NCBI GenBank assembly: GCA_000996245.1
Contig: LBYP01000010.1
Location: 1-51,463, forward strand
Reading direction: 5' to 3'
From: Parcubacteria group bacterium GW2011_GWA2_40_23
Lineage (GTDB): Bacteria > Patescibacteriota > Patescibacteriia > UBA11705 > JABHMO01
Length of the DNA stretch: 51,463 nucleotides
Shown: positions 1-51,463 of the stretch, piece after piece
Layout: every line of letters begins with the position of its first letter
How positions within the stretch are numbered: the first letter of the stretch is position 1
The notes under the pieces: generated by a model
Told to the model about the DNA's origin: nothing
Database searches by the model: none
What the model saw: only the letters and a program-made list of their open reading frames with translations
Program-made: the position numbers and the translations under genes

Positions 1-239
1 AATGGAAAAAAGACTTAAAAAAGTATATGATATCCAACGACAATCCGGTACACTCAGAGCATGACTTTTCGGTAACCGTTTATTATGAGCTATTGCGTAG
101 CAAGTTACGAATAGCTACATAAAAATAATGTTGCGAATTACTGTTTATCAATGAAAAGCAATAATTCGTAACATCAATATAAATGTGTTATTTGTAAAAT
201 TACTTGCTTTTTGTGACAAATATGGTTAAATAGAATCAT

Positions 240-1880
240 ATGACGTATGCGAAAATTAGCGAAATAATCAAAGAAAAACAACCACAATCCACTTTTAATT
301 TTTTAGAAAAAACATACGACTTATTAAAGGACGGCACTCACCAGCTGTCCTTTATTGATCGCAACCGTGTTTATAATGCTGCGATTAATAGAGGCTACGA
401 AGCGGCCAAGCAAGGCGCCAGAACCGAGTTTGTCTGTGCTGTGATGCTCTTTGACTTAGCTGAAAAAGATGCTGCTTTCATCCTCAAAATTCTTTCCGCT
501 GTTAGCGACAATGTCGCTAATTTTACTCATTGCTATGTGTTGGCTAAACAACGCCTCACTGAGGTTTCGCAGCTTGAACATAGTTACCGCACAGCATTAC
601 GACTTGCCACCATCAAAATCAACTTCCCTGCCATTTGTGCTGCTATGCTGCATGAATTACCAGTTCACTCCGAAACTTCAGTTGAGGAAATAACTAGACT
701 TTTTGATGAAGAAATTGGCACACTCGTCGGCAAATTTTTGAATATCCGTATCATTAGAACCGCAAATAGCAGCCAATACATCAATCACCTCCGCGAGATG
801 GTCGTGGCTATGGCTAAAGATTTGCGCGTGATTATTATTAAAATGTGTTCCAATATTGATAGGCTGGAACAATACGGAGTATCCTATTCAGCCGCTAAAC
901 TCCACGAAGTGGCCACCGAGTCCATGGAAATTTTAGCCCCGCTCGCAAATGTGCTTGGTATCTGGGAATTACGCTGGCGTTTAGAAGATTTGGCTTTCAA
1001 AGTTTTACAGCCAGAAGAATATAAAAAGATCAATCAACGATTCAATGAGGATGAACAAAAAAACCGCACCAAATACATTCAAAAGATGATTACAATCATT
1101 GAGAAAGAAGCCAAAAACGCCAACATCAAATGTCAGATTGAAGGGCGCTTCAAACATTTCTATAGCATCTATCAAAAAATGCGCAACAAAAAGAAAGGCT
1201 TCAATGAAATCTGTGATGTTTTTGCTTTGCGCGTAATTGTGCCAGACATCGACTCTTGTTACCGCATGCTCGGGATTGTACACCAACTCTGGCGACCCAA
1301 AAAGCGCCGCATGAAAGATTATATCGCAGCACCGAAAAGCAACAACTACCGCAGTTTACACACCACTGTTTTTGGATTTAATGGAAGACCTACCGAATTT
1401 CAAATCCGCACCAAAGAAATGGATGATATTGCTAACTATGGGATTGCCGCTCACTGGTTTTATAAAAATCCAAAAACAAAAACTCCCAACTGGATGCAGG
1501 ATCTACTCGTGCAACAACAACAATATAAAAATGATGAAGAATTTTTGGATGCTTTTTCTTCAACTCTTTTGCAAGATAGAATTTATGTTTATACACCCAA
1601 GGGCGACGTTATTGCCTTGCCTTCAAAGTCCACCCCAGTAGATTTTGCCTATGCTATTCACAGCGAAATCGGTCATAAATGTTCAGCCGCATCAGTTAAC
1701 GACACGCCCGTGCCACTCGATACAATCCTCTCAACAAATGATGTAGTAGAAATAACTTTGAACCGCGATCAGGCCGGCCCCAAAGCAGAATGGTTAAATT
1801 TTGTGGAAACTAATAATGCAAAAAAACACATTCAAGAATATTTAAATCAGTTCCCAGTAGAACGTTCCTTCAGACTCTGA
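240..1880 (+). CDS. RelA/SpoT homolog (RSH) 1, long alarmone synthetase with degenerate hydrolase motifs, ends after the TGS domain
   Basis: 546-aa ORF. Synthetase motifs GRFKHFYSIYQKM, YRSLHTTV and EFQIRT are present, as is a TGS-like IYVYTPKGDVIALPSKSTPVDFAY. The HD doublet position reads HE (AAMLHELP) and the upstream H..H motif is absent. No ACT/RRM C-terminus. Confidence 0.85.
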   Translation: MTYAKISEIIKEKQPQSTFNFLEKTYDLLKDGTHQLSFIDRNRVYNAAINRGYEAAKQGARTEFVCAVMLFDLAEKDAAFILKILSAVSDNVANFTHCYVLAKQRLTEVSQLEHSYRTALRLATIKINFPAICAAMLHELPVHSETSVEEITRLFDEEIGTLVGKFLNIRIIRTANSSQYINHLREMVVAMAKDLRVIIIKMCSNIDRLEQYGVSYSAAKLHEVATESMEILAPLANVLGIWELRWRLEDLAFKVLQPEEYKKINQRFNEDEQKNRTKYIQKMITIIEKEAKNANIKCQIEGRFKHFYSIYQKMRNKKKGFNEICDVFALRVIVPDIDSCYRMLGIVHQLWRPKKRRMKDYIAAPKSNNYRSLHTTVFGFNGRPTEFQIRTKEMDDIANYGIAAHWFYKNPKTKTPNWMQDLLVQQQQYKNDEEFLDAFSSTLLQDRIYVYTPKGDVIALPSKSTPVDFAYAIHSEIGHKCSAASVNDTPVPLDTILSTNDVVEITLNRDQAGPKAEWLNFVETNNAKKHIQEYLNQFPVERSFRL

Positions 1881-1984
1881 TATAATAGAGTCACCCAGCA
1901 CCACTCGCTTCTCTCGGGTTCTGGGTAAACCAGTACTCCTGCACCACAAACTGCCTTTGGGTGCGGGGCAAGCCCAAAACACTT

Positions 1985-3436
1985 ATGATTAGCCTACGAC
2001 AACTAATTGATGAAATTCAAAAAAACGATCCACAAGCCGACACAACGCTAGTGGAGACTGCTTATAATTTTGCAAATGAAGCTCATGCTGGTCAAAAACG
2101 AGCCAGCGGCGAAGATTATATTCAACATTGTTTATTAACAGCTAAGACTTTAGCCGAACTTCGCTTACCGATTCCAATTATTATTGCTGGGTTACTTCAT
2201 GATGTACCAGAAGATACCACCAAAACATTAGATGAAATCAGAAAAATATTTGGTACTGATATTGCCAAGATGGTTGAAGGTATTACCAAATTGGGCAAGA
2301 TTAAATATCGCGGCATGGATCGCTACATCGAAAACTTGCGCAAAATGTTCGTGGCTATGGCGCAAGACATTCGTGTTATTTTAATTAAATTTGCTGACCG
2401 ACTCCACAACCTAAAAACTCTTTATGCTTTACCAGAAGCGAAACAAAAAAGGATTGCTTTGGAGACTTTAGAGATATATTCACCGATTGCGAACCGACTC
2501 GGTATCGGAGAACTCCAAGCACAACTCGAAGATGCTGCTTTTAAATACGCGTACCCCGAAGAATTTATCAACATTGAACAAGTAGTAAAAAAGAATTTCC
2601 CCTTAAAGAAAAAAACTTTAGTTAACATGATTCGCAAAATAAAAATGCGACTCGAAAAAGATAATATTAAGTTTTTAGATGTTTACGGACGCGCCAAACA
2701 TTATTACAGTTATTATCGAAAATATTTAAAATACAACTGCGACCCCAAGCAGATTTACGATTTAGTCGCTGTGCGAATTATTGTTGAAAACATCGCTGAC
2801 TGTTATACTGTTATGGGCGCAGTGCACAGTATTTGGCGTCCTATTCGCGGCCGCATTAAAGATTATATTGCGCAACCAAAACCAAATGGTTATCAATCGC
2901 TACACACCGCAGTGTTTGGCGATGAACAAGAAATTGTAGAGATTCAAATTCGCACCAAAGCTATGAATGAACAGGCTGAGTATGGTATTGCAGCACATTG
3001 GAATTATAAAGAAGGTAATAAAAACGCACGCGAATTAGCCTGGGTACAAGATTTGGCTAATTGGCTCAAAAACATTAATGATAATGATAAGTTTTTAGAA
3101 GGCGCCAAGATTGATGTTTTCCAAAATAGAATTTTCGTTTTTACTCCGCAAGGCGATGTTATCGACTTACCAGACGGAGCGACGCCAGTTGATTTTGCCT
3201 ATCACATTCACACTGATATTGGTGACAAATGTTCTGGAGCTCGTATCAACAATGAAATTGTTTCACTTGATTATAGGATTCGTAATGGCGACGTGGTACA
3301 AATTATTACTGACAAAAACCGTAAAGGGCCGAATCCAGATTGGCTAGCCTTTGTAAAAACAAGAACTGCCATTCAACATATTGAAGCCTACAAAAACAAA
3401 AGTTGGAAAAAATTCTTACCTATATTTTCAAAATAA
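1985..3436 (+). CDS. RelA/SpoT homolog (RSH) 2, Rel/SpoT-like with intact HD hydrolase and synthetase motifs, ends after the TGS domain
   Basis: The ORF-track start (GTG 1961) lies inside a hairpin repeat, so the in-frame ATG at 1985 (MISLRQ) is preferred. Motifs: HAGQKRASGEDYIQH, LLHDVPEDT, GRAKHYYSYYRK, YQSLHTAV, EIQIRT, and TGS IFVFTPQGDVIDLPDGATPVDFAY. Confidence 0.85.
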   Translation: MISLRQLIDEIQKNDPQADTTLVETAYNFANEAHAGQKRASGEDYIQHCLLTAKTLAELRLPIPIIIAGLLHDVPEDTTKTLDEIRKIFGTDIAKMVEGITKLGKIKYRGMDRYIENLRKMFVAMAQDIRVILIKFADRLHNLKTLYALPEAKQKRIALETLEIYSPIANRLGIGELQAQLEDAAFKYAYPEEFINIEQVVKKNFPLKKKTLVNMIRKIKMRLEKDNIKFLDVYGRAKHYYSYYRKYLKYNCDPKQIYDLVAVRIIVENIADCYTVMGAVHSIWRPIRGRIKDYIAQPKPNGYQSLHTAVFGDEQEIVEIQIRTKAMNEQAEYGIAAHWNYKEGNKNARELAWVQDLANWLKNINDNDKFLEGAKIDVFQNRIFVFTPQGDVIDLPDGATPVDFAYHIHTDIGDKCSGARINNEIVSLDYRIRNGDVVQIITDKNRKGPNPDWLAFVKTRTAIQHIEAYKNKSWKKFLPIFSK

Positions 3437-3441
3437 AATTT

Positions 3442-5604
3442 ATGCAAAAAAGAAACTTTCCCAATTTATTTATTTTATTGGGAGTAGTCAGCCTCTTATT
3501 AATCTTTAACATCAAAATCGAAACTGCAAAAGCTTTTTTTGAATTTGATGATAATAAAGTTCCGACTTGCTGCGTTACTGATTTTTTTGACGCAACACTC
3601 TGTAAAGATGCAAAAGCAAAAATATTTGGCTATCCAAATTACGCAGCTATTAAGGCGGACCTTAACACTAGCGTTTTAGCAAAAATAGACCCCTTTTGTT
3701 ATGCGCAAGCCGGTTGTTTTGTGAAATCAGGACCAATCTGCATCACACCTGTCTGTACTTCTTGGACATACAGCGCATGGAGCGTATGCTATCAAAGTAA
3801 CCAAACAAGATCAGTAGCAACATCGTCACCAGCAGGTTGCACAGGAAATCCACCTGCACCAACATTAACCCAAACTTGCGCAACCAGTTCCTGTTCTTTT
3901 GACGATGATTGCACTAATGGATATTGTAATACTTCACTTGATCCAGATACTTGCTCAACCAAACAAACTGATGGCGCAGCCTGCACTCGCCCAACCCAAT
4001 GCACTGGGAATGTTTGTACTAGCGGCAAGTGTGCTTCTTCCTGTATGTTCGACAACAACTGTCTCAGTAATCAATATTGTAAAACTTCCGTAAGTCCAGC
4101 CACTTGTACAGTCAAACAAGCAAACAATGCAGATTGCACTGCAGCAAATCAATGTTCAGGAAAATTTTGTAATAGTGGGAAATGCGCATCTTCTCCCGCA
4201 GTTGTGTGTAGTCCTGCCTGCGATCCATTACACTACTACTGCGATACTTCCTCTGGTATGGAAAGCTGCAAAGTAAAACTCGGAAATGGGGCAACCTGCG
4301 CCGTGTCTAATCAATGTGACAGTGGCTACTGCAGTGGCACTAAGTGTGCTCCAACACCAGCAAACTGTTCCCCCGCTTGCAGTGCGACACAATATTGTGT
4401 CGGCACAACCTGCAAACCTAAACAACTCGAAGGTCAAGTTTGCTCTAATAGCATTGAATGTGTCACCAACTTGTGCCATATCGGTGCTTGTATGACTGCT
4501 TGCACAGAAGATGCAAATTGCAACATTGCTACACAATTCTGCAATTTCACTGCCAGTCCAAAAACATGTAATACAAAAAAAAGTGAGACTCAGCCTTGCA
4601 CAGCAGCCAACCAATGTACTGGTGGTGCCTGCACTGACAACAAATGTAGAACAAAATGCAACCCCGGAATATGTAATGCCACACAATATTGTAATGCCAC
4701 TTCTACTCCAAATGGTTGTGTCCCTAAAAAAGCCGATGGCCTAGTCTGCGCAACTGCAGTCGAGTGCACCGCCGGTTTCTGTGTTAATTTAAAATGTGCT
4801 TCTGCTGCAACAGCTCCGGCATGTAGTCCTGCTTGCGCTGCGGACAAATACTGTGTTGGTACAACCTGTAATGACAAAAAAGCCGACGGCCAGGCTTGTT
4901 CAGATCCTAGTCAATGTACAGGTGGCGCATGTAACGACAGTCTCTGCGCATCCGTAGCAACTGCGATCAGCTGCCCTTCTTATACAAAAGCAGAAGATTG
5001 CGCTACCCAACCTCTTCAATGCGAATGGGTCAGTAACGCTTGCTCTGCAAAACCTGGTTACGGACAATCATGTACAGGCTCACCAGATAATTGTAAAGAA
5101 GGCCTGTGCATTACATATGAAGGCAAATTTCTTTGTAGAAAACATTGTACTGGAACAGACTGCCCTGAAGGAAATTTTTGTTTCGCAGCAGGTGAATTTT
5201 GTATGGCAAAACTGGCCGATGGTGGCGACTGCACTGACGGAAACGCGTGTATCTCTGGCGTATGCGAAGCTAGTAAATGTAAAGGCGGCACAGCCCCAGC
5301 CGGTGCTGGAGTTGAAGGCGGTGGCACACCAGTAGCACCATCAGGATATCCCATACCAAATTTTCTTGGCGTAGATGATCCGAACCTTGTAATCGGCCGT
5401 ATCATAAAATATATTATTGGTTTTGTCGGAACTATCGCATTAGTCACCTTTATGTATGGTGGAGCTCTCTGGCTCATCTCTGCTGGACGTATGGATTATG
5501 TCACTAAAGGAAAAAATTACATGATCTGGGCAGCGGTTGGTTTAGCCATTGTTTTCGGCTCATATATCATTGTAGGACAGATTTTCGCCATATTTGGACA
5601 ATAA
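3442..5604 (+). CDS. Secreted cysteine-rich repeat protein with a C-terminal two-helix pilin-like membrane module
   Basis: ATG 3442 (MQKRNFPNLFILLGVVSLLL signal) is preferred over 3403, which overlaps the previous gene. At least 10 tandem ~50-aa Cys modules (e.g. CSFDDDCTNGYCNTSLDPDTCSTKQTDGAACTRPTQCTGNVCTSGKCA). A G/A/P linker is followed by two hydrophobic helices (IIGFVGTIALVTFMYGGALWL ... WAAVGLAIVFGSYIIVG). Confidence 0.8.
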   Translation: MQKRNFPNLFILLGVVSLLLIFNIKIETAKAFFEFDDNKVPTCCVTDFFDATLCKDAKAKIFGYPNYAAIKADLNTSVLAKIDPFCYAQAGCFVKSGPICITPVCTSWTYSAWSVCYQSNQTRSVATSSPAGCTGNPPAPTLTQTCATSSCSFDDDCTNGYCNTSLDPDTCSTKQTDGAACTRPTQCTGNVCTSGKCASSCMFDNNCLSNQYCKTSVSPATCTVKQANNADCTAANQCSGKFCNSGKCASSPAVVCSPACDPLHYYCDTSSGMESCKVKLGNGATCAVSNQCDSGYCSGTKCAPTPANCSPACSATQYCVGTTCKPKQLEGQVCSNSIECVTNLCHIGACMTACTEDANCNIATQFCNFTASPKTCNTKKSETQPCTAANQCTGGACTDNKCRTKCNPGICNATQYCNATSTPNGCVPKKADGLVCATAVECTAGFCVNLKCASAATAPACSPACAADKYCVGTTCNDKKADGQACSDPSQCTGGACNDSLCASVATAISCPSYTKAEDCATQPLQCEWVSNACSAKPGYGQSCTGSPDNCKEGLCITYEGKFLCRKHCTGTDCPEGNFCFAAGEFCMAKLADGGDCTDGNACISGVCEASKCKGGTAPAGAGVEGGGTPVAPSGYPIPNFLGVDDPNLVIGRIIKYIIGFVGTIALVTFMYGGALWLISAGRMDYVTKGKNYMIWAAVGLAIVFGSYIIVGQIFAIFGQ

Positions 5605-5630
5605 TAGAATCAATTTTTAGCTAAATTTAG

Positions 5631-5663
5631 GTCAACTCCACTGTACGTGGGGTTGACTTTTTT
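5631..5663 (+). terminator. Intrinsic terminator of the Cys-rich gene; its 3-prime arm doubles as the -35 of the next promoter
   Basis: GTCAACTCCAC-TGTAC-GTGGGGTTGAC (11 bp with one G.T pair) followed by TTTTTT. Confidence 0.7.
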
Positions 5664-5680
5664 ATAGTTTGTGCTATAAT
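5653..5680 (+). promoter_or_regulatory. Sigma70-type extended -10 promoter for the GC-rich SPFH operon
   Basis: TTGACT (5653-5658), 16-nt spacer, TGc-TATAAT (5675-5680). AGGAGG at 5717-5722, ATG at 5728. Confidence 0.6.
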
Positions 5681-5727
5681 GTAAGGTCGTAAATTACGCG
5701 ACAAAACAACCGTCATAGGAGGACCCC

Positions 5728-6756
5728 ATGTTGACGTTCATTGGAATCGGAATCGTTGTGCTCGTCTTGCTGGGGTGGTACCTCAGCAAGTGCTTGGTCG
5801 TCACCGAGGCCGCGACCTACACAGTCGTCGGTCTCTTGGGAAAGAGCCCCACGAAAAGCCTGACCCCACCCTTGAACCTCATTTGCTACCCGATCACACA
5901 GGTTATGGGCGTGATCACCACTGAAGTGCAACGGTACAACATGACCAACTGCACCCTCTCCTGCAAGATGACGGACCCGAGTGGCGGTCAAGGCATCGGC
6001 AAACTCTCGACCAAGGAAGTATCGCTGGCCTACCAGTTCTACTTCTGGACGCAGGCCGAGATCCGCGACAAGGACGCCACGGTCGTCCTCCCCCCGGGAT
6101 TCGGCATGGCGCTCCAGCTACAAAAGTTCTTCGAGTTCGTGGGGTTCCACGAGGCGAAGATCGACATTGCCAGCATGGAGGAGACCCTCAAAGACTCCCT
6201 CCAAGGAGCTTTCACACAGCACAGCAAGAGCTTGGAACTGGAGGCAGCCATCAACTTCCCCAAAGCCTCGCTCACGGAGATCAAAGACGCCCTCCAGAGG
6301 GAGTTCTGGGAAGATGGTCTGCCGGTGAAGGTGATCGTTCTGCAACGGAATGCCCCATTCGAAGCCCTCGACACACTTGGGAGAGCCATCGCTTCTCGGG
6401 CTGAGTCGCTGGCATTGCTGCCAGCCGAAGTGGCCAAGGCTGAGAATGCCCGCCGCCTGGCGGTCATCAAAGCCACCACCGACAGGGAAGTTGCAGGCAT
6501 CAAAGTTGAGACAACTCGACTCGAAGGAGAAGCCGAAGGTGCCAAGGTCAAGGTCCGAGTGGCCGCGATCATGGACGCCTACGGGCTCACTGTCATGCCC
6601 CCAGCTGAACGGATGGCTAATTACCTAAGCCTCGAAAGTCTCGAGGTATACAAAGTGATGGCCGCCAGCCCGAGCAGCAAAATGATCCTTGTGCCGACCG
6701 AACTGCTCTCAAGCATCGGTGGCGCACTGTCACACCTCACTGGAGTCAAACCATGA
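5728..6756 (+). CDS. SPFH/Band-7 (stomatin/prohibitin/HflKC-like) membrane protein, GC-rich
   Basis: N-terminal TM (FIGIGIVVLVLLGWYL). Ala/Glu-rich coiled region AEVAKAENARRLAVIKATTDREVAGIKVETTRLEGEAEGAKVKV. C-terminal YLSLESLEVYKVMAASPSSKMILVP resembles SPFH tails. Family call is from motif recall only. Confidence 0.55.
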   Translation: MLTFIGIGIVVLVLLGWYLSKCLVVTEAATYTVVGLLGKSPTKSLTPPLNLICYPITQVMGVITTEVQRYNMTNCTLSCKMTDPSGGQGIGKLSTKEVSLAYQFYFWTQAEIRDKDATVVLPPGFGMALQLQKFFEFVGFHEAKIDIASMEETLKDSLQGAFTQHSKSLELEAAINFPKASLTEIKDALQREFWEDGLPVKVIVLQRNAPFEALDTLGRAIASRAESLALLPAEVAKAENARRLAVIKATTDREVAGIKVETTRLEGEAEGAKVKVRVAAIMDAYGLTVMPPAERMANYLSLESLEVYKVMAASPSSKMILVPTELLSSIGGALSHLTGVKP

Positions 6757-7385
6757 AGCGAAGCACTGCACTCATTCTCTCGCTGATGCTCTTCGGAGTG
6801 GGTCTCGTCCTCGCGGACAACCTGCTCGACTGGAGTATGGGGTGGAAGATTGCAGTTGCGGTAGCGCTGGCACTCGTGCCGTTCTACTTCATCGGACGAG
6901 GTTCCGCTCCCACCACCCCCGGCACTACTACGACCCCCGCCGCAGCCATCACCTACCCAGGGCTAGACAAAGCCTGGATCTGGATCCTGACCATCCTCCT
7001 CGGAGGTCTGGTCCTCTACGGTGCTGTGTTCTGGGTCAGCGTCCCCATTCGCGACTTGGTCAGGGAAGCAGTTGCTACCCCGGACACACATATCGTGGAG
7101 AACGGCTTCCCGCGACACGATGCTCCGCGCCAGGAGCAGGACATCATTCCGCCGTTCAACAAGATCTTGTCTGCCGGCAAGACCTACCAGGTCTTCAAGC
7201 TGAAGCGGGGGGACATCTTCAACGTCACCCAGCTCTCGGCGCCGATCAGGTACAAGATCGAAAACCCTGTCGTGACAGGGTTCGCCCCGATCGACAACCC
7301 GATAAAAATTCGCGTGAACTACGATGGCAACCTACTGGTCGTCTCTACGGCCGGCAGGAACACCGTCATGATCGCGCGAGAATGA
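6753..7385 (+). CDS. Membrane protein with a beta-rich C-terminal domain, translationally coupled to the SPFH gene (position analogous to NfeD partners)
   Basis: ATGA start/stop overlap with the upstream gene. Three hydrophobic segments, a Pro/Thr linker, and a C-terminal half rich in beta-type residues. Same GC-rich composition as the SPFH gene. Confidence 0.55.
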   Translation: MKRSTALILSLMLFGVGLVLADNLLDWSMGWKIAVAVALALVPFYFIGRGSAPTTPGTTTTPAAAITYPGLDKAWIWILTILLGGLVLYGAVFWVSVPIRDLVREAVATPDTHIVENGFPRHDAPRQEQDIIPPFNKILSAGKTYQVFKLKRGDIFNVTQLSAPIRYKIENPVVTGFAPIDNPIKIRVNYDGNLLVVSTAGRNTVMIARE

Positions 7386-7389
7386 CAAA

Positions 7390-7425
7390 CCGCCCCGTTG
7401 CACATGCGACGGGGCGGTACTTTTT
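7390..7425 (+). terminator. Intrinsic terminator ending the first GC-rich block
   Basis: CCGCCCCGT-N10-ACGGGGCGG followed by TACTTTTT. Confidence 0.75.
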
Positions 7426-7439
7426 AAAATTACGAATTT

Positions 7440-7459
7440 CCTGCCTGCCGGCAGGCAGG
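7440..7459. repeat. Perfect 20-bp GC palindrome flanked by TACGAAT words
   Basis: CCTGCCTGCC|GGCAGGCAGG, with attacgaattt on the left and ctacgaatct on the right. Lies between convergent gene ends. Confidence 0.8.
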
Positions 7460-7492
7460 CGTATCTGCTACGAATCTACAAATAATCAGTAA

Positions 7493-8089
7493 CTATTTCA
7501 TTTCGGCTGGAGAAGCGTTTGGGTAAAAAATTATTGAATTAAGAATTATTTTTATATCATCCCAATATTCTTTCTCTTGAATTTCGATTTCGAGAATGCG
7601 ATCACCAAGATCAATGGCCACAATATCAACCAAAAGTTCTGGCTTTTCGATATTTCTATTGCGCACATCTTTAAACCAAACTCCTTCTGTCCCGCCAATA
7701 GTAATTTTTTCTTGTTGATAATTCCCTAAAAATAAATTTTCTGTTTGTGCTCGGTAAAAATCCTCGAGCGTATATTTGGTCTGCCAATTTGAATGGGCTA
7801 AAATAACAATTGAACCATAATAGGTTTTGTTCTGGTTCTTAAGTTCCTCACCATGAGCTACTTGATAAAAAGCAGCTTGTTTACCATCTTCACCAGAATC
7901 AAAAACAGTCCAATCTTTAGGAAAACGTAATTCATAGCGATAAGCCGGATTAGTATATAATTTCCAATCATATACTTTTTTAGCAACCTCACTTGAATCC
8001 ATTTTTAAACCTGAATCAACTTTTTTAGCACAGCCAGAAAAAGAAAAACCACACACAATAACGAGTAAAACAATTAAAAATCTTTTCAT
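7493..8089 (-). CDS. Putative lipoprotein, function unknown
   Basis: 198-aa ORF. Signal peptide with lipobox-like LVIVCGFSFSGC. Confidence 0.6.
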   Translation of the reverse strand: MKRFLIVLLVIVCGFSFSGCAKKVDSGLKMDSSEVAKKVYDWKLYTNPAYRYELRFPKDWTVFDSGEDGKQAAFYQVAHGEELKNQNKTYYGSIVILAHSNWQTKYTLEDFYRAQTENLFLGNYQQEKITIGGTEGVWFKDVRNRNIEKPELLVDIVAIDLGDRILEIEIQEKEYWDDIKIILNSIIFYPNASPAEMK

Positions 8090-8090
8090 A

Positions 8091-8969
8091 CTAATTTACA
8101 ATTTGATTAATAATCGAAGCTAATTCCTCCTCTGAATAAAACTCTATCACAATTTCTCCTTGTCCTCCTTTTTTCTTAATATCGACCTTAGTATTTAATT
8201 TTTCTCTTAAAATATTTTCTTTGTCTTCTACTTCTGGGTCACGCTTAGCTTGAGCTCGTGGACGAGATGTCTGAGTACTTTGACGAGCACGTTCCGCATC
8301 ACGCACAGTGAAATTATATTGCAGTATTTTTTTCAAAAAGTCTAGTTGTTCTTTCTCTCCAGATAAACCAGCAATAACCTTGGCATGACCTTCAGTGATT
8401 TCTTCTCGCGCTAAGGAGCGTTGAATTTCTGCTGGTAAATCGAGAAACCGCAATGTATTAGCCAATGATGATCGACTAACACCCAACTTATCGGCCGCTT
8501 CTTCTTGTGAAAGATTGTATTCATCAACCAGCTTTTGATAAGCGACTGCTTTTTCAATTGGGTTAAGATTACGTCGTTGAATATTTTCTATTAAAGCTAA
8601 TTCTAATTTTTCTTGTTCACCAGCTTCACGCACAATAACTGGGACTGTAGCTAACCCAAGAATTTTTGATGCGCGTAAACGTCTTTCACCAGCAATAAGT
8701 TCGTATCCCTCTTTTGATTTTGTAACAACCAATGGTTGGATAATACCATGCAGACGAATTGATTCAATCAACGATTCTAAATCCTCATGGTCAAAAACAG
8801 TCCGAGGTTGATAGGGATTGGCTGTAATCTCATCTACCGGAACATTTAGAATTTGATTGATGTTATCGTTTAATAAAAAATCTCTATGCGGTTCGGCAAT
8901 TGCATCTTTAATAACTTTTCTGGGGATGAGAGAATCTAAACCTCTGCCTAAACCAGTAATCTTCGCCAT
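8091..8969 (-). CDS. parB: Chromosome partitioning protein ParB/Spo0J
   Basis: GLGRGLDSLIP N-terminal box, ParB box GERRLRASKILG, HTH region, LIENIQRRNLNPIE. Confidence 0.9.
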   Translation of the reverse strand: MAKITGLGRGLDSLIPRKVIKDAIAEPHRDFLLNDNINQILNVPVDEITANPYQPRTVFDHEDLESLIESIRLHGIIQPLVVTKSKEGYELIAGERRLRASKILGLATVPVIVREAGEQEKLELALIENIQRRNLNPIEKAVAYQKLVDEYNLSQEEAADKLGVSRSSLANTLRFLDLPAEIQRSLAREEITEGHAKVIAGLSGEKEQLDFLKKILQYNFTVRDAERARQSTQTSRPRAQAKRDPEVEDKENILREKLNTKVDIKKKGGQGEIVIEFYSEEELASIINQIVN

Positions 8970-8981
8970 AATATTTTGTTT

Positions 8982-9743
8982 TTATAATATTTCGAGTAAT
9001 TCACGCGCTAATTTTTCGTAAGCCTTGGCTCCCTTAGAAGCCGGGTCATAATGTAAGATGGATTTCCCATGACTTGGAGCTTCTGTTAAACGAACATTAC
9101 GCGGAATAACTGTTCTAAAAATTTTATCTGGAAAATGTTTATACAATTCTTGCATAACTTGATCCGAAAGTCGCAAACGTTTATCGTGCATAGTAATAAG
9201 TGCGCCCAATATCGCCAATTCTGGTTTGATGTTTTCGCGAATCAAAGAAATGGTATTCATAAGTTGACCTAAACCTTCTAAAGCATAATACTCAGCTTGG
9301 ACAGGAATTAAAACCATGTCACCAGCTACAAGCCCATTAACAGTTAAAAGCCCAAGTGAAGGTGGACAATCAATTAAAATAACATCATAATCACCACGGA
9401 CTTCTAATAAGGCGTCTGCTAAACGGAACTCACGACGATCAACTCCAACAAGTTCAACAGAAGCGCCGGCTAAACTAGGCGTGGCTGGAGCAATTCTAAA
9501 GCCAACATGACCAGTGGGTTGTAAAACTTCTCGAACCAAGCACGATCCACAGATAGCCTCATAAATGCCTTTGGGTAAATTTTGATAATCAATACCCAAA
9601 CCAGAACTGGCATTGGCTTGAGGGTCTAAATCAACCAATAAAACATATTTGCCTAGATGCGCTAAGTAGGCCGCCAGGTTAACTGCGGTCGTTGTTTTGC
9701 CTACTCCACCCTTCTGATTAACAACTGTAATGACTTTCGCCAT
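8982..9743 (-). CDS. parA: Chromosome partitioning ATPase ParA/Soj
   Basis: Deviant Walker A: NQKGGVGKTTTAVNLAAYLA. DLDPQ motif. Immediately upstream of parB. Confidence 0.9.
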   Translation of the reverse strand: MAKVITVVNQKGGVGKTTTAVNLAAYLAHLGKYVLLVDLDPQANASSGLGIDYQNLPKGIYEAICGSCLVREVLQPTGHVGFRIAPATPSLAGASVELVGVDRREFRLADALLEVRGDYDVILIDCPPSLGLLTVNGLVAGDMVLIPVQAEYYALEGLGQLMNTISLIRENIKPELAILGALITMHDKRLRLSDQVMQELYKHFPDKIFRTVIPRNVRLTEAPSHGKSILHYDPASKGAKAYEKLARELLEIL

Positions 9744-9786
9744 AAATTATAAATACTTAGTAAATTATACTATAATTCTAGAGCTT

Positions 9787-9815
9787 TGACAACTCAAAAT
9801 TATTGCATTATAATT
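9787..9815 (+). promoter_or_regulatory. Consensus sigma70 promoter about 170 nt upstream of tRNA-Leu
   Basis: TTGACA (9787-9792), 17-nt spacer, TATAAT (9810-9815). Confidence 0.65.
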
Positions 9816-9987
9816 GGGCATAGCTTGTAATTTTATTATAAAAGACAATCTACTCTAATCTTTTGTTGAGTCTGGGCTTACCCCCGTGGCATTGCGCCAC
9901 AGGGCAAGCCAGAACTCAAGCGTAGCTTGTACTTCAACTTCGTTCGACACTGGGCTTGCCCAGAAGTCAGACGGAGTCTGTACTTCT

Positions 9988-10072
9988 GGGCGGGTGGCGA
10001 AATTGGTAGACGCGCACGACTCAAAATCGTGTGGGGTAACTCATGAGAGTTCGATTCTCTCCCCGCCCACCA
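9988..10072 (+). tRNA. tRNA-Leu (anticodon CAA), long variable arm, CCA encoded
   Basis: Acceptor GGGCGGG/CCCGCCC. D arm GGCGAAATTGGTAGACGC. Anticodon stem-loop CACGA-CTCAAAA-TCGTG. T arm GAGAG-TTCGATT-CTCTC. Discriminator A plus CCA. Confidence 0.9.
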
Positions 10073-10101
10073 TACAGTACACGCCTGGCGTGACTGTATG
10101 G
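10070..10101 (+). repeat. tRNA 3-prime hairpin repeat, copy 1 (starts on the CCA end)
   Basis: CCATACAGT-A-CACGC-CTG-GCGTG-ACTGTATGG, 14 bp of stem. Confidence 0.8.
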
Positions 10102-10171
10102 TGAACCATCCATTAGTAGTAGTGCACGATTCTCGTGGTTGTATGGTGCACCATCCATTGGCAAACGATTT

Positions 10172-10197
10172 AAAAGAGTTAAAACTCTTTTTTTGTT
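10172..10197 (+). terminator. Intrinsic terminator downstream of tRNA-Leu
   Basis: AAGAGTT-AA-AACTCTT followed by a T-run. Confidence 0.6.
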
Positions 10198-10207
10198 TTA
10201 TTCGTAA

Positions 10208-10245
10208 ATAAAAAATAGCGACCGCAGGAATGTTCCTTTGGTCGC
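10208..10245 (-). terminator. Intrinsic terminator of the GC-rich minus-strand gene
   Basis: On the minus strand: GCGACC-N16-GGTCGC followed by TATTTTTT, 9 nt after the TAA stop. Confidence 0.65.
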
Positions 10246-10253
10246 AAGAGGGC

Positions 10254-11126
10254 TTAGGACTGACGTACGGGCTTGAAGTTGTCGAGGATGCTCGCACGCG
10301 CCCAGAGACGGATGTACTTTTCGGTCTTCTCGGACCGGATGGACTGCTTGAGCAAGTTCTGTGCCACGACCAGCTCCGGGAAGATCATATGATCCAAATC
10401 AAGCCGCAAGAAGCGGTAGAGATCCGGTCCGACCTTGAAGGAGGTCCTCTGGACCAAAAGCTTCTCCGTCAGCTCGAAGAGCATCTGAACTGCGGGATCC
10501 GTGTTCGCGGGATCAGGACGCACACGCGCCTTGAAGATGTCGATCTGCTCGAGGGCGTGCATCGCCAGTTCGTGATCTACGATCGTGATCGTGTTCACGC
10601 GCGCCATCACTCGACGCCGTCCATCGGTACTGGTGAAAGTCACCTGCGTACGCAAACGACCCTTGGCATCGAACAAATGCGGGAAAACGTGCGCCGTAAC
10701 GTAATTTTCACGCGCACCACTGGCTTGCACCAACGCTGCATTCAACGCGAAAACCTGGTTCACGATCTCGTCGTTCAAAGCACAGCGCGCCTTCTCGGCG
10801 TCCATGACACGATCGAGCTCGCTCTTCAGGGCATCGCGATTCCGCTGTTCCTCGGCCAGCTGTTCACGCAGTTCATCACGACGACGCGTCAGCTCCGGAT
10901 CCTTCTCATCGAAGGTGTCGATGACAGCATGAAGCTCTTTCTCTCGCTTGGTACCGTGCCGAGTAAGGTGACGCAGATCATGCACTGCCTTCTTGTACCG
11001 CCGGTGCCACGTTGTCCAAGAACCACGCGCTTGGGCTTCGAGCTTCTTCAGCTGCTCGAGCTTCTTGTCCAGTACCGCCAGACCTTCTTGCAGCGTTCCG
11101 ATCACGGTTTTCTTGCCTTGTCCCAT
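10254..11126 (-). CDS. GC-rich hypothetical cytoplasmic protein with an N-terminal coiled coil (single-gene island between tRNA genes)
   Basis: Start chosen at MGQGKK (ATG 11126), preceded by GGAGG with a 7-nt spacer. Balanced composition, own promoter and terminator. The C-terminal LLKQSIRSEKTEKYIRLWAR region loosely recalls Mu-like phage DUF3164 proteins; this is unverified recall. Confidence 0.6.
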   Translation of the reverse strand: MGQGKKTVIGTLQEGLAVLDKKLEQLKKLEAQARGSWTTWHRRYKKAVHDLRHLTRHGTKREKELHAVIDTFDEKDPELTRRRDELREQLAEEQRNRDALKSELDRVMDAEKARCALNDEIVNQVFALNAALVQASGARENYVTAHVFPHLFDAKGRLRTQVTFTSTDGRRRVMARVNTITIVDHELAMHALEQIDIFKARVRPDPANTDPAVQMLFELTEKLLVQRTSFKVGPDLYRFLRLDLDHMIFPELVVAQNLLKQSIRSEKTEKYIRLWARASILDNFKPVRQS

Positions 11127-11170
11127 GAGTAACCTCCATAACTCTACAGTGGAACGCACTCGAACTAGCT

Positions 11171-11199
11171 AGATTAATTTAAATTTAGCTCCTTGTCAA
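11171..11199 (-). promoter_or_regulatory. Promoter of the GC-rich minus-strand gene
   Basis: On the minus strand: TTGACA (11199-11194), 17-nt spacer, TAATCT (11176-11171). Confidence 0.5.
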
Positions 11200-11208
11200 A
11201 CGAGGGGC

Positions 11209-11237
11209 TTGCAGAAACACTAAATTTACCCTATAAT
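11209..11237 (+). promoter_or_regulatory. Promoter of the tRNA(CAT) pair
   Basis: TTGCAG (11209-11214), 17-nt spacer, TATAAT (11232-11237), 29 nt upstream of the first tRNA. Confidence 0.6.
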
Positions 11238-11265
11238 GTGGTCACAACTTAATTATAGTCATTGT

Positions 11266-11341
11266 CGCGGGATAGAGCAGTTGGCAGCTCGCCAGGCCCA
11301 TAACCTGGAGGCCGCAGGTTCGAGTCCTGCTCCCGCTACCA
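11266..11341 (+). tRNA. tRNA-Met (anticodon CAT), possibly the initiator (position 1:72 is C.T unpaired), CCA encoded
   Basis: CGCGGGA acceptor start. Anticodon stem-loop CCAGG-CCCATAA-CCTGG. T arm GCAGG-TTCGAGT-CCTGC. Ends ..TCCCGCT-A-CCA. 76 nt. Confidence 0.8.
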
Positions 11342-11405
11342 AAATCAAGTTCTTATATATTCTATTTTCCCCAATTCTAAATTCTCTCTTCTTAATTCTT
11401 ACTAT

Positions 11406-11482
11406 ACCAGGGTAGCTCAGTCGGTTAGAGCGAGGGAATCATAACCCCTAGGCCGGCGGTTCGATCCCGCCCCCTGGTACCA
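11406..11482 (+). tRNA. tRNA with anticodon CAT (elongator Met or lysidine-modified Ile2), CCA encoded
   Basis: Acceptor ACCAGGG/CCCTGGT. D arm GCTCAGTCGGTTAGAGC. Anticodon loop ATCATAA. T arm GGCGG-TTCGATC-CCGCC. 77 nt. Confidence 0.75.
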
Positions 11483-11511
11483 TAAAGTACACGCTACGCG
11501 TGACTTTATGG
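11480..11511 (+). repeat. tRNA 3-prime hairpin repeat, copy 2 (starts on the CCA end)
   Basis: CCATAAAGT-A-CACGC-TAC-GCGTG-ACTTTATGG. Differs from copy 1 by a compensatory C-G to A-T change. Confidence 0.8.
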
Positions 11512-11530
11512 TAAACCACATAATCTAGTT

Positions 11531-11559
11531 TAAAGTACACGCTATGCGTGACTTTATGG
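11531..11559 (+). repeat. tRNA 3-prime hairpin repeat, copy 3 (not attached to a tRNA)
   Basis: TAAAGT-A-CACGC-TAT-GCGTG-ACTTTATGG. Confidence 0.7.
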
Positions 11560-11596
11560 CAAGCCATTCATTGATTGTGGTAAACCACAATTTACT

Positions 11597-12550
11597 ATGA
11601 GATTCATTTTCGACTTCATTATAATTTTAATTCTTCTTCTGTGCGCTTATTGGATGTATGTTATTATACGTTCTTTTTTAAATAAAAAAAATAAAAAAGT
11701 TAAAACAAAATTGTGGCGCGTTCTTATTCTGATAGTCCTGATAATAATCTTTGCTTCTGTGTTTTTTGGTAGTTTTATTGAACCACAACTAATTCACATA
11801 AAAACAACTTCAATCAATCTAAACAAAACGCCAGAAACTGAAAACATTAAAATAATTTTTATAACTGATCTCCACGTTGGTCCATACAAACAAGACGCTT
11901 ACCTAGAAAAAATTGTTAAAAAAACAATCACCGAAAAACCTGATTTAATTTTACTGGGAGGCGATTTCCTTTCTAACAAAGAACAAGAAGCACAATATTT
12001 AGCTCCTCTGCAAAAATTAGCAGAGAACTTCCCTGTTTTTGCTGTAACTGGCAATCACGAATTTAACACCGGTAAGTATGGAGATAAAAACCTAGTCGAC
12101 AGAACAAAATTACTAAGACAGCTTTTTGCTGATTGGGAAATACAGATTTTGGATAATCAAATGATCCCCTTAACTATTCAAAACCAGGAAATCGATCTAT
12201 ATGGTGTTGAAGATCTATGGACCGGACGAGCCGATTTAAAAGAATTAATTGACTATGTGACTCCCAATAGACCAAACATACTACTATCCCACAATCCAGA
12301 CATTATTTTAGATCCACTACATGCTCAATTTGATTTGATTGTCTCCGGCCATACCCACGCGGGACAAATACGATTGCCATACATTGGATCTCTACTCGGT
12401 GTTCCAACTGCCCTGGGGCGGAAATATGATCATGGGTTATTCAAGTTTGATAATAATTATCTGTATATCTCGGCTGGCCTTGGTGAATCTGGCGTACGCG
12501 CACGCTTCTTTAATCCGCCGGAACTTTCGATTATTAATTTGGATTTATAA
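11597..12550 (+). CDS. Membrane-anchored metallophosphoesterase (calcineurin-like)
   Basis: N-terminal TM helices. Motifs DLHVGP, GGDF, GNHE and GHTHAGQ. Confidence 0.8.
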   Translation: MRFIFDFIIILILLLCAYWMYVIIRSFLNKKNKKVKTKLWRVLILIVLIIIFASVFFGSFIEPQLIHIKTTSINLNKTPETENIKIIFITDLHVGPYKQDAYLEKIVKKTITEKPDLILLGGDFLSNKEQEAQYLAPLQKLAENFPVFAVTGNHEFNTGKYGDKNLVDRTKLLRQLFADWEIQILDNQMIPLTIQNQEIDLYGVEDLWTGRADLKELIDYVTPNRPNILLSHNPDIILDPLHAQFDLIVSGHTHAGQIRLPYIGSLLGVPTALGRKYDHGLFKFDNNYLYISAGLGESGVRARFFNPPELSIINLDL

Positions 12551-12637
12551 AAAAATGTACGGACGGACCGAATGGCCCGTAGGGAACAAAAATTTTTGTT
12601 CCCTACAACGCGGACGCGTTGCAACGTACATTTTTTT
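12549..12637. terminator. 89-nt four-way-junction palindromic element, copy 1; probable bidirectional terminator between convergent genes
   Basis: Closing stem AAAAAAATGTACG/CGTACATTTTTTT encloses three hairpins: ACGGACC-GAAT-GGCCCGT, AGGGAACAAAAATTTTTGTTCCCT and CAACGCG-GA-CGCGTTG. Both flanking stop codons lie in the A/T runs. Confidence 0.7.
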
Positions 12638-13778
12638 ATTTGATCAACGTCTGGAATTTTTTAATTGTTATTTCCCAAGTAAATTGACGTGCCCGCTGTT
12701 CGCCCCGCAAAATCAGTCTCTGACGAACAAGCTTATCTTCTAAAACAGTTTTTATGGCATGACGAATATCATTTATATCTTCAGAATCAACAAGCAAGGC
12801 TTCACCATCGCTAGCGATTTCTTTAAGCGATGAATTATTTCCTGCGATAACAGGAACCTTTAGCGCCATCGCCTCTAGCATCGGGAAGCCAAACCCCTCG
12901 TAACGCGAAGGGAAAACAAAGGCTTGAGCATTTTTAAGCAATATATTTCTTTCTCGATTACTAACTTTGCCTATATATTTAACTTGAGCTTTTGGAAAAC
13001 GATGGTTAATGTTAGTTAAATATTGAAAAATAGGTTGGAATTTCCAGCCACGGTTCCCGGCCAAAATTAAATTGATATTACTTTCTTCATTCTCAAATAG
13101 AAAATTTGTAAAAGCTTTAATTAAGTTAAGAATATTTTTGCGCGGTTCTATTGTTCCCAAGTAAAGAACATAATCATTGTGAATATCAAATTTTTCTAAG
13201 ACTTTTTTATTTTCCTCCACAATATAGTTATCCTTAATAATAACTCCAGGATAAATCACTCTAATTTTATCTGAATTTACTTTAAATAGACTAAGAATGT
13301 CGTCACGTGTACTTTGTGAAACAGTCACGATTATTTTGGCTTTGCGTAAACTTAGCGGCACTAAAATTTTAGTCGAAAACCACTGACGGTCTGGAAACCA
13401 TTCCGGATGTAAGTAGATGGCAAGATCATGAACAATCAGAATAGACTTTTTGCGATAGAACAAAGGAATTATATTGGCTGGAAATATTGTTAAGTCTAGC
13501 TTTTCTTTTTTTAGGGAACGAGAAAATCGGAAATGATTATCGTAAAGTGGAATTTTTGATTCATGACGAAATAATTTAACGATACGAACACGATCATTGC
13601 TGCCGCGGACCTTATGAATCGTTTCCGGGCTAATATCACTATGAAAAAAAAGGACAAAGTCATTATGCTCGTCCATAGCTAGAAGATTTTTTACAAAATG
13701 ATAAACGTAACGTTCTACTCCAGCGCCGCGGTTGGCATGAACATCGTAAAAATTTCGACAATCAATGCCGATACGCAT
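12636..13778 (-). CDS. Glycosyltransferase, GT4/GT1 family
   Basis: Start at MRIGIDCRNF (13778) avoids overlap with the upstream gene. C-terminal EGFGFPMLEAMALKVPVIAG motif. Confidence 0.8.
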   Translation of the reverse strand: MRIGIDCRNFYDVHANRGAGVERYVYHFVKNLLAMDEHNDFVLFFHSDISPETIHKVRGSNDRVRIVKLFRHESKIPLYDNHFRFSRSLKKEKLDLTIFPANIIPLFYRKKSILIVHDLAIYLHPEWFPDRQWFSTKILVPLSLRKAKIIVTVSQSTRDDILSLFKVNSDKIRVIYPGVIIKDNYIVEENKKVLEKFDIHNDYVLYLGTIEPRKNILNLIKAFTNFLFENEESNINLILAGNRGWKFQPIFQYLTNINHRFPKAQVKYIGKVSNRERNILLKNAQAFVFPSRYEGFGFPMLEAMALKVPVIAGNNSSLKEIASDGEALLVDSEDINDIRHAIKTVLEDKLVRQRLILRGEQRARQFTWEITIKKFQTLIK

Positions 13779-13782
13779 ATGT

Positions 13783-14682
13783 TTATTCCCAAGAATAATT
13801 ATTGAAGACCCAATCGGCAATTACTTTCACATCTTGAAAGCGATTTTCGATGTTGTTGCTATTCAATACTGTAATTATCACCGAATGTTTTTCCTTCTCG
13901 ATTTCGACCGTCAAGCAATATCCAGCCTCTGGTATATAACCGGTTTTACCACCGACAAGCTGATAACCATATTGTTTGCGATTCAAAAAACTATCTAAAA
14001 GAATATCAGTACTAGTGACAGTACGAGTCTTTGAGTTGTTGAGAACTTTAAAAGTATATTTATTTTTCGTAACTGTTGATTGAATTTTAGCTTGATTCAA
14101 GGCTGTATACAAAAGACGAGAAATGTCGAGTGCAGTTGATTGATTTTCGACTGACAAACCTGTTGGATCAGAAAAACTGGTGTTATACATTTGCAACTCT
14201 TTGGCTTTAATATTCATTTTAGTCACAAATTCTTCTTGAGAAAATCCTAACGCTCGAATCATGGCCATAATGGAATTATTATCTGAGCTGATTAAAGCTG
14301 CATTCCACAAATCCTCGAAGCTAACCTCTTCGCCACGATAAATATGAGCAAAGGCTCCATAAGTTTCATCAACCCGGTTCATCTCTACTGTCTTGTCCCA
14401 ATCTTTTACATTATCTAAAACAACTAACGCAGTCATGAGTTTTGTGATACTAGCAATAGGTTGAACAGAATCTACATTTTTCTGAATTAAAATTTTACCA
14501 CTAATAACATCAATAGCCACATATTTTTCAGCAGTGGCTTCGAGCCCCACGTTCTCAGGGTTGATCCTACTTGGAGCTGATACGCTCGAAACTTGAGCGA
14601 CATTAAAAAAATCACGATCAGTAGGATAGGCGCTACTGAACGGATTTAAAAATAATAAAACTAATAATAAATTTGTTAACAT
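13783..14682 (-). CDS. D-alanyl-D-alanine carboxypeptidase (S11 penicillin-binding protein)
   Basis: Signal peptide. SITK (SxxK), SDN and KTG motifs in the correct order. Confidence 0.8.
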   Translation of the reverse strand: MLTNLLLVLLFLNPFSSAYPTDRDFFNVAQVSSVSAPSRINPENVGLEATAEKYVAIDVISGKILIQKNVDSVQPIASITKLMTALVVLDNVKDWDKTVEMNRVDETYGAFAHIYRGEEVSFEDLWNAALISSDNNSIMAMIRALGFSQEEFVTKMNIKAKELQMYNTSFSDPTGLSVENQSTALDISRLLYTALNQAKIQSTVTKNKYTFKVLNNSKTRTVTSTDILLDSFLNRKQYGYQLVGGKTGYIPEAGYCLTVEIEKEKHSVIITVLNSNNIENRFQDVKVIADWVFNNYSWE

Positions 14683-14684
14683 TT

Positions 14685-15233
14685 CTAATTTTGAGCCAAA
14701 TATGTTTCTAAATTTACAGCTTGATGCAAACGTTCATAGTCTGGCAGTTCTTTGACGCTCGTAATCCCTAAATACTTCAAGAAATCTGTCGTGGCTTCGT
14801 AGACTGTACGCATCTTATCCTTTTCTTCAATGACATTTATTAAACCACGTATTAAAAGATTTCTGATAATTAAACTGCAATTAACACCACGAATTTGTTC
14901 CAGTTCAGCTTTTGTAATTGGACCGCGATAAGCAATAACCGTCAACGCTTCAAGTGAAGCTGGAGTTAATTCCCCTGTCATATCTTCCTTTAAAAATTGC
15001 TTAACAAGTCCACTCGCCTCGGCATTACTAACGAATTGAACAGAGTCACCAGCTTGGATTAACTGCAAACCGCTTTCAGGATTATTATATTTTGATTTTA
15101 ATTCTTCGATAACTGCAGTAACTTCTTCGAGCGTTGTTTTTTCACTTTGTTTTTTTAAAAAATTAACCAGACTCCCAATAGTCATGGGCTTAGGCGAGAC
15201 AAAAAGCAAACTTTCTATTTTTGTTTTAAGCAT
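14685..15233 (-). CDS. scpB: Segregation and condensation protein B
   Basis: 182 aa. IESLLFVSPKPMT start and tandem winged-helix pattern. Directly downstream of scpA. Confidence 0.85.
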   Translation of the reverse strand: MLKTKIESLLFVSPKPMTIGSLVNFLKKQSEKTTLEEVTAVIEELKSKYNNPESGLQLIQAGDSVQFVSNAEASGLVKQFLKEDMTGELTPASLEALTVIAYRGPITKAELEQIRGVNCSLIIRNLLIRGLINVIEEKDKMRTVYEATTDFLKYLGITSVKELPDYERLHQAVNLETYLAQN

Positions 15234-15235
15234 AT

Positions 15236-15928
15236 CTATATTTTTTCGATTAATATATCGTTGAAAGATCCATGTTGCTTGACTGTCAGGTGTCGTTGTT
15301 TCAAAAGTTCCAAAATAGCTAAAAAATTTATGATGATTTCTGTTCGATTCTGAGCGTTACCGATCAAGTTATGGAACTTTATATTTTTTTGATTTGAAAA
15401 AATTTCTTTAAGCTCCAATATTTTTTGTTGAAGACTAATTGTTTTCTCCACCATTTGTCGTGGCAACTTAACAAGTGGATCTAAGCGCTTTAAAACAACC
15501 AAAAAACAATCTTTGAGTGATTCAACATTAATATTTGGTGGTGGCGAAAATTCAATTTCTGTTTTAGCTGGCGGTCGTGTGCGAGAAAAAGAGAATCTTC
15601 CCTGTTTAATCATCTCGTCAATCTTTTTTGAGGCTTCAATAAACTCTTTATAAAGTTTCAACTGCGTTTCCAAACTTTCTTCCTCAACTTCTGTCTCTAG
15701 ATATGGCAGTAATGCTCGCGACTTGAGCAATAACAATCGTCCCGCGATGACCAAAAAGTCAGCTAATTCCTCCGGTTCTATTTCAACTAACTTTTCCAAG
15801 TATTCGATGTACTGTTCTGTCACCTGCGCCAAAGAAATCTCAGTAATATTCAGATCTTCTTTTTCGATAAGTTGGAGCAACAGATCTAACGGTCCATTAA
15901 ATTTTTCTGATGTTACTTTGTATGCCAT
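15236..15928 (-). CDS. scpA: Segregation and condensation protein A
   Basis: 230 aa. FNGPLDLLLQLIEKEDLNITEISLAQVTEQYIEYL signature. Confidence 0.85.
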   Translation of the reverse strand: MAYKVTSEKFNGPLDLLLQLIEKEDLNITEISLAQVTEQYIEYLEKLVEIEPEELADFLVIAGRLLLLKSRALLPYLETEVEEESLETQLKLYKEFIEASKKIDEMIKQGRFSFSRTRPPAKTEIEFSPPPNINVESLKDCFLVVLKRLDPLVKLPRQMVEKTISLQQKILELKEIFSNQKNIKFHNLIGNAQNRTEIIINFLAILELLKQRHLTVKQHGSFNDILIEKI

Positions 15929-15929
15929 T

Positions 15930-16229
15930 TTATTTTTTGAGTGGGAGCACTAGTTGTTCCCCTAATAATTTTTTTGTTTTTTTCAAACCGACTTCAGTCA
16001 ATTTAATTTCTGTAATAAACCATTTATGCGGTGTACGTAATCCGTAACCGACAAGAAGTTCGCGATCTATGAGGCTCTCGATACTTTGAGTAATTATTTT
16101 AGCGCGTAATTCTTTTTTTGATTTGGCCGTTAAATCATAAAAACCCAAAAGCACCTCTCTGTTCAGTCGATATCCTTTGGCATTAAAACAGGCCCGCAGG
16201 ATGTATTTTTGCAAATTGGAGAGCCTCAT
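15930..16229 (-). CDS. Small hypothetical protein, possibly winged-helix
   Basis: 99-aa ORF packed tightly between aspS and scpA on the same strand. No recognisable motif. Confidence 0.5.
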   Translation of the reverse strand: MRLSNLQKYILRACFNAKGYRLNREVLLGFYDLTAKSKKELRAKIITQSIESLIDRELLVGYGLRTPHKWFITEIKLTEVGLKKTKKLLGEQLVLPLKK

Positions 16230-16258
16230 AAATCTGATCGAATTATGAACGGCTATTT

Positions 16259-17599
16259 TTAGGCCTTATTCAAAGTTTCATCAATTCTAGTACGGTCGCG
16301 TGGGAAAAGTGTTGCTTTCTTAATATTATCAAGTCCAAGTAATTGCCAAGTCATTCTCTCGAGACCGATAGCAATTCCACCCTCTGGTGGCATGCCGTAT
16401 TTAAACGCTTGGAGATAATAAGCATAACCTTCGGGCTTTAAACCAAACTTGATCATGTTATTAACCAGCTTGTCATATTCATGAATACGTTGGCCCCCAG
16501 TAATAATTTCTGTACCACGGAATAAAACGTCAAAACTTCCAGTGAATCCTGGATCAGCTGGATCTTCGTAAGTGTACATAGGGCGTTTTGAAACTGGATA
16601 GTGCGTAACCACTAGAAAATCTGAATCCCATTTTTTCTTGGCATACTCGCAAATTTGTCGCTCTTGATGTGGTTCTAAATCTGGTTCGTTGATACATCCT
16701 TTTTCATTATATTCATCTTCGAGAATTTTTTGTGCTTCTTTTAATTTCATTTGTGGAACTGGATTGATGAACTCTGGAAGCTTAACATCTAAAAGCTTTA
16801 TTTCTTCAGGGCAAGTCTCTTTAACATTAGCAACCATTGTCTGCAAAGTGGCATAAACCATATCCATTACATCTTTATAATCATTGATGTAACCCATTTC
16901 AAAATCTAAACTTGTGTATTCATTAATGTGACGATTAGTATCATGCTCTTCTGCGCGATAAACATTGCCAGTGGTAAAAACACGTTCGTATATACCAACC
17001 ATGGTTTGCTTATAGAACTGAGGGCTTTGAGCTAAAAAAGCTTTTTTACCAAAATAATCAACAGTAAAAACATTCGCTCCACCTTCAGTGGCACCGGCAA
17101 CGATTTTTGGACATTGAAATTCAGTAAAATCATTCGCTTCTAAATGTTTTCTAAAGCCTTGTATCAAAGCTGTTTGAATTTTAAAGATGGCACGCTGTTT
17201 ATTAGCGCGTAAATTAAAAGGCATGTTGTCGAGATAAGCGTCCATATTCAATTCAGCATCCAAATCATAAGGAAGAGTTTCCGCCGCTGCTAATATCTTA
17301 ACTTCTTTGGCTAAAACTTCGACCGTGCCAGTTATTTGCTCAAGGTTCTTCTGTTTTTCGCCACGTTCGTTGACGATACCGCGGATCTCGAGGACATATT
17401 CTGGACGTAATTCTCCGACAATTGCTTGTGAAGCTTCATCTAATTCTAAAGGAACTAAAACAACTTGAACAATGCCGCTGCGATCGCGCATATCAAGAAA
17501 AACAATCTTGCCCATATTGCGCCTGGCGTTAATCCAACCTTTAATTGTAACTTCCTGCCCTATTTTTTTTGTCGTTTCACTATTTAATATTCTTTCCAT
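16259..17599 (-). CDS. aspS: Aspartyl-tRNA synthetase, archaeal/eukaryotic-type (class IIb)
   Basis: 446 aa. N-terminal OB fold, FLAQSPQFYKQ, VYRAEEHDTNRHINEYTSLDFEM, GIAIGLERM, FPRDRTRI. Confidence 0.85.
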   Translation of the reverse strand: MERILNSETTKKIGQEVTIKGWINARRNMGKIVFLDMRDRSGIVQVVLVPLELDEASQAIVGELRPEYVLEIRGIVNERGEKQKNLEQITGTVEVLAKEVKILAAAETLPYDLDAELNMDAYLDNMPFNLRANKQRAIFKIQTALIQGFRKHLEANDFTEFQCPKIVAGATEGGANVFTVDYFGKKAFLAQSPQFYKQTMVGIYERVFTTGNVYRAEEHDTNRHINEYTSLDFEMGYINDYKDVMDMVYATLQTMVANVKETCPEEIKLLDVKLPEFINPVPQMKLKEAQKILEDEYNEKGCINEPDLEPHQERQICEYAKKKWDSDFLVVTHYPVSKRPMYTYEDPADPGFTGSFDVLFRGTEIITGGQRIHEYDKLVNNMIKFGLKPEGYAYYLQAFKYGMPPEGGIAIGLERMTWQLLGLDNIKKATLFPRDRTRIDETLNKA

Positions 17600-17611
17600 A
17601 CTATTTTTGTA

Positions 17612-17639
17612 ACCAGTAACCTGTAACCAGTCACCAGTT
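17612..17639. repeat. Heptanucleotide tandem repeat (ACCWGTN)x4 in the aspS 5-prime leader
   Basis: ACCAGTA ACCTGTA ACCAGTC ACCAGTT, adjacent to ctattttt. The same words occur at 28413-28477. Confidence 0.8.
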
Positions 17640-17648
17640 TATTAAGAG

Positions 17649-18932
17649 TTAAGGATAAATGCGATTGATCATTCTTGGAAAAGGAATCGTTTCGCGGACA
17701 TGTTGAACTCCACACATCCAACCGACTAAACGTTCTAAGCCGACACCGAAGCCCGAATGAGGCACTGACCCGAATTTGCGTAGTTCTAGGTACCACGTAA
17801 ACGCCTCTTCGGGCAGCTTATCATCGACGATACGTTTGTGCATGATCTCAAAACTATCTTCACGTTGCGAACCACCAATAACTTCGCCATGGCCTTCGGG
17901 CGCAATCATGTCATCGCACAAAGCGAGGTCACCATCGCGCTTCATATAAAAAGCTTTTATTTCTGCTGGCCATTTTTCAATAAATAAAGGCTTATCAAAT
18001 TTTTGCATGATTAATGTTTCATCATCATTACCTAAATCTTCGCCATCTTTAATGTCAGAACCAAGTTCTTGCAACATTTTAATGGCTTCAGCATAAGTTA
18101 AACGGTTGAATGGTGCTTTAATTTTTTCGAGCACAGTTTTATCTCGTTCTAAAATATCTAATTCTTTTTGATTAATCTCTAAAACTTTTTTGGCAACATG
18201 CGCAATCAAGTTTTCTTGAAGTTCTAAACTTTTAACATGATCATAAAATGCCATTTCTGCATCCATCATCCAAAATTCAGTTAAATGTCTTTTGGTTTTT
18301 GATTTTTCGGCGCGGAAAACTGGGCCAAAGTCAAAAACTTTCCCGAAGGAAGAAATAGCAGCTTCGATATAGAGTTGACCACTTTGAGAAAGATAAGCTT
18401 TACCTTCATCAAAATATTTCATTTCGAACAATTCAGTGGTGCCTTCGCAAGCAGCTGGAGTTAAAATCGGAGAATCAATTTTAATAAAGCCATCATTATT
18501 TAAGAATTCATAAATCGCATTAATGACGGTGTTGCGCACTCGTTGTATGGCCCATTGTTTTGGTGCGCGCAACCATAAGTGACGATTTTCTAATAAAAAA
18601 TCGGGACCATGTTCTTTTTTCCCGATTGGATATTCTTCGGCGCGTTGGAAAAATTTTAATGTTTTGACTTGGACTTCGTACTCATCTAATTTTGGATGTT
18701 TAGAAACAGTACCAATAATTTCAACAGAACTTTCGATGGTCATTTCTTCCATGACTTTCCACGTTTGCTCATCAACACTAGTTTGACTGACGATACACTG
18801 CGCAAAGCCAGAACCATCGCGTAACTGTATAAACCCTATTTTGCCAGATGAACGGAAATTATAAACCCAGCCTTTGAGAACCACTTCTTTGTCTAAATTT
18901 GCTTTGAGATCTTTGATGTATGTTTGTTCCAT
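17649..18932 (-). CDS. asnS: Asparaginyl-tRNA synthetase (class IIb)
   Basis: 427 aa. YLSQSGQLYIE, GPVFRAEKSKTKRHLTEFWMMDAEMAF, GFGVGLERL, FPRMINRIYP. Confidence 0.85.
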   Translation of the reverse strand: MEQTYIKDLKANLDKEVVLKGWVYNFRSSGKIGFIQLRDGSGFAQCIVSQTSVDEQTWKVMEEMTIESSVEIIGTVSKHPKLDEYEVQVKTLKFFQRAEEYPIGKKEHGPDFLLENRHLWLRAPKQWAIQRVRNTVINAIYEFLNNDGFIKIDSPILTPAACEGTTELFEMKYFDEGKAYLSQSGQLYIEAAISSFGKVFDFGPVFRAEKSKTKRHLTEFWMMDAEMAFYDHVKSLELQENLIAHVAKKVLEINQKELDILERDKTVLEKIKAPFNRLTYAEAIKMLQELGSDIKDGEDLGNDDETLIMQKFDKPLFIEKWPAEIKAFYMKRDGDLALCDDMIAPEGHGEVIGGSQREDSFEIMHKRIVDDKLPEEAFTWYLELRKFGSVPHSGFGVGLERLVGWMCGVQHVRETIPFPRMINRIYP

Positions 18933-18964
18933 AAAAAATGTTTAAACTGTATATATTTTAGCCT

Positions 18965-19093
18965 AAATTTACGAATAGTACAAATTATTTGGATGTTACG
19001 AATTACTGCTTACCAATAACCTAAATTTCTATTTAACAATCAAATCCAGATAGTAATTCGTAAGTTCAACTTCATGTAGCTATTCGTAAATTT
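18965..19093. repeat. Nested inverted-repeat element of the TACGAAT word family, complete copy
   Basis: Outer arms AAATTTACGAATAG / CTATTCGTAAATTT (14 bp, perfect). Inner arms TTACGAATTACT / AGTAATTCGTAA (12 bp, perfect). Confidence 0.85.
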
Positions 19094-19103
19094 AGCGAAG
19101 ACG

Positions 19104-19132
19104 TTGACAAAAAACGCGAAAAATAATAAGGT
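19104..19132 (+). promoter_or_regulatory. Promoter of cassette P1
   Basis: TTGACA, 17-nt spacer, TAAGGT. The same TTGACA-N17-TAAGNT form is seen at 21392 and 24065. Confidence 0.5.
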
Positions 19133-19175
19133 TTTGTCATGAGCGGAGAAAGTAAAAACCACGTTGAGGCAAAAC

Positions 19176-19982
19176 ATGTTCTTCATCCTCTTTTTGCTAG
19201 CATTAGTCGGAGTTGTGTTGTTCATCGTCGGAGTAACCGAACACAAGGAACAAGTCGGCACTCTTGGCTTAGCCCTGGTTCTTATCTGTGCAATCCTCGC
19301 TCTGATCTTGCCGAAAGAGGCACAGGCTCAGACTGCCACCTGCACCGGCGACAGCTGGATCGGCAACGTCTGCCAGAGTGGTGGAGTGAACCAATCCAAA
19401 GAACCTTCAATCTCCTCCCACCAAGTCAGCTACAACACCGGCGAGTACTCGGTTATCGCACAGCCAGGAAGCTGCAACGACAAGACCTGCTGGTACACGA
19501 TCATCGTGTATGCTAAAAGCGGGATCATCACAGCCATGTTCGAGAACAACTACACGCTCATCGAAGCAATTTCTCCTGGTTGTTGGAAGTTGCAACAGAC
19601 GGACGAGTTCATAGGTCTCGCGGGCTTGCCAAATGACGCCGGACCGTTCATGCCGCTCGTCATCTGCAAACGCGAGGGTCTTTACTACGACGGCACGGAT
19701 AAAGAACTTGCACCGTTCCTCAAAGAACGCCTCGACAAGATCCTCTGTGCCACGCGCGACTGCCGAGATGCAAGAACCTGCGTGAACGATGTGAAGATGA
19801 AAGCGCTCATCGTCGAGCTGCACATCATCCAGATGATCTTGTGGAAAGCTGGTTGGAAAATTGCCTTGCCCGAAGGTTGGCATGGTGGCTTGAACCAAGG
19901 TGAGATAAACCGTTTGACGCATGACGTCGAGCGCATCATCAACATCCGTTTCCAAGGTCACCTGCCTTCGACCTCTCGATGA
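19176..19982 (+). CDS. GC-rich secreted/membrane paralog P1 (uncharacterised family)
   Basis: ATG 19176 is preceded by GAGG. Hydrophobic N-terminus ending AQAQ. Shares blocks with P2-P4: VSYNTGEYSVIAQPGSC..C.Y.I, GCWKLQQTDEFIGL, VICKREG. Confidence 0.75.
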   Translation: MFFILFLLALVGVVLFIVGVTEHKEQVGTLGLALVLICAILALILPKEAQAQTATCTGDSWIGNVCQSGGVNQSKEPSISSHQVSYNTGEYSVIAQPGSCNDKTCWYTIIVYAKSGIITAMFENNYTLIEAISPGCWKLQQTDEFIGLAGLPNDAGPFMPLVICKREGLYYDGTDKELAPFLKERLDKILCATRDCRDARTCVNDVKMKALIVELHIIQMILWKAGWKIALPEGWHGGLNQGEINRLTHDVERIINIRFQGHLPSTSR

Positions 19983-19993
19983 AGGAGAAAACC

Positions 19994-20104
19994 ATGGACG
20001 ACAACAACGCTCCGATCACCGGCTGGAGCATCCTGAAGTTCATCGGCTTGCTCATCTTCTGTGCATGGCTGTTCAAGTGCTTTTGCCAGCTCATCGCTGG
20101 CTAG
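19994..20104 (+). CDS. 36-aa single-TM mini-protein S1
   Basis: AGGAG RBS 7 nt upstream. MDDNNAPITGWSILKFIGLLIFCAWLFKCFCQLIAG. GC-rich. Followed at once by a terminator. Below the ORF-track size cutoff. Confidence 0.5.
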   Translation: MDDNNAPITGWSILKFIGLLIFCAWLFKCFCQLIAG

Positions 20105-20111
20105 ACCCTCG

Positions 20112-20150
20112 CCCCCACAATCGACATCGGTTGTTGGGGGTATTTATTTA
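20112..20150 (+). terminator. Intrinsic terminator after S1
   Basis: CCCCCACAA-N10-TTGT(T)GGGGG followed by TATTTATTT. Confidence 0.7.
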
Positions 20151-20228
20151 CTATGATTACCCTGATTACGAGGTGATTACTATGATTAGTTTGGGAAATA
20201 AAAAAATGTTTGTTTGCTTGTTTCTTTT

Positions 20229-20250
20229 CCCGCCGCTCGCGAGCAGCGGG
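20229..20250. repeat. GC mini-hairpin with CTCGCGAG core, present in module 1 and absent from module 2
   Basis: CCCGCCGCTCGCGAGCAGCGGG. A similar hairpin, CCCCGCTTCTCGCGAGAGGCGGGG, occurs at 43898-43921. Confidence 0.75.
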
Positions 20251-20362
20251 ATTTGTTTATTTTAATATGAGGAATGATTAACAGTTCGATTTGATGTCGG
20301 GCTCGCTTAGACCGCGAAGTGAGGCAGGCGAATTAATATTTAGTAGTGGCTTAGAACAATTC

Positions 20363-20392
20363 CGTACGTGCAGGTCGCGACCTGCACGTACG
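20363..20392. promoter_or_regulatory. Perfect 30-bp palindrome upstream of the P2 promoter (candidate operator)
   Basis: CGTACGTGCAGGTCG|CGACCTGCACGTACG, 54 nt upstream of the -35. No T-run follows. Second copy at 22997-23026 has one central mismatch. Confidence 0.6.
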
Positions 20393-20445
20393 AGACCAAT
20401 TTCGAGTTAATTAATGTAATTTTAGACAAAAAGTACTGACAACGA

Positions 20446-20474
20446 TTGACAAAACATTTTATTTGTGCTATCAT
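20446..20474 (+). promoter_or_regulatory. Extended -10 promoter of cassette P2
   Basis: TTGACA (20446-20451), 17-nt spacer, TGc-TATCAT (20469-20474). Confidence 0.65.
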
Positions 20475-20504
20475 GTGAGTAACAAACCTGCCTGAGGGCA
20501 CACC

Positions 20505-21233
20505 ATGCGGAAGATCATCGAAGCCACCGTCCTCGCCCTGTGCGCCATCGCCGCGATCCTGGTCATGGCCACCCCGGCCAAGTGCCAGACCAACACCTGC
20601 CCCTGCGCCATCGCCGACTGCCCGCCCTGCGACGAGTCGTCGCCCTACAACGCGACCCGCGCCGCCGAATCCGAAGAGGGCATCCAGACCTACACCAGCA
20701 ACAGGTTCCAGGTCAAAGCAACACCCCTCTGCGGAGGCTCCGGTTGCACCTACGCCATCGAAGTCTCGCGACTCGATGGAAAACACGAAGTCCTGTTCCG
20801 GTTCCTCAACCTGCTGTCAGGGATCACTGTCCTGAACGAAACCTGTGTGCTCATCCAGAGCACCAAGGACTTCAACGGCATCGACATGTTGCCCGAGCTC
20901 TACGGACCGTCGATCGGGATAGTTCTCTGCAAGGAAGGAAAAAACTTCGTCGAGAAGACCGCCTCGTTCATGGGCAATTTCTTGCGTGATCAAATCTCCG
21001 GACTGGAAGCCTGGCACGACACGTTGGTCGACAACCCCAGGGTGCTGAAGTCGCTCATCATCAAAGCTATGGCCATCAAGGAGCTGTTCTACCGCGAAGG
21101 ACTTCAGCCTCCCAAGATGCCAAAGATGGACGCCGACATCGCCAAGCTCGACAGCAAGACCTACAAGAGAATCGAGCTCGAAATCATCAAGCGCTGCAAC
21201 CAGCGCATGCTTTACCGGGGTCTCGCGAACTAG
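20505..21233 (+). CDS. GC-rich secreted/membrane paralog P2 (uncharacterised family)
   Basis: 242 aa. Hydrophobic N-terminus. QTYTSNRFQVKATPLCGGSGCTYAIEV, TCVLIQSTKDFNGI, VLCKEG, IKELFYREGLQPP, C-terminal RMLYRGLAN. Confidence 0.8.
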   Translation: MRKIIEATVLALCAIAAILVMATPAKCQTNTCPCAIADCPPCDESSPYNATRAAESEEGIQTYTSNRFQVKATPLCGGSGCTYAIEVSRLDGKHEVLFRFLNLLSGITVLNETCVLIQSTKDFNGIDMLPELYGPSIGIVLCKEGKNFVEKTASFMGNFLRDQISGLEAWHDTLVDNPRVLKSLIIKAMAIKELFYREGLQPPKMPKMDADIAKLDSKTYKRIELEIIKRCNQRMLYRGLAN

Positions 21234-21255
21234 TCGCGCCCCGCGTGCTACACAG

Positions 21256-21288
21256 CTGCTACCTTCTTCCCGGGGGGTAGCAGTTTTT
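21256..21288 (+). terminator. Intrinsic terminator after P2
   Basis: CTGCTACC-N12-GGTAGCAG followed by TTTTT. Confidence 0.75.
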
Positions 21289-21348
21289 CTATACTACGAA
21301 TTACTAATCGTCTACAAATCTACTAATAGCTACGAATAGCTTCATAAA
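21289..21348 (+). repeat. TACGAAT/TACTAAT word block following the P2 terminator
   Basis: ctatactacgaattactaatcgtctacaaatctactaatagctacgaatagcttcataaa. Near-identical copy at 23914-23973. Confidence 0.85.
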
Positions 21349-21391
21349 TAAGAAATTTTATCTAAGATTAAACAAAAAAACATCATAACCA

Positions 21392-21420
21392 TTGACAAAA
21401 CAATATGTTAGTGCTAAGTT
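21392..21420 (+). promoter_or_regulatory. Promoter of cassette P3
   Basis: TTGACA, 17-nt spacer, TGc-TAAGTT. Confidence 0.55.
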
Positions 21421-21451
21421 TTAATCAATTCATTTCCCTAAGGGGAAGATC

Positions 21452-22135
21452 ATGCCGATCGCTCGTCCCTTCGACAAATCCTTCTGGCTGGCAGTCATCC
21501 TGTTCTCCATCGCTCTCGCCTGTGTGATCTTCTCGTTCACTCCACGTGACGCCAACGCCCAGACCGTGACGATTCGCGTATCCTACACCAGCAACGGTTA
21601 CATCGTGAAGGCCTCGCCTTCATGCGTCAACTCCAACTGCGTGTACGTCATCAGCATCACGCAGAAGAACAACGACACGATCATGACCTTGCAGAACGAC
21701 AGCCCGTTCGTGGAAGTGCTGGACGACAAGTGCATCCGCATCAATTCGACGAACGACTTCATGGGCATCGGCGACGCCGAACACGAGTTCGGTCGCTGGA
21801 TCCCGCAAGTCGTGTGTGTGGAAGGTAGGATCTACGCCGACCGCACCGCTTCGCGCCTCGAGAAAGAGCTCCGGCTCCGAGTGGCGGACATCGAGTCTAC
21901 ACTCGCGCTCGATGACATCATGGGCAGCTACTGCGACGAGCCGTGGCGGTCAAATGCCACCTTCGCCAAGATCGTGGAGTTGAAGGCCATCCAGCACATG
22001 TTCATTCGCGAGAACCTAACGCCCCCAGCCATGCCAATCCTCGGTCTCCTCGATAAAATGTTCTCCGAAGATCTCGACACCATCATGCGTCAGCTCTTAG
22101 AGGAACGCCTGACCTATCGAGGGCTCGGGTCGTGA
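21452..22135 (+). CDS. GC-rich secreted/membrane paralog P3 (uncharacterised family)
   Basis: 227 aa. Signal-like N-terminus ending ANAQ. VSYTSNGYIVKASPSCVNSNCVYVISI, KCIRINSTNDFMGI, VVCVEG, IQHMFIRENLTPP, C-terminal RLTYRGLGS. Confidence 0.8.
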   Translation: MPIARPFDKSFWLAVILFSIALACVIFSFTPRDANAQTVTIRVSYTSNGYIVKASPSCVNSNCVYVISITQKNNDTIMTLQNDSPFVEVLDDKCIRINSTNDFMGIGDAEHEFGRWIPQVVCVEGRIYADRTASRLEKELRLRVADIESTLALDDIMGSYCDEPWRSNATFAKIVELKAIQHMFIRENLTPPAMPILGLLDKMFSEDLDTIMRQLLEERLTYRGLGS

Positions 22136-22184
22136 TCAACTTCTGGAACAAGTACCGTTCACCAACACCGAACCGGAGGTTTAC

Positions 22185-22628
22185 ATGTTTCCTTCGTGGA
22201 AAGAGATCGCCATTAGCTTATTCCTCGTCTCGCTAATGCTGTCCATCCTTGTCGGCCTTCACTCTATTAGCCGGGAAAAGGAGTCGACCGACACTCCCCT
22301 CTCCGCAGAAGCCTGCGAGACCGCTCTGGTCTACATGGACTTGCACCTCGACCTCGAAGCCAATCCGCCAGGTGTGAACCACTCGATCCAGAAGGACTTC
22401 GATGGTGTCCTTCTGCTGCGCAAGCAGTGTCAAGAGAGCAGCGACCGCCTGGCGCTGGTCAAGACCTACGTGACCAATGAACGGCTCGCGAAGTTGCTCG
22501 AAAATTCCTGGGACGCTACTCGAGAACTCCACCAAGTCGTAACGACTGGAGAAGCACTCATGAAGCAGCTTCCGCCCCAAGGGAAAAACTTCAAGGAGTG
22601 GCACTGCGAACAGTGCAACCAGCCCTGA
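22185..22628 (+). CDS. GC-rich N-terminally anchored hypothetical protein
   Basis: 147 aa. GGAGG RBS. One N-terminal TM (IAISLFLVSLMLSILVGL). C-terminal CEQC. Confidence 0.6.
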   Translation: MFPSWKEIAISLFLVSLMLSILVGLHSISREKESTDTPLSAEACETALVYMDLHLDLEANPPGVNHSIQKDFDGVLLLRKQCQESSDRLALVKTYVTNERLAKLLENSWDATRELHQVVTTGEALMKQLPPQGKNFKEWHCEQCNQP

Positions 22629-22657
22629 GACTAGCAACCGACAGACAGGAGGCCACC

Positions 22658-22771
22658 ATGTTCATCGTCAGCTCCGTCCCCCAGGTTTCCCAGGCTGGCG
22701 GCGTGGTCATCATCATCCTGCTGCTGCTCCTCATCTTAGCTTCCAGTCAGAGCAAGCGCTGGCAAGCCTAA
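22658..22771 (+). CDS. 37-aa single-TM mini-protein S2
   Basis: AGGAGG RBS. MFIVSSVPQVSQAGGVVIIILLLLLILASSQSKRWQA. Occupies the same position as S1, immediately before the shared terminator/module. Confidence 0.5.
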   Translation: MFIVSSVPQVSQAGGVVIIILLLLLILASSQSKRWQA

Positions 22772-23140
22772 CTCTCGCCCCCACAATCGACATCGGTTGT
22801 GGGGGTATTTTTTTACCATGATTACTACTATGATTACCCTGATTACGAGGTGATTACTATGATTAGTTTGGGAAATAAAAAATGTTTGTTTGCTTGTTTA
22901 TTTTAATATGATTAACAACTCGATTTGATGTCGGGCTCGCTTCGACCGCGAAGTGAGGCAGGCGAATTAATATTTAGAAGGGGCTTAGAACAATTCCGTA
23001 CGTGCAGGTCACGACCTGCACGTACGAGACCAATTTCGAGTTAATTAATGTAATTTTAAACAAAAAGTGCTGACAACGATTGACAAAACATTTTATTTGT
23101 GCTATCATGTGAGTAACAAACCTGCCTACTGGGGAACACC
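22772..23140 (+). repeat. AT-rich intergenic module, copy 2
   Basis: Terminator CCCCCACAA/TTGTGGGGG plus T7 (22778-22814). Five GATTAC/GATTAG words (22820-22866). Palindrome 22997-23026. Promoter TTGACA 23080-23085 and TATCAT 23103-23108. Confidence 0.9.
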
Positions 23141-23860
23141 ATGAAGTCCGAGACCCAGAAAGAAATCGTGTTCTGGAGCGGTGTTTTCGCGGGCCTGGCC
23201 GTGATCCTGTGCCTGACCCTCCTCCCCTCCAAATGCACCCGCCAGACCTTCCCCAACCCGCCCAGCAGCGAACGTGCGGAAGAGACGGGCGGAGCCTATG
23301 CTGTCCGCGACCAGCTGAACAAGAAGTTCTTAGTCAGCTGGGATCCGAGCTACGGCATGAGCAGCTACAGCTACACCCTACGGATCGTCCGCAACAACGG
23401 CTCGCACGAGATGGTGGTCGCGTTCTACAACAACGACTACACCGTCCGAGTGAAGAACAACGGGCGCTGCATCGAACTGCCGATCACGCGCGACTACTGC
23501 GCGATCGGTGACGTACCCATGTCCGACTGCCCCATCGTCCCCATGGTCTTCTGCCGCGAAGGTGACAACTGGGTGGACGTGACCGCACAGCTCATGGGCA
23601 AAACCCTGCACGAGCGACTGCTCAACCTGGAACGGCTCACGGCCGTCTGGGAGGAGACCTCCGACACGCAGCGCAAAGCCATGATCGTCGAGAGCATGGC
23701 TCTCCGTGAGCTGTACTACCGTCGCGGCCTCGTCCCGCCCACCACCACGCTCATGACCAACCTTCTGACCTACTTCGGGGAAAAGTACTACAACGAAGTA
23801 GAGACGGGGGTCATGGAGGCAACGAGCAATCGCCTGCTCTACCGGGATCTCGCGAAATAG
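23141..23860 (+). CDS. GC-rich secreted/membrane paralog P4 (uncharacterised family)
   Basis: 239 aa. TM anchor VFWSGVFAGLAVILCLTLL. RCIELPITRDYCAIG, VFCREG, LRELYYRRGLVPP, C-terminal RLLYRDLAK. Confidence 0.8.
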   Translation: MKSETQKEIVFWSGVFAGLAVILCLTLLPSKCTRQTFPNPPSSERAEETGGAYAVRDQLNKKFLVSWDPSYGMSSYSYTLRIVRNNGSHEMVVAFYNNDYTVRVKNNGRCIELPITRDYCAIGDVPMSDCPIVPMVFCREGDNWVDVTAQLMGKTLHERLLNLERLTAVWEETSDTQRKAMIVESMALRELYYRRGLVPPTTTLMTNLLTYFGEKYYNEVETGVMEATSNRLLYRDLAK

Positions 23861-23881
23861 TCGCTGACCCATGCTACACAG

Positions 23882-23913
23882 CTGCTACCTTCTTCACAGG
23901 GGGTAGCAGTTTT
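23882..23913 (+). terminator. Intrinsic terminator after P4
   Basis: CTGCTACC-N12-GGTAGCAG followed by TTTT. Same stem as at 21256. Confidence 0.75.
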
Positions 23914-24001
23914 CTATACTACGAATTACGAATCGGCTACGAATCTACTAATAGTTACGAATAGCTTCATAAAATTGATGGTTACGAATTAGAATTTCTA
24001 A

Positions 24002-24029
24002 GTAGGGGTTCAAAATTTTGAACCCCTAC
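24002..24029. repeat. Perfect 28-bp palindrome upstream of the cupin promoter
   Basis: GTAGGGGTTCAAAA|TTTTGAACCCCTAC. Similar in form to the central hairpin of the four-way-junction elements. Confidence 0.8.
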
Positions 24030-24064
24030 CAAAAAGACGTTTAAAAATCGACAACGATGACCGA

Positions 24065-24093
24065 TTGACAAAACCACCCAAAAACAGTAAGCT
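24065..24093 (+). promoter_or_regulatory. Promoter of the cupin gene
   Basis: TTGACA, 17-nt spacer, TAAGCT. 5-prime UTR hairpin GATGCC-TCT-GGCATC. GGAGG at 24124. Confidence 0.5.
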
Positions 24094-24133
24094 CTTTTGA
24101 TGCCTCTGGCATCGCAAACAACTGGAGGTTCCC

Positions 24134-24649
24134 ATGTCCACGCCCCAAGTGTTCGTAAAAACACCTGCGATCCGTATCGTCGAAACGCTCTTTGGCGGTC
24201 GCGCGTACTTGGTCGAACTGCCCGTCGATGCCCACACAGTCGTGGTCGAGGGCACCAGCTTCCCGCCCGAACTGAACGTTACCGAGTTCTCGCCCCGCGT
24301 CTACTCCATCGTCGGCAAAAAGCTGAGCGGTTCGCACGCACACCGCGCTGGCACCGAAGACGAGATCATGCTCGTGGTCGCCGGCGAAGCGACGGTGCAC
24401 CTCTGGGACGAGAGTGGCAAGCACGAAGAAGTCACCCTCCGCCCCGCGACCGACGGCCAGAAGTTCTGGGCGCTGTTCATCCGCTCCGGTATCTGGCACA
24501 CCGTACGCTACAAGCCCCACACGGCGCTGAACGTCGTCGCCTCGGTCCACTACGACCGCGAGTACTACGTCGTAGATCCAGCCGACTACTTCACCGCCGA
24601 AGGCCACGCGCTGTACCTGCACGACATCATTTCCCTTAACGGAAACTGA
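24134..24649 (+). CDS. GC-rich cupin, WxcM/FdtA-like (sugar 3,4-ketoisomerase-like fold)
   Basis: 171 aa. SGSHAHRAGTEDEIMLVVAGEA..V.L.D..G, LFIRSGIWHTVRY, NVVASVHYDREYYVVDPADYF. These match the remembered FdtA pattern (HAH.., WH, AS..YD..DY). Confidence 0.5.
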   Translation: MSTPQVFVKTPAIRIVETLFGGRAYLVELPVDAHTVVVEGTSFPPELNVTEFSPRVYSIVGKKLSGSHAHRAGTEDEIMLVVAGEATVHLWDESGKHEEVTLRPATDGQKFWALFIRSGIWHTVRYKPHTALNVVASVHYDREYYVVDPADYFTAEGHALYLHDIISLNGN

Positions 24650-24688
24650 GCAACTCCCCACGTCTGCGACTAGATCGCAGTGGGCTTA

Positions 24689-24730
24689 CCCCGCACACAG
24701 TCATCTGTGGTGCGGGGGTTTCATTTTTGC
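24689..24730 (+). terminator. Intrinsic terminator closing the third GC-rich block
   Basis: CCCCGCACACAG-TCAT-CTGTGGTGCGGGG followed by TTTCATTTTT. Confidence 0.7.
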
Positions 24731-24916
24731 TTTTTAGGCTCAATTTAGATATAATCCTAATATAAACTGTTAAGCACTCAATCAAAAAAATAAGAAAGCA
24801 AAAAAGAAAAGAGAAACAGTCAACTTGCACACCTACAACAAGCGAAGCGATACAACCCAGCACTATTAAGTGTTCCCTTAAAATGCTGGGTAAACAACTT
24901 GAACAATTAGTAGCAT

Positions 24917-25927
24917 ATGAAACATTTCATCATAGACGAAAAAAATCAGAAAGTCCGTTTGGATAAATTTTTGGTTGCCAAAACTGGTAAAACCAGAAGC
25001 CAAATTCAAAAAAACATTTTAAGTGAATCTGTTTTAGTTAATGATAAACCGGCCAAAGTTCATCAATTTTTATGTTTTAAAGATAAAGTGACTGTTTTGG
25101 ACGCGGACCCGAATCGACAAAAGCAAGAGCCCAAAGAACCATTGCGCCCAGATACAGAAGCTGGCAAAAAAGCCCTTAAACTTGTGGCTCGCGCTGCTCG
25201 GGCATTAAAGGTGCCGGTTCCAAAAGTTGTTAAAAAAACAAAGGATTATTTAATTATCGAAAAACCATCTGGTCTTTTGGTTCATGCCACCTCAAAAGAT
25301 GAACCGAGTACCTTGGTGACTTGGTTGGTTAAAAAATATCCGCAAATTAAAAAAATCGCTGACCCTGAATCATTAAAAAAACGCGATAAAATTTATCGTC
25401 CCGGTATTGTGCATCGCCTCGACAAAGATGTTTCTGGTTTAATGATTATTCCGCTCAATCAAGATGCTTTCGAATATTACAAAGAACAATTCAAACAAAA
25501 ATTAATTAAAAAACAATACACTGCCCTTGTCTTTGGTCAGTTGCCACAACCGCACGGTTTAATTGAATTTGAAATCAGCCGTAAATCAACTGGCGGCAAA
25601 ATGGCCTCGCACCCCAAAGGTTCTGGTAAAGGCAAATATGCGCAAACAGAATATAATGTTGTCCAACAATTTAGTAAATTCTCGTTAGTGGAAATTAATT
25701 TACATACTGGCCGAACCAATCAGATCCGCGTGCATTTTATGGCTTTAAAAAATCCTGTTGCTGGCGATGAACTTTATAATCTTAAAAGCTTCACCTCAAA
25801 AGTTTACATCCCGCGCATTCTTTTGCACGCGAACAGATTGGAATTTGTGGATCAAAACAATAAACCTCAACTATTTACTTCCGACCTACCGAAGGAATTT
25901 GATGATGTGGAGAAGCAACTTAAGTAA
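24917..25927 (+). CDS. RluA-family 23S rRNA pseudouridine synthase (RluD-like) with an S4 domain
   Basis: N-terminal S4-like RLDKFLV...VLVNDKPAK. Catalytic HRLDKDVSGLMI. NQIRVH. Lys/Pro-rich insertion after the S4 domain. Confidence 0.8.
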   Translation: MKHFIIDEKNQKVRLDKFLVAKTGKTRSQIQKNILSESVLVNDKPAKVHQFLCFKDKVTVLDADPNRQKQEPKEPLRPDTEAGKKALKLVARAARALKVPVPKVVKKTKDYLIIEKPSGLLVHATSKDEPSTLVTWLVKKYPQIKKIADPESLKKRDKIYRPGIVHRLDKDVSGLMIIPLNQDAFEYYKEQFKQKLIKKQYTALVFGQLPQPHGLIEFEISRKSTGGKMASHPKGSGKGKYAQTEYNVVQQFSKFSLVEINLHTGRTNQIRVHFMALKNPVAGDELYNLKSFTSKVYIPRILLHANRLEFVDQNNKPQLFTSDLPKEFDDVEKQLK

Positions 25928-26104
25928 CTGCTTATAATTGTTCAAGTTGTTCAATCACTACGTTTGTTCAAAATGTTCACTTGATCCATGGTCTATGTCC
26001 CATGACAAATCCTAATCATTTTGCTTTCTTGTTTTTCCTGCCCGGCACTTAAAGTGAATACTTTATAGTACTGGGTTGCTTTCTTGATTAGACGCAAAAC
26101 TACT

Positions 26105-27778
26105 ATGCCTCAAAACAACCTCAACAAACGACTCACCTACAAGCTCAAAAACGAGCCTTGTCTTAGTTTTATTAAAACACTTTTTGATACCTTTCCTGAC
26201 CTCGAACTTTATCTAGTCGGCGGCATGGTACGAGATATTATTTTAAATGTAACAAATTCTAAAGATTTTGATTTTGTGGCTCGCAACGTTGATGTTAAGG
26301 ACTTAACAACTGAACTCAACAAACTTGGTTGGTGCGATTTAACTGGTCGCGACTTTGGCGTCATAAAATTTAAACCAGCCGAAAGCAATCAATTTATTGA
26401 CATTGCACTCCCCCGCACCGAACAAGGCAAAATGACTGGCGGCTATCGTGATTTCACTCTTCAAGTCGACAAAAAGTTGTCGCTCGAAAAAGATTTGGCG
26501 CGTCGCGACCTCACCATCAATGCCATGGCCTGGGATATTAAAAATCGAACTTTAATTGACCCCTTTAAAGGCCAAGAAGATATTGAAGCCAAACTTATTA
26601 GATCTGTTGGCAGTCCAGAAAAACGTTTTCAAGAAGATTATTCTAGGATTTTACGCGCTTTGCGTTTTGCCTGCCAATTTAATTTAAAAATTGAATCCAA
26701 AACTTGGACAGCACTCAAAAAACTCGTCCCCCATATAGTAGAGAAACGCCAAATAACTCAGCAAGAACATATACAACGTCGACTGGCTCAAGAAATTATC
26801 GAAGAAAATCGAGAAAAATATCTGACCCAATTAAATTCCTTAACTCCGGAAGAAAAGATTGCTTTAGTCGAGGAAGATATTGTGCCATCAGAAACTTTGA
26901 CGCGCGAATTATTTAAAGCGCTAACAGTCAACCCGCTAGGTGCTGTGAAACTTTATGATGACTGCGGTGCCTTGGAATTATTGATGCCAGAGATTCATGA
27001 TTTGAAGGGTTGCACTCAATCAGCTAAATTCCATTCTGAAGGTGATGTTTGGACACATACACTCATGACGCTCAAACAAATTTCAGAACCGGAATTTGCG
27101 GAACACTTTCCTGACTTCAAAATAACCGGTGTTTTTGTATTAGCTTGTCTCTTGCATGACATAGGCAAACCAGCCATGCGTACAGTTGATGATTCTATCT
27201 CTCCGGCAAAAATAAGTTTCAGTGGACACGCAGAAGAAGGGGTTAGTATTGCCAAAAAAATTTGCGCTCGCTTAAAATTAAGTCACGATTCTCAAGAAAA
27301 AATTTCGTTCATGATAAAACACCACATGCTAGTTATGAGTTCGACTGCCATCAACAAATTCCGTGCTCATAAACTAGCCGAATGTTTTATTGATAATCAA
27401 CATAGCTTAGATTTACTTGCGCTACTTTATCTTGATATTATGGGCGCTTTGAAAGCTGATGGCACAACCGACAAAGAACTTTTTGATAACACTCTACAAA
27501 GAATTGAAGAAATTAAAGAGACTAGATCACATCAACCAAAAAAAATAATTGATGGTGCGAAAGTAATTGAGCTACTCGAAATAGATGCAGGTCCTTTTGT
27601 GGCCTGTATTCTTGATTTGATCGATGAGTTAAAAAATCAGGGCAAGATTAATCGTGCCGGTGACGCTGAGAAGTTTTTGCGTGAACATGCTGTACATCTT
27701 AAAAATTTTGCCAAAGAAATTTCTGGGCATAATTCAGCCGAGTTGGCAGAAAAAATATTAAATTCACTCCAATTATGA
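26105..27778 (+). CDS. cca: CCA-adding enzyme / tRNA nucleotidyltransferase with a C-terminal HD domain
   Basis: ATG 26105 is preferred over TTG 26084. LYLVGGMVRDIIL, DFDF, RRDLTINAMA, HD motif LLHDIGKP. Confidence 0.75.
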   Translation: MPQNNLNKRLTYKLKNEPCLSFIKTLFDTFPDLELYLVGGMVRDIILNVTNSKDFDFVARNVDVKDLTTELNKLGWCDLTGRDFGVIKFKPAESNQFIDIALPRTEQGKMTGGYRDFTLQVDKKLSLEKDLARRDLTINAMAWDIKNRTLIDPFKGQEDIEAKLIRSVGSPEKRFQEDYSRILRALRFACQFNLKIESKTWTALKKLVPHIVEKRQITQQEHIQRRLAQEIIEENREKYLTQLNSLTPEEKIALVEEDIVPSETLTRELFKALTVNPLGAVKLYDDCGALELLMPEIHDLKGCTQSAKFHSEGDVWTHTLMTLKQISEPEFAEHFPDFKITGVFVLACLLHDIGKPAMRTVDDSISPAKISFSGHAEEGVSIAKKICARLKLSHDSQEKISFMIKHHMLVMSSTAINKFRAHKLAECFIDNQHSLDLLALLYLDIMGALKADGTTDKELFDNTLQRIEEIKETRSHQPKKIIDGAKVIELLEIDAGPFVACILDLIDELKNQGKINRAGDAEKFLREHAVHLKNFAKEISGHNSAELAEKILNSLQL

Positions 27779-28347
27779 AGCACCTAATTGTTATCGCCGG
27801 TCCAACTGGCTGTGGCGAAAGCTCAGTCACGCGCGGAATACTTGAACGGCTCAAAAATTCAGAAAGATTTATTACGACAACATCACGTACACCACGAGGA
27901 TCAGAGAAAAATGGCGTTGATTACAATTTTATTTCACAAGACGACTTTAAAAAGAAAATTGCTGAAAATTATTTTTTAGAATATTCCTATATAAAAAACC
28001 GCGACGATTATTATGGCACCCCCAAGCATCAAATAGATCAAAAAATAAAAGAAAATAAAATATTAATCTTTAATTACGACCTAGTCGGCGCCAAAGCCAT
28101 TAAAGAAAACTATCCAGGAGAAACGCTCAGCATTTTCATCGTACCGGAAAGCTTAGATCAAATCCGCAAGCAATTATTGGCCCGTAATCCCAAAATGCCC
28201 CTTGAAGATTTAGCCAAAAGACTTAAAAACGCCGAAGAAGAGCTAAAAGATCAAACTGAGTACGAGCACATTCTTGTTAACAAATACCAGCGACTGGGAG
28301 AAACCATCAAAAACTGCTACCAATTGATAAAACAGTCCCTTGGATAA
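27775..28347 (+). CDS. gmk: Guanylate kinase-like protein with an atypical P-loop
   Basis: TTTSRTPRGSEKNGVDYNFIS and YYGTPK fit Gmk. The Walker A reads GPTGCGES, with Glu (GAA 27817-27819) where the conserved Lys is expected. ATGA overlap with cca. Confidence 0.7.
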   Translation: MKHLIVIAGPTGCGESSVTRGILERLKNSERFITTTSRTPRGSEKNGVDYNFISQDDFKKKIAENYFLEYSYIKNRDDYYGTPKHQIDQKIKENKILIFNYDLVGAKAIKENYPGETLSIFIVPESLDQIRKQLLARNPKMPLEDLAKRLKNAEEELKDQTEYEHILVNKYQRLGETIKNCYQLIKQSLG

Positions 28348-28412
28348 AGGCCTTGACTAAGTCCGCTTTTTGATATATACTAAGCTTTGATATTTAGTGT
28401 TAAATAAAAGTT

Positions 28413-28477
28413 ACCAGTCACCAGTAACCTGTAACCAATACTATTTTTCTGGTCACTGGTCTCTGGGTACAGGTCAC
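28413..28477. repeat. Heptad repeat block, (ACCWGTN)x4 followed by the inverted heptads x4, in the rplS leader
   Basis: ACCAGTC ACCAGTA ACCTGTA ACCAATA - ctatttttc - TGGTCAC TGGTCTC TGGGTAC AGGTCAC. Confidence 0.8.
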
Positions 28478-28527
28478 TAACATACACTAGTAACTATTCG
28501 CAAATTAGTAATAAAATTAGTAATAAT

Positions 28528-28902
28528 ATGGCAGAAGCAAAAAAACAAGCTCCAGAAGTCAAGGAAACAAAGGTTGAAGCTCCAGTCGACCGCAATTTCC
28601 CAGATGTAGTACCGGGTGTAACCGTAAAAGTACACCAAGAAATTACTGATATTACCCCTAAAGGTGAAGAAAAAAAGCGTATTCAAATTTTTGAAGGCGT
28701 GGTTCTTCAACGAAAGCATGGTAATAAAGCTGACGCAACCATCACTGTACGTAAAGAATCTGATGGCTTTGGTGTCGAAAAGATTCTTCCACTACGTTTA
28801 AAAACTATCAAGAAAATTGAAGTCGTGAAAAAATTCCGTGTCCGACGTGCCAAGATTGGTTATATCCGTGGCAGACATAAAAAAATGCAAGAGGTCAAAT
28901 AA
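28528..28902 (+). CDS. rplS: 50S ribosomal protein L19
   Basis: GVTVKVHQEI..EGEKKRIQIFEGVVLQRKH, ITVRK, GVEKILPL, KIEVVKKFRVRRAKIGYIR. Confidence 0.9.
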   Translation: MAEAKKQAPEVKETKVEAPVDRNFPDVVPGVTVKVHQEITDITPKGEEKKRIQIFEGVVLQRKHGNKADATITVRKESDGFGVEKILPLRLKTIKKIEVVKKFRVRRAKIGYIRGRHKKMQEVK

Positions 28903-28990
28903 AAAAATGTGTGGACCGGTCCAAATGGACCGTAGGGAACAAAAATTTTTGTTCCCTACCAACGCGAATGCGTTGAGCCACACATTTTTT
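28902..28990. terminator. 89-nt four-way-junction palindromic element, copy 2; probable bidirectional terminator
   Basis: Closing stem AAAAAATGTGTGG/CCACACATTTTTT. Hairpins CGGTCC-AAAT-GGACCG, AGGGAACAAAAATTTTTGTTCCCT and CAACGC-GAAT-GCGTTG. The rplS and uvrA stop codons lie in the A/T runs. Confidence 0.7.
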
Positions 28991-31859
28991 ATTTCAGAAT
29001 TTTTTTAATATATTGACCTGTTAACGATTCCTTAACTTTGGCGACCGTGGCAGGCGTCCCCTCAGCCACGAGATTCCCGCCCTTCTCACCACCAGCTGGA
29101 CCCAAATCAATAATCCAGTCACAATTTTTTATGACATCAAGATTATGTTCGATAATAATAATGGAATTGCCTTTATCAACTAATTTATTAAGAATTAGTA
29201 ATAATCTTTTAATGTCATCAAAATGCAAACCAGCTGTCGGTTCATCCAAAATATAAAGTGTTTTACCAGTCGCATAACGTGCGAGTTCCGTGGCGAGTTT
29301 AATGCGTTGAGCTTCGCCACCAGATAAAGTTGTTGCTGATTGTCCCAAGGTTAAATAGCCTAAACCCACTTCTTCCAAAACCATTAACTTTTCTTTCAAA
29401 ATCGGTGTGTCATGGAAAAAATCTTTGGCCTCTGAAGCTGTTAAGCTAAGAACATCAGCGATATTTTTACCTCGATAATGAATTTCTAAGGTTTGCTTAT
29501 TATAACGACGGCCCTTACATTCAGAACATTCGACATACACATCTGGCAAAAATTGCATTTCTATTTTTATTAAACCATCACCGCCGCAAGCTTCGCAACG
29601 ACCACCTTTAACATTGAAACTGAAACGGCCAGCATCATAACCTTTTATTTTGGCTTCTGGAACTTGAGTGAACAAATCACGGATATAAGTGAAGATGCCA
29701 GTATAAGTCGCGGGGTTAGAACGTGGCGTTCTACCAATCGGAGTTTGATCAATCGTAATAACCTTATCTAAATTTTCAAGACCCTTAATCGCTTTATGTT
29801 CTGCTGGTAAATCTTTGGAACGATAGAAATAACGCGCTAATGATTTTGACAAAATATCTGTAATTAATGACGATTTACCGGAGCCAGAAACTCCCGTGAT
29901 CGCAACTAACTTATTAAGCGGAATTTTAACATCAATATTTTTTAGGTTAAAAGCTTTAGCACCTAAAATTTCAATAAACTTTCCATTACCCCGAGAAGTG
30001 CGTCTAATAACATCAATTTTTTCTTTACCTGAAAGATATTTACCGGTTAAAGAATGTGGATTTTTCATGATTGAAGCAATCGGTCCGGCGGCCACAACTT
30101 CTCCCCCGTAAATACCAGCACCAGGGCCAATATCAATAATATAATCAGCCGCTTTCATCATAGCTTCGTCATGTTCAACAACAATAACTGAGTTGCCCTT
30201 ATCGCGCAGTTCTTGCAAAGTTTTAATTAAGCAAGCATTGTCTGATGGATGCAAACCGATTGATGGTTCATCCAATACATAAATCACTTCTGACAAAGCT
30301 GAACCAAGTTGAGTGGCCAAACGAATACGTTGCGCTTCGCCACCAGAAAGTGTTGTTACAGTTCTGTCCAGTGAAAGATAGCCGAGTCCAACATCCTCTA
30401 AAAATCCAACCCTATTTTGAACTTCTTTGATAATAGCTGAAGCAATTTTAAAATCTATTTCACTAATTGATTCTTTTAAATATACAAATTCTTTTGAAGA
30501 TAATTTTTTCTCTGGTTTGACTGCTTTGACTAATTCAGCGACTATTTCTTTCAAGCGAGAAACCGGCGCTTCGGTGTATTTAATGATCGAAAGACCGGCC
30601 ACTGTTACAGCTAAACTTTCTTTTTTCAGTCTCTGTCCATTACAAGACAAACACAAACGCATGCGCATGTATTTTTCAATCTCTTTATGGATATATTCAG
30701 AATCAGTTTCTTTATATTTCTTTTCTAGTCCAGGAATGACACCTTCATACGTCAATGACTTGCTGCCAACTGTATAGACTTCGTCCCCCGTGCCAAAAAG
30801 AACTGTTTTCAAAGCTTTCTTGCTTAATTTTTCCACTGGCACATCAATAGAGAAGCGATGTTTCTTGGCGACTGCGGCTAAAAGCTGCCAAATCGCCACC
30901 TGATTGGAAAAAATCTTGGTCCAAGGTTTAATGGCGCCTTGAGCTAAAGTTAAACGCTCGTTACTGATGACAAGTTCTGGTTCAACTTCCTGTCTGTTTC
31001 CCAAACCACTGCAATCTGGGCAAGCACCGTAAGGAGAGTTAAAAGAAAAACTGCGTAATTCAATTTCTGGTAAATCAATATCGCATTTGGGACAAGTATA
31101 ATATTGGCTAAATAAAATATCTTCGTTTTTATCTGAACGTAGCGCCACGACCAAACCATTACCTAAGTCTGAAGCTAATTTCACTGCATCACGCAATTGC
31201 TCTTTGGTTTCTTTGTCGCCATCGAGTAAAATGCGGTCGACAATAACTTCGAGCGTATGCTTTTTTTGTTTATCAATTAAAAGACGATCTAATTCTTCAA
31301 TATTATAAGTAATGCCATCAAAACGTACTTGGTAATAATTGGCTTTGCGTACTTCTTCGATGACTTTTTTATGTGTACCTTTTAAATCACGGATAACCGG
31401 AGCTAAAATTGTGACGTTGACTTTATGTTCTATCTTCCAAATTTTATCAACAATTTCATCAACTGTTTGACGTGAAACTTCTAAACCGCAACTAGGACAG
31501 TGCGGACGACCGATACGACTAAAAAGTAAACGCAAAAGATCATAGATTTCTGTAATAGTCCCAACCGTGGAACGCGGATTTTGAGCTGAATAACGTTGAT
31601 CAATCGCAATGGCGGGTGAAAGGCCAGTGATTTTGTCGACATCTGGTTTTTCTTTAACTTCCAAAAATTGTCGAGCATATGAAGAAAGACTTTCCACGTA
31701 GCGTCGTTGACCTTCGGCGTAAATCGTATCAAAAGCGAGAGAAGATTTTCCTGAACCAGAAAGTCCAGTAATAACAACTAATTTATTGCGTGGAATATCC
31801 ACATCAATATTTTTTAAATTATTAACTTTGGCGCCCTTGATCGAAATGTAGTTCGACAT
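28989..31859 (-). CDS. uvrA: Excinuclease ABC subunit A
   Basis: 956 aa. Two ABC ATPase modules ([32 protein letters not shown] twice) and zinc-finger Cys clusters. Confidence 0.95.
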
Positions 31860-32022
31860 AATATTTACTAATTACTAATACTATTACTAATTTACTAATG
31901 ATTACTAATTATTAGTTACGATTTGTAAATTAGTAGCAAATTCGTAATTAGTAATTAAAGAAACATGCTGTCTGCGATTATAACAATATTATTTAATCTT
32001 GTAAAGAGTTAAGTTGCGAATA

Positions 32023-32123
32023 GGGCATTTTTATTAGGATATTACGAATTATTACTTAGCAATTGAAACTTAACAGTAATTCGTAACATCAACTTTATGA
32101 CGCTATTCGTAACAAAAAACGAG
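32023..32123. repeat. Nested inverted-repeat element of the TACGAAT word family
   Basis: Outer arms GTTGCGAATAG / CTATTCGTAAC. Inner arms ATTACGAATTATTACT / CAGTAATTCGTAAC. Confidence 0.75.
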
Positions 32124-32153
32124 CCCTGATATGTGAATCAGAGCCCGTTAGAA

Positions 32154-33983
32154 TTACTTACGGAGGTCGCCCAGCTTTTGTAGCTCTACGAGACGGCTAT
32201 AGAGACCATTCTGAGCCAAGAGCTTTTCGTGGCTGCCAGACTCCGCAACCTGACCACCATCAATAACATAGATCATATCTGCTTTGCGGATAGTGGACAG
32301 TCGGTGAGCAATGGCCACGATGGAAACATCCAGCTTCTTCCGGATGGAATTGAGCATGGATTGGATTGCCAGCTCTGTTTCTGAATCAAGGCTAGAGGTT
32401 GCCTCGTCCAGAACTAGGAATTTTGCACCATTCAACAGCGCAATGTACGCTCGTGCAATGCCGACGCGCTGACGTTCACCGCCAGAAAGTCTGATGCCAC
32501 GTTCGCCGACTTGAGTTGCGAGGCCGTCGGGGAAACGATCTTGCTTCTCCATCATCGTATGAATGTGAGCAGCACGAATTGCTTCATCAACTTGCGCTGG
32601 AGTTGCATCGCGACAGGCATAAGTGATATTTTCGAGCAAAGTTGCATCAAAAACATCTACGTCTTGTTGCACGATAGCAAAGAGACGACGGTACCAATCA
32701 CGATCGAGCTGACGAATATCAATACCGTCCAGCGTGATTCGTCCATGATTAACGTCATAGACTCGACACAACAACTTTGCGACCGTAGTTTTCCCTTCGC
32801 CGCTTCGACCGACCAGAGCGATCATTTGCCGTGGCGCAATTTGCAGATCAAAAAATTCCAGAACCGCCTGATCCTTCCCAGGATAATTGAAAGAAATTTT
32901 GTCGAAGCGGATATCGCCAATTGTCGTCGTCGGAACAAAAGCAGTTGAAGAGTTCGTGATCTCTGTGTCATCATTCATAATCTCAGTCAAACGATTAACC
33001 GAGACCAAGTTCCGCAAGATCTTAGAATAATTATTAAAGATCTCGCCCAACCCCTCAATCGTCACATTCCCTGTTGTGATGATAAATACCACTGTGCCGA
33101 CTTTTGTCTGCCCCATCAAAACGAAATACACTCCGAGTGCAATCGTCGCAAGGAAAAACACATTTAAAACAATGCGAATCCCCATAATGTAGTATCGCTC
33201 AGTCATGTTAATATCAGTATCCAAATCACGCATACATTCACGTACTGTTTGCAATCGTTCTTTTTCGCGTCGCTCTTGGACAAAGTCCTGAACTGTTCTG
33301 ATGTTCAGCAAAGATTGAGTAAAGTAACCGCTTGATTCTTCCTTTTTCTTTTCCCACTTTTCCCAATCACCGGACATACGTTCGTAATAGCGTTTATTGA
33401 TCCAATACGCTGGAGCGAATGGCAGGAAAAACAACAAACCGAGTCTCCAATCTAAGATCATCATGCAAGTGAGGTTCGCCACGAGATAGATGAACTGAGG
33501 TAAAATGTCCCAAGAAAGTTTAACGCAGATTTCGACCATCCGCTCAATTCCCTTCTCGATTTTCGAAATCTTTTTCCCGGTGTTTTCTCGTTCATGATAA
33601 CCGAGAGAAAGTGCCAGCAACTTCGATTGCGCCAACACCGGCCACCACGCTTCCAGTCTGATCACCCCTTTGATGAAGATTGTCTCTTTGACAAAGAGCG
33701 TTACGAGGATTGCACTAATTTTGACTGCGAACATGATGATGATAAAGCAGATCAGTCGAGTAGAAATTGTCCCGGACTTAAGAACTTCGGGCAGGTCGTC
33801 AAAGATCAGTTTCAAGAAATACGGAAATGCGAGCGCCAGCAGTTGCGTAACTATTAACCAATAGAAGCCCAGCTTCATCGCTCGTTGCTCAGGACCAACC
33901 AATTTCCAAAAGTTCTTGATGCCAGTCAAGAAAAAACTCAGACCTTTGTCTTCGTAACGGAATCCATCTTCCCAGTTTGCCAT
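32154..33983 (-). CDS. ABC exporter, fused permease and ATPase (MsbA/MdlB-like), intermediate GC
   Basis: Start MANWEDGF (33983) is preceded by GGAGG with a 5-nt spacer. Six-TM N-terminal half. GRSGEGKTT, LSGGERQRVGIARA, LVLDEATSSLD. Hairpin terminator GAGCCCTGAT/ATCAGAGCCC at about 32112-32140. Confidence 0.85.
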   Translation of the reverse strand: MANWEDGFRYEDKGLSFFLTGIKNFWKLVGPEQRAMKLGFYWLIVTQLLALAFPYFLKLIFDDLPEVLKSGTISTRLICFIIIMFAVKISAILVTLFVKETIFIKGVIRLEAWWPVLAQSKLLALSLGYHERENTGKKISKIEKGIERMVEICVKLSWDILPQFIYLVANLTCMMILDWRLGLLFFLPFAPAYWINKRYYERMSGDWEKWEKKKEESSGYFTQSLLNIRTVQDFVQERREKERLQTVRECMRDLDTDINMTERYYIMGIRIVLNVFFLATIALGVYFVLMGQTKVGTVVFIITTGNVTIEGLGEIFNNYSKILRNLVSVNRLTEIMNDDTEITNSSTAFVPTTTIGDIRFDKISFNYPGKDQAVLEFFDLQIAPRQMIALVGRSGEGKTTVAKLLCRVYDVNHGRITLDGIDIRQLDRDWYRRLFAIVQQDVDVFDATLLENITYACRDATPAQVDEAIRAAHIHTMMEKQDRFPDGLATQVGERGIRLSGGERQRVGIARAYIALLNGAKFLVLDEATSSLDSETELAIQSMLNSIRKKLDVSIVAIAHRLSTIRKADMIYVIDGGQVAESGSHEKLLAQNGLYSRLVELQKLGDLRK

Positions 33984-34010
33984 AACCGCCTCCATTGTTG
34001 TTGTTAAAGA

Positions 34011-34038
34011 CCAAAAACACCCGGCTTAGGACCGGGTG
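34011..34038 (-). terminator. Intrinsic terminator or attenuator between a small ORF and the ABC exporter
   Basis: On the minus strand: CACCCGG-TCCTAAG-CCGGGTG followed by TTTTT. Confidence 0.6.
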
Positions 34039-34056
34039 CTTGGCAATCTTATGAAG

Positions 34057-34236
34057 TTAATTAGTTAAATAACGTAATTTGTTATCAAACAATTTATTAT
34101 AAACCCCAAGATTAACAAGTGACCCAGCCCCAAGATGTGAGTTAAATGCCGGAACTTTTCCAACAAAAACCCAGACCCCTAGTCGGCCAAGACCAAGTTT
34201 CATCAGATTCATTAAAATTGTTAGATCGATATTCAT
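34057..34236 (-). CDS. Candidate 59-aa Gly-rich small protein upstream of the ABC exporter
   Basis: Hand translation: MNIDLTILMNLMKLGLGRLGVWVFVGKVPAFNSHLGAGSLVNLGVYNKLFDNKLRYLTN. One residue below the ORF-track cutoff. No RBS, but most backbone genes also lack one. Confidence 0.3.
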   Translation of the reverse strand: MNIDLTILMNLMKLGLGRLGVWVFVGKVPAFNSHLGAGSLVNLGVYNKLFDNKLRYLTN

Positions 34237-34253
34237 ATTTTAGCAAGCTTATT

Positions 34254-34344
34254 AGCTAGTTAGCGAGATAAACGAGTCAAGTCAAAGCATACTCTGTTAT
34301 ACTTAGAACTTAACTTGCTTATCACTTTATCTCGCTAACTAGCT
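34254..34344. repeat. Perfect 19-bp inverted repeat of the TAGCGAGATAA word family
   Basis: AGCTAGTTAGCGAGATAAA (34254-34272) and TTTATCTCGCTAACTAGCT (34326-34344), 53-nt spacer. Related words at 41128-41262. Confidence 0.85.
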
Positions 34345-34523
34345 TATCTCGCTTTCTTGCTCTGTTATGGCAGGAATATAGTCAAGAATGAAGTGTACAA
34401 TATTTATTAACTACTGTCAAGTGGGCTGATTGAGATTGTTTTCTCCTCTCTGCTACGAAAACGATTTATTTAAAAAATAAAACCACCATAATTTGGCAGT
34501 TTTATCTTGTTTATTGCAAAGTG

Positions 34524-34811
34524 TTAACTTCTGAAGGCACATCTTAACTGAGATGAATCTCCCTTTTCGACATTGTTTTTCCAATGTAGTGGCTGCAGAT
34601 TGGATAACTCATCGCCTCCGCCATGTGCTTCTGGTTTTCTGTGATCTATTTCCCAGCCACGAACCGCATCCCTATCCCCATGTTTGTCAAACTCCATCCA
34701 TGCTCCACATGCGTCCCTTCTGTATTTATTAGAATCATATCCGCTTACAGGTTGCACTTTTTCCCAAACGGCTAAAATCGTTTGATTCGACCATCGTTCT
34801 TTTGTGTACAT
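34524..34811 (-). CDS. Small stand-alone HNH endonuclease
   Basis: 95 aa. WEIDHRKPEAHGGGDELSNLQPLHWKNNVEKGD carries the H-N-H pattern. Confidence 0.7.
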   Translation of the reverse strand: MYTKERWSNQTILAVWEKVQPVSGYDSNKYRRDACGAWMEFDKHGDRDAVRGWEIDHRKPEAHGGGDELSNLQPLHWKNNVEKGDSSQLRCAFRS

Positions 34812-35009
34812 AAGTTTCTAAATTTAATGCTAAAATTTCCCCAAAACTTGAAAATGTGCTATCCTTTAATTATTAAAGTGATTTGTGTGGATAATCGACT
34901 ACATATTTACAAGCGGGGTTTACGAGACCCCGTTTTATTTTTGGAGTTTATAGCTTCATTTTAGCAAAACAACAAATACCTGTCAACATTTTGACGCTTT
35001 TAAAAATAT

Positions 35010-35038
35010 TTGACAAAAGAAATTTTAAAAGTTATACT
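35010..35038 (+). promoter_or_regulatory. Promoter of the LexA-like gene (transcript essentially leaderless)
   Basis: TTGACA (35010-35015), 17-nt spacer, TATACT (35033-35038). ATG at 35048. Inverted repeat GTCAA-CATT-TTGAC at 34982-34995, just upstream. Confidence 0.55.
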
Positions 35039-35047
35039 GGATATATA

Positions 35048-35695
35048 ATGAAACGCAAAAATATGCACCAAATTCAACAAAAAATATTAAATTTTGCCGA
35101 TAAACTAAATCTAAAACGAGACGGACTTAGACAGATTGGCAGATTGGTTGGTGAACCACACCCTTTTACAGTTTCTTATCACTTAAAAAAACTTGAAGAA
35201 AAAGGTTTTATTAAAATTGATAAAAAAACTGGCGAAATAAAAAAAATAAAAAACGATGGACCACAAAAAGGTTTATTTTTGGCGATTCCCGTTCTTGGAT
35301 CTGCAAACTGCGGAGATGCAAACATATTTGCCGAAGAAAATTTAGAGGGCTATATCAAGGTGTCAAAAAATATTATTAAGGCTGGCGAGGGTTTGCTTGC
35401 AATTAAAGCCTCTGGTAATTCAATGAATAAAGCCGATGTTAATGGTCAAAATATTGAAGACGGAGATTATGTTATTGTTAATTCAAAAAAACAACCTCAG
35501 CCGAATGATTATGTTTTAGCAATTATTGATAATTGTGCAAATATAAAAAAGCTATTATTGGATTCTAAAAATAAAGTTATTTCTTTAATGTCAGAATCAA
35601 CAGAAAATCATCCAATTATTTTTATTCATGAAACAGATAAATTTTTAATAAATGGGGTAGTCAAATATATAATTAAAAAACCGATTGTTAATTGA
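35048..35695 (+). CDS. LexA/CI-like repressor: winged HTH plus S24 self-cleaving peptidase domain
   Basis: The ORF-track start (TTG 34991) lies upstream of the predicted promoter's -35 element, so ATG 35048 is preferred. wHTH (GEPHPFTVSYHLKKLEEKGFI). S24 motifs GNSM and a downstream Lys (NIKKLL). Confidence 0.65.
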   Translation: MKRKNMHQIQQKILNFADKLNLKRDGLRQIGRLVGEPHPFTVSYHLKKLEEKGFIKIDKKTGEIKKIKNDGPQKGLFLAIPVLGSANCGDANIFAEENLEGYIKVSKNIIKAGEGLLAIKASGNSMNKADVNGQNIEDGDYVIVNSKKQPQPNDYVLAIIDNCANIKKLLLDSKNKVISLMSESTENHPIIFIHETDKFLINGVVKYIIKKPIVN

Positions 35696-35752
35696 TCATA
35701 AATTTTCTTTTTTGGCGTTTTTTAGCTATAATATAATTATAAAATACCACAT

Positions 35753-38077
35753 ATGAACGAAAGAAAAACTGAAATAATCACGAGAGATCACTTTTCTAAA
35801 TTTTTGGATACTGTTTATATTGAAGAGCAACGCTCGGATAATCCAAAAATTGATAAGTTGTTAAAATCTGCCTCAAAAAAAGGTGGTGGGAAAGGTTACC
35901 CTGAATTTATTATTAGTTACAAAACTAATCCTGATTTATTGATTGTTATTGAATGCAAAGCCGATGTAATTAAACACGAAAGCAAAGATCGTGATAAATA
36001 TGCGGATTTTTCGGTTGATGGTGCATTGCTTTACGCTTCTTATTTATCTAAAGGTTTTGATGTTTTAGCAGTCGCAGTTAGCGGAGAAACAAAACAGGCA
36101 TTAAAAGTTTCTCACTTTTTACATTTGAAAGACGAGAAAAAAGCTACTCAAATTTTTGGAGATAAATTCTTATCCGTTGATGATTATTTGAACGGATATT
36201 TAAAAAGTCCTGAAAAATTTAGACAAGATTATAATTCACTTTTAGATTTTACAAAACAACTTAACGAAAAATTGCATACTTACAAAATTCTTGAAAGTCA
36301 AAGAAGCTTACTCATTAGCTCAATTCTAATTGCTTTAGAAAACACTGCTTTCAAAAGATCTTATGCTTCGCACAAGAAAGCTGAAAATCTCGCAGTTTCT
36401 CTGATTCAAACAGTTTCCGATGAATTAGAAAGTGCAAATATCACAGGGGAAAAATTAGAGAATCTAAATACTCAATTTAGTTTTATTAAAACCGATACTT
36501 CTTTGTCAAAAAAAGAAAATGTTTTGAAAGAAATTATTGACGAAATTGACGAAAATATAAATGCCTTTATCAAAACTCACAGATATTTTGATGTTTTAGG
36601 TCAGCTTTATATTGAATTTTTGAGATACGCAAACAGCGATAAAGGTTTAGGGATTGTTTTAACGCCCCCACACATTACAGAGCTTTTTGCAGACTTGGCA
36701 CAAGTAAATAAAAATTCTATTGCTTATGATAACTGTACTGGAACGGGCGGATTTTTGATTAGTGCGATGAAGAAAATGATTGCAGACGCAAAAGGCGATG
36801 AAACAAAAATCAAAGAAATAAAATCAAAACAACTTATCGGAACTGAATACCAATCGCATATTTTTGCTTTAGCAGTTTCAAATATGTATATCCACCAAGA
36901 CGGAAAGACAAATATCATAAATGGCAGTTGTTTTGATGAAGAAGTTATTGAAGAAGTAAAAACGAAGAAACCAACTGTTGGCTTTTTAAATCCGCCTTAC
37001 AAAGACAAAAAAGGAGATACTGAAGAGTTAAAATTTGTGTTAAATAATTTAGAATGTTTAGTTGATGGTGGGATATGTGTGGCTATAATTCCACTAAGTT
37101 CTGTCATAGCGAAAAATGGCATTAAGCTTCAGTTGAAAGAACAATTGCTGCAAAATCATACATTAGAAGCCATCTTGTCAATGCCAGAGGATCTTTTCCA
37201 TAATTCAAAGGTTTCACCTGTTTCTGTCGTTGTTGTCTTTACCGCCCACAAACCACATCCCGCAGGTAAAAAAACATGGTTAGGCTATTTTAGAAATGAT
37301 AATTTTGTGAAGACTAAAGACAAAGGACGTATAGACCTATTGGGGACATGGGAAGAAACAAAAAAAGAGTGGCTTACATTATATTTCAATAGAGAAACAA
37401 AAAAAGATATAAGTCTAACGAGAGAATTAAAACCACAAGATGAGTGGTGCATAGAGGCATATTTAACATATGATTACAATGAAATTACTGCGTATAAACT
37501 TAAAGATAAAATACAAAAATATTTAGCATTTCGATTACTCCATGATTTGCTTGATTTCAAAATTGATAAACCAAATAAACTTAAATATGTTAACAAATTA
37601 ATTCCATTACATGAGATTTTTGATGTAACGAATGGATTGGCGTCTTCAAATGTAGAAGTATTAGAGTCTCCTGAAAATCCTACTGATATTAGATATATTA
37701 GACCATCTCAAACTTATGAAGGAAGTATAGCTGGATATGTAGATAAAACCTTCATAGACGATAAATACATTTATCCTGACAATACACTGTATGTTTCTAC
37801 GGATGGACAAGGAAGTCACACTTATTCTTATGTCTCATCTTTTGAGTTTATCCCAAATAGCAATATTTCTGTCTTAATGCCAAAGAGAAAAATGTCCGTA
37901 CAAGAAAAAATTTATTATGCACTTTGTGTTTCAAGTAATAGATATAAGTTTTCTTATGGCAGAAAGCCTAAAGGCGATAGATTAAAGGATATATTGTTAC
38001 CTTTGTATCCTCCTGAATATGTTTACGGTGATATTTTTAATGAAATCTTTGATAATTGGAAAAAAATAGTAAAATAA
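35753..38077 (+). CDS. Fused restriction-modification enzyme (type IIG-like): N-terminal PD-(D/E)xK nuclease, N6-adenine methyltransferase, C-terminal specificity domain
   Basis: PEFIISY...DLLIVIECK nuclease motif. MTase motif I DNCTGTGGFL and motif IV FLNPPY. About 200-aa C-terminal domain (IFDVTNGLASS ...) resembling TaqI/Eco57I-type specificity domains. Hairpin ATTTTGGG..CCCAAAAT follows the stop. Confidence 0.75.
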   Translation: MNERKTEIITRDHFSKFLDTVYIEEQRSDNPKIDKLLKSASKKGGGKGYPEFIISYKTNPDLLIVIECKADVIKHESKDRDKYADFSVDGALLYASYLSKGFDVLAVAVSGETKQALKVSHFLHLKDEKKATQIFGDKFLSVDDYLNGYLKSPEKFRQDYNSLLDFTKQLNEKLHTYKILESQRSLLISSILIALENTAFKRSYASHKKAENLAVSLIQTVSDELESANITGEKLENLNTQFSFIKTDTSLSKKENVLKEIIDEIDENINAFIKTHRYFDVLGQLYIEFLRYANSDKGLGIVLTPPHITELFADLAQVNKNSIAYDNCTGTGGFLISAMKKMIADAKGDETKIKEIKSKQLIGTEYQSHIFALAVSNMYIHQDGKTNIINGSCFDEEVIEEVKTKKPTVGFLNPPYKDKKGDTEELKFVLNNLECLVDGGICVAIIPLSSVIAKNGIKLQLKEQLLQNHTLEAILSMPEDLFHNSKVSPVSVVVVFTAHKPHPAGKKTWLGYFRNDNFVKTKDKGRIDLLGTWEETKKEWLTLYFNRETKKDISLTRELKPQDEWCIEAYLTYDYNEITAYKLKDKIQKYLAFRLLHDLLDFKIDKPNKLKYVNKLIPLHEIFDVTNGLASSNVEVLESPENPTDIRYIRPSQTYEGSIAGYVDKTFIDDKYIYPDNTLYVSTDGQGSHTYSYVSSFEFIPNSNISVLMPKRKMSVQEKIYYALCVSSNRYKFSYGRKPKGDRLKDILLPLYPPEYVYGDIFNEIFDNWKKIVK

Positions 38078-38229
38078 GGAATTTTAAATTTTGGGCATTT
38101 CCCTCTAATCCTTCTACCCAAAATCAAAACAAAAAAACTTATTTATCATTTAGAATAAAAAACAAATTTAAAAAAAGAAAGAATTTTACATCACATAACA
38201 AGGCATATCCGGTTCAAAAATTTTGCACT

Positions 38230-39144
38230 TTATAATAAATTAAGGAAAGCAAAATTTTCTCTCCCAAATACATTAGCATCAGCCAGCGCCTGAATCCTTG
38301 CTATCTCCTCTTTATTCTCCTCTGGCTTAAATAGATGCTTATACCTACCCTGCAATGATAGATATTCTTGAACTTTTGGACGTGGATTAGGTGTTTTAGC
38401 TGCGCTGACGAGCTGGCCATTAACATATTCAACGACCGGGTAGATTCCAGTTTGCTGAGCTAAACGCGCAACTTTAATAGTATCCTTTGATTCGGTGTAC
38501 CACCCCGGAACGCAGGTGACGAGAATCTGTAAATATTTTGGTCCAGTTAAACTCAAAGCTTTTTTAACTTTATTTTCTATATCCATAACATTTCCCACAG
38601 TCGCAGTCGCCGCATATACGCATCCATGAGCGAGCGCAATACCAATCATATCTTTCTTCTTCAAATAATTTCCATTCGAAGCTGAGCCTGGTGGTGAGGT
38701 TGTAGTATTTGCATCAAGTGGAGTTGAACCGCTCGCCTGCACACCAGTATTCATGTAGGCTTCATTATCAAAACAAACATACAAAATATTTTCTTGTCTT
38801 TCCCATGATCCAGAAATTTGCCCCATACCAATATCAATCGTAGCGCCGTCCCCACCCCAAGCAATGATGTTAACTTCTTTTTCCTTGCCTTGTTGTTTAA
38901 GCGCATAATAAGCACCGGCCGCCAAACAAATTGCATTTTCAAAGTTGGCGTGGATCCAAGGCACTTTAAAAGATGAAAAAGGATAACGCGAAGTTGTCAC
39001 CTCGCTACAACCAGTGGCATTAGCGATAATTGTTTTTTCGCCAGCTGCTTGCAACACATGGCGCATGGCTAAAAGTTCGCCACAACCAGCACAAGCTGAG
39101 TGACCAGGATTAAGTAAATATTTAAACGGCATTTTATATGGCAT
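38230..39144 (-). CDS. porB: Pyruvate/2-oxoacid:ferredoxin oxidoreductase beta subunit (TPP-binding)
   Basis: Start at MPYKMPFKYL (39144) avoids overlap with the upstream gene. GHSACAGCGE, GGDGATIDIG. Confidence 0.85.
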   Translation of the reverse strand: MPYKMPFKYLLNPGHSACAGCGELLAMRHVLQAAGEKTIIANATGCSEVTTSRYPFSSFKVPWIHANFENAICLAAGAYYALKQQGKEKEVNIIAWGGDGATIDIGMGQISGSWERQENILYVCFDNEAYMNTGVQASGSTPLDANTTTSPPGSASNGNYLKKKDMIGIALAHGCVYAATATVGNVMDIENKVKKALSLTGPKYLQILVTCVPGWYTESKDTIKVARLAQQTGIYPVVEYVNGQLVSAAKTPNPRPKVQEYLSLQGRYKHLFKPEENKEEIARIQALADANVFGRENFAFLNLL

Positions 39145-39154
39145 AAATATATTT

Positions 39155-41119
39155 TTAATGACTACATGTACGACATTGATCAAATTCATCACCTACCTTC
39201 TGTTGAATACACTTGGAGGTAACACATCTTTCAGGCTTGCTAGCATCACATAAACCAAATTCGTCTGTGTGTTCAGGATCATTAAGTGGGTTATAAGCAC
39301 TCGGCACAGGTGATACAAAATGTTGTGGTGCTGTGCAATAATTCCAACCGCAATTGCTTTGCACTTCCATACACCATTTCCCCTTTCCACAAGATTGTTC
39401 CACTGTTCCTTCGCTCGAAGGATCACATTGGCATCTTTTTTCTTTTGTACCAAGTCCATACCAAGAACTTTCATGACAATCACCGCTCAGACAATCCTCA
39501 TCCGCGGTACAAAGATCTCCGTCTGGAATAGCATTTTTACAATAACCCGTAGCACCAGTGTTAATACAAACTGTATTTGCTGGACAATCAGTAGATAACT
39601 TACACTTACATATTCCACTGCTATCGCGGAAATTACTACAACACTCAGCATCAGTTGCAGCTGCTTGTTCTATACCCTTACATGTTCGACATTGATTAAA
39701 AGTTCCCCAAGCGGTTTGGCACATCTCACCAGTACCACAATCCGCATCAACAGAACAAGTACACTTAGCCAATTCTACATCTGGTCCAGGAGGATTTGGA
39801 ACATCTTGTGTTTCACAATGATCCGATGCACATTCAGCATCTTTACCGCAAGGCTCTCCAATAGGAAGTTTTGCTCCGCTAGGATTTAAATTATCGATAA
39901 TTTCACAACGTAATGGTTCATCTTCTCTGAAAACTTTATTATCAATATCAATTCTCATCCCACTAGCTAACATTCTATTTACATTAAAATAACCACAAGC
40001 TGTATCATAGACCCACTTATCGCCCTCGGCGCCAGCTTCTGCAGGGTGTGCCGCGCCGCAAACTGAACAAGTTGGATTAATCCAAACCCCCTTATAAACA
40101 TTACTACTCTCTGGCACTTTTGGATCTCGGCCTACATAATATTCATCATCCATGGAAACTGTCCCGCTATCATCATTCAATTCAATTTTTAAAACTGCAT
40201 ACTGAATTTTTCCAAGTGATTTCAATTGTAAATCAGTCAGATTTTGTTGATAAATGTAATATGTTTGTTGGCCCTTTCCATCAACTGGGTTATAAAAAGC
40301 CATTGCCCCTAATTTACTCCCTTGAATTGGATAGAGCCAAATTTTATCTAAATACCTATCATTAGGATCACTAATAGAACCCCAAATTAAAACGTTTCGA
40401 CAAGCAAAGTTCTCGCTATCAGTTGGGCTGGCTGGTACACAGGTCTTAGTACCCGGACAAACCCAACCAAAACACTCCCCCCTATCAGAAACACTTGTGT
40501 CTCTGGCCTTATAAGTCATTTTTTTGCCACAAGCACTATCTCCTTCAACAATATATTTGTCAGCAGGCAATTCATTACAAAATTTAACATCAGTGATAAT
40601 TGCTTCTTTCACAACTTCCACTTTTATCGGCTGCAAATTAACTAAATTTGGATTAATGGTATTAAGTAAAACATATGAACCCAAAAGTAAAACTAAACCG
40701 GTGACAGCTCCGGTAATAAGTTCTTTCCCATGCTTTATCATGTTTGGATTCAACCCACCGATTAAATACATCACTCCACCAATCATAATCATCAACACAG
40801 CCAAAATTGAACCAATGACTACGCCATAGCGATACATATTACCAATATATTTGGCGAGCCATGGAATATGCCAACATTGTTCCTCAGAAGGATTTCCATC
40901 TTTATCTATGAAACAAGGCGCCATAGTTGCTTCGCCAATATCATTATAATCACCCAATGGTACAACTATTTGATCACGAATATCGATAGCACCCACGTCT
41001 TTAGCTGATCGAGTTGTAGCATTTGCAACTGGAACAAAAATCAAAAAACTTAAACTAACAAATTGTGCTGAAATAATAAAACACACCATTATAATAAATA
41101 TTTTGACTGATTTGCTCAT
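39155..41119 (-). CDS. Secreted protein: N-terminal two-helix pilin-like membrane module, large extracytoplasmic domain, Cys-rich C-terminus
   Basis: Signal peptide. Helices VVIGSILAVLMIMIGGVMYLIGG and AVTGLVLLLGSYVLLN. C-terminal Cys modules (GEPCGKDAECASDHC, CTADEDCLSGDC). Lies between porA and porB. Confidence 0.75.
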   Translation of the reverse strand: MSKSVKIFIIMVCFIISAQFVSLSFLIFVPVANATTRSAKDVGAIDIRDQIVVPLGDYNDIGEATMAPCFIDKDGNPSEEQCWHIPWLAKYIGNMYRYGVVIGSILAVLMIMIGGVMYLIGGLNPNMIKHGKELITGAVTGLVLLLGSYVLLNTINPNLVNLQPIKVEVVKEAIITDVKFCNELPADKYIVEGDSACGKKMTYKARDTSVSDRGECFGWVCPGTKTCVPASPTDSENFACRNVLIWGSISDPNDRYLDKIWLYPIQGSKLGAMAFYNPVDGKGQQTYYIYQQNLTDLQLKSLGKIQYAVLKIELNDDSGTVSMDDEYYVGRDPKVPESSNVYKGVWINPTCSVCGAAHPAEAGAEGDKWVYDTACGYFNVNRMLASGMRIDIDNKVFREDEPLRCEIIDNLNPSGAKLPIGEPCGKDAECASDHCETQDVPNPPGPDVELAKCTCSVDADCGTGEMCQTAWGTFNQCRTCKGIEQAAATDAECCSNFRDSSGICKCKLSTDCPANTVCINTGATGYCKNAIPDGDLCTADEDCLSGDCHESSWYGLGTKEKRCQCDPSSEGTVEQSCGKGKWCMEVQSNCGWNYCTAPQHFVSPVPSAYNPLNDPEHTDEFGLCDASKPERCVTSKCIQQKVGDEFDQCRTCSH

Positions 41120-41141
41120 ATTCTATAGTTAGCTAGTTAGC

Positions 41142-41171
41142 CCTGCACCACAAACTGCCTTTGGGTGCAGG
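41142..41171. repeat. GC hairpin CCTGCACCACAAACTGCCTTTGGGTGCAGG, copy 2 (other copy at 1938-1967)
   Basis: 8-bp stem CCTGCACC/GGTGCAGG. Sits inside a gttagc|gataaacgag word that is uninterrupted at 34259-34278. Confidence 0.8.
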
Positions 41172-41262
41172 ATAAACGAGATAAGTTATAAGCGAGATCA
41201 GCCAGCTGATAATCTGGTAGAAACGTGCTAACCAGCTTATCTTGCTAACTCGCTTGTCTCGC

Positions 41263-42405
41263 TTATTTTATAAACGTAACTTTATTTCCGCTTGATTGAA
41301 CTTTTTTATAAATACCGGCAATCATGTCCTTGGTAATATCACGACCACCTAAACCCAAAATGAATGATTGAACTTTTGCTTTAATATTTTTATGTGACAC
41401 CGCCTTTATCTCGATGGCGATGATGCCTTCCTGCCCTAAGGAAATTGATTTATCGATCACGGCCACAAATTTTGCTCCACTCAACTTTTTAATAACTTCT
41501 TCTGTTGGAAATGGACGGAATGTTTTTAGCTTGACGACAGCAACTTTCTTCCCGGCCTTATTTAATTCATCCACAGTATCTTTGATTGTGCCAACAACTG
41601 ATCCCATGGCCACAAAAACAACGTTAGCTTTTTTGTCTCCATAATATTCAACTAAATCACGCGTACCGCGACCAAACATAGTTTTAAATTGACCAAACTC
41701 CTGGCGCAAAACAGCTTTCGAAGCAATTAGATCTTTAAATAAATCTTCACGTATCGGCATATAATCTTCTGGTGTAGCAAAAGCACCCAAACTGCGTGGA
41801 TTATTCACGTCGAGAAATTGGCCTTTGAGTGGTTTATAATCTGGCAAATATTTTTTTACTTGAGTCAGCTCTGGCATCTCAATAGTTTCAAAAGTATGGG
41901 TTAAAACAAAGCCATCCATATTCACCATGACAGGAATTGATAATTTTTCTGCAACTTTGTAAGCCACCAAATGCATATCAAGCGCTTCTTGATTGTTCTC
42001 GGCATAAAGCATAATCCAACCACTGTCGCGGATAGTCATCGCATCTTGTTGATCATTCCAAATATTAATCGGGGCAGAAATCGCGCGGTTCGCACAAGTT
42101 AAAACAACTGGCAACCTCATACCAGAAATCGTAAAAAGAACTTCGAGCATCAATAAAAGCCCTTGCGAACTTGAAGCTGTATATGTTCGTACGCCCGAGG
42201 CACTCGCGCCCAAAACAATAGAAGCAGCCGAAAATTCACTTTCGGTTCTAACAAAATCATAAGTTGCTTCGCCATCAGCTTTAAATTTCGCTAAATCTTC
42301 CACAATATGTGTTTGTGGTGTAATGGGGTAAGCGGCAATAACTGCTGGTCGGCAGAGTTTAACAATCTCTGCGACTGCATGGGAACCTTCTATGCATTTT
42401 TTCAT
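41263..42405 (-). CDS. porA: Pyruvate/2-oxoacid:ferredoxin oxidoreductase alpha subunit
   Basis: 380 aa. EGSHAVAEIVKLCRPAVIAAYPITPQT N-terminus typical of PorA/KorA. Confidence 0.85.
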   Translation of the reverse strand: MKKCIEGSHAVAEIVKLCRPAVIAAYPITPQTHIVEDLAKFKADGEATYDFVRTESEFSAASIVLGASASGVRTYTASSSQGLLLMLEVLFTISGMRLPVVLTCANRAISAPINIWNDQQDAMTIRDSGWIMLYAENNQEALDMHLVAYKVAEKLSIPVMVNMDGFVLTHTFETIEMPELTQVKKYLPDYKPLKGQFLDVNNPRSLGAFATPEDYMPIREDLFKDLIASKAVLRQEFGQFKTMFGRGTRDLVEYYGDKKANVVFVAMGSVVGTIKDTVDELNKAGKKVAVVKLKTFRPFPTEEVIKKLSGAKFVAVIDKSISLGQEGIIAIEIKAVSHKNIKAKVQSFILGLGGRDITKDMIAGIYKKVQSSGNKVTFIK

Positions 42406-42504
42406 ATCATTTAATAGCTTATAGGAACTAGCTTCTAGCTTTTAGGTGCTTAGGATTCAATTACTATATACCTAGAAGCTATAAGCTTATTTAAGCTAAA
42501 AGCT

Positions 42505-42873
42505 TTATTTCTTCATTTTATAAAGCATCACATTCAACATTTTCATAACTTCCGTCAACTTGCTCTGGATATTAGCTAACTCCACATCACTAACCACTTT
42601 TAATCGTTCTGCGATCGTTAATTGAGTTTCCAACTCTGCTCCAGAGGCAAAGGCAATCTGCAAAAATCGAGTGAAATCTTTACTTGTTCCTCGGTGCCGC
42701 CCCTCAGCAATATTTGAAGGGATTGAGATCGCACTTCTTCTTGTTTCACGAGTTAAAATATACTTTTCTTCATTTGGATATTTTTCTGTAAGCTTATAAA
42801 CCTCTATCACAACACCCACTGCTTTTTGCCAAACGATTAAATCTTTATACGAATTTATAGTCATACTTAGCAT
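42505..42873 (-). CDS. Four-helix-bundle protein (the so-called 23S rRNA intervening-sequence protein family)
   Basis: 122 aa. YKDLIVWQKA, SIPSNIAEGRHRGTSKDFTRFLQIAFASGAELETQL. Flanked on both sides by AGCTTCTAGC/AAAAGCT word repeats (42414-42503, 42874-42903). Confidence 0.8.
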   Translation of the reverse strand: MLSMTINSYKDLIVWQKAVGVVIEVYKLTEKYPNEEKYILTRETRRSAISIPSNIAEGRHRGTSKDFTRFLQIAFASGAELETQLTIAERLKVVSDVELANIQSKLTEVMKMLNVMLYKMKK

Positions 42874-42903
42874 GCTAGAAGCTAAAAGCTAGAAGCTAGA
42901 ATC

Positions 42904-43176
42904 CTATTTCTCTTCCAATTCCATTTTTATACATTTAACCGGGCACTCCTCTGCGCAAATTCCACAACCTTTACAATAATCTAAATCTTTTTCATAAAAA
43001 ATCTTACCTTGCAGGGCAGTGTCACCCACAGGGAAAACGCAACCTTCAGGACAAACACGAGCACAAGTACCACAAGCAATGCAGCGCTCATGATTAATCA
43101 CTGGAACATAAGTGCGCCAGTTGCCTGTTTTAACTTTTTTTGTGGAACCAGGATCTGTTGTAATATCTATTTTCAT
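42904..43176 (-). CDS. porD: Pyruvate/2-oxoacid:ferredoxin oxidoreductase delta subunit (2x[4Fe-4S] ferredoxin)
   Basis: CIACGTCARVCP and CKGCGICAEECP. Confidence 0.85.
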   Translation of the reverse strand: MKIDITTDPGSTKKVKTGNWRTYVPVINHERCIACGTCARVCPEGCVFPVGDTALQGKIFYEKDLDYCKGCGICAEECPVKCIKMELEEK

Positions 43177-43337
43177 AATTTTTGTTCTAATTGTTCAAAG
43201 TGTTCTAAATGTTCTATCGCTTCGCTTGTTGAAATTGTTTATTTGATACATGATCCCTGCTCCATGATCTATGATCTATGTTCCATGACAAATCCCAAAC
43301 ATTTTGCTTTCTTGTTTTCTTGCTTTTTTGATTATAG

Positions 43338-43880
43338 TTATCTATTCTTTATAAAATTATACGCTGTCTCCAGCGCCGCGATATTCAGTTTAGCCAAAGC
43401 TTCTGGAAAGCGTTCGTTAACAGCACGTCGCAGTGAATCAAGAGATGCCAAACCAGTCATGGCCGCAAAAGCACCTAGGATAGCAGTATTTATAAATGGC
43501 TTACCAATTTTTTCTAAAGCAATTTTCGTAGCCGGAATACAAACGGAATTTTTGATACTAGGCCAAGTTGGTTTATCGGTGTTAATTAAAATCCCTAAAG
43601 TTTTTTCTGTGCCTTCAAGAACATCTGAATTCTCGCCAAGTAAGGTTGGATCTTGAACTATCAAATAATCTGGCTTAGTGATTTGCTCGCGTAAACGAAT
43701 TTCTGAATCAGAGATACGCAAAAATGCTTGCACTGGCGCACCACGACGTTCAACCCCAAAACTGGGAAAGGCTTGCGCATATTTCCCATCATAGAAAGCT
43801 GCCACAGCAAATAATTCAGCAGCTGTTACGCTCCCCTGACCGCCACGGCCATGAAATCTAACTTGAACAATTTTTCCCAT
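43338..43880 (-). CDS. porG: Pyruvate/2-oxoacid:ferredoxin oxidoreductase gamma subunit
   Basis: VRFHGRGGQGSVTAAELFAVAA and FPSFGVERRGAPV. Confidence 0.85.
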   Translation of the reverse strand: MGKIVQVRFHGRGGQGSVTAAELFAVAAFYDGKYAQAFPSFGVERRGAPVQAFLRISDSEIRLREQITKPDYLIVQDPTLLGENSDVLEGTEKTLGILINTDKPTWPSIKNSVCIPATKIALEKIGKPFINTAILGAFAAMTGLASLDSLRRAVNERFPEALAKLNIAALETAYNFIKNR

Positions 43881-43938
43881 ATTTGTCCCGCTGTTAGCCC
43901 CGCTTCTCGCGAGAGGCGGGGTGAGAGAACAGCGGTGA

Positions 43939-44628
43939 TTATTTAATCAAGGTTGCAATTATTTCTTCCCAATTAGCGAGCGGAATGGCACCTTCCAATT
44001 TGTGACCATTAATAAAGAATGTCGGCGTCCCTCGAACTAAACCATCTTGCGAAGCAAAATAATCTTTTCTAATTTGCGACATAGTCAAAGAAAGATTCAT
44101 ACAAGTTTTGTATTTCTCGACGTCCACACCTATTTCTTTCATTATCCCTTCCAAATCACCGATACTGATTGTACCTTGTCGCACAAACATAATATCATGA
44201 TATTCCCAAAACTTACCTTGTCTTTCGGCGCAGACCCCAGCCAAGGCAAATTCAACTGAATTTTCTTTAACAACTGGATAGTTACGCCAGTAAAATTTTA
44301 TCTTATCAGAATATTTAGCTTTTATAATGTTAATGGGTTCAAAGGCCTGCAGACAACGGGGGCAATTAAAATCAGCAAACTCGACAATAGTGATGGGTGC
44401 TCCATCATTACCCCAAGAAGGGCTTAAACTATCTGTAAACAATTTCATGTCAAACTCATTCTTATTGGTCAAATAAGTGCCGGCACGCATTTGCTGATAA
44501 ATAAAATATGCCTTGTAAGCAATATATCCAGAACAAACAAAACAGAATAAGAGGATAACTAAAATCAAAATACCCCACCAGCGGCGGTACCAAGACGGTT
44601 TTTTCTTTAAAAGTTGAACTTCCTCCAT
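43939..44628 (-). CDS. Membrane-anchored DsbA-family thiol:disulfide oxidoreductase
   Basis: N-terminal TM. Thioredoxin-fold motif FADFNCPRCLQ (CxxC). GTPTFFING. Confidence 0.75.
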   Translation of the reverse strand: MEEVQLLKKKPSWYRRWWGILILVILLFCFVCSGYIAYKAYFIYQQMRAGTYLTNKNEFDMKLFTDSLSPSWGNDGAPITIVEFADFNCPRCLQAFEPINIIKAKYSDKIKFYWRNYPVVKENSVEFALAGVCAERQGKFWEYHDIMFVRQGTISIGDLEGIMKEIGVDVEKYKTCMNLSLTMSQIRKDYFASQDGLVRGTPTFFINGHKLEGAIPLANWEEIIATLIK

Positions 44629-44700
44629 AGATTTCGTTTAAATTATACCACATATGGTTGTTTTTCCAAAAATCGCATTCGATTTACGAGTCCCCCCATC

Positions 44701-44913
44701 CGATTTGCGAGACATGCATAATCAACTTATTGATTCATGTCGAAGCAATCTCTAATTCATCGCTCGTTAGCGTCATTGCGAGCGCGCTATGGGCAGCGCG
44801 AAGCAATCCCCCATATCATAATTATCCTGAACTGCTAACCACCTCAGTCTTTGTGGACTCGATTAAGAGATTGCTTCGTCGCGAAATACCTAAGACATAG
44901 CTCCTCGCAAATC
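44701..44913. repeat. Cluster of three ATT(T)GCGAG ... CGAAGCAATC hairpin elements (two forward, one inverted)
   Basis: 44701-44752, 44774-44810 and 44866-44913 (inverted). Conserved ends enclose variable internal hairpins (ACATG..CATGT; CGCGC..GCGCG). Confidence 0.7.
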
Positions 44914-44931
44914 AAATTTGATAGCCTAAGA

Positions 44932-44960
44932 TTGACAAACTCCCCGCCTTTTGCTATACT
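44932..44960 (+). promoter_or_regulatory. Extended -10 promoter of secG
   Basis: TTGACA, 17-nt spacer, TGc-TATACT. About 105-nt leader made of AGCTTCTAG/AAAAGCT/ATAAGCT words (44975-45067). Confidence 0.6.
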
Positions 44961-45073
44961 ACTAATGATCTTGAAAAAGCTTTTAGCTTCTAGCAAGTTA
45001 GCTTCTAGGTATTTGAGACTCAAATGTCAGCACCTAAAAGCTATAAGCTAGCTCCTAATAAGCTATAAAAAAT

Positions 45074-45298
45074 ATGAACAAAATCATCACAATCATCCAA
45101 ATAGTTAGCGCACTAGTCTTAATTGTGCTAATTTTACTGCAAAACAAAGAGGGCGGCCTATCCGGTGTTTTTGGTGGCAGCGACTCTAGCAACGTTTTTC
45201 GTACCAAACGCGGTATGGAAAAAAAGCTTTTTATACTTACTATCGTCTTCACTATATTCTTCCTAGCCTTATCTCTAGCCTCTCTCTTCACCTACTAA
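45074..45298 (+). CDS. secG: Preprotein translocase subunit SecG
   Basis: 74 aa, two TM helices, LLQNKEGGLSGVFGG motif. Confidence 0.75.
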   Translation: MNKIITIIQIVSALVLIVLILLQNKEGGLSGVFGGSDSSNVFRTKRGMEKKLFILTIVFTIFFLALSLASLFTY

Positions 45299-45323
45299 TA
45301 ATCTTCCTAAATAATCTTCTACT

Positions 45324-47201
45324 GTGTCTTTTTTTAGAAAAATCGGAATTCAAATTCAGTCTTTTAAATTTTTCATCAGAAACAAATTGCATGATCGCCA
45401 AAGAAAAAATTTTCTGGCGCATGATGAAAAGTTAGTCCAAAAACTCTCTGCCAACAAAAGAATACCTAGTTGGCAACAATTTAAATATATTTCAGAATAC
45501 TTAAATAAAACAGAACGCGTTTTGGTTCGCATTTTAACTGGCGTTGTTATCGTCAGCGTAGCTTGTCTTTTAATTAATATTTATTGGACTCACTCTGCTG
45601 TTCTCCCCAAGGCTGGTGGCACTTATACCGAAGGTTTAGTCGGTGCTCCACGCTTTATCAATCCTTTATTTTCATCTTCAAGTGATGTTGATTTAGATCT
45701 TTCCGCTTTGATTTATTCAGGACTTTTAAAATATACTAACGCTGGTTTAGTCAAAGACTTGGCTAGTGATTATCAAATCAGTAGTGACCAAAAAATTTAC
45801 ACTTTTCAATTACGTCAAAATGTTAAGTGGCATGATGCCGAAAACTTTACAGCTAATGATGTTATTTTTACTTTCAACCGTATTAACGATCAAAAGTCTA
45901 AAACACCACTATACTTTACTTTCCGTGGAGTTTCAGTTGAGAAGGTTGATGATTTCACTGTTCGCTTCATTCTAGCTGAACCATTTGCGCCATTTTTAGA
46001 AAGCTTGACTGTAGGAATTTTACCAGAACATATTTGGAACAATATCCAGCCAGAAAACATGACCATGGCCGAATATAATTTAAAACCGGTCGGTACTGGA
46101 GCGTATAAATTCAAATCCCTTATTAAAAATAAAAATGGCAACATTAAATCTTTCAATTTAGCCAGAAATGATGCTTATTACGAAACACCTGGATACATTG
46201 ATGAACTCACCTTCAAATTTAATCAAACTTTTGAACAAGCTGTTGAAGCTTTAAACAATAAAAGCGTTGAAGGCATTAGCTATTTACCCAAAGAAATCCG
46301 CGGACGCATTATTAATAACCGCAATCTTAATTTCAATCTTTTACAATTGCCACAATATACCGCTGCTTTCTTTAATTACCGCAATAATCCTGTTTTGAAA
46401 GATGTGGCCATCAGAAAGCTTTTGAGTCATGGCGTCAACAAGGAAAAAATAGTCAACGAAATTTTAAATGCTGAAGCTAAAATTATTGATAGCCCAGTAC
46501 TCGAAGGTTCGCTTGGCTTTACACAAGATTTCACTAAATTCCCTTTCAATCCAGAATATGCCAAAGCTGAATTAGAAAAAGCTGGCTGGGTTTTAAGCGA
46601 TTATAAAAAAACCACAAAGGTAGCCGAAGGTTCAGAAGCAACTACGACAGAAGAATATCCCTACCAAGTCAGAAAGAAAAAAGATAATTATTTAGAATTT
46701 AATTTAACAACTGTTAACCAACCAGAAAACGTGGCGATAGCCAAAGAACTACAAAAAGATTGGCAGCAAATTGGCGCTAAAATAAATTTAGTTGTTGTTG
46801 ATACAAACAAAATTCAAGACACACTCAAAAATCGTGACTATGAAATTTTGCTCTACGGACAAATTTTGGGTTTTGATCCTGACCCATACCCATTCTGGCA
46901 TTCAAATCAAGAATCATATCCTGGTTTAAACTTAACCTCACTCAATAACCCAACAATTGATACTTTGTTGGACGATGCCCGCAAAACTGCCGACGAAGGC
47001 AAACGCGCCGCTAAATATAGCGAATTCCAAAAGCTTTTAGCTGAATCCGCACCAGCCATTTTCCTTTTCAACCCAACTTATACCTACCCTCAAAATAAAA
47101 AAATTAAGGGCTTCAATACTGAACGTTTGATTTTGCCAGCCAATCGTTTTAACCAAATTACTTCCTGGTACATTAAGACCCAGAGAGATTGGCAAAAATA
47201 A
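45324..47201 (+). CDS. ABC transporter substrate-binding protein, family 5 (peptide/nickel type), N-terminally anchored
   Basis: 625 aa. GTG start, TM anchor, then an SBP_bac_5-like region (GGTYTEGLVG, FTFQLRQNVKWHD, NLKPVGTGAYKF). Confidence 0.75.
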   Translation: MSFFRKIGIQIQSFKFFIRNKLHDRQRKNFLAHDEKLVQKLSANKRIPSWQQFKYISEYLNKTERVLVRILTGVVIVSVACLLINIYWTHSAVLPKAGGTYTEGLVGAPRFINPLFSSSSDVDLDLSALIYSGLLKYTNAGLVKDLASDYQISSDQKIYTFQLRQNVKWHDAENFTANDVIFTFNRINDQKSKTPLYFTFRGVSVEKVDDFTVRFILAEPFAPFLESLTVGILPEHIWNNIQPENMTMAEYNLKPVGTGAYKFKSLIKNKNGNIKSFNLARNDAYYETPGYIDELTFKFNQTFEQAVEALNNKSVEGISYLPKEIRGRIINNRNLNFNLLQLPQYTAAFFNYRNNPVLKDVAIRKLLSHGVNKEKIVNEILNAEAKIIDSPVLEGSLGFTQDFTKFPFNPEYAKAELEKAGWVLSDYKKTTKVAEGSEATTTEEYPYQVRKKKDNYLEFNLTTVNQPENVAIAKELQKDWQQIGAKINLVVVDTNKIQDTLKNRDYEILLYGQILGFDPDPYPFWHSNQESYPGLNLTSLNNPTIDTLLDDARKTADEGKRAAKYSEFQKLLAESAPAIFLFNPTYTYPQNKKIKGFNTERLILPANRFNQITSWYIKTQRDWQK

Positions 47202-47292
47202 ACTCACAAAAATTGGGATATGCATTAAGGGTTATGGGGTAAGCGAAGCCCATACCCCTTATCCCTTTTCCCATAATACAAATTACTAAATT

Positions 47293-49206
47293 ATGATTAC
47301 AAGAACAACAAACACAAGCGCTCGGCGCTCAACAACGCGTCGTTCTTTTGCGCATCCTCGCCATCCGGCAACTACGGAGCGACCAAGAACCATGCAACCC
47401 AAAGCAAGCAGCGAAAAACCGCGTACCTTTGAGAAACCGCGCCCTTTTTCGACTGCTAGCAAACAAAACTTCTCTTCGCCTGTTGTGAAAGCAACTTTCG
47501 AAGCTCATTTTTCACCTAACAAACCCACACAAAAATTGCGTATTATGTGTTTAGGTGGTTTAGAAGAAGTCGGTCGCAACATGACCCTACTCGAATATGG
47601 CGATGACATTGTTATCGTTGACATGGGTCTACAATTCCCGGAAGAAAACATGCCTGGTATTGATTACATTATTCCAGACATCACTTATTTGAAGGATAAA
47701 ATCAAAAAAATCCGTGGCGTGATTATTACCCACGGACACTACGACCATATCGGTGCTATTTCTCATTTAATTCCTGCACTCGGAAGTCCGACTATTTATA
47801 CAGCGGCTTTGACTGCGGAAATTATCAAACGCCGACACGAAGAATATAAATTACCCATGTTGAATATTCAAAAAATTGATCCGGATGTAGATAAAATCAC
47901 GTTGGGCAGTTTCAATATTGAATTTTTCCGTGTAAACCACAACATTCCAGACAGTTTTGGTGTTGTCTTTAACACTCCAGTGGGAACAGTTGTACATACT
48001 GGTGATTTTAAAATCGACTTTAACCCTATCAACGACAAACCAATGGATTTGAACAATGTCGCGATGATTGGTAGTCGTGGAGTACTGGCCCTACTTTCTG
48101 ACAGTACCGACGCACCACATTCTGGTTATCAATTATCAGAAACAGAAATTACACATGATCTTGAAAAGATTTTTCAACAAGCCAAGGGCCGCATTATTGT
48201 TGGAACTTTTGCTTCTTTGATTAACCGTGTACAACAATTGATACAACTCGGCGAAAAATATGGTCGCAAAGTTTTACTTGAAGGTCGCAGTATGAATGCC
48301 AATATCGAGATTGCGCAAAATCTTGGCTACATGCATATTAAACCAGGAACTTTGATTGAAGATGGTGAATTTAAAAAATTACCAGACGAAAAATTAATGG
48401 TTATTGGTACTGGCGCACAAGGCGAAGAAAATGCCGTGCTTATGCGTATTGCCAATAATGAACATCGTTTCATTTCAATTAAACCAGGCGACTCAATTGT
48501 TTTCTCTTCTTCTGTTATTCCCGGCAATGAACGCACCATCCAAACTTTGAAAGATACTTTTTACCGCTTAGGCGCAAAAGTTTATCATTATCAAAATATG
48601 GATATCCATGCTGGTGGTCATGCTAAGGCTGAAGATTTGAAATTGATTATCAAATTATTTAAACCAAAATACTTTGTACCGATCGAAGCTAATCACTTCA
48701 TGTTAAATATCCATGCTGACATTGCCGAAGGAATCGGAATTCCTAAAGCCAACATCTTTATCGCCGATAATGGCCAAGTAATGGAATTTTCTAAGGCCAC
48801 TCCGCAAAGTGAAACAATCGGGGTCCTCACCAAAGAAAAAGTTCCGACTGAATATATTATGGTTGATGGTTTAGGCGTGGGAGACGTCAGTAATATCGTG
48901 TTGCGCGATCGTCAACTCATGGCTGAAGATGGCATGTTCGTGATTATTGCGACTGTTAAACGCAATACCGGCGAACTCGTCGGCAGTCCAGATATTATTT
49001 CTCGTGGTTTTGTTTATATGAAAGAAAGCCGAGAATTAATTGAGGAAGCACGCGGTTTAGTGCGCACAGTTTGTAAAGATAAAGGACCAGAGCACACGGT
49101 TGATCCAATGGAAATCAAGAATAAACTCCGCGAAACGATTGGTAAGTTCCTCTATAAACAAACCAAGCGTCGTCCCATGGTTTTGCCAGTGGTTATTGAA
49201 GTTTAA
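47293..49206 (+). CDS. rnj: Ribonuclease J (beta-CASP metallo-beta-lactamase) with a basic N-terminal extension
   Basis: HGHYDHIGA. beta-CASP and C-terminal domains. About 80-aa Arg/Pro/Thr-rich N-terminal extension. Confidence 0.85.
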   Translation: MITRTTNTSARRSTTRRSFAHPRHPATTERPRTMQPKASSEKPRTFEKPRPFSTASKQNFSSPVVKATFEAHFSPNKPTQKLRIMCLGGLEEVGRNMTLLEYGDDIVIVDMGLQFPEENMPGIDYIIPDITYLKDKIKKIRGVIITHGHYDHIGAISHLIPALGSPTIYTAALTAEIIKRRHEEYKLPMLNIQKIDPDVDKITLGSFNIEFFRVNHNIPDSFGVVFNTPVGTVVHTGDFKIDFNPINDKPMDLNNVAMIGSRGVLALLSDSTDAPHSGYQLSETEITHDLEKIFQQAKGRIIVGTFASLINRVQQLIQLGEKYGRKVLLEGRSMNANIEIAQNLGYMHIKPGTLIEDGEFKKLPDEKLMVIGTGAQGEENAVLMRIANNEHRFISIKPGDSIVFSSSVIPGNERTIQTLKDTFYRLGAKVYHYQNMDIHAGGHAKAEDLKLIIKLFKPKYFVPIEANHFMLNIHADIAEGIGIPKANIFIADNGQVMEFSKATPQSETIGVLTKEKVPTEYIMVDGLGVGDVSNIVLRDRQLMAEDGMFVIIATVKRNTGELVGSPDIISRGFVYMKESRELIEEARGLVRTVCKDKGPEHTVDPMEIKNKLRETIGKFLYKQTKRRPMVLPVVIEV

Positions 49207-49219
49207 TAATTCTTAAAAT

Positions 49220-49561
49220 ATGCAAAAAGTTACTCTTACATTTAAACCCTGGAAAATCTTGAGCTTACTGGTAATATTCGTCTACGGTTTATCTCAAATG
49301 CGCGGTCCTCTTTGTCTAGGTAGTAGCACCTGCACGACGTCTTTTATTGAAAAGGCACTCACCTATTTGAGTTCTGTGATCCTCCCTGGAATAACACAAT
49401 TAATGCGCGATAATGGATTTTTTGTCGGCTATAAAACAAATGGACTCTGGGACGCGATTCCACAATTCATTGTTCATGTGGGGATCGATATACTTTATTG
49501 GTATTTGATCATCTGTTTTATCAGTTTTATTGTCAGATCGATAAAAAAATTGAAACATTAA
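49220..49561 (+). CDS. Hypothetical small membrane protein
   Basis: 113 aa. Hydrophobic N- and C-terminal segments. No motif recognised. Confidence 0.45.
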   Translation: MQKVTLTFKPWKILSLLVIFVYGLSQMRGPLCLGSSTCTTSFIEKALTYLSSVILPGITQLMRDNGFFVGYKTNGLWDAIPQFIVHVGIDILYWYLIICFISFIVRSIKKLKH

Positions 49562-49592
49562 GAACACTAATTCAGATCAAACATCTTTTTCA

Positions 49593-49620
49593 AAAGTGGC
49601 TAGAAATAGCCATTTTTGTT
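49593..49620 (+). repeat. Direct repeat / terminator hairpin, left of hicBA
   Basis: AAAGTGGCTAGAAATAGCCATTTTTGTT (TGGCTA/TAGCCA stem plus T-run). Matches 50135-50163. Confidence 0.8.
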
Positions 49621-49703
49621 ATACTTATATTATAAAGAATCACCTAGAATTGACTTATTCTCCTGTCTTTGACAGTATTATATTAATAAATAATGATACT
49701 CAT

Positions 49704-49922
49704 ATGCGTAAAATAGCTCTACAAAACGTTGTTTGGAAAGAAGGCAAAAACTTTGTAGCTTGGAACTTAAACACTTCAGTCTCAAGTTTTGGCAAAACAA
49801 AGAAAGAAGCTCTTGATTGTTTGCAAGAAGCTCTCGAATTGCATTTGGAAGATGTTCCTATATCAAAAATCACTAAGGTTGAACGGCCAAACTTAGTATC
49901 CCTCGTCTTGAACTATGCCTAA
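49704..49922 (+). CDS. hicB: HicB-family antitoxin
   Basis: Start at ATG 49704 (MRKIALQNVVWKEGKNFVAW). GKTKKEALDCLQEALELHLED is typical of HicB/UPF0150. 8-nt overlap with hicA. Confidence 0.7.
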   Translation: MRKIALQNVVWKEGKNFVAWNLNTSVSSFGKTKKEALDCLQEALELHLEDVPISKITKVERPNLVSLVLNYA

Positions 49923-50136
49923 ACCAGTTTCTTTAAAACTGATACTAAAAATCCTTCGTGCAGAAGGATTTTTGTTTATTCGTCAAAAAAGTTCTCATGC
50001 TCGATATCGCAAAAACGGACATCCCGTCAAAAATGTCACCATCAAAATTTCAAAGAAAGAAATTCCTTATGGAACATTTCAGTCTATTTTGCTTCAATCA
50101 GGTTTAGACGAAAATGATTTTCTAAAGAAAAAATAA
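49915..50136 (+). CDS. hicA: HicA-family mRNA interferase toxin
   Basis: 73 aa. LKILRAEGFLFIRQKSSHARY ... IPYGTFQSILLQSGL. Confidence 0.75.
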   Translation: MPKPVSLKLILKILRAEGFLFIRQKSSHARYRKNGHPVKNVTIKISKKEIPYGTFQSILLQSGLDENDFLKKK

Positions 50137-50163
50137 AGTGGCTAAAAAATAGCCATTTTTGTT
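50135..50163 (+). repeat. Direct repeat / terminator hairpin, right of hicBA
   Basis: AAAGTGGCTAAAAAATAGCCATTTTTGTT. Confidence 0.8.
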
Positions 50164-50317
50164 TTGCAAATTCAGCTCGCAAATGCTAGACTAAAAGTGA
50201 ACGACATTTCGCATATCATACCAATCTAGGGGTATTATACGAAGTGTTTTCGCATAATAACCAGTTGCACAAAATTGCTCCTTACAGTCGCAACTCTGCA
50301 CTTGATATACTCCATGC

Positions 50318-50393
50318 GTTATATGAAATAACAATATATTTTTTCACCCCGTATAACTCGGGGTGAATAGAACCAGAACAATTTTATTTTTTT
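50318..50393. repeat. Composite inverted repeat, left arm (upstream of the lepB-like gene)
   Basis: Outer 27 nt GTTATATGAAATAACAATATATTTTTT, local hairpin CACCCCG..CGGGGTG, inner 27 nt ATAGAACCAGAACAATTTTATTTTTTT. Confidence 0.85.
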
Positions 50394-50413
50394 ATTTACT
50401 AACCCAAAAACAT

Positions 50414-51211
50414 ATGCAAACCATACTTTTGCTGTTAATCGTATTTCTAGCGTTAACATTTATCTTTCATGTTGCTATTTTACAAGCATGCTTGAAGATC
50501 TTTAAGATTCAAAATCGTAATGTTAAAGGCACAATCCGCATAGCTGCTATTTTGATGCTGTGGACGGCTATTTTTGCTGTGCCAAATCTATACTACGGAA
50601 AGGGTCCTCTCGTAGTTTTCGCCAGCTTAATATCATTGGTCGGAATATTTTTTATACTGCGATATTTTCTTAGAAAAAACAATCAGATAAGCACCAAAAA
50701 AGTATTTGGTTTATTCATTGCATATTATATTTCCTCCTTTATTGTGATGGCTCTTGGGGTAGCTCTAATCAGAGCAACACTTTTTATGCCTTTCTATACA
50801 GCTGGCGCTGCCATGGAACCAAATTTCAAAGCGGGTGATTACATGCTGATCAAAAGAATCAACATTGAAATTGATAGAGGTGATGCCATTGTTTTTATAG
50901 ACCCTAGTAATGATACAAAAACACAATATTTCTTGAAAAGAGTTGTTGGACTGCCTGGCGAAAAAATTGTCATTAAAGATGGAAACCTGCTAATCAATGG
51001 GGAAATACTGTCAGAATCAGCTTATTTGCCAACAGGAGAAAAAACGCCCGGAGAAATAGACACTCTATTGAAAGACGATGAATACTTTGTGCTTGGCGAC
51101 AACAGAGATCAAAGTTACGATTCTAGAAAATTTGGTTCTATAACAAAAGAAGGTATTATTGGAAAAGTTTGGGTTCGACCTGGAATAACAATCAACTTGC
51201 CAGAGAGATAA
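50414..51211 (+). CDS. Signal peptidase I homolog with Ala at the nucleophile Ser position
   Basis: ATG 50414 is preferred over GTG 50363, which lies in the inverted repeat. Multi-TM N-terminus. Box B reads GAAMEPNF instead of G-x-S-M-x-P. Box D LKRVVGLPGE and box E GDNRDQSYDSR are intact. Confidence 0.75.
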   Translation: MQTILLLLIVFLALTFIFHVAILQACLKIFKIQNRNVKGTIRIAAILMLWTAIFAVPNLYYGKGPLVVFASLISLVGIFFILRYFLRKNNQISTKKVFGLFIAYYISSFIVMALGVALIRATLFMPFYTAGAAMEPNFKAGDYMLIKRINIEIDRGDAIVFIDPSNDTKTQYFLKRVVGLPGEKIVIKDGNLLINGEILSESAYLPTGEKTPGEIDTLLKDDEYFVLGDNRDQSYDSRKFGSITKEGIIGKVWVRPGITINLPER

Positions 51212-51284
51212 AAAAATAAAATTGTTCTGGTTCTATATTCCTCCCTTTGGTCGGAATAAAAAATATATTGTTACATCATATAAC
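51210..51284. repeat. Composite inverted repeat, right arm (starts within the lepB-like stop codon)
   Basis: The inner 27 nt AAAAAAATAAAATTGTTCTGGTTCTAT is the exact reverse complement of 50367-50393. The outer 27 nt (51258-51284) matches 50318-50344 at 25/27. Confidence 0.85.
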
Positions 51285-51463
51285 AGCGTGTATGCGGTTC
51301 CGCTCCCTGCTGATGCAGTGTTCGCTTCACCCATATCGCTAAGGCGACATCGCATACACGCGTACGTTATATGAAATAGCCAGAATTTCTTTATCTTTTT
51401 CGATTTTGGCAATTTATTTCAGGTCGAATATAGCTTGTGATATAATTTAGTCAGTTTTAATCA

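Follow-up and report, generated by a model that had tools for sequence, protein, structure and literature searches.

GC-rich transcription units with SD-like motifs in the AT-rich chromosome of a CPR bacterium

Gene content and composition of the window

The window, by which we mean the whole stretch of 51,463 nucleotides analysed, is a Rifle contig of a tiny, AT-rich groundwater CPR bacterium, whose relatives bear the label Falkowbacteria. Profiles of 200 nt and 1 kb display blocks of 52-65% G+C at about 5.7-7.4, 10.2-11.1 and 19.2-24.7 kb on a background of 28-42%. Nine protein genes and two mini-ORFs, grouped in seven transcription units, have a GC3 of 0.66-0.86, against 0.19-0.41 in the backbone genes of the window. 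The features are as follows, with the nine protein genes marked as GC-rich.

5653-5680, forward: promoter-like site TTGACT-16-TATAAT with TG extension, unit 1
5717-5722, forward: AGGAGG, 5 nt ahead of ATG 5728 (dG -10.2)
5728-6756, forward: GC-rich gene, 342 aa, N-terminal membrane helix, GC3 0.73
6753-7385, forward: GC-rich gene, 210 aa, signal-peptide-like N-terminus, GC3 0.76
7389-7418, forward: intrinsic-terminator-like hairpin closing unit 1
10254-11126, reverse: GC-rich gene, 290 aa, coiled-coil, GC3 about 0.69-0.70
11133-11137, reverse: GGAGG ahead of ATG 11126 (dG -10.0)
11171-11199, reverse: promoter-like site TTGACA-N17-TAATCT of the 10254-11126 gene
19104-19132, forward: promoter-like site TTGACA-N17-TAAGGT, unit of S0 and mini-ORF 1
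19176-19982, forward: S0, GC-rich S-family paralog, 268 aa, GC3 0.66, GAGG at 19166-19169
19994-20104, forward: mini-ORF 1, 36-aa membrane peptide, GC3 0.86, AGGAG upstream
20105-20493, forward: intergenic module X, copy 1, made up of a terminator, an AT-rich spacer, a palindrome of 30 nt and the promoter 20446-20474
20505-21233, forward: S1, GC-rich S-family paralog, 242 aa, GC3 0.83
21246-21348, forward: intergenic module Y, copy 1, repeated at 23872-23973
21254-21285, forward: terminator-like hairpin 3' of S1
21392-21420, forward: promoter-like site TTGACA-N17-TAAGTT, unit of S1b, G22185 and mini-ORF 2
21452-22135, forward: S1b, GC-rich S-family paralog, 227 aa, GC3 0.80
22185-22628, forward: G22185, GC-rich gene, 147 aa, N-terminal membrane helix, GC3 0.71, GGAGG upstream
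22658-22771, forward: mini-ORF 2, 37-aa membrane peptide, AGGAGG upstream
22771-23127, forward: intergenic module X, copy 2 (terminator 22777-22806, promoter 23080-23108)
23141-23860, forward: S2, GC-rich S-family paralog, 239 aa, GC3 0.85
23872-23973, forward: intergenic module Y, copy 2 (terminator hairpin at about 23880-23911 and TACGAAT-type repeat array)
24065-24093, forward: promoter-like site TTGACA-N17-TAAGCT, cupin unit
24134-24649, forward: cupin, GC-rich, 171 aa, Pfam FdtA/WxcM C-terminal (E 1.5e-9), GC3 0.81, GGAGG upstream
24689-24729, forward: terminator-like hairpin and T-run closing the island, ahead of rluD (24917)
32154-33983, reverse: ABC exporter (MsbA-like), intermediate GC3 of 0.50
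33993-33989, reverse: GGAGG of the ABC exporter

Unit 1 is located upstream of the parAB operon. Its second gene starts within the stop of the first (ATGA), and a family search with the product of the first gave no match. The 10254-11126 gene, the product of which has a weak PHROG 846 match, sits between tRNA-Leu and two tRNA-Met genes; the relative L004 possesses a GC-rich ortholog in the matching tRNA slot. In the asnS|rluD island, mini-ORF 1 is conserved in L084, and cupin orthologs adjoin rluD in L004 and L093. The ABC exporter is syntenic with uvrA in relatives, where homolog fragments have a GC3 of 0.23-0.31.

From transcription start to terminator, the seven predicted units have 53-61% G+C, while the 100 nt on either side of each have 24-42%. 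An earlier note on this DNA had placed the switches at the edges of transcription units, between AT-rich spacers, and both points hold: its G+C counts per 60 nt were exact (21 at 15241, 33 at 6001, 35 at 10561, 43 at 20521), and the long spacers inside the islands (36-42%) are within the range of backbone spacers. Codon choice is likewise radically split rather than uniform, with shares in the GC-rich set and the backbone of 0.96 versus 0.29 for TTC, 0.86 versus 0.22 for ATC and 0.66 versus 0.21 for AAG. The amino-acid usage of the GC-rich products is near that of the resident proteome, with a mild shift (K 5.4% versus 8.5%, A 8.1% versus 6.4%).

Initiation, promoter and terminator signals

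SD-like motifs were scored as duplex energy with ACCUCCUUA at positions -20 to -3 of each start. Each of the 11 GC-rich starts reaches -5.5 kcal/mol or below (seven of them -8 or below), whereas the 32 backbone starts all stay at -4.2 kcal/mol or higher and none has an SD-like motif (Mann-Whitney p = 5e-7). Among random 18-mers from inside the GC-rich coding sequences, 15% reach -5.5 and 3% reach -8; composition alone therefore does not account for the motifs. The partition that the earlier note had claimed is thereby borne out, and its individual motifs were all located: AGGAGG at 5717, GGAGG ahead of the 11126 start, of 22185 and of the cupin, and AGGAG and AGGAGG ahead of the mini-ORFs at 19994 and 22658, which it had called S1 and S2. 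The GGAGG of the ABC gene is present too, but sits 3' of the first ATG (33995) and 5' of the fifth-codon ATG (33983), the latter being probably the true start. GC-rich genes of L004, L084, L088, L090, L093, L096 and L097 have SD-like motifs ahead of them as well, and this conservation suggests an SD function in the island genes. The CCTCCT motif is absent from about half of Parcubacteria (PMC9297842).

Intrinsic-terminator-like hairpins close the GC-rich units. The window contains 11 sites of the form TTGACA-N17-TANNNT where 0.73 would be expected, and six of these sites drive GC-rich units. The promoters had been called backbone-style, which is only partly apt: the AT-rich promoter and terminator modules that flank the GC-rich coding sequences share motifs with backbone spacers, but the consensus sigma-70 type is rare before backbone genes of the window. 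In sum, the splits in GC3 and in SD motifs define two gene populations with distinct codon and initiation styles on one replicon, as had been proposed, and the compositional and translational mosaic is real and clear-cut.

Distribution, cassette exchange and persistence

A profile search with the S family, which has four paralogs in the window, recovered 22 clusters among 1.84 billion representatives. Among 5.8 billion clusters, the sole match of S1 was S1 itself, and the cupin matched three. No homolog outside the CPR clade was found in these two very large protein searches, and neither sequence nor fold comparisons gave a phage or viral match; for the confident structure model of S1 (pLDDT 87.6), neither PDB nor viral entries matched. 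The family matches of the GC-rich products included no integrase, transposase or other gene for mobility. A GC-rich contig of a non-island kind carrying S, cupin or orphan genes was not found, and the short GC-rich contigs L003, L086 and L087 are pieces of these islands, broken at repeated spacers.

Every S member with readable DNA lies in an AT-rich CPR chromosome, mostly in the asnS|rluD slot. S genes adjoin asnS or rluD, or lie between the two, in the window, L004, L084, L093, L090, L096, L009 and the P0017 contig. The family is GC-rich with an SD-like motif in nine of the ten AT-rich genomes with readable members, which span deep divergence (for L090, 68% amino-acid identity in uvrA and 43% in rluD). 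The exception is L009, where an AT-rich S homolog (GC3 0.35), likewise preceded by an SD-like motif, occupies the matching neighbourhood; GC-richness is therefore not obligatory for S function. The content of the slot varies, from three genes in L004 to eight in the window and at least seven in L084, and several relatives at greater distance (L007, L011, L012, L013) lack the island near asnS.

The intergenic module cores are 94-96% identical around paralogs that are only 25-32% identical; for the 220-nt core of module X the value is 96%. The promoter, 5'UTR and signal-peptide module at 20417-20608 is 85% identical to L084 11064-11253 and leads into unrelated mature-domain sequences, with homology picking up again right past the stop codon: the mature domain of S1 is replaced in L084, while its flanks are conserved. 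The mature part of S1 is 87% identical in nucleotides to that of L093 (dS 0.36), as against 75% for the backbone (dS 1.6-2.5).

Orthologs in other species have a GC3 of 0.66-0.97 despite near-saturated 4-fold sites in the backbone, so that neutral decay would need an ancestral GC4 above 1. Under the assumptions of vertical descent and neutral backbone 4-fold sites, an estimated 0.55 of the initial 4-fold GC excess is retained per lineage between the window and L084 (backbone dS 0.44-1.4), and the GC4 of their orthologs (0.64-0.97) would need an ancestral GC4 of 0.88-1.47; for L004, the retention is 0.23 and the needed GC4 1.8-2.7. Island genes have a dN/dS of 0.15-0.59, compared to 0.02-0.13 in the backbone, and their dS is generally below that of flanking backbone genes. 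S0, S1b and S2 retain order and orthology between the window and L084, and the dS of S0 (1.0) is near that of the backbone, which fits vertical descent. Lower island dS and the sharing of alleles across species fit both maintenance in place and repeated re-supply from an unsampled GC-rich pool.

Origin and possible maintenance of the mosaic

Abrupt switches of composition in a metagenomic contig could reflect a chimera in which a CPR contig was fused with GC-rich pieces from a different organism. About fourteen switches, however, all fall at predicted promoter starts or terminator ends; nine contigs of several assemblies have an identical or similar arrangement, and one from another run (SRR29904087, 4 samples) matches the window at 100% identity from 20464 to 22855, AT-rich spacer included. 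The mosaic is also present in related genomes from other sites, with matching architecture in four. Misassembly is unlikely, and the probability of such a chimera appears negligible. The earlier note had proposed capture of foreign genes, possibly from a high-GC partner or mobile element, into resident promoter and terminator slots. Its slots are apt, as the AT-rich flank modules act as reusable slots around unrelated mature domains. A recent capture from a high-GC donor, such as a host or partner organism, with decay still to come would explain the strong split in GC3 and SD motifs, the block adjoining tRNA genes and the absence of islands in some relatives; both horizontal transfer and genomic islands are on record for Patescibacteria (PMC12455944). 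Yet the protein searches gave no donor, the same families are GC-rich in deeply diverged AT-rich genomes, orthologs in the same slots of sister species retain high GC3 at near-saturated synonymous divergence, the amino-acid composition is resident-like, and L009 has an AT-rich homolog. We regard recent capture as improbable and the foreign-capture reading overall as only partly supported, its high-GC partner being the unsupported part; an ancient foreign origin of the genes may apply.

More plausible, if still doubtful, is an unsampled GC-rich mobile reservoir, such as a clade-specific plasmid, phage or element, that repeatedly overwrites the slots through recombination in conserved flanks, so that chromosomal copies never have time to decay. 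The S1 mature domain in common with L093, the generally lower island dS, the differing content of one slot and the cassette breakpoints at conserved modules all agree with this, while the failure to find a carrier contig other than island fragments, the lack of viral matches and of mobility genes among family matches, and the conserved S0, S1b and S2 series with its backbone-like S0 dS speak against it.

We give about even chances to a recombining gene pool that is confined to this clade, encodes fast-evolving exported proteins and has its GC-rich, SD-led style actively maintained. The blocks consist of seven predicted self-contained units, each with a near-consensus sigma-70 promoter, a short SD-like leader, between one and three coding sequences and a closing intrinsic terminator. 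The products (the S family, two mini-peptides, the cupin and three orphans) are small proteins, mostly with signal-peptide-like or membrane-helix N-termini, confined to a narrow Falkowbacteria-like CPR group; their functions and export are predicted. The units fill chromosomal hot spots common to related species, asnS|rluD and tRNA-Leu|tRNA-Met, to which the comparison with relatives applies, the third block lying upstream of parAB. Gene content in the common hot spots varies by species. Coding cassettes are swapped, in this reading by homologous recombination via two conserved AT-rich flanks, one with promoter, 5'UTR and signal-peptide module and one with the terminator and TACGAAT-type repeats. 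Codon style and SD motif move together with the gene families. The SD would pair with a retained anti-SD, and GC-rich leaders would need it if SD-less, AU-rich backbone initiation is closed to them. Since the style survived speciation, we interpret it as kept by a directional force in these genomes and not as residue of recent import. Candidates are selection acting on mRNA properties or at synonymous sites, and gene conversion biased toward GC in a region prone to recombination, although AT-rich spacers inside a recombining island are unexpected under pure conversion unless the spacers are constrained.

Horizontally acquired genomic islands have been reported in Patescibacteria (PMC12455944). 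The blocks resemble these in deviant GC and codon usage, accessory orphans, the position of one beside tRNA genes and variable content among relatives, but differ in the switch at single-transcription-unit resolution with resident-like AT-rich spacers, in that neither mobility genes nor a donor were found, and in that the families are GC-rich in matching slots of species whose neutral sites are saturated. There is therefore no decay of the kind predicted by the amelioration model, in which, as Lawrence and Ochman reportedly described in 1997, islands of atypical composition approach the host gradually.

Hypervariable islands at conserved hot spots, swapped via flank recombination, are known from surface-polysaccharide loci and streamlined marine bacteria. 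These share the fixed place between housekeeping genes, variable content, mostly predicted exported or membrane-anchored products, alleles common to several species and fast protein evolution; the present island genes, however, are GC-richer than the core, each with its own strong promoter and terminator, and their initiation signal differs from that of the core genome. Integron cassette arrays are similar in tandem orphan cassettes, repeated intergenic elements and codon usage unlike the host, but the window has no IntI integrase, its repeats are promoter/terminator modules rather than attC-like sites, each cassette has its own promoter, and breakpoints can be intragenic, at the boundary of signal peptide and mature domain. 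Bacteroidota are said (Jha 2021, McNutt 2023) to have SD-poor translation with a sequestered anti-SD and few SD-retaining genes. Like these, and like Parcubacteria that lose the anti-SD, the present genome combines SD-less ordinary genes with a small special set with strong SD; unlike in Bacteroidota, this set is compositionally distinct and comprises accessory, predicted exported proteins instead of ribosomal or regulatory genes. GC-biased conversion in recombining bacterial genes, which Lassalle et al. reportedly described in 2015 as a modest shift, would also raise GC3 in the most-recombining genes, but GC3 here is 0.66-0.97 versus about 0.3, and equally recombining spacers remain AT-rich.

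A GC-rich, SD-led style in a few small, predicted exported-protein genes of an AT-rich bacterium is kept by related species in shared slots, and therefore goes beyond what a single recent import would leave behind.

Compositional classes and unit architecture

Three blocks of the window reach 52-65% GC in sliding windows, with surroundings at 28-42%, in line with the mosaic that the earlier note had proposed from four hand counts, all exact on recount. Codon usage likewise separates two gene populations and GC3 is not uniform: it lies at 0.19-0.41 in the genes of the AT-rich remainder (the backbone), at 0.66-0.85 in nine GC-rich protein genes, and at 0.86 in the mini-ORF 19994-20104. TTC usage is 0.96 in the GC-rich set versus 0.29 in the backbone, and ATC usage 0.86 versus 0.22; amino-acid composition is only mildly shifted (K 5.4% versus 8.5%, A 8.1% versus 6.4%). 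The main GC-rich features are:

5728-7385, GC-rich block
10254-11126, minus strand, GC-rich gene
19176-19982, S0
19994-20104, mini-ORF
20505-21233, S1
21452-22135, S1b
22185, start of a GC-rich gene
22658, start of a second mini-ORF
23141-23860, S2
24134-24649, cupin gene

The switches in composition coincide with the edges of seven transcription units, bounded by predicted transcription start and terminator end, which have 53-61% GC with 24-42% in their 100-nt flanks. Spacers within the islands (36-42% GC) fall inside the range of backbone spacers. A near-consensus promoter precedes each GC-rich unit (TTGACT-16-TATAAT at unit 1), and a hairpin followed by a T-run ends every one. The motif TTGACA-N17-TANNNT occurs 11 times in the window (0.73 expected); six copies precede GC-rich units and the others lie before tRNA-Leu, within the LexA-like/HNH region, or at 44932. 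Heptamer arrays of the TACGAAT/TACTAAT type are found in both island and backbone spacers, with 51 of 65 copies in the 14% of DNA that is non-coding. Such arrays, which include TAGTAAT, lie at 31860-32113, 18957-19092, 21290-21345, 23915-23990, 102-197 and 28488-28524, adjoining GC-rich units as well as backbone genes (uvrA, rplS, the first ORF), and may serve as UP-like elements or bind proteins.

Two spacer modules are repeated within the 19.1-24.7 kb island between asnS and rluD, one of about 370-390 nt (20105-20493 and 22771-23127, with a 220-nt core 96% identical), the other at 21246-21348 and 23872-23973 (segments 94-95% identical), and the paralogs flanked by these near-identical modules are only 25-32% identical. 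Besides other hairpins, the longer module has a perfect palindrome of 30 nt, CGTACGTGCAGGTCGCGACCTGCACGTACG, at 20363-20392, with a single-base difference in the copy at 22997-23026; Rfam has no match for the module, whose middle is without counterpart in L084, a relative's locus. Hairpins recur elsewhere in the window. A 36-nt hairpin repeat in four copies, each ending in CCA (10073-10153 and 11483-11566), stands twice directly after tRNA-Leu and twice after the second tRNA-Met, bracketing the GC-rich 10254-11126 gene and a tRNA-Met pair. The same or nearly the same terminator-like hairpins, for example GTAGGGAACAAAAATTTTTGTTCCCTAC and CCTGCACCACAAACTGCCTTTGGGTGCAGG, follow unrelated backbone genes (12579-12606 and 28932-28959; 1938-1967 and 41142-41171).

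Structured RNA, whether rRNA, tRNA or another kind, was rejected as an explanation for the GC-rich blocks. Rfam detects only tRNAs, at 9988 and 11266; a third, at 11406, comes from ARAGORN. Within the island a permissive Rfam scan gave no match, and the 10254-11126 gene is the only GC-rich gene flanked by tRNA genes. A secreted protein of 733 residues with many Cys-rich repeats (3403-5604; GC2 0.55, GC3 0.32) lifts local GC to 44-51%, yet stands outside the GC-rich codon class. The stretch 34800-38100 is AT-richer than the backbone (28-33% GC); its products are a Type IIG restriction-modification enzyme (PADLOC, E 3.9e-162) and a LexA-like protein. The relative L004 lacks the segment 31900-38200, which runs from the ABC exporter to the restriction-modification enzyme, and there uvrA abuts a porG-like gene. 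Public gene calls (L001, L002) omit S0, S2 and the cupin (19164-19982, 23141-23860, 24134-24649) and place overlapping antisense or out-of-frame ORFs at these sites (184/125, 164/100 and 193 residues, respectively); gene finders trained on an AT-rich backbone appear to go astray at high GC. Single genes with GC3 of 0.53-0.65 in backbones of 0.2-0.3 are also present in other CPR genomes labelled Komeilibacteria (L073, 1435-2556), Nomurabacteria (L026, 4123-4572) and Parcubacteria (L065, 208-2085), and gene-level GC mosaics may be more widespread among CPR.

The organism is a small-genome CPR bacterium of about 38% GC, since the relatives of its asparaginyl-tRNA synthetase are labelled Patescibacteria, Parcubacteria and Falkowbacteria (closest representative L004, 92% amino-acid identity). 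The window is matched by a Rifle groundwater metagenome contig (ENA ERZ978281 k127_1597108) and by NCBI GCA_000993485.1 contig LBWI01000018.1, and a chimeric assembly is a vanishingly improbable source of the mosaic. The NCBI copy lacks 24 nt within asnS (17816-17839) that are present in the ENA assembly.

Initiation signals

Shine-Dalgarno (SD) motifs were scored as duplex energy with the anti-SD sequence ACCUCCUUA at positions -20 to -3. The 11 GC-rich starts all lie at or below -5.5 kcal/mol, seven of them at or below -8, while none of the 32 backbone starts falls below -4.2 (p = 5e-7), so that the distinction drawn in the earlier note between SD-led GC-rich genes and SD-less backbone genes holds. 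Every motif it cited was located; what it called "S1" and "S2" are the mini-ORFs at 19994 and 22658, which encode membrane peptides of 36 and 37 residues. Random sites in GC-rich coding sequence seldom score so low (-5.5 is reached in 15%, -8 in 3%), and composition alone is therefore insufficient to explain the purine-rich, GGAGG-type motifs, which stand 5-10 nt upstream of the start and exceed chance.

SD-like motifs precede GC-rich genes in the relatives as well and are absent from the relatives' backbone genes. That at least eight genomes conserve the motif at a fixed spacing suggests that it is functional. Neither the window nor any fetched locus contains a 16S gene or 16S 3' end; CCTCCT is missing from about half of Parcubacteria (PMC9297842).

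The dinucleotide CC occupies positions -2/-1 at nine of 11 GC-rich starts (ACC ATG or CCC ATG, for instance at 5725-5727, 20502-20504, 22655-22657 and 24131-24133), with GCCACC ATG at 22658 and the exceptions 11126 (TC) and 22185 (AC). CC before ATG is likewise seen at the relatives' GC-rich starts; backbone starts have A/T at -2/-1. The ABC exporter is an intermediate case, with GC3 of 0.50 and a GGAGG. Because this motif sits downstream of the first ATG and ahead of the fifth codon, translation likely starts at 33983. ABC genes occupy the same uvrA-adjacent position in L011, L078 and the contig of P0017, with fragments of GC3 0.31 (L011) and 0.23 (L078), and the exporter resembles a native gene that has moved toward the GC-rich style, or one whose place such an allele has taken.

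Gene products and their distribution

S0, S1, S1b and S2 form one family. In each, an N-terminal helix (signal or anchor) is followed by a beta-sheet domain and a helical bundle, and the family probably works at the surface of an episymbiont cell. An AlphaFold model from 22 sequences is confident (pLDDT 87.6), yet gave no PDB hit at E <= 0.001 (TM-scores < 0.3) and no match in the viral structure library BFVD; the modelled fold is possibly new, and a function could not be assigned from it. The last gene of the island (24134-24649) encodes a cupin of the FdtA/WxcM C-terminal type (Pfam PF05523, 38.2 bits versus a cut-off of 23, E 1.5e-9). For the remaining GC-rich genes, Pfam, PHROG, NCBIfam and PADLOC give no family, apart from a weak PHROG match of unknown function for the 10254 gene. 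Membership in a defence system was dismissed for lack of a meaningful PADLOC match, and none of the GC-rich products matches an integrase or transposase in these four collections.

Both families are narrowly distributed. A search of 5.8 billion clusters with S1 returned nothing but itself and one with the cupin three clusters; a profile of the four S paralogs found 22 proteins among 1.84 billion representatives, and a word-indexed search with the 22-member alignment only three. Phage homologs were absent from 50,697 phage records (tblastn) and viral relatives from three IMG/VR scans, and with no viral-structure relative either and a single weak PHROG match, a prophage or plasmid origin was rejected. 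A metagenome scan with the conserved promoter and 5'UTR 27-mer recovered just two contigs, both of the known L084-type genome. No donor lineage of matching composition was found; the homologs all occur in a CPR context, and every S-family member with readable DNA sits in an AT-rich CPR backbone.

S-family genes in relatives (locus; position; GC3 of S genes; GC3 of backbone; some S-gene starts are uncertain)
L004; asnS-rluD slot; 0.79-0.90; about 0.3
L084; asnS-rluD slot; 0.69-0.96; about 0.3
L093; S1 homolog and two cupin genes upstream of rluD; 0.87 (S1 homolog); 0.32-0.35
L090; adjoins rluD; 0.91; 0.37-0.55
L096; asnS-rluD slot; 0.89; 0.18-0.38
L088; adjoins secDF; 0.66, 0.80; 0.26-0.30
L092; solitary gene; 0.69; about 0.34
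L097; short contig; 0.83; 0.41-0.50
L009; adjoins rluD; 0.35 (exception); 0.23-0.41

In L009 the AT-rich S gene retains a TTGACA promoter of its own, with AAGGGGG upstream of the ATG. One more family member, P0017, is located between asnS and rluD. GC-rich homologs occupy the same slot in L004, L084, L093, L090 and L096, and the islands are missing only from some distant relatives. The slot holds eight ORFs in the window, three in L004, at least seven in L084 and two in L096. GC-elevated stretches in the asnS loci L043 and L078 have no codon periodicity, are probably RNA genes and were not counted.

Persistence, exchange and origin of the GC-rich style

Backbone genes of the window and L084 differ by dS of 0.44-1.4 with dN/dS of 0.02-0.05. 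On the assumption that backbone 4-fold sites are neutral and stationary, 664 such sites give a per-lineage retention of an initial GC excess of about 0.55, and the orthologs of S0, S1b and S2 (GC4 0.64-0.97) would have needed an ancestral GC4 of 0.88-1.47; against L004, retention is 0.23 and the value needed 1.8-2.7. An excess beyond what decay allows implies either a directional force or entry into each lineage after the splits. Island proteins evolve fast (dN/dS 0.15-0.59) and have dS below that of their neighbours (by NG86, rough under strong codon bias), which fits synonymous-site constraint, more recent exchange, or both.

Exchange by homologous recombination is evident for S1. Its promoter, 5'UTR and signal-peptide module is 85% identical in L084, the 640-nt mature-domain sequence has no nucleotide homology there, and homology returns at the terminator. 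In L093, by contrast, the mature domain is 87% identical (dS 0.36), compared with 75% in the flanking backbone (dS 1.6-2.5), and the N-terminal part differs. With conserved modules around swapped domains, and the 5'UTR kept in three species, the AT-rich modules thus act as handles for cassette swapping, the part of the earlier note's idea of resident slots that is borne out.

We favour, at about an even chance, a clade-restricted and recombining pool of accessory genes in which the GC-rich, SD-led style is maintained in place. The main rival is that a GC-rich element of this clade, so far unsampled, keeps re-supplying the genes, which would also account for an excess beyond decay. S0, S1b and S2 have orthologs in the same order in L084, and syntenic slots are shared; both observations favour descent with maintenance, and we consider re-supply a rather less probable, though serious, alternative. 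Recent foreign capture finds support in the contrast of GC3 with the host genome (0.66-0.86 versus 0.19-0.41) and resembles a recently acquired genomic island in its deviant composition and codon usage. No donor was found, however, nor any mobility gene among the GC-rich products, and the repeats at the island edges are only the motif arrays common to other spacers, rather than flanking att repeats; the 22 S clusters and three cupin clusters point to no donor, and close relatives have GC-rich homologs at the same locus. Capture from a high-GC partner, as the earlier note had suggested, thus fails on the donor, on absence in relatives and on decay, and we regard recent capture as improbable. 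The asnS-rluD slot fits a flexible island at a conserved hot spot, with the same core flanks, varying content and homologous exchange. It differs from an integron cassette array in that no ORF for an IntI tyrosine recombinase lies between asnS and rluD or near the GC-rich blocks. The 3' elements of the cassettes are terminator-like hairpins with T-runs, followed by heptamer arrays and promoters.

Maintenance in place, if it occurs, may reflect selection acting at synonymous sites or on properties of the mRNA, or GC-biased gene conversion, which would not predict the AT-rich spacers unless these are constrained. The ribosomal protein gene rplS, with a GC3 of 0.28, makes translational selection for high expression an unlikely cause. 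A more speculative and rather doubtful extension is that selection maintains two styles of expression side by side in a small genome of this clade. Housekeeping genes would be AU-rich and SD-less with short leaders, and fast-evolving surface or exported proteins would be held GC-rich and SD-dependent; the latter set could be switched separately in translation, for example via anti-SD availability or ribosome composition, and the conserved AT-rich promoter and terminator modules would let species swap cassettes by recombination.

Atypical GC is routinely taken as a sign of recent horizontal transfer. Here a deviant composition, together with its initiation signal, has stayed with a clade-restricted set of genes across speciation, and has done so in genomes with turned-over neutral sites; composition alone would therefore mislead composition-based transfer detection and contig binning, as gene callers already appear to be misled. 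The S family adds a confidently modelled protein family that is structurally unmatched. If the style is kept by selection or biased conversion, the islands would be a natural system for studying the upkeep of GC against AT-biased mutation and the coexistence of SD-less and SD-led initiation in CPR ribosomes.

Follow-up and report, generated by a model that had tools for sequence, protein, structure and literature searches.

A probable array of recombining expression cassettes for a rare, clade-restricted family of predicted exported proteins in a patescibacterial chromosome

A run of GC-rich genes of unrecognised family in an AT-rich bacterial chromosome raises the question of whether the block is imported DNA, an assembly error or a resident locus. 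The window analysed here, a stretch of 51,463 nucleotides, comes from a very small groundwater bacterium whose genome is AT-rich and which belongs to the Patescibacteria (CPR), close to Falkowbacteria; the best matches of its AsnRS were in Patescibacteria, Falkowbacteria and Komeilibacteria MAGs. Between asnS and rluD, at 19.1–24.7 kb, five transcription units encode four paralogs (par1 to par4), a 147-aa membrane protein, two membrane peptides of 36–37 aa and an FdtA-like cupin, all on the plus strand. GC content rises from 0.27–0.33 at 18.9–19.2 kb to 0.50–0.68 within the ORFs, and falls back past 24.7 kb. The first-pass annotation had given 60–70% GC from 19.1 kb onwards; the rise is present, but those values are peaks, the ORF means being 0.52–0.62, and intergenic stretches within the block stay at 0.34–0.45. 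The window also contains genes for signal peptidase I and a DsbA-like oxidoreductase.

Sharp compositional junctions are the only feature that suggests a contig joined from AT-rich and GC-rich organisms. An independent ENA contig was found to be 99.995% identical to the window over 20.7 kb, spanning all junctions with a single SNP, and the array is therefore not a chimera. Related ENA, JGI, Logan and NCBI contigs carry the same AT/GC mosaic in the same slot. GC content alternates gene by gene, with AT-rich promoters between. As far as assemblies show, this explanation is refuted.

Pairwise BLASTP confirmed the homology of the four paralogs (E 2e-9 to 3e-32, identity 22–32%). Subfamily A is represented by par1 (19176–19982; 268 aa; GC3 0.66; HMM E 8e-78), and subfamily B by par2 (20505–21233; 242 aa; GC3 0.83), par3 (21452–22135; 227 aa; GC3 0.80; ortholog P0007 in the relative L001) and par4 (23141–23860; 239 aa; GC3 0.85; ortholog P0002 in L007). 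The general architecture begins at the N-terminus with a signal peptide or membrane hairpin that carries an AxA↓Q site. A disordered linker then leads into a ~90-aa beta domain, in which up to two Cys pairs are conserved, and a ~85-aa helical domain whose C-terminal tail is conserved. The N-terminus of par1 forms two hydrophobic helices that end in ...PKEAQA↓QT, ahead of the linker and the two domains. In par2, a Cys-rich linker connects the signal peptide to a beta domain containing C76, C81, C114 and C142, and the C-terminal domain, of four helices, closes with RMLYRGLAN. The par3 signal peptide ends ...RDANA↓QT, and par4 has Tyr where the first Cys pair would stand. The first three conserved blocks of the first-pass annotation occur in all four proteins, but '(E/R)(G/N)L.PP' and 'R(M/L)(L/T)YR(G/D)L' are confined to par2, par3 and par4; the subfamily A proteins end in '...R(F/L)..H(V/L)P'.

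Among 27 members examined, all have N-terminal hydrophobic segments, followed directly in most by a small-x-small site (AQA↓Q, ANA↓Q). C142 is present in 27/27, C114 in 23/27, C76 and C81 each in 19/27, and TxDF in 22–23. From these sequences, family members are predicted to be Sec-exported, with AxA↓Q as a signal-peptidase-type site; none of the sequences showed a recognisable wall-anchoring motif. AF2 models of par1 and par2, calculated from shallow alignments of 7–9 sequences, agree on the architecture across both subfamilies (pLDDT 79.8 and 80.2; pTM 0.70 for par2). Foldseek searches returned no PDB match at E<=0.001 for either model, and no BFVD match for the par2 model.

The family HMM recovers every member from independent genomes at E 1e-45 or better. 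No match to the family was found in Pfam, NCBIfam, PHROG, PADLOC or PDB sequences. Only 5 matches were found among 5.8 billion clusters, and HMMER, run exhaustively against 1.84 billion representatives, returned 25, of which 3 were repeat-protein false positives, placing the family at ~20 clusters. The family is rare, previously undescribed and clade-restricted. The absence of HMM or structural matches to a known family bears out the initial description of unrecognised, Cys-containing, predicted exported proteins in separately expressed cassettes.

In at least eight lineages, members are found in the neighbourhood of asnS, rluD and gmk. The asnS–rluD slot is occupied in the window and L010, L001, L005 (with L135), L011, L093 and a 758-kb JGI contig, while in L091 and L097 members lie directly past rluD. 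AsnRS is 63–92% identical across the sampled lineages, showing that the family has stayed near this slot since before they diverged. Copy number ranges from one to at least five, and single members with their own promoter are found elsewhere in L136 and L008. The gene order of the array is already present in L001.

All five units start from a near-consensus promoter, carry a Shine-Dalgarno site and end at an intrinsic terminator. TTGACA boxes stand at 19104, 20446, 21392, 23080 and 24065, in every case 17 nt ahead of a TAnnnT -10 box, with a TGn extension in four of the five. Reading of the sequence and module comparison assigned P1 (19104–19132; TAAGGT) to par1 and its peptide, and P3 (21392–21420; TAAGTT) to an operon of par3, the 147-aa ORF and the second peptide. 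P2 (20446–20474; TATCAT with TG extension; 11/12 matches) is followed by a conserved 5'UTR; P4 (23080–23108) is of the same type, with its 5'UTR converted to the par2 version, and P5 (24065–24093; TAAGCT) precedes the cupin gene. The signals that had been ascribed to every gene (promoter, RBS, terminator) are thus present, but the three ORFs behind P3 share one promoter and one terminator, giving five units rather than one per gene.

The non-coding modules recur. Terminator module T1 (20105–20148; CCCCCACAA...TTGTTGGGGG plus a T-run, hairpin 20111–20148) is found again as T1' (22771–22814, hairpin 22777–22814) and twice in L001. T2 (21246–21348; GCTGCTACC...GGTAGCAG plus a T-run, hairpin 21254–21290, then CTACGAAT-type boxes) recurs at 23872–23973 within T2' (23872–23990, hairpin 23880–23915), which carries five TACGAAT boxes. 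The spacer at 20149–20445 (z -4.9), comprising GATTAC-type repeats, an extra hairpin (20228–20251) and a perfect 30-nt palindrome (20363–20392), is duplicated at 22815–23079 with 96–100% identity and has no match in Rfam. On its left, the array is bounded by a clade-wide intergenic repeat between asnS and P1, a palindromic element of ~130 nt with 2+2 TACGAAT boxes (18963–19095), and the block closes with a terminator hairpin, CCCCGCACACAG...CTGTGGTGCGGGG plus a T-run (24689–24730). Terminator, spacer and promoter modules are 94–100% identical within the window, with a period of ~2.63–2.68 kb, and the ORFs between them are ~30% identical. A tandem duplication of a two-cassette unit, as first proposed, fits this framework, but proteins at equivalent positions are not closest relatives (par1 belongs to subfamily A, par2 to par4 to subfamily B). 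Intragenomic conversion together with cassette replacement explains the repeated framework better.

Comparison with relatives revealed the same mosaicism. Gene 11152 of L001 combines a promoter, 5'UTR and signal peptide of par2 type with a subfamily A mature domain. The 5'UTR of par4 in the window matches that of par2 in the window, and not that of its own L001 ortholog. In L135, the par2 ortholog has a different signal peptide and a mature domain 86% identical to that in the window; dS between the two genes is 0.34, against 1.6–2.5 for the flanks, which could reflect synonymous constraint or recent transfer. These comparisons show that mature domains have been exchanged independently of a promoter/5'UTR/signal-peptide module and a terminator module, and that, within any one genome, the non-coding modules stay almost identical. 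Family proteins also evolve rapidly, with dN of 0.15–0.23 versus 0.013–0.049 in flanking genes (3–17 times) and dN/dS of 0.15–0.43 versus 0.02–0.05; since dN/dS is below 1, positive selection is not demonstrated.

The GC excess was found almost wholly at third codon positions, with GC3 of 0.66–0.85 in array genes versus 0.30–0.33. All ORFs of the block, including the peptides, the 147-aa ORF and the cupin, show coding-type GC3 periodicity. Across the family, GC3 ranges from 0.35 to 0.96, with GC1 of ~0.52 and GC2 of ~0.41, and host genes have GC3 of 0.26–0.39. A rival reading takes the block for a foreign island, recently acquired from a GC-rich source or carried on a prophage, ICE or plasmid, with a GC content slowly ameliorating. 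Such an origin would account for the sharp contrast with the flanks, the differing content of close relatives, the single members at other loci, and the par2 mature domain being closer between lineages than the flanking genes. Further GC3-rich ORFan genes in the window adjoin tRNA genes, one with a weak PHROG match (phrog_846, 6.7e-6), and complete amelioration could explain the members whose GC3 is host-like. Against this, GC1, GC2 and amino-acid usage of the array genes are host-like, the codon choices (CTC>=CTG, CCC>CCG) are unlike those of typical high-GC bacteria, and the intergenic parts are AT-rich with host-type promoters. A Pfam scan of the large ORFs of the window revealed no integrase, transposase or reverse-transcriptase domain, and no direct repeats bracket the block. 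No family member was found among phage records, plasmid records or IMG/VR, or in any GC-rich genome among the 1.84 billion representatives, all contexts examined being AT-rich, and the same slot is filled across lineages as divergent as their AsnRS indicates. Finally, orthologs whose flanks differ by a dS of ~0.4–1.4 both hold GC3 of 0.66–0.93, and the synonymous changes that were polarised in par1 are evenly balanced between S>W (12) and W>S (9), where decay toward host composition would predict ~82% S>W (P=0.008). A foreign island is thus quite improbable, and the GC richness is shown to be a gene-specific synonymous-site bias that is actively maintained.

We know of no established explanation for the GC-ending codon bias of these genes. 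A GC-favouring fixation bias tied to frequent cassette recombination is offered tentatively; counting against it, the visibly homogenised intergenic modules stay AT-rich, and the effects of GC-biased conversion reported in bacteria are, to our knowledge, far below a shift from 0.3 to 0.9. Selection on synonymous GC is nearly as likely, though itself doubtful: C/G-ending codons would set expression, mRNA stability or condition-dependent translation independently of recombination. Consistent with such selection, the bias is gene-specific, with an unbiased GATase gene (GC3 0.25) lying between GC3-rich genes in L093, and follows the coding strand whichever DNA strand a gene lies on. It peaks for NNC over NNU (0.80–0.93 versus 0.23–0.31), leaves amino-acid usage unchanged, and is accompanied by lower dS in the most biased genes and by near-consensus extended -10 promoters and strong terminators on all biased genes. 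However, ribosomal protein L19 and other core genes are unbiased (GC3 0.28), so this is not the ordinary high-expression codon set of the organism. G-ending purine codons are raised too, and GC1 and GC2 climb slightly with GC3 across members, which points to a general GC pressure. Counting against either account, the bias is absent in some members (GC3 0.35 in P0016 of L097, 0.51 in P0024 of L091).

The small ORFs, all present as first annotated, invite comparison with toxin or bacteriocin loci; the paralogs would then act as diffusible antagonistic effectors, with the small membrane proteins protecting the producer. A 36-aa single-TM peptide (19994–20104; GC3 0.87), predicted to be co-transcribed with par1, has a 37-aa homolog after the par1 ortholog in L001–L003, and two of the five units place a small TM ORF after an exported protein. 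Like polymorphic toxin loci, which are typically fast-evolving, copy-number-variable and mosaic, the array shows all three properties. The partners, however, are inconstant: par2 and par4 have none, the ORF after the par1-type gene of L005 is an unrelated one of 49 aa, and the subfamily A gene of L011 has no GC3-rich small ORF after it. The 147-aa protein (22185–22628; GC3 0.71), with an N-terminal TM helix, matched no known family in HMM searches, and the same slot in L001 holds a non-homologous 222-aa protein. The 37-aa TM peptide (22658–22771), consisting of ..VPQVSQAGG, a hydrophobic stretch and KRWQA, exists as an ORF, but the region 22670–22815 matches L001 13374–13520 at 77.6%, corresponding to the C-terminal membrane anchor of that 222-aa protein, so that this peptide may be a remnant and not a gene in its own right. 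HMM and fold searches revealed no toxin, peptidase, nuclease or pore-forming domain. A toxin function is therefore unlikely.

The last gene of the block encodes a 171-aa cupin of the FdtA/WxcM C-terminal type (24134–24649; GC3 0.81; Pfam FdtA 1.5e-9, 38 bits versus a cutoff of 23). In L011 and L135, too, a cupin is found in this position before rluD. Although it is conserved together with the family and its genes are as rich in GC3, the cupin lacks a signal peptide, which the surface-protein function considered below leaves unaccounted for.

Taken together, the block is probably a chromosomal array of five self-contained, recombining expression cassettes for exported proteins of a clade-restricted family. 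The conserved modules would act as homology arms for recombination, so that exported domains could be swapped, duplicated or imported with expression and export intact. The products would be abundant, extracellular or surface-located, and may be under diversifying pressure. Judging from their architecture and evolutionary pattern, they are probably surface or partner-interaction proteins, which would mediate contact between this tiny bacterium and a partner cell, a host cell or the environment.

The window is AT-rich, with GC contents mostly between 0.31 and 0.41 in 1-kb windows, and carries three GC-rich patches. In 200-nt windows, the GC content is 0.27–0.33 at 18.9–19.2 kb, 0.50–0.68 within the open reading frames (ORFs) of 19.2–24.7 kb, 0.34–0.45 in the gaps between these ORFs, and about 0.36 beyond 24.7 kb. 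Comparison with an independent ENA assembly (L010, ERZ27254745) revealed identity to positions 10505–31233 except for one SNP, a nonsynonymous change in par2 at 20595, and thus argues against a chimeric assembly. Every ORF named by the first-pass annotation is present, including the paralogs par1 (19176–19982), par2 (20505–21233), par3 (21452–22135) and par4 (23141–23860), small ORFs of 36 aa (19994–20104), 147 aa (22185–22628) and 37 aa (22658–22771), and a cupin (24134–24649). The four large ORFs are homologous, as had been proposed, with pairwise BLASTP E-values of 2e-9 to 3e-32 and identities of 22–32%. Five conserved blocks had been described for all four; the first three occur throughout par1–par4, but the last two ('..L.PP' and 'R.LYRGL') are restricted to par2–par4, since par1 is a member of a second subfamily, whose ending is '..H(V/L)P..'. 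In a distance tree, this subfamily A (par1-like) separates from subfamily B (par2–par4).

Five promoters of the form TTGACA-17 nt-TAnnnT are present, at 19104, 20446, 21392, 23080 and 24065. Four of the five start with ATTGACAAAAC, and four have a TGn-extended -10 box. Together with five terminators, each a stem-loop followed by a T-run, they bound five transcription units: par1 with the 36-aa peptide (promoter 19104), par2 (20446), par3 with the 147-aa transmembrane (TM) protein and the 37-aa peptide (21392), par4 (23080), and the cupin (24065). Each of par1–par4 is a complete ORF served by a promoter, Shine-Dalgarno site and terminator. The proposal of a separate promoter and terminator for every gene thus holds at the level of the transcription unit, but not for units 1 and 3, which contain several genes. 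By eye, a small hairpin over the Shine-Dalgarno site of par3-type leaders seemed conserved; it was rejected because its stability does not exceed that of shuffled sequence (z about 0). The duplicated spacer 5' of par2 and par4 contains a perfect 30-nt palindrome, CGTACGTGCAGGTCGCGACCTGCACGTACG (20363–20392 and 22997–23026), which scores as a terminator on the minus strand, folds with a z of -4.9 and has no Rfam match. Rfam searches of the whole window at the gathering threshold, and of the island at E ≤ 1, returned only tRNAs and noise.

To place the paralogs, membership of a Pfam-A, NCBIfam, PHROGs or PADLOC family required a score that reached its curated cutoff, or a significant E-value. 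The best Pfam-A matches of par1–par4 had E-values of 0.048–0.061, under the cutoffs; the best NCBIfam match scored 23.7 bits against a cutoff of 110 and covered a TM segment only; PHROGs gave nothing apart from a weak match for par3 (E = 0.006); and PADLOC gave no match. A profile search of PDB sequences reached a best E-value of 0.34. With no significant match in these five collections, the initial description of the family as unrecognised stands: it is new, without a detectable relative. It is also rare. A word-indexed search of 5.8 billion clusters found five members, a second word-indexed protein search with a 23-sequence alignment gave fewer matches than the first, and an exhaustive HMMER scan of 1.84 billion representatives gave 25 hits at E ≤ 1e-3, three of which are repeat-protein false positives. 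Part of this rarity is due to annotation, since the public gene calls for L010 (8635–9457, 12705–13368 and 13537–14118) and for the related locus L001 (8774–9514 and 12312–13151) place antisense or out-of-frame ORFs over par1, par4, the cupin and others. Standard gene callers take these genes for antisense ORFs, and such families are therefore under-counted in protein databases. A metagenome scan with the promoter/5'UTR pattern gave 37 loci, of which only L099 and L111, from the same JGI study as L002, are real; the other 35 are at the estimated chance level. The most distant member, P0023 (E = 6e-7), is encoded at 2169–2849 of contig L095, near OmpA, GGDEF and TPR genes. This contig looks non-CPR, and the third-codon-position GC content (GC3) of the family gene, 0.47, equals that of its neighbours.

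AlphaFold2 models of par1 (pLDDT 79.8, pTM 0.65) and par2 (pLDDT 80.2, pTM 0.70) both show one or two N-terminal membrane helices and a disordered linker of about 30 residues, followed by a 7–8-stranded beta domain and a helical C-terminal domain. A known fold was defined by a Foldseek E-value ≤ 0.001 or a TM-score ≥ 0.5 to a PDB or BFVD structure. Against the PDB, neither model gave a match at E ≤ 0.001 (best E-values 0.29 and 0.14), the best match of the par2 model in BFVD had an E-value of 0.084, and the best TM-score relative to the query in the PDB and BFVD searches was 0.24. Among 27 members, Cys-142 is invariant, Cys-114 is present in 23, and Cys-76 and Cys-81 in 19 each, while TxDF, Pro-135, DxT and Arg-234 are kept in at least 80%. 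All 27 have hydrophobic N-terminal segments, which in most members run straight into a small-x-small site (AQA|Q, ANA|Q, AHA|Q or similar), consistent with the n-h-c organization and small residues at -3 and -1 by which a heuristic test recognizes Sec/signal peptidase I substrates. The window also encodes a signal peptidase I (50363–51211) and a DsbA-like thioredoxin (43939–44628), the machinery that exported, disulfide-bonded proteins would need. The extracytoplasmic, disulfide-bonded domain envisaged in the first-pass annotation is therefore a prediction well supported by sequence, through the hydrophobic N-termini and AxA-type sites, the conserved cysteines and these two genes.

The 37-aa ORF aligns to the C-terminal anchor of a 222-aa L001 protein. 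Sortase (C-terminal sorting-signal) substrates are recognized by a C-terminal motif, a hydrophobic helix and a basic tail; only the 37-aa ORF and the 222-aa protein have a C-terminal ..VSQAGG followed by a hydrophobic stretch and a basic tail, and the C-terminal tails of par1–par4 are conserved and polar, with no TM helix. Kinship between the 147-aa protein and the 222-aa protein that occupies its slot in L001 was rejected (E = 0.59), the N-terminal part of the latter being unrelated to it. That a cupin closes the array was confirmed by a match of its residues 56–154 to Pfam FdtA (PF05523, WxcM-like C-terminal; 38.2 bits against a cutoff of 23, E = 1.5e-9), and its relatives P0028–P0030 bear the same domain. 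It shares this domain with FdtA/WxcM-C/WbuC cupins, but its score for the WbuC subfamily (TIGR04366) is 23.9 bits, under the cutoff of 42, and no sugar-nucleotide pathway genes lie beside it. Its GC3 bias and promoter type are those of the array.

From the architecture, export signals, conservation pattern, locus dynamics and expression signals, we infer that this bacterium, of an episymbiotic type, would produce the paralogs in abundance at its surface or outside the cell, and that pressure from partners, competitors or phages would drive their diversification. The cupin looks cytoplasmic yet is co-conserved with the exported family, for which this reading gives no account. The main rival is a toxin/immunity function. 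The array resembles polymorphic toxin and bacteriocin loci in its conserved N-terminal export modules, swappable C-terminal parts, small membrane ORFs downstream and variable copy number, but it differs in that the mature domain as a whole forms a single conserved fold of two domains rather than a variable toxin tip. This reading is further weakened because the small, immunity-like TM ORFs occur in only some units and no toxin domain is recognizable.

The array lies between genes for AsnRS, AspRS, ScpA/B, PBP and a glycosyltransferase on the left and for RluD, the CCA-adding enzyme, Gmk, L19 and UvrA on the right. Among GTDB species representatives, the closest AsnRS sequences are from Patescibacteria MAGs of Falkowbacteria, Komeilibacteria and Parcubacteria, with identities of 62–77%, and 92% in one case (L011). 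The asnS–rluD interval holds the family in the window and L010, L001 and L002, L005, L011, L093 and a 758-kb JGI contig; L135, from the same Rifle study as L005, is the rluD-side end of such an array. The family directly follows rluD in L091 and L097, and two lineages have members at other loci (L008, after secDF; L136, between rpiB and ileS). A survey of 80 asnS-centred Patescibacteria loci found the family in just two, L011 and L016. Copy number ranges from one to at least five, and L011 has one gene of each subfamily and a cupin. The locus is ancient, evolves quickly and is built of modules.

Between the window and L001/L007, the paralogs show dN of 0.15–0.23 and dN/dS of 0.15–0.43, compared with 0.013–0.049 and 0.02–0.05 for six flanking genes. 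Within the window, non-coding modules repeat at 94–100% identity with a period of 2.63–2.68 kb, while identity among the ORFs between them is only about 30%. These modules are terminator T1, the spacer with the perfect palindrome, a promoter-plus-leader, and terminator T2 with TACGAAT boxes; L001 has the same terminator and promoter modules. L001 gene 11152 combines a promoter, leader and signal peptide of par2 type with a mature domain of subfamily A, the L135 par2 ortholog has an unrelated signal peptide on a mature domain that is 86% identical, and the window par4 leader resembles that of par2 in the window rather than that of its L001 ortholog. These three cases show that modules and mature domains recombine independently, so the suggested tandem duplication of a two-cassette unit fits the non-coding framework, but not its cargo. 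In L135, positions 32–2096 of this Rifle-aquifer contig carry the par2 ortholog, then two tandem cupins, then rluD. RluD and the CCA enzyme are 78–80% identical between L135 and the window, below the value for the par2 mature domain, and the dS of the par2 ortholog is 0.34, compared with 1.6–2.5 for its neighbours. This conservation suggests either recent cassette transfer or strong constraint. The locus is thus a plain example of cassettes exchanged module by module, in which the modules for expression and export are conserved.

The array is thus real and largely as first described; the family is new, and the kind of locus is familiar. It works in the manner of other multigene loci for variable exported proteins: frames are conserved, cores vary and conversion takes place. 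Variable surface or secreted families of reduced or host-associated bacteria, such as the Borrelia vls cassettes, which are much more GC-rich than their AT-rich genome, share with it tandem exported paralogs, fast protein evolution, a conserved framework around variable cores and evidence of conversion or recombination. However, vls and pilS systems have one expression site and silent, promoterless donors, whereas here every cassette has its own promoter, ribosome-binding site and terminator. Antigenic variation of this type was rejected, as all four paralogs are complete, self-promoted ORFs and there are no silent cassettes. In further contrast to vls, there are no short direct repeats around the variable segment, no sequence or fold similarity to the paralogs was found, and the variation is known from comparison between genomes rather than within one clone.

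Integron arrays likewise present a row of small, compositionally odd genes, mostly of unknown function, with palindromes between them and content that varies among relatives. Here, however, the genes are paralogs rather than unrelated cargo, the cassettes have their own TTGACA-17-TAnnnT promoters, and the palindromes are ordinary intrinsic terminators (GC stem and T-run) or operator-like repeats without the R'/R'' cores of attC. A Pfam scan of the large ORFs in the window found no IntI or other integrase or recombinase, and an integron was rejected. The same scan found no reverse transcriptase (RT) domain, and the repeats seen in the window are intergenic, with no TR/VR-like coding repeat, which argues against a diversity-generating retroelement. 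A 23S-rRNA-IVP/bAvd-like four-helix protein (42505–42873) stands alone, with no RT in the window. A prophage or ICE was rejected in the lack of an integrase, att sites and phage genes: no direct repeats bracket the island, its proteins have no significant PHROGs match, and neither tblastn against phage or plasmid records nor an IMG/VR scan gave a family match. A defence-system reading was also tested and rejected.

The composition of the island is a property of its synonymous sites. GC3 is 0.66–0.85 in the paralogs, 0.71–0.87 in the small ORFs and 0.81 in the cupin, compared with 0.28–0.37 in flanking genes, including that for ribosomal protein L19, while GC1 (about 0.52) and GC2 (about 0.41) of the island genes are near host values. 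Across lineages, family GC3 ranges from 0.35 (L097) to 0.96 (L001 gene 11152) with GC1 and GC2 nearly constant. In L093, a GATase gene at 0.25 is flanked by genes at 0.62–0.91, and in L136, a lone member at 0.69 sits amid genes at 0.26–0.42; the bias acts per gene. NNC is preferred over NNU (0.80–0.93 in biased genes compared with 0.23–0.31), G-ending purine codons are raised, though less than NNC, and the island genes use CTC at least as often as CTG and CCC more than CCG, unlike typical GC-rich bacteria. Most GC3-rich genes, whichever DNA strand they lie on, have more C than G at four-fold sites of the coding strand. Amino-acid usage resembles that of the host (FYMINK 0.256 compared with 0.309; GARP 0.226 compared with 0.210). 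In ortholog pairs with flank dS of about 0.4–1.4, both genes retain high GC3, and synonymous changes in par1, polarized with outgroup L005, comprise 12 GC-to-AT and 9 AT-to-GC events, whereas relaxation to host composition would predict about 82% GC-to-AT (P = 0.008, small sample). The retained GC3, host-like amino acids and balanced par1 changes argue against a decaying foreign relic and for a synonymous, gene-specific GC bias that is actively maintained. Literature searches that covered GC3 in Patescibacteria, GC-rich islands and Falkowbacteria gave no relevant result. As the cause of the bias, we tentatively rank recombination-linked GC-biased fixation first, at less than even odds; selection on synonymous GC for expression or mRNA stability is nearly as likely, and a circulating cassette pool or foreign origin is rather improbable.

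Three further ORFan genes in the window share this synonymous GC bias (GC3 0.69–0.76). A pair at 5728–7385 has a consensus extended -10 promoter (5655–5683) and a strong terminator (7392–7420); the third (10254–11159, minus strand) lies between tRNA-Leu and tRNA-Met and weakly matches phrog_846. In L008, from the lineage with P0017 and P0020, four small ORFans on the minus strand (1600–4500) form another GC3-rich cluster, which sits between secDF and a gene for a C39 peptidase, so the bias affects several ORFan sets in distant relatives.

Other elements of the window were also surveyed. TACGAAT(A/T) boxes are enriched (18 compared with 4.6 expected), forming palindromic intergenic elements at 100–175, 18963–19095 and 31935–32115, with further boxes at 7431/7469, 10200, 21295–21338 and 23920–23990. 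The element spans about 125 nt, carries two boxes in each orientation and recurs in L001, L005, L016 (four sites, one 5' of asnS), L079 and L029. A role as island borders or recombination sites was rejected: the boxes are present in L016, including upstream of its asnS, without a GC-rich island, which makes them an intergenic element found generally in the clade, probably as an operator array or REP-like repeat. Two large Cys-rich proteins (3403–5604 and 39155–41119) combine Dickkopf-like repeats with a membrane domain resembling type IV secretion pilin, and their codon usage is the normal one of the host. An AT-rich patch at 34991–38077 (GC 0.28–0.32), encoding a LexA/S24-like repressor and a 774-aa N6 DNA methylase, is possibly a separate acquired element. 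A RelA/SpoT-type ORF (240–1880; Pfam RelA_SpoT, HD_4 and TGS) is followed by a 491-aa ORF (1961–3436) that by eye looks like another RelA/SpoT homolog.

To a specialist, the surprising features would be the maintained gene-specific GC3 recoding and the module-wise exchange of cassettes. It is conceivable, though unlikely, that they reflect a new CPR diversity system, in which standardized promoter/leader/signal-peptide and terminator modules serve as recombination handles that swap new-fold exported domains within and between genomes, with GC3 recoding as a functional mark or consequence. Such a system might owe its GC3 to unusually strong bacterial GC-biased conversion or to a codon expression programme of the exchange set. 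The locus is in any case a natural experiment on base composition, with neighbouring genes at GC3 of 0.25–0.33 and 0.8–0.96 in one small genome, host-like protein composition and no sign of decay; selection and biased gene conversion as sources of bacterial GC can therefore be tested against each other with population metagenomes. CPR/Patescibacteria are thought to live attached to other cells and, to our knowledge, the proteins mediating these contacts are mostly unknown. The locus provides a clade-specific candidate set of proteins that are predicted to be exported, abundant-looking and fast-diversifying, with no structural relative detected.

Follow-up and report, generated by a model that had tools for sequence, protein, structure and literature searches.

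Non-coding flanks evolve in concert around divergent secreted-protein paralogs in a Parcubacteria genomic island

The window, that is, the whole 51,463-nt stretch of DNA that was analysed (W, when compared with other genomes), carries between its AsnRS and RluD genes an island of transcription units for an orphan secreted-protein family, for which Pfam, PDB and viral searches gave no match and which counts 25 cluster representatives among 1.84 billion. The AsnRS/island/RluD position is fixed, and the gene sets at that position differ, in six related genomes (W; R, a sister species represented by assemblies L001, L096 and L007; L090/L091; L008; and L093). In W, the island contains four tandem paralogs of the family, P1–P4, arranged as follows (+, forward strand):

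19176–19982 (+): P1, first paralog; alternative TTG start at 19164; own predicted TTGACA promoter at 19104
19979–20104 (+): mini-peptide 1, small hydrophobic ORF; likely start ATG 19994; stop abuts module 1
20105–20504 (+): upstream module 1, the entire intergenic region
20111–20150: module 1, putative intrinsic terminator T1
20149–20190: module 1, TGATTAC word array
about 20228–20270: module 1, 42-nt insert with a second hairpin, absent from module 2
20363–20392: module 1, 30-nt perfect palindrome
20446–20474: module 1, candidate promoter TTGACA-17-TATCAT, then 5'UTR
20505–21233 (+): P2 (242 aa)
21234–21348 (+): 3' flank 1, putative intrinsic terminator T2 (hairpin 21254–21285), then TACGAAT/TACTAAT word block
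21452–22135 (+): P3, third paralog; own predicted promoter, TTGACA at 21392
22185–22628 (+): 147-aa gene, 3' of P3
22598–22771 (+): mini-peptide 2; likely start 22659; stop abuts module 2
22772–23140 (+): upstream module 2
22777–22816: module 2, putative terminator T1
22815–22868: module 2, TGATTAC words
22997–23026: module 2, palindrome
23080–23108: module 2, candidate promoter, then 5'UTR
23141–23860 (+): P4 (239 aa)
23861–23991 (+): 3' flank 2, putative T2 terminator 23872–23913, then TACGAAT word block
23952–23991: 3' flank 2, left arm of a dispersed inverted-repeat element
24134–24649 (+): GC-rich cupin gene (WxcM/FdtA C-terminal-like), the island's last gene; own predicted TTGACAAAAC promoter at 24065

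The predicted promoters match 11/12 consensus positions, and folding gives strong hairpins for T1 (z = −3.9), T2 (z = −3.1) and the palindrome (z = −6.9); no Rfam families were found in the flanks. A preliminary description of this DNA had stated that the flanks of P2 and P4 are better conserved than the genes they enclose, and alignment bears this out: identity is 94–95% for the modules and 91% for the 3' flanks (21234–21348 vs. 23861–23973), and the CDSs, at 48.4% nucleotide identity (P2 20505–21199 vs. its P4 counterpart), are not comparable to the flanks. The modules (20105–20504 vs. 22772–23140) align with few substitutions and the four indels described (MAFFT; 336 matches, 21 mismatches, and indels of 11, 1, 42 and 2 nt), giving 94% identity at ungapped positions and 94.8% if the final 13 nt ahead of the ATG are left out. 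The sharp edge noted at the ATG is real, with identity falling from 96–98% to about 40–50% over a single 50-nt interval at the start codon. Identity climbs back about 30 nt before the stop codon, and the homology reported to run into the CDS ends amounts to 82% over the last 34 nt of the CDS. The proteins are, as judged earlier by eye, identical at well under half of positions (30–32%). The tails of the mini-peptides just upstream of the modules (20085–20104) are only 58% identical, from which we conclude that the two peptides are indeed mutually unrelated.

This arrangement is not an assembly artefact, since L092, an independent assembly from ENA, recovers 20.7 kb of it with a single SNP. The short-read contig L089 breaks off close to each of the two repeated modules: it begins 41 nt upstream of the P2 start codon and ends about 84 nt past mini-peptide 2.

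The coding cores of the paralogs share 20–32% amino-acid identity, and P2 and P4 (32%) are saturated at synonymous sites (pS 0.53). P1, P3 and P4 have orthologs in R (74, 66 and 75% amino-acid identity; dN/dS 0.18–0.42), which indicates that the paralogs are old and not recently diversified. The dN of the family is 0.19–0.23 vs. 0.01–0.05 for housekeeping genes (dS 0.44–1.25, W vs. R), corresponding to roughly 10 times faster protein evolution. This rate, together with flanks about 95% identical around very different CDSs, is what one would look for if the whole unit (module, gene and 3' flank) had been tandemly duplicated recently and very fast diversifying selection had then acted on the coding part only; such a history is, however, extremely improbable, given the synonymous saturation of P2/P4, the orthologs of P4 and P3 in R, which place the paralogs before and the flank copies after the W–R split, and ortholog dN/dS ratios that do not exceed 1. 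Nor do the saturation and these ratios support the earlier suggestion that intense diversifying selection lies behind the P2/P4 difference. With flanks about 5% different and CDSs saturated, we conclude that the species split long predates the flank copies but came long after the CDS paralogs arose.

The flanks evolve in concert. In the last 100 nt of the 5' flank, identity is 91% for P2 vs. P4 of W and 83% for P2x vs. P4 of R, but 73% for P4 of W vs. P4 of R; in 110 nt of the 3' flank, identity is 88% and 83% within genomes, but 67–75% between genomes. Both slots are present only in W and R, so that the comparison covers two lineages, with L090 and L008 as partial outgroups. Genome-specific indels and spacer segments are common to the paralogous flanks. 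In W, TGATTAC words and the palindrome lie upstream of both P2 and P4; in R, another spacer, 90% identical over 230 nt, lies upstream of both P2x and P4, and the TGATTAC words and palindrome are found instead upstream of the cupin gene. A ~30-nt TACGAAT-word insertion is likewise present in both 3' flanks of W and absent from both 3' flanks of R. That paralogous flanks within a genome are closer than orthologous flanks between genomes agrees with the gene conversion that the preliminary description had proposed. T1, T2 and the 40-nt 5'UTR, in contrast, are 95–100% identical between W and R, exceeding housekeeping synonymous sites, so that purifying selection or inter-species exchange also contributes. 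It is very unlikely that purifying selection alone is responsible, with the flanks being functionally constrained, orthologous-type regulatory DNA and no recombination occurring between slots: constraint would fit the identity of these three parts and the functional look of the hexamers and hairpins, but it cannot explain identical non-functional spacers and common indels within a genome, a whole spacer that differs between W and R yet matches between paralogous slots in each, or a W P4 promoter that resembles that of P2 (91%) and not that of R P4 (73%).

Codons 1 to about 31 of P2, encoding the signal peptide, are common to the slot-2 gene of R; the core (20609–21233) is an orphan subtype, ≤35% identical to anything found; and the last ~34 nt are P4-type. 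The tails of P2 and P4 are common at synonymous sites (tac-cgg-gGt/gAt-ctc-gcg-aa), whereas P3 encodes the same YRGL motif with other codons. Judged from codon usage in these stretches, the P2 and P4 tails appear to have been homogenised at the nucleotide level, and W P2 is a chimera of slot-2 signal peptide, foreign core and P4-type tail. The mature part of P4 is orthologous to R P4 (P0002), with nucleotide similarity from 23239 onward, but its signal peptide is not common to R P4.

In R, an unrelated family member takes the place of the P2 core (W 20609–21245), with promoter, 5'UTR and signal peptide conserved on one side and T2 on the other, so that the breakpoints lie within the CDS after the signal peptide and before T2. 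At the position of the 147-aa gene R has a non-homologous 222-aa gene, to whose C-terminal VSQAGG, TM segment and basic tail mini-peptide 2 is homologous (77.5%, W 22670–22815 vs. R 13374–13520); an ortholog of mini-peptide 1 is kept in R (L001 10809–10922; common C-terminal end ...AWLFKxFCQLIAG). Cassette replacement, as earlier suggested, is thus supported between species but not within the population: locus neighbours are unchanged in 10 assemblies of the window's own population, and no recombinant or copy-number variants were seen among these or in the strain variant L092 (1 SNP in 20.7 kb). This invariance indicates either that conversion is rare on the population time-scale or that the sampled population is clonal.

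Cargo that differs between conserved boundaries in sister species, with conserved hairpins and a palindrome that could be recognised as structured sites, might also reflect a dedicated system for site-specific cassette exchange or phase variation (like integrons, shufflons or Mycoplasma vsp/vpma) with T1, the palindrome or T2 as its sites. The organism, a groundwater bacterium of the Patescibacteria, is an ultra-small cell from a lineage known as episymbionts, and its lifestyle is comparable to that of Mollicutes, which use such systems. We nevertheless consider a system of this kind, and active switching with it, very improbable. No site-specific (tyrosine or serine) recombinase, integrase, transposase or reverse transcriptase was found within the 51-kb window; all the genes are read from the same strand, every one of them has a predicted promoter and terminator to itself, and there are no silent copies; the 10 population assemblies are invariant; and the breakpoints define no one discrete core site.

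Several flank parts recur elsewhere. T1 is present twice in W and four times in the R locus; the palindrome occurs at different intergenic positions in three genomes, including a tandem pair with compensatory arm changes in L090; and the TACGAAT words form the arms of a dispersed inverted-repeat element some 110–130 nt long, further copies of which lie at 103–197, 18969–19095 and 31999–32117. Part of the flank similarity could stem from independent spread of these repeats. It is unlikely, though less so than the alternatives above, that the flanks as a whole are small mobile or self-propagating intergenic repeats (MITE/REP-like) inserted independently beside both genes: the match is colinear across the whole intergenic region, from the upstream stop codon to 13 nt before the ATG, it spans the putative functional terminator and promoter plus about 30 nt of the CDS 3' end, the module is not bordered by terminal inverted repeats or by target duplications, and the window holds no transposase. 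MITE/REP-like repeats probably supply some of the building blocks, but do not explain the whole pattern.

We favour, with a probability of roughly 0.7, ectopic homologous recombination (gene conversion, presumably of RecA type) for which shared parts (terminator, promoter and tail) serve as anchors, without a dedicated recombinase. According to this hypothesis, each transcription unit would be independent and composed of a few non-coding parts that are used repeatedly: T1 (CCCCCACAATCGACATCGGTTGTGGGGG followed by Ts), a spacer (TGATTAC words and the 30-nt palindrome), a TTGACAAAAC-17-TATCAT promoter with short 5'UTR, T2 (GCTGCTACC...GGTAGCAGTTTT), and the TACGAAT word block. Because these parts remain homologous across slots, ordinary homologous recombination over the 2.6 kb that separate two slots would overwrite the flanks of one slot with those of another; the coding cores would be too diverged for heteroduplex and would be left alone, which would be why conversion tracts halt at the CDS edges, 13 nt short of the ATG on the 5' side and about 30 nt inside the stop codon on the 3' side. 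Occasional double exchange at the same anchors would swap the intervening DNA, as would have happened to a coding core and to a spacer. The identical regulatory modules would be predicted to co-regulate P2 and P4. Gene conversion does not account for the high GC3 of the cargo genes (0.66–0.96 vs. about 0.3 for housekeeping genes of the same genomes); this deviant GC3 is kept across species and is not a sign of recent import.

Several known systems come close to this pattern. Replacement-type flexible genomic islands, and phage 'morons', which are autonomous promoter-ORF-terminator units of deviant composition, offer two parallels: the fixed AsnRS/RluD position with different gene sets in six related genomes, and self-contained units with base composition sharply unlike their surroundings. 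The island units differ in that phage genes are absent and neither PHROG nor viral folds gave a match, their deviant GC3 is conserved across species, and their flanks consist of AT-rich, native-style DNA that other intergenic regions of the genome also contain. The vsp/vpma lipoprotein genes of Mycoplasma bovis/agalactiae combine a highly conserved non-coding upstream block, in part with a conserved signal peptide, with a variable mature part (PMC3365025), and the window resembles them in the minimal-genome host, the conserved upstream block, the partly conserved signal peptide and the variable mature part; the adjacent Xer-type recombinase, inverted orientations, single active promoter, lipobox signal peptides and internal tandem repeats of vsp/vpma are all absent from the window. 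The babA/babB/babC outer-membrane-protein paralogs of Helicobacter pylori have near-identical ends and a divergent middle, and intragenomic gene conversion there produces chimeric genes and transfers regulatory 5' segments from one gene to another (PMC4552749). Near-identical ends around a divergent middle and a chimeric P2 recur in W, but in bab the ends are long stretches of coding sequence for the N- and C-terminal domains at dispersed loci and CT-repeat phase variation occurs there and not in the window, whereas the conserved ends in W are almost entirely non-coding, the genes are tandem, and the protein family is unrelated. The tandem lipoprotein-like lpl cluster of Staphylococcus aureus, also a genomic-island set of secreted-protein paralogs, does not have the ORF as its unit of evolution (Tsuru & Kobayashi 2008), as in this island; in lpl the anchor is a conserved region in mid-ORF, present in all ORFs, and the intergenic block co-varies with adjacent variable parts, whereas in the window the intergenic parts are the anchors and heterologous sequence makes up the ORF cores.

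The locus occupies a 5.7-kb island between the AsnRS and RluD genes in which every gene lies on the + strand, with chromosomal housekeeping genes flanking the island on both sides. The window, contig LBWI01000018.1 of assembly GCA_000993485.1, belongs to an AT-rich Patescibacteria (CPR) genome whose AsnRS is closest to those of MAGs labelled Falkowbacteria, Komeilibacteria or Patescibacteria; same-position islands were recovered in a sister species (contigs L001/L002, bridged to L007 by L096) and on contigs L090, L008, and L093. Four of the island genes, P1-P4, are tandem paralogs of an orphan secreted-protein family, and P2 and P4 share their surroundings:

17649-18932, minus strand: AsnRS gene, one border of the island
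19176-19982, plus strand: P1
20105-20504: upstream module before P2
20505-21233, plus strand: P2
21234-21348: 3' flank of P2
21452-22135, plus strand: P3
22772-23140: upstream module before P4
23141-23860, plus strand: P4
23861-23991: 3' flank of P4
24917-25927: RluD gene, other border of the island

The preliminary description held that the non-coding flanks of P2 and P4 are conserved far better than the genes that they bracket. To quantify identity, we aligned 20085-21360 with 22752-23990 using MAFFT, and the result bears out every point of that description. The upstream modules align with 336 matches, 21 mismatches, and four indels (94%), and the 3' flanks are 91% identical, whereas the coding sequences are 48% identical in nucleotides and 30-32% identical in protein. 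Homology stops abruptly at the ATG: a single 50-nt window there takes identity from 96-98% down to 40-50%. Identity recovers ~30 nt ahead of the stop codon. The 5' coding parts are unrelated, and only the last ~34 nt of the coding sequences are alike (82% identity over the last 34 nt). The mini-peptide genes whose ends abut the module starts are, as had been described, unrelated to each other. Short-read assemblies break at repeated flanks of this kind (contig L089), and the arrangement might have been an assembly artefact; we reject this explanation, since an independent strain-level assembly (L092) reproduces the arrangement with one SNP in 20.7 kb.

Each upstream module is a complete intergenic region, and its parts, with those of the 3' flank, are as follows:

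Module part 1: T1, intrinsic terminator of the upstream mini-peptide gene (fold z = -3.9)
Module part 2: TGATTAC word array
Module part 3: second small hairpin, in module 1 only, inside a 42-nt indel
Module part 4: spacer of ~110 nt
Module part 5: perfect 30-nt palindrome CGTACGTGCAGGTCGCGACCTGCACGTACG (z = -6.9)
Module part 6: promoter TTGACA-17-TATCAT with TG extension (11/12 consensus positions matched)
Module part 7: 5'UTR of ~25-30 nt
3' flank: T2, a second terminator type (z = -3.1), then TACGAAT/TACTAAT words

The TTGACAAAA promoter occurs five times in the island, and each of P1-P4 has its own promoter. The hairpins are perfect or terminator-like and are followed by T-runs; for the segment 20285-20345, folding is no stronger than in shuffled sequences. 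An Rfam search of the flanks at E <= 1 returned no family, with two sub-threshold chance matches only. The palindrome (20363-20392 and 22997-23026; L090 10312-10339 and 10360-10387; L007 1087-1115) was found only in these islands. On L090, where it is present as two tandem copies, the changes between the copies compensate each other across the arms (CAG/CTG vs. TAA/TTA), which argues for a structural hairpin and against a protein half-site. No exact copy of T1 was found in 185,579 GTDB species genomes, T1 is present in JGI metagenomes in sister-species contigs only, and a scan of IMG/VR restricted to T1 and the palindrome gave no exact match. Most genes of the family also carry, just 5' of the start codon, a hairpin of 4-5 bp with the Shine-Dalgarno-like GGGG/GGGCA as its 3' arm (20474-20504 and 21419-21451; L001 13672-13705; L008 8688-8722); its arms co-vary between genes (TGCC/GGCA, TCCC/GGGA, TTCCC/GGGAA), and it is thermodynamically weak and missing in P4.

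Some of the building blocks of the flanks belong to dispersed repeats. The TACGAAT words form the arms of an intergenic element of ~110-130 nt, a long imperfect inverted repeat with arms GTTACGAATAGCTTCATAAAATTGATGGTTACGAATTACTG and its reverse complement, usually placed between a terminator and the following promoter. Copies lie at 103-197, 18969-19095, and 31999-32117 (half copies at 23952-23991 and 21328-21348) and, in relatives, at L001 11914-12015, L090 12228-12320, and L007 1105-1190; TACGAAT itself is enriched three-fold in the window (22 observed vs. 7 expected). Elsewhere in the window, pairs of tandem 45-48-nt hairpin repeats (10073-10168 and 11483-11581) of the form CCATA-AGTACACGC...GCGTGACT-TATGG directly follow tRNA-Leu(CAA) and the second tRNA-Met(CAT), one pair each; they make up a REP-like family restricted to the 3' flanks of tRNAs.

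Comparison with the sister species distinguishes between the explanations put forward for conserved flanks around divergent genes. Housekeeping genes of the two genomes differ by dS of 0.44-1.25 with dN/dS of 0.02-0.05. The sister-species orthologs of P1, P3, and P4 are 74%, 66%, and 75% identical in amino acids, with dS of 0.45-1.0 and dN/dS of 0.18-0.42; the P proteins change at roughly ten times the rate of housekeeping proteins, yet under net purifying selection. The paralogs are clearly older than the species split. Recent duplication followed by diversifying selection is ruled out by the age of the paralogs, and the diversifying selection on the enclosed genes that had been raised as a possibility is not supported by their age or by ortholog dN/dS.

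Gene conversion of the flanks, also among the processes proposed, is supported by identities that are higher within than between genomes and by indels and spacers shared within each genome. In the 100 nt before the start codon, P2 and P4 of the window's genome are 91% identical, and P2x (the gene in position 2 of the sister-species island) and P4 of the sister species are 83% identical, but identity between the positional orthologs, P4 and P4, is just 73%; over the 110 nt that follow the stop codon, the corresponding values are 88% and 83% within genomes and 67-75% between them. The middle of the module is genome-specific: TGATTAC words plus palindrome precede both P2 and P4 in the window's genome only, and a different spacer (230 nt, 90% identical) precedes both P2x and P4 in the sister species only, where the TGATTAC-plus-palindrome segment lies before the cupin gene instead. 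Both 3' flanks in the window contain a ~30-nt TACGAAT-word insertion that neither sister-species 3' flank has. The tails of P2 and P4 agree at synonymous positions; P3 has the same YRGL motif in other codons. From the within-genome identities, the genome-specific spacers, the shared insertion, and the synonymous agreement of the tails, we infer concerted evolution of the flanks: once the two species had separated, the flanks within each genome were made alike at both gene ends, and the cores (the coding parts between the flanks) were left untouched. T1, T2, and the 5'UTR are 95-100% conserved between species, and purifying selection also appears to act on these parts.

Replacement of the enclosed genes is seen in two places. 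Position 2 of the island is bordered by orthologous P1 and its mini-peptide on one side and by P3 on the other, and the two genomes have in common the promoter, a 40-nt 5'UTR that is 100% identical, and the signal peptide (~90% nucleotide identity together with promoter and 5'UTR). Identity is lost after approximately codon 31 (position 20596) and returns only at T2, 12 nt past the stop codon. The P2 core in the window is an orphan subtype, <=35% identical to anything found, and the other subtype, P2x, is present in the sister species and on L090, where it has a different signal peptide; because P2x is held by both relatives and the window's core is an orphan, the core was most likely replaced in the lineage of the window's genome. 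P2 is accordingly a chimera: its promoter, 5'UTR, and signal peptide belong to position 2, its core is a different one, and its tail is of the P4 type. In the second place, the 147-aa gene after P3 is replaced in the sister species by a non-homologous 222-aa gene, and the swap is flanked by orthologous P3 and by an orthologous VSQAGG-TM-basic tail plus T1. The sister species also has extra units, three lying in the AsnRS-P1 interval and one separating P4 from the cupin gene.

The results therefore uphold one part of the proposal of cassette replacement at fixed flanks, historical replacement of the P2 core and of the 147-aa gene between the two species; the other part, an active cassette system, is not supported, since the locus is invariant in the assemblies compared and no recombinase was found in the window. 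No recombinant or copy-number variants were detected in the population at the assembly level (one SNP in 20.7 kb in L092), and ten P3-carrying assemblies have identical neighbourhoods. The sole difference between L092 and the window is a non-synonymous A>C change at window position 20595 (L092 10091), giving Thr31Pro in P2; the site falls exactly where position-2 homology between the species breaks down.

We scanned 29 of the larger window ORFs against Pfam, and approximately eight other ORFs, housekeeping only, were named from the precomputed Pfam families of the contig (L088). Neither source revealed a recombinase, integrase, transposase, or reverse transcriptase in the 51 kb. All island units are co-oriented, each is promoted and terminated individually, and the exchange breakpoints are not at a single discrete site. 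Ordinary homologous recombination between short, reused, non-coding parts offers the most economical mechanism. Under such a mechanism, conversion tracts would carry a flank from one position to another and would end where the ancient, highly diverged cores begin, and paired exchanges in two anchors would swap the segment between them, be it a spacer or a coding core. Because their promoters and operator-like modules are identical, P2 and P4 are likely co-regulated despite ~30% protein identity. The locus offers a clean natural case in which the homogenised unit is the regulatory scaffold between genes and not the genes.

Base composition is the odd feature of the island. Island genes have GC of 0.53-0.62 and GC3 of 0.66-0.85, island intergenic DNA has 30-41% GC, and housekeeping genes of the genome have GC of 0.37-0.39 and GC3 of ~0.30 (0.29-0.33 for the island's neighbours). 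Island GC3 is 0.91 in the distant L093 and 0.90-0.91 in L008, against housekeeping GC3 of 0.27-0.34 in all these genomes. A single old transfer that is merely ameliorating is an uncomfortable explanation, because GC3 stays high despite vertical inheritance over dS of ~0.5-1.2. A rough count of polarised third-position substitutions, addressing whether the GC-rich genes decay towards AT, gives an outcome that shifts with the outgroup's own composition. Candidate causes are old transfer, GC-biased conversion, or selection; we found nothing specific in the literature on GC-rich islands in Patescibacteria. The lasting contrast in GC3 could bear on GC-biased gene conversion or mRNA selection in ultra-small cells.

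GC-rich gene islands lie at 5728-7385, 10254-11132 (minus strand), and 19176-24649 in the window, and at L008 7341-9734, L093 8001-8801, and L094 8001-8654, with GC of 0.53-0.64 and GC3 of 0.66-0.96 vs. housekeeping GC3 of 0.27-0.34 in the same genomes. AT-rich, native-style promoters and terminators bracket each gene. Conservation and high GC both extend to relatives at dS up to ~1.2 for, at a minimum, the AsnRS-adjacent island and the tRNA-adjacent gene 10254-11132. Two large genes of intermediate GC (0.40-0.48), 3403-5604 and 39155-41119, encode Dickkopf_N-like cysteine-rich repeats and a T4SS-pilin-like segment, C-terminal in the first and near the N-terminus in the second; the pilin match in both and the Dickkopf match of 39155-41119 score just below Pfam gathering thresholds, and the products are probably surface proteins. 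The window also contains a tandem pair of full-length RelA/SpoT-family genes (240-1880 and 1961-3436; HD, RelA_SpoT, and TGS domains).

A broader reading, to which we give only about one chance in eight, is that the island is a natural "standard-parts" array, in which AT-rich native scaffolds serve as portable anchors for recombinase-free exchange of cores drawn from a GC-rich pool, and in which GC3 (up to 0.96 in the cargo of a genome of GC3 ~0.3) is upheld across species by GC-biased conversion or continuing import and is not the fading trace of one transfer.

The P proteins are 20-32% identical to one another, and each has an N-terminal signal or anchor sequence. Searches of Pfam, NCBIfam, and PHROG gave no family above threshold; an exhaustive HMMER search found 25 cluster representatives among 1.84 billion, and a word-indexed search found 4-5 matches only. 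A moderately confident AF2 model (pLDDT 75) has an N-terminal beta domain and a C-terminal helical bundle, with no fold match at E <= 0.001 in the PDB or among viral structures. The signal peptides have no lipobox and have cleavage-type sites AQA-Q, ANA-Q, and AKC-Q; those of P2 and P4 differ, and the upstream block is common to P2 and P4 only. Public gene calls (L088 table) place wrong-frame or wrong-strand ORFs (19139-19516, 19407-19961(-), 23378-23872(-), 24041-24661(-)) over P1, P4, and the cupin gene, presumably the work of a gene finder trained on an AT-rich genome. Such miscalls of GC-rich cargo hide the family and would account for the absence of most of its members from protein databases. 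Mini-peptide 2 (22659-22771), a separate small ORF in the window, consists of VSQAGG, a hydrophobic helix, and a basic tail; its counterpart, L001 13380-13469, is the in-frame C-terminus of the sister species' 222-aa protein, and it looks like a GlyGly-CTERM-type sorting signal detached from its protein (NCBIfam GG_III-CTERM, E = 0.06, below the cut-off). Surface and secreted orphan proteins of CPR bacteria presumably mediate host-cell contact.

Several known systems resemble parts of this pattern. An integron is rejected: no IntI integrase was found in the window, the units each carry a sigma-70-type promoter and an intrinsic terminator in place of being promoterless cassettes, and, in contrast to the imperfect hairpins of attC, the hairpins here are perfect or terminator-like with T-runs. 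A diversity-generating retroelement is likewise rejected, with no reverse transcriptase in the window and no TR/VR-like repeat inside the coding sequences; a bAvd-like/23S-IVP protein at 42505-42873 lies 18 kb from the locus with no reverse transcriptase beside it. The units resemble phage morons in their promoter-ORF-terminator arrangement and in GC3 (0.66-0.85 vs. 0.29-0.33 in neighbouring housekeeping genes) but differ in their chromosomal housekeeping surroundings and in having no viral fold match and no PHROG match at E <= 0.001 for P1-P4 or other island genes (best, P3 to phrog_8297, E = 0.006). One clear PHROG match is to a gene of a separate GC-rich island, 10254-11132 (phrog_846, function unknown, E = 6e-06).

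The pattern is similar to that of Mycoplasma vsp/vpma genes, which have a conserved upstream block and signal peptide (PMC3365025), but there is no adjacent Xer-type recombinase among the scanned window ORFs, no single expression site, no inverted orientation, and no lipobox, and the upstream block is on P2 and P4 only; with all genes on the + strand, each with its own promoter, and no recombinase, we reject a vsp-like inversion system. The pattern also resembles the chimeric paralogs of H. pylori bab (PMC4552749), in that P2 appears chimeric through exchange between family members; unlike bab, P2 and P4 lack long near-identical coding 5' and 3' regions around a divergent middle. The S. aureus lpl cluster, in which the evolutionary unit spans the intergenic region (PMC2568036), is similar as well. 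We conclude that the locus is a variation on a known evolutionary pattern with one genuinely odd compositional feature, set apart from vsp/vpma, bab, and lpl in that homogenisation affects whole non-coding scaffolds, the enclosed cores are ancient paralogs that look unrelated, and the organism belongs to the CPR bacteria.
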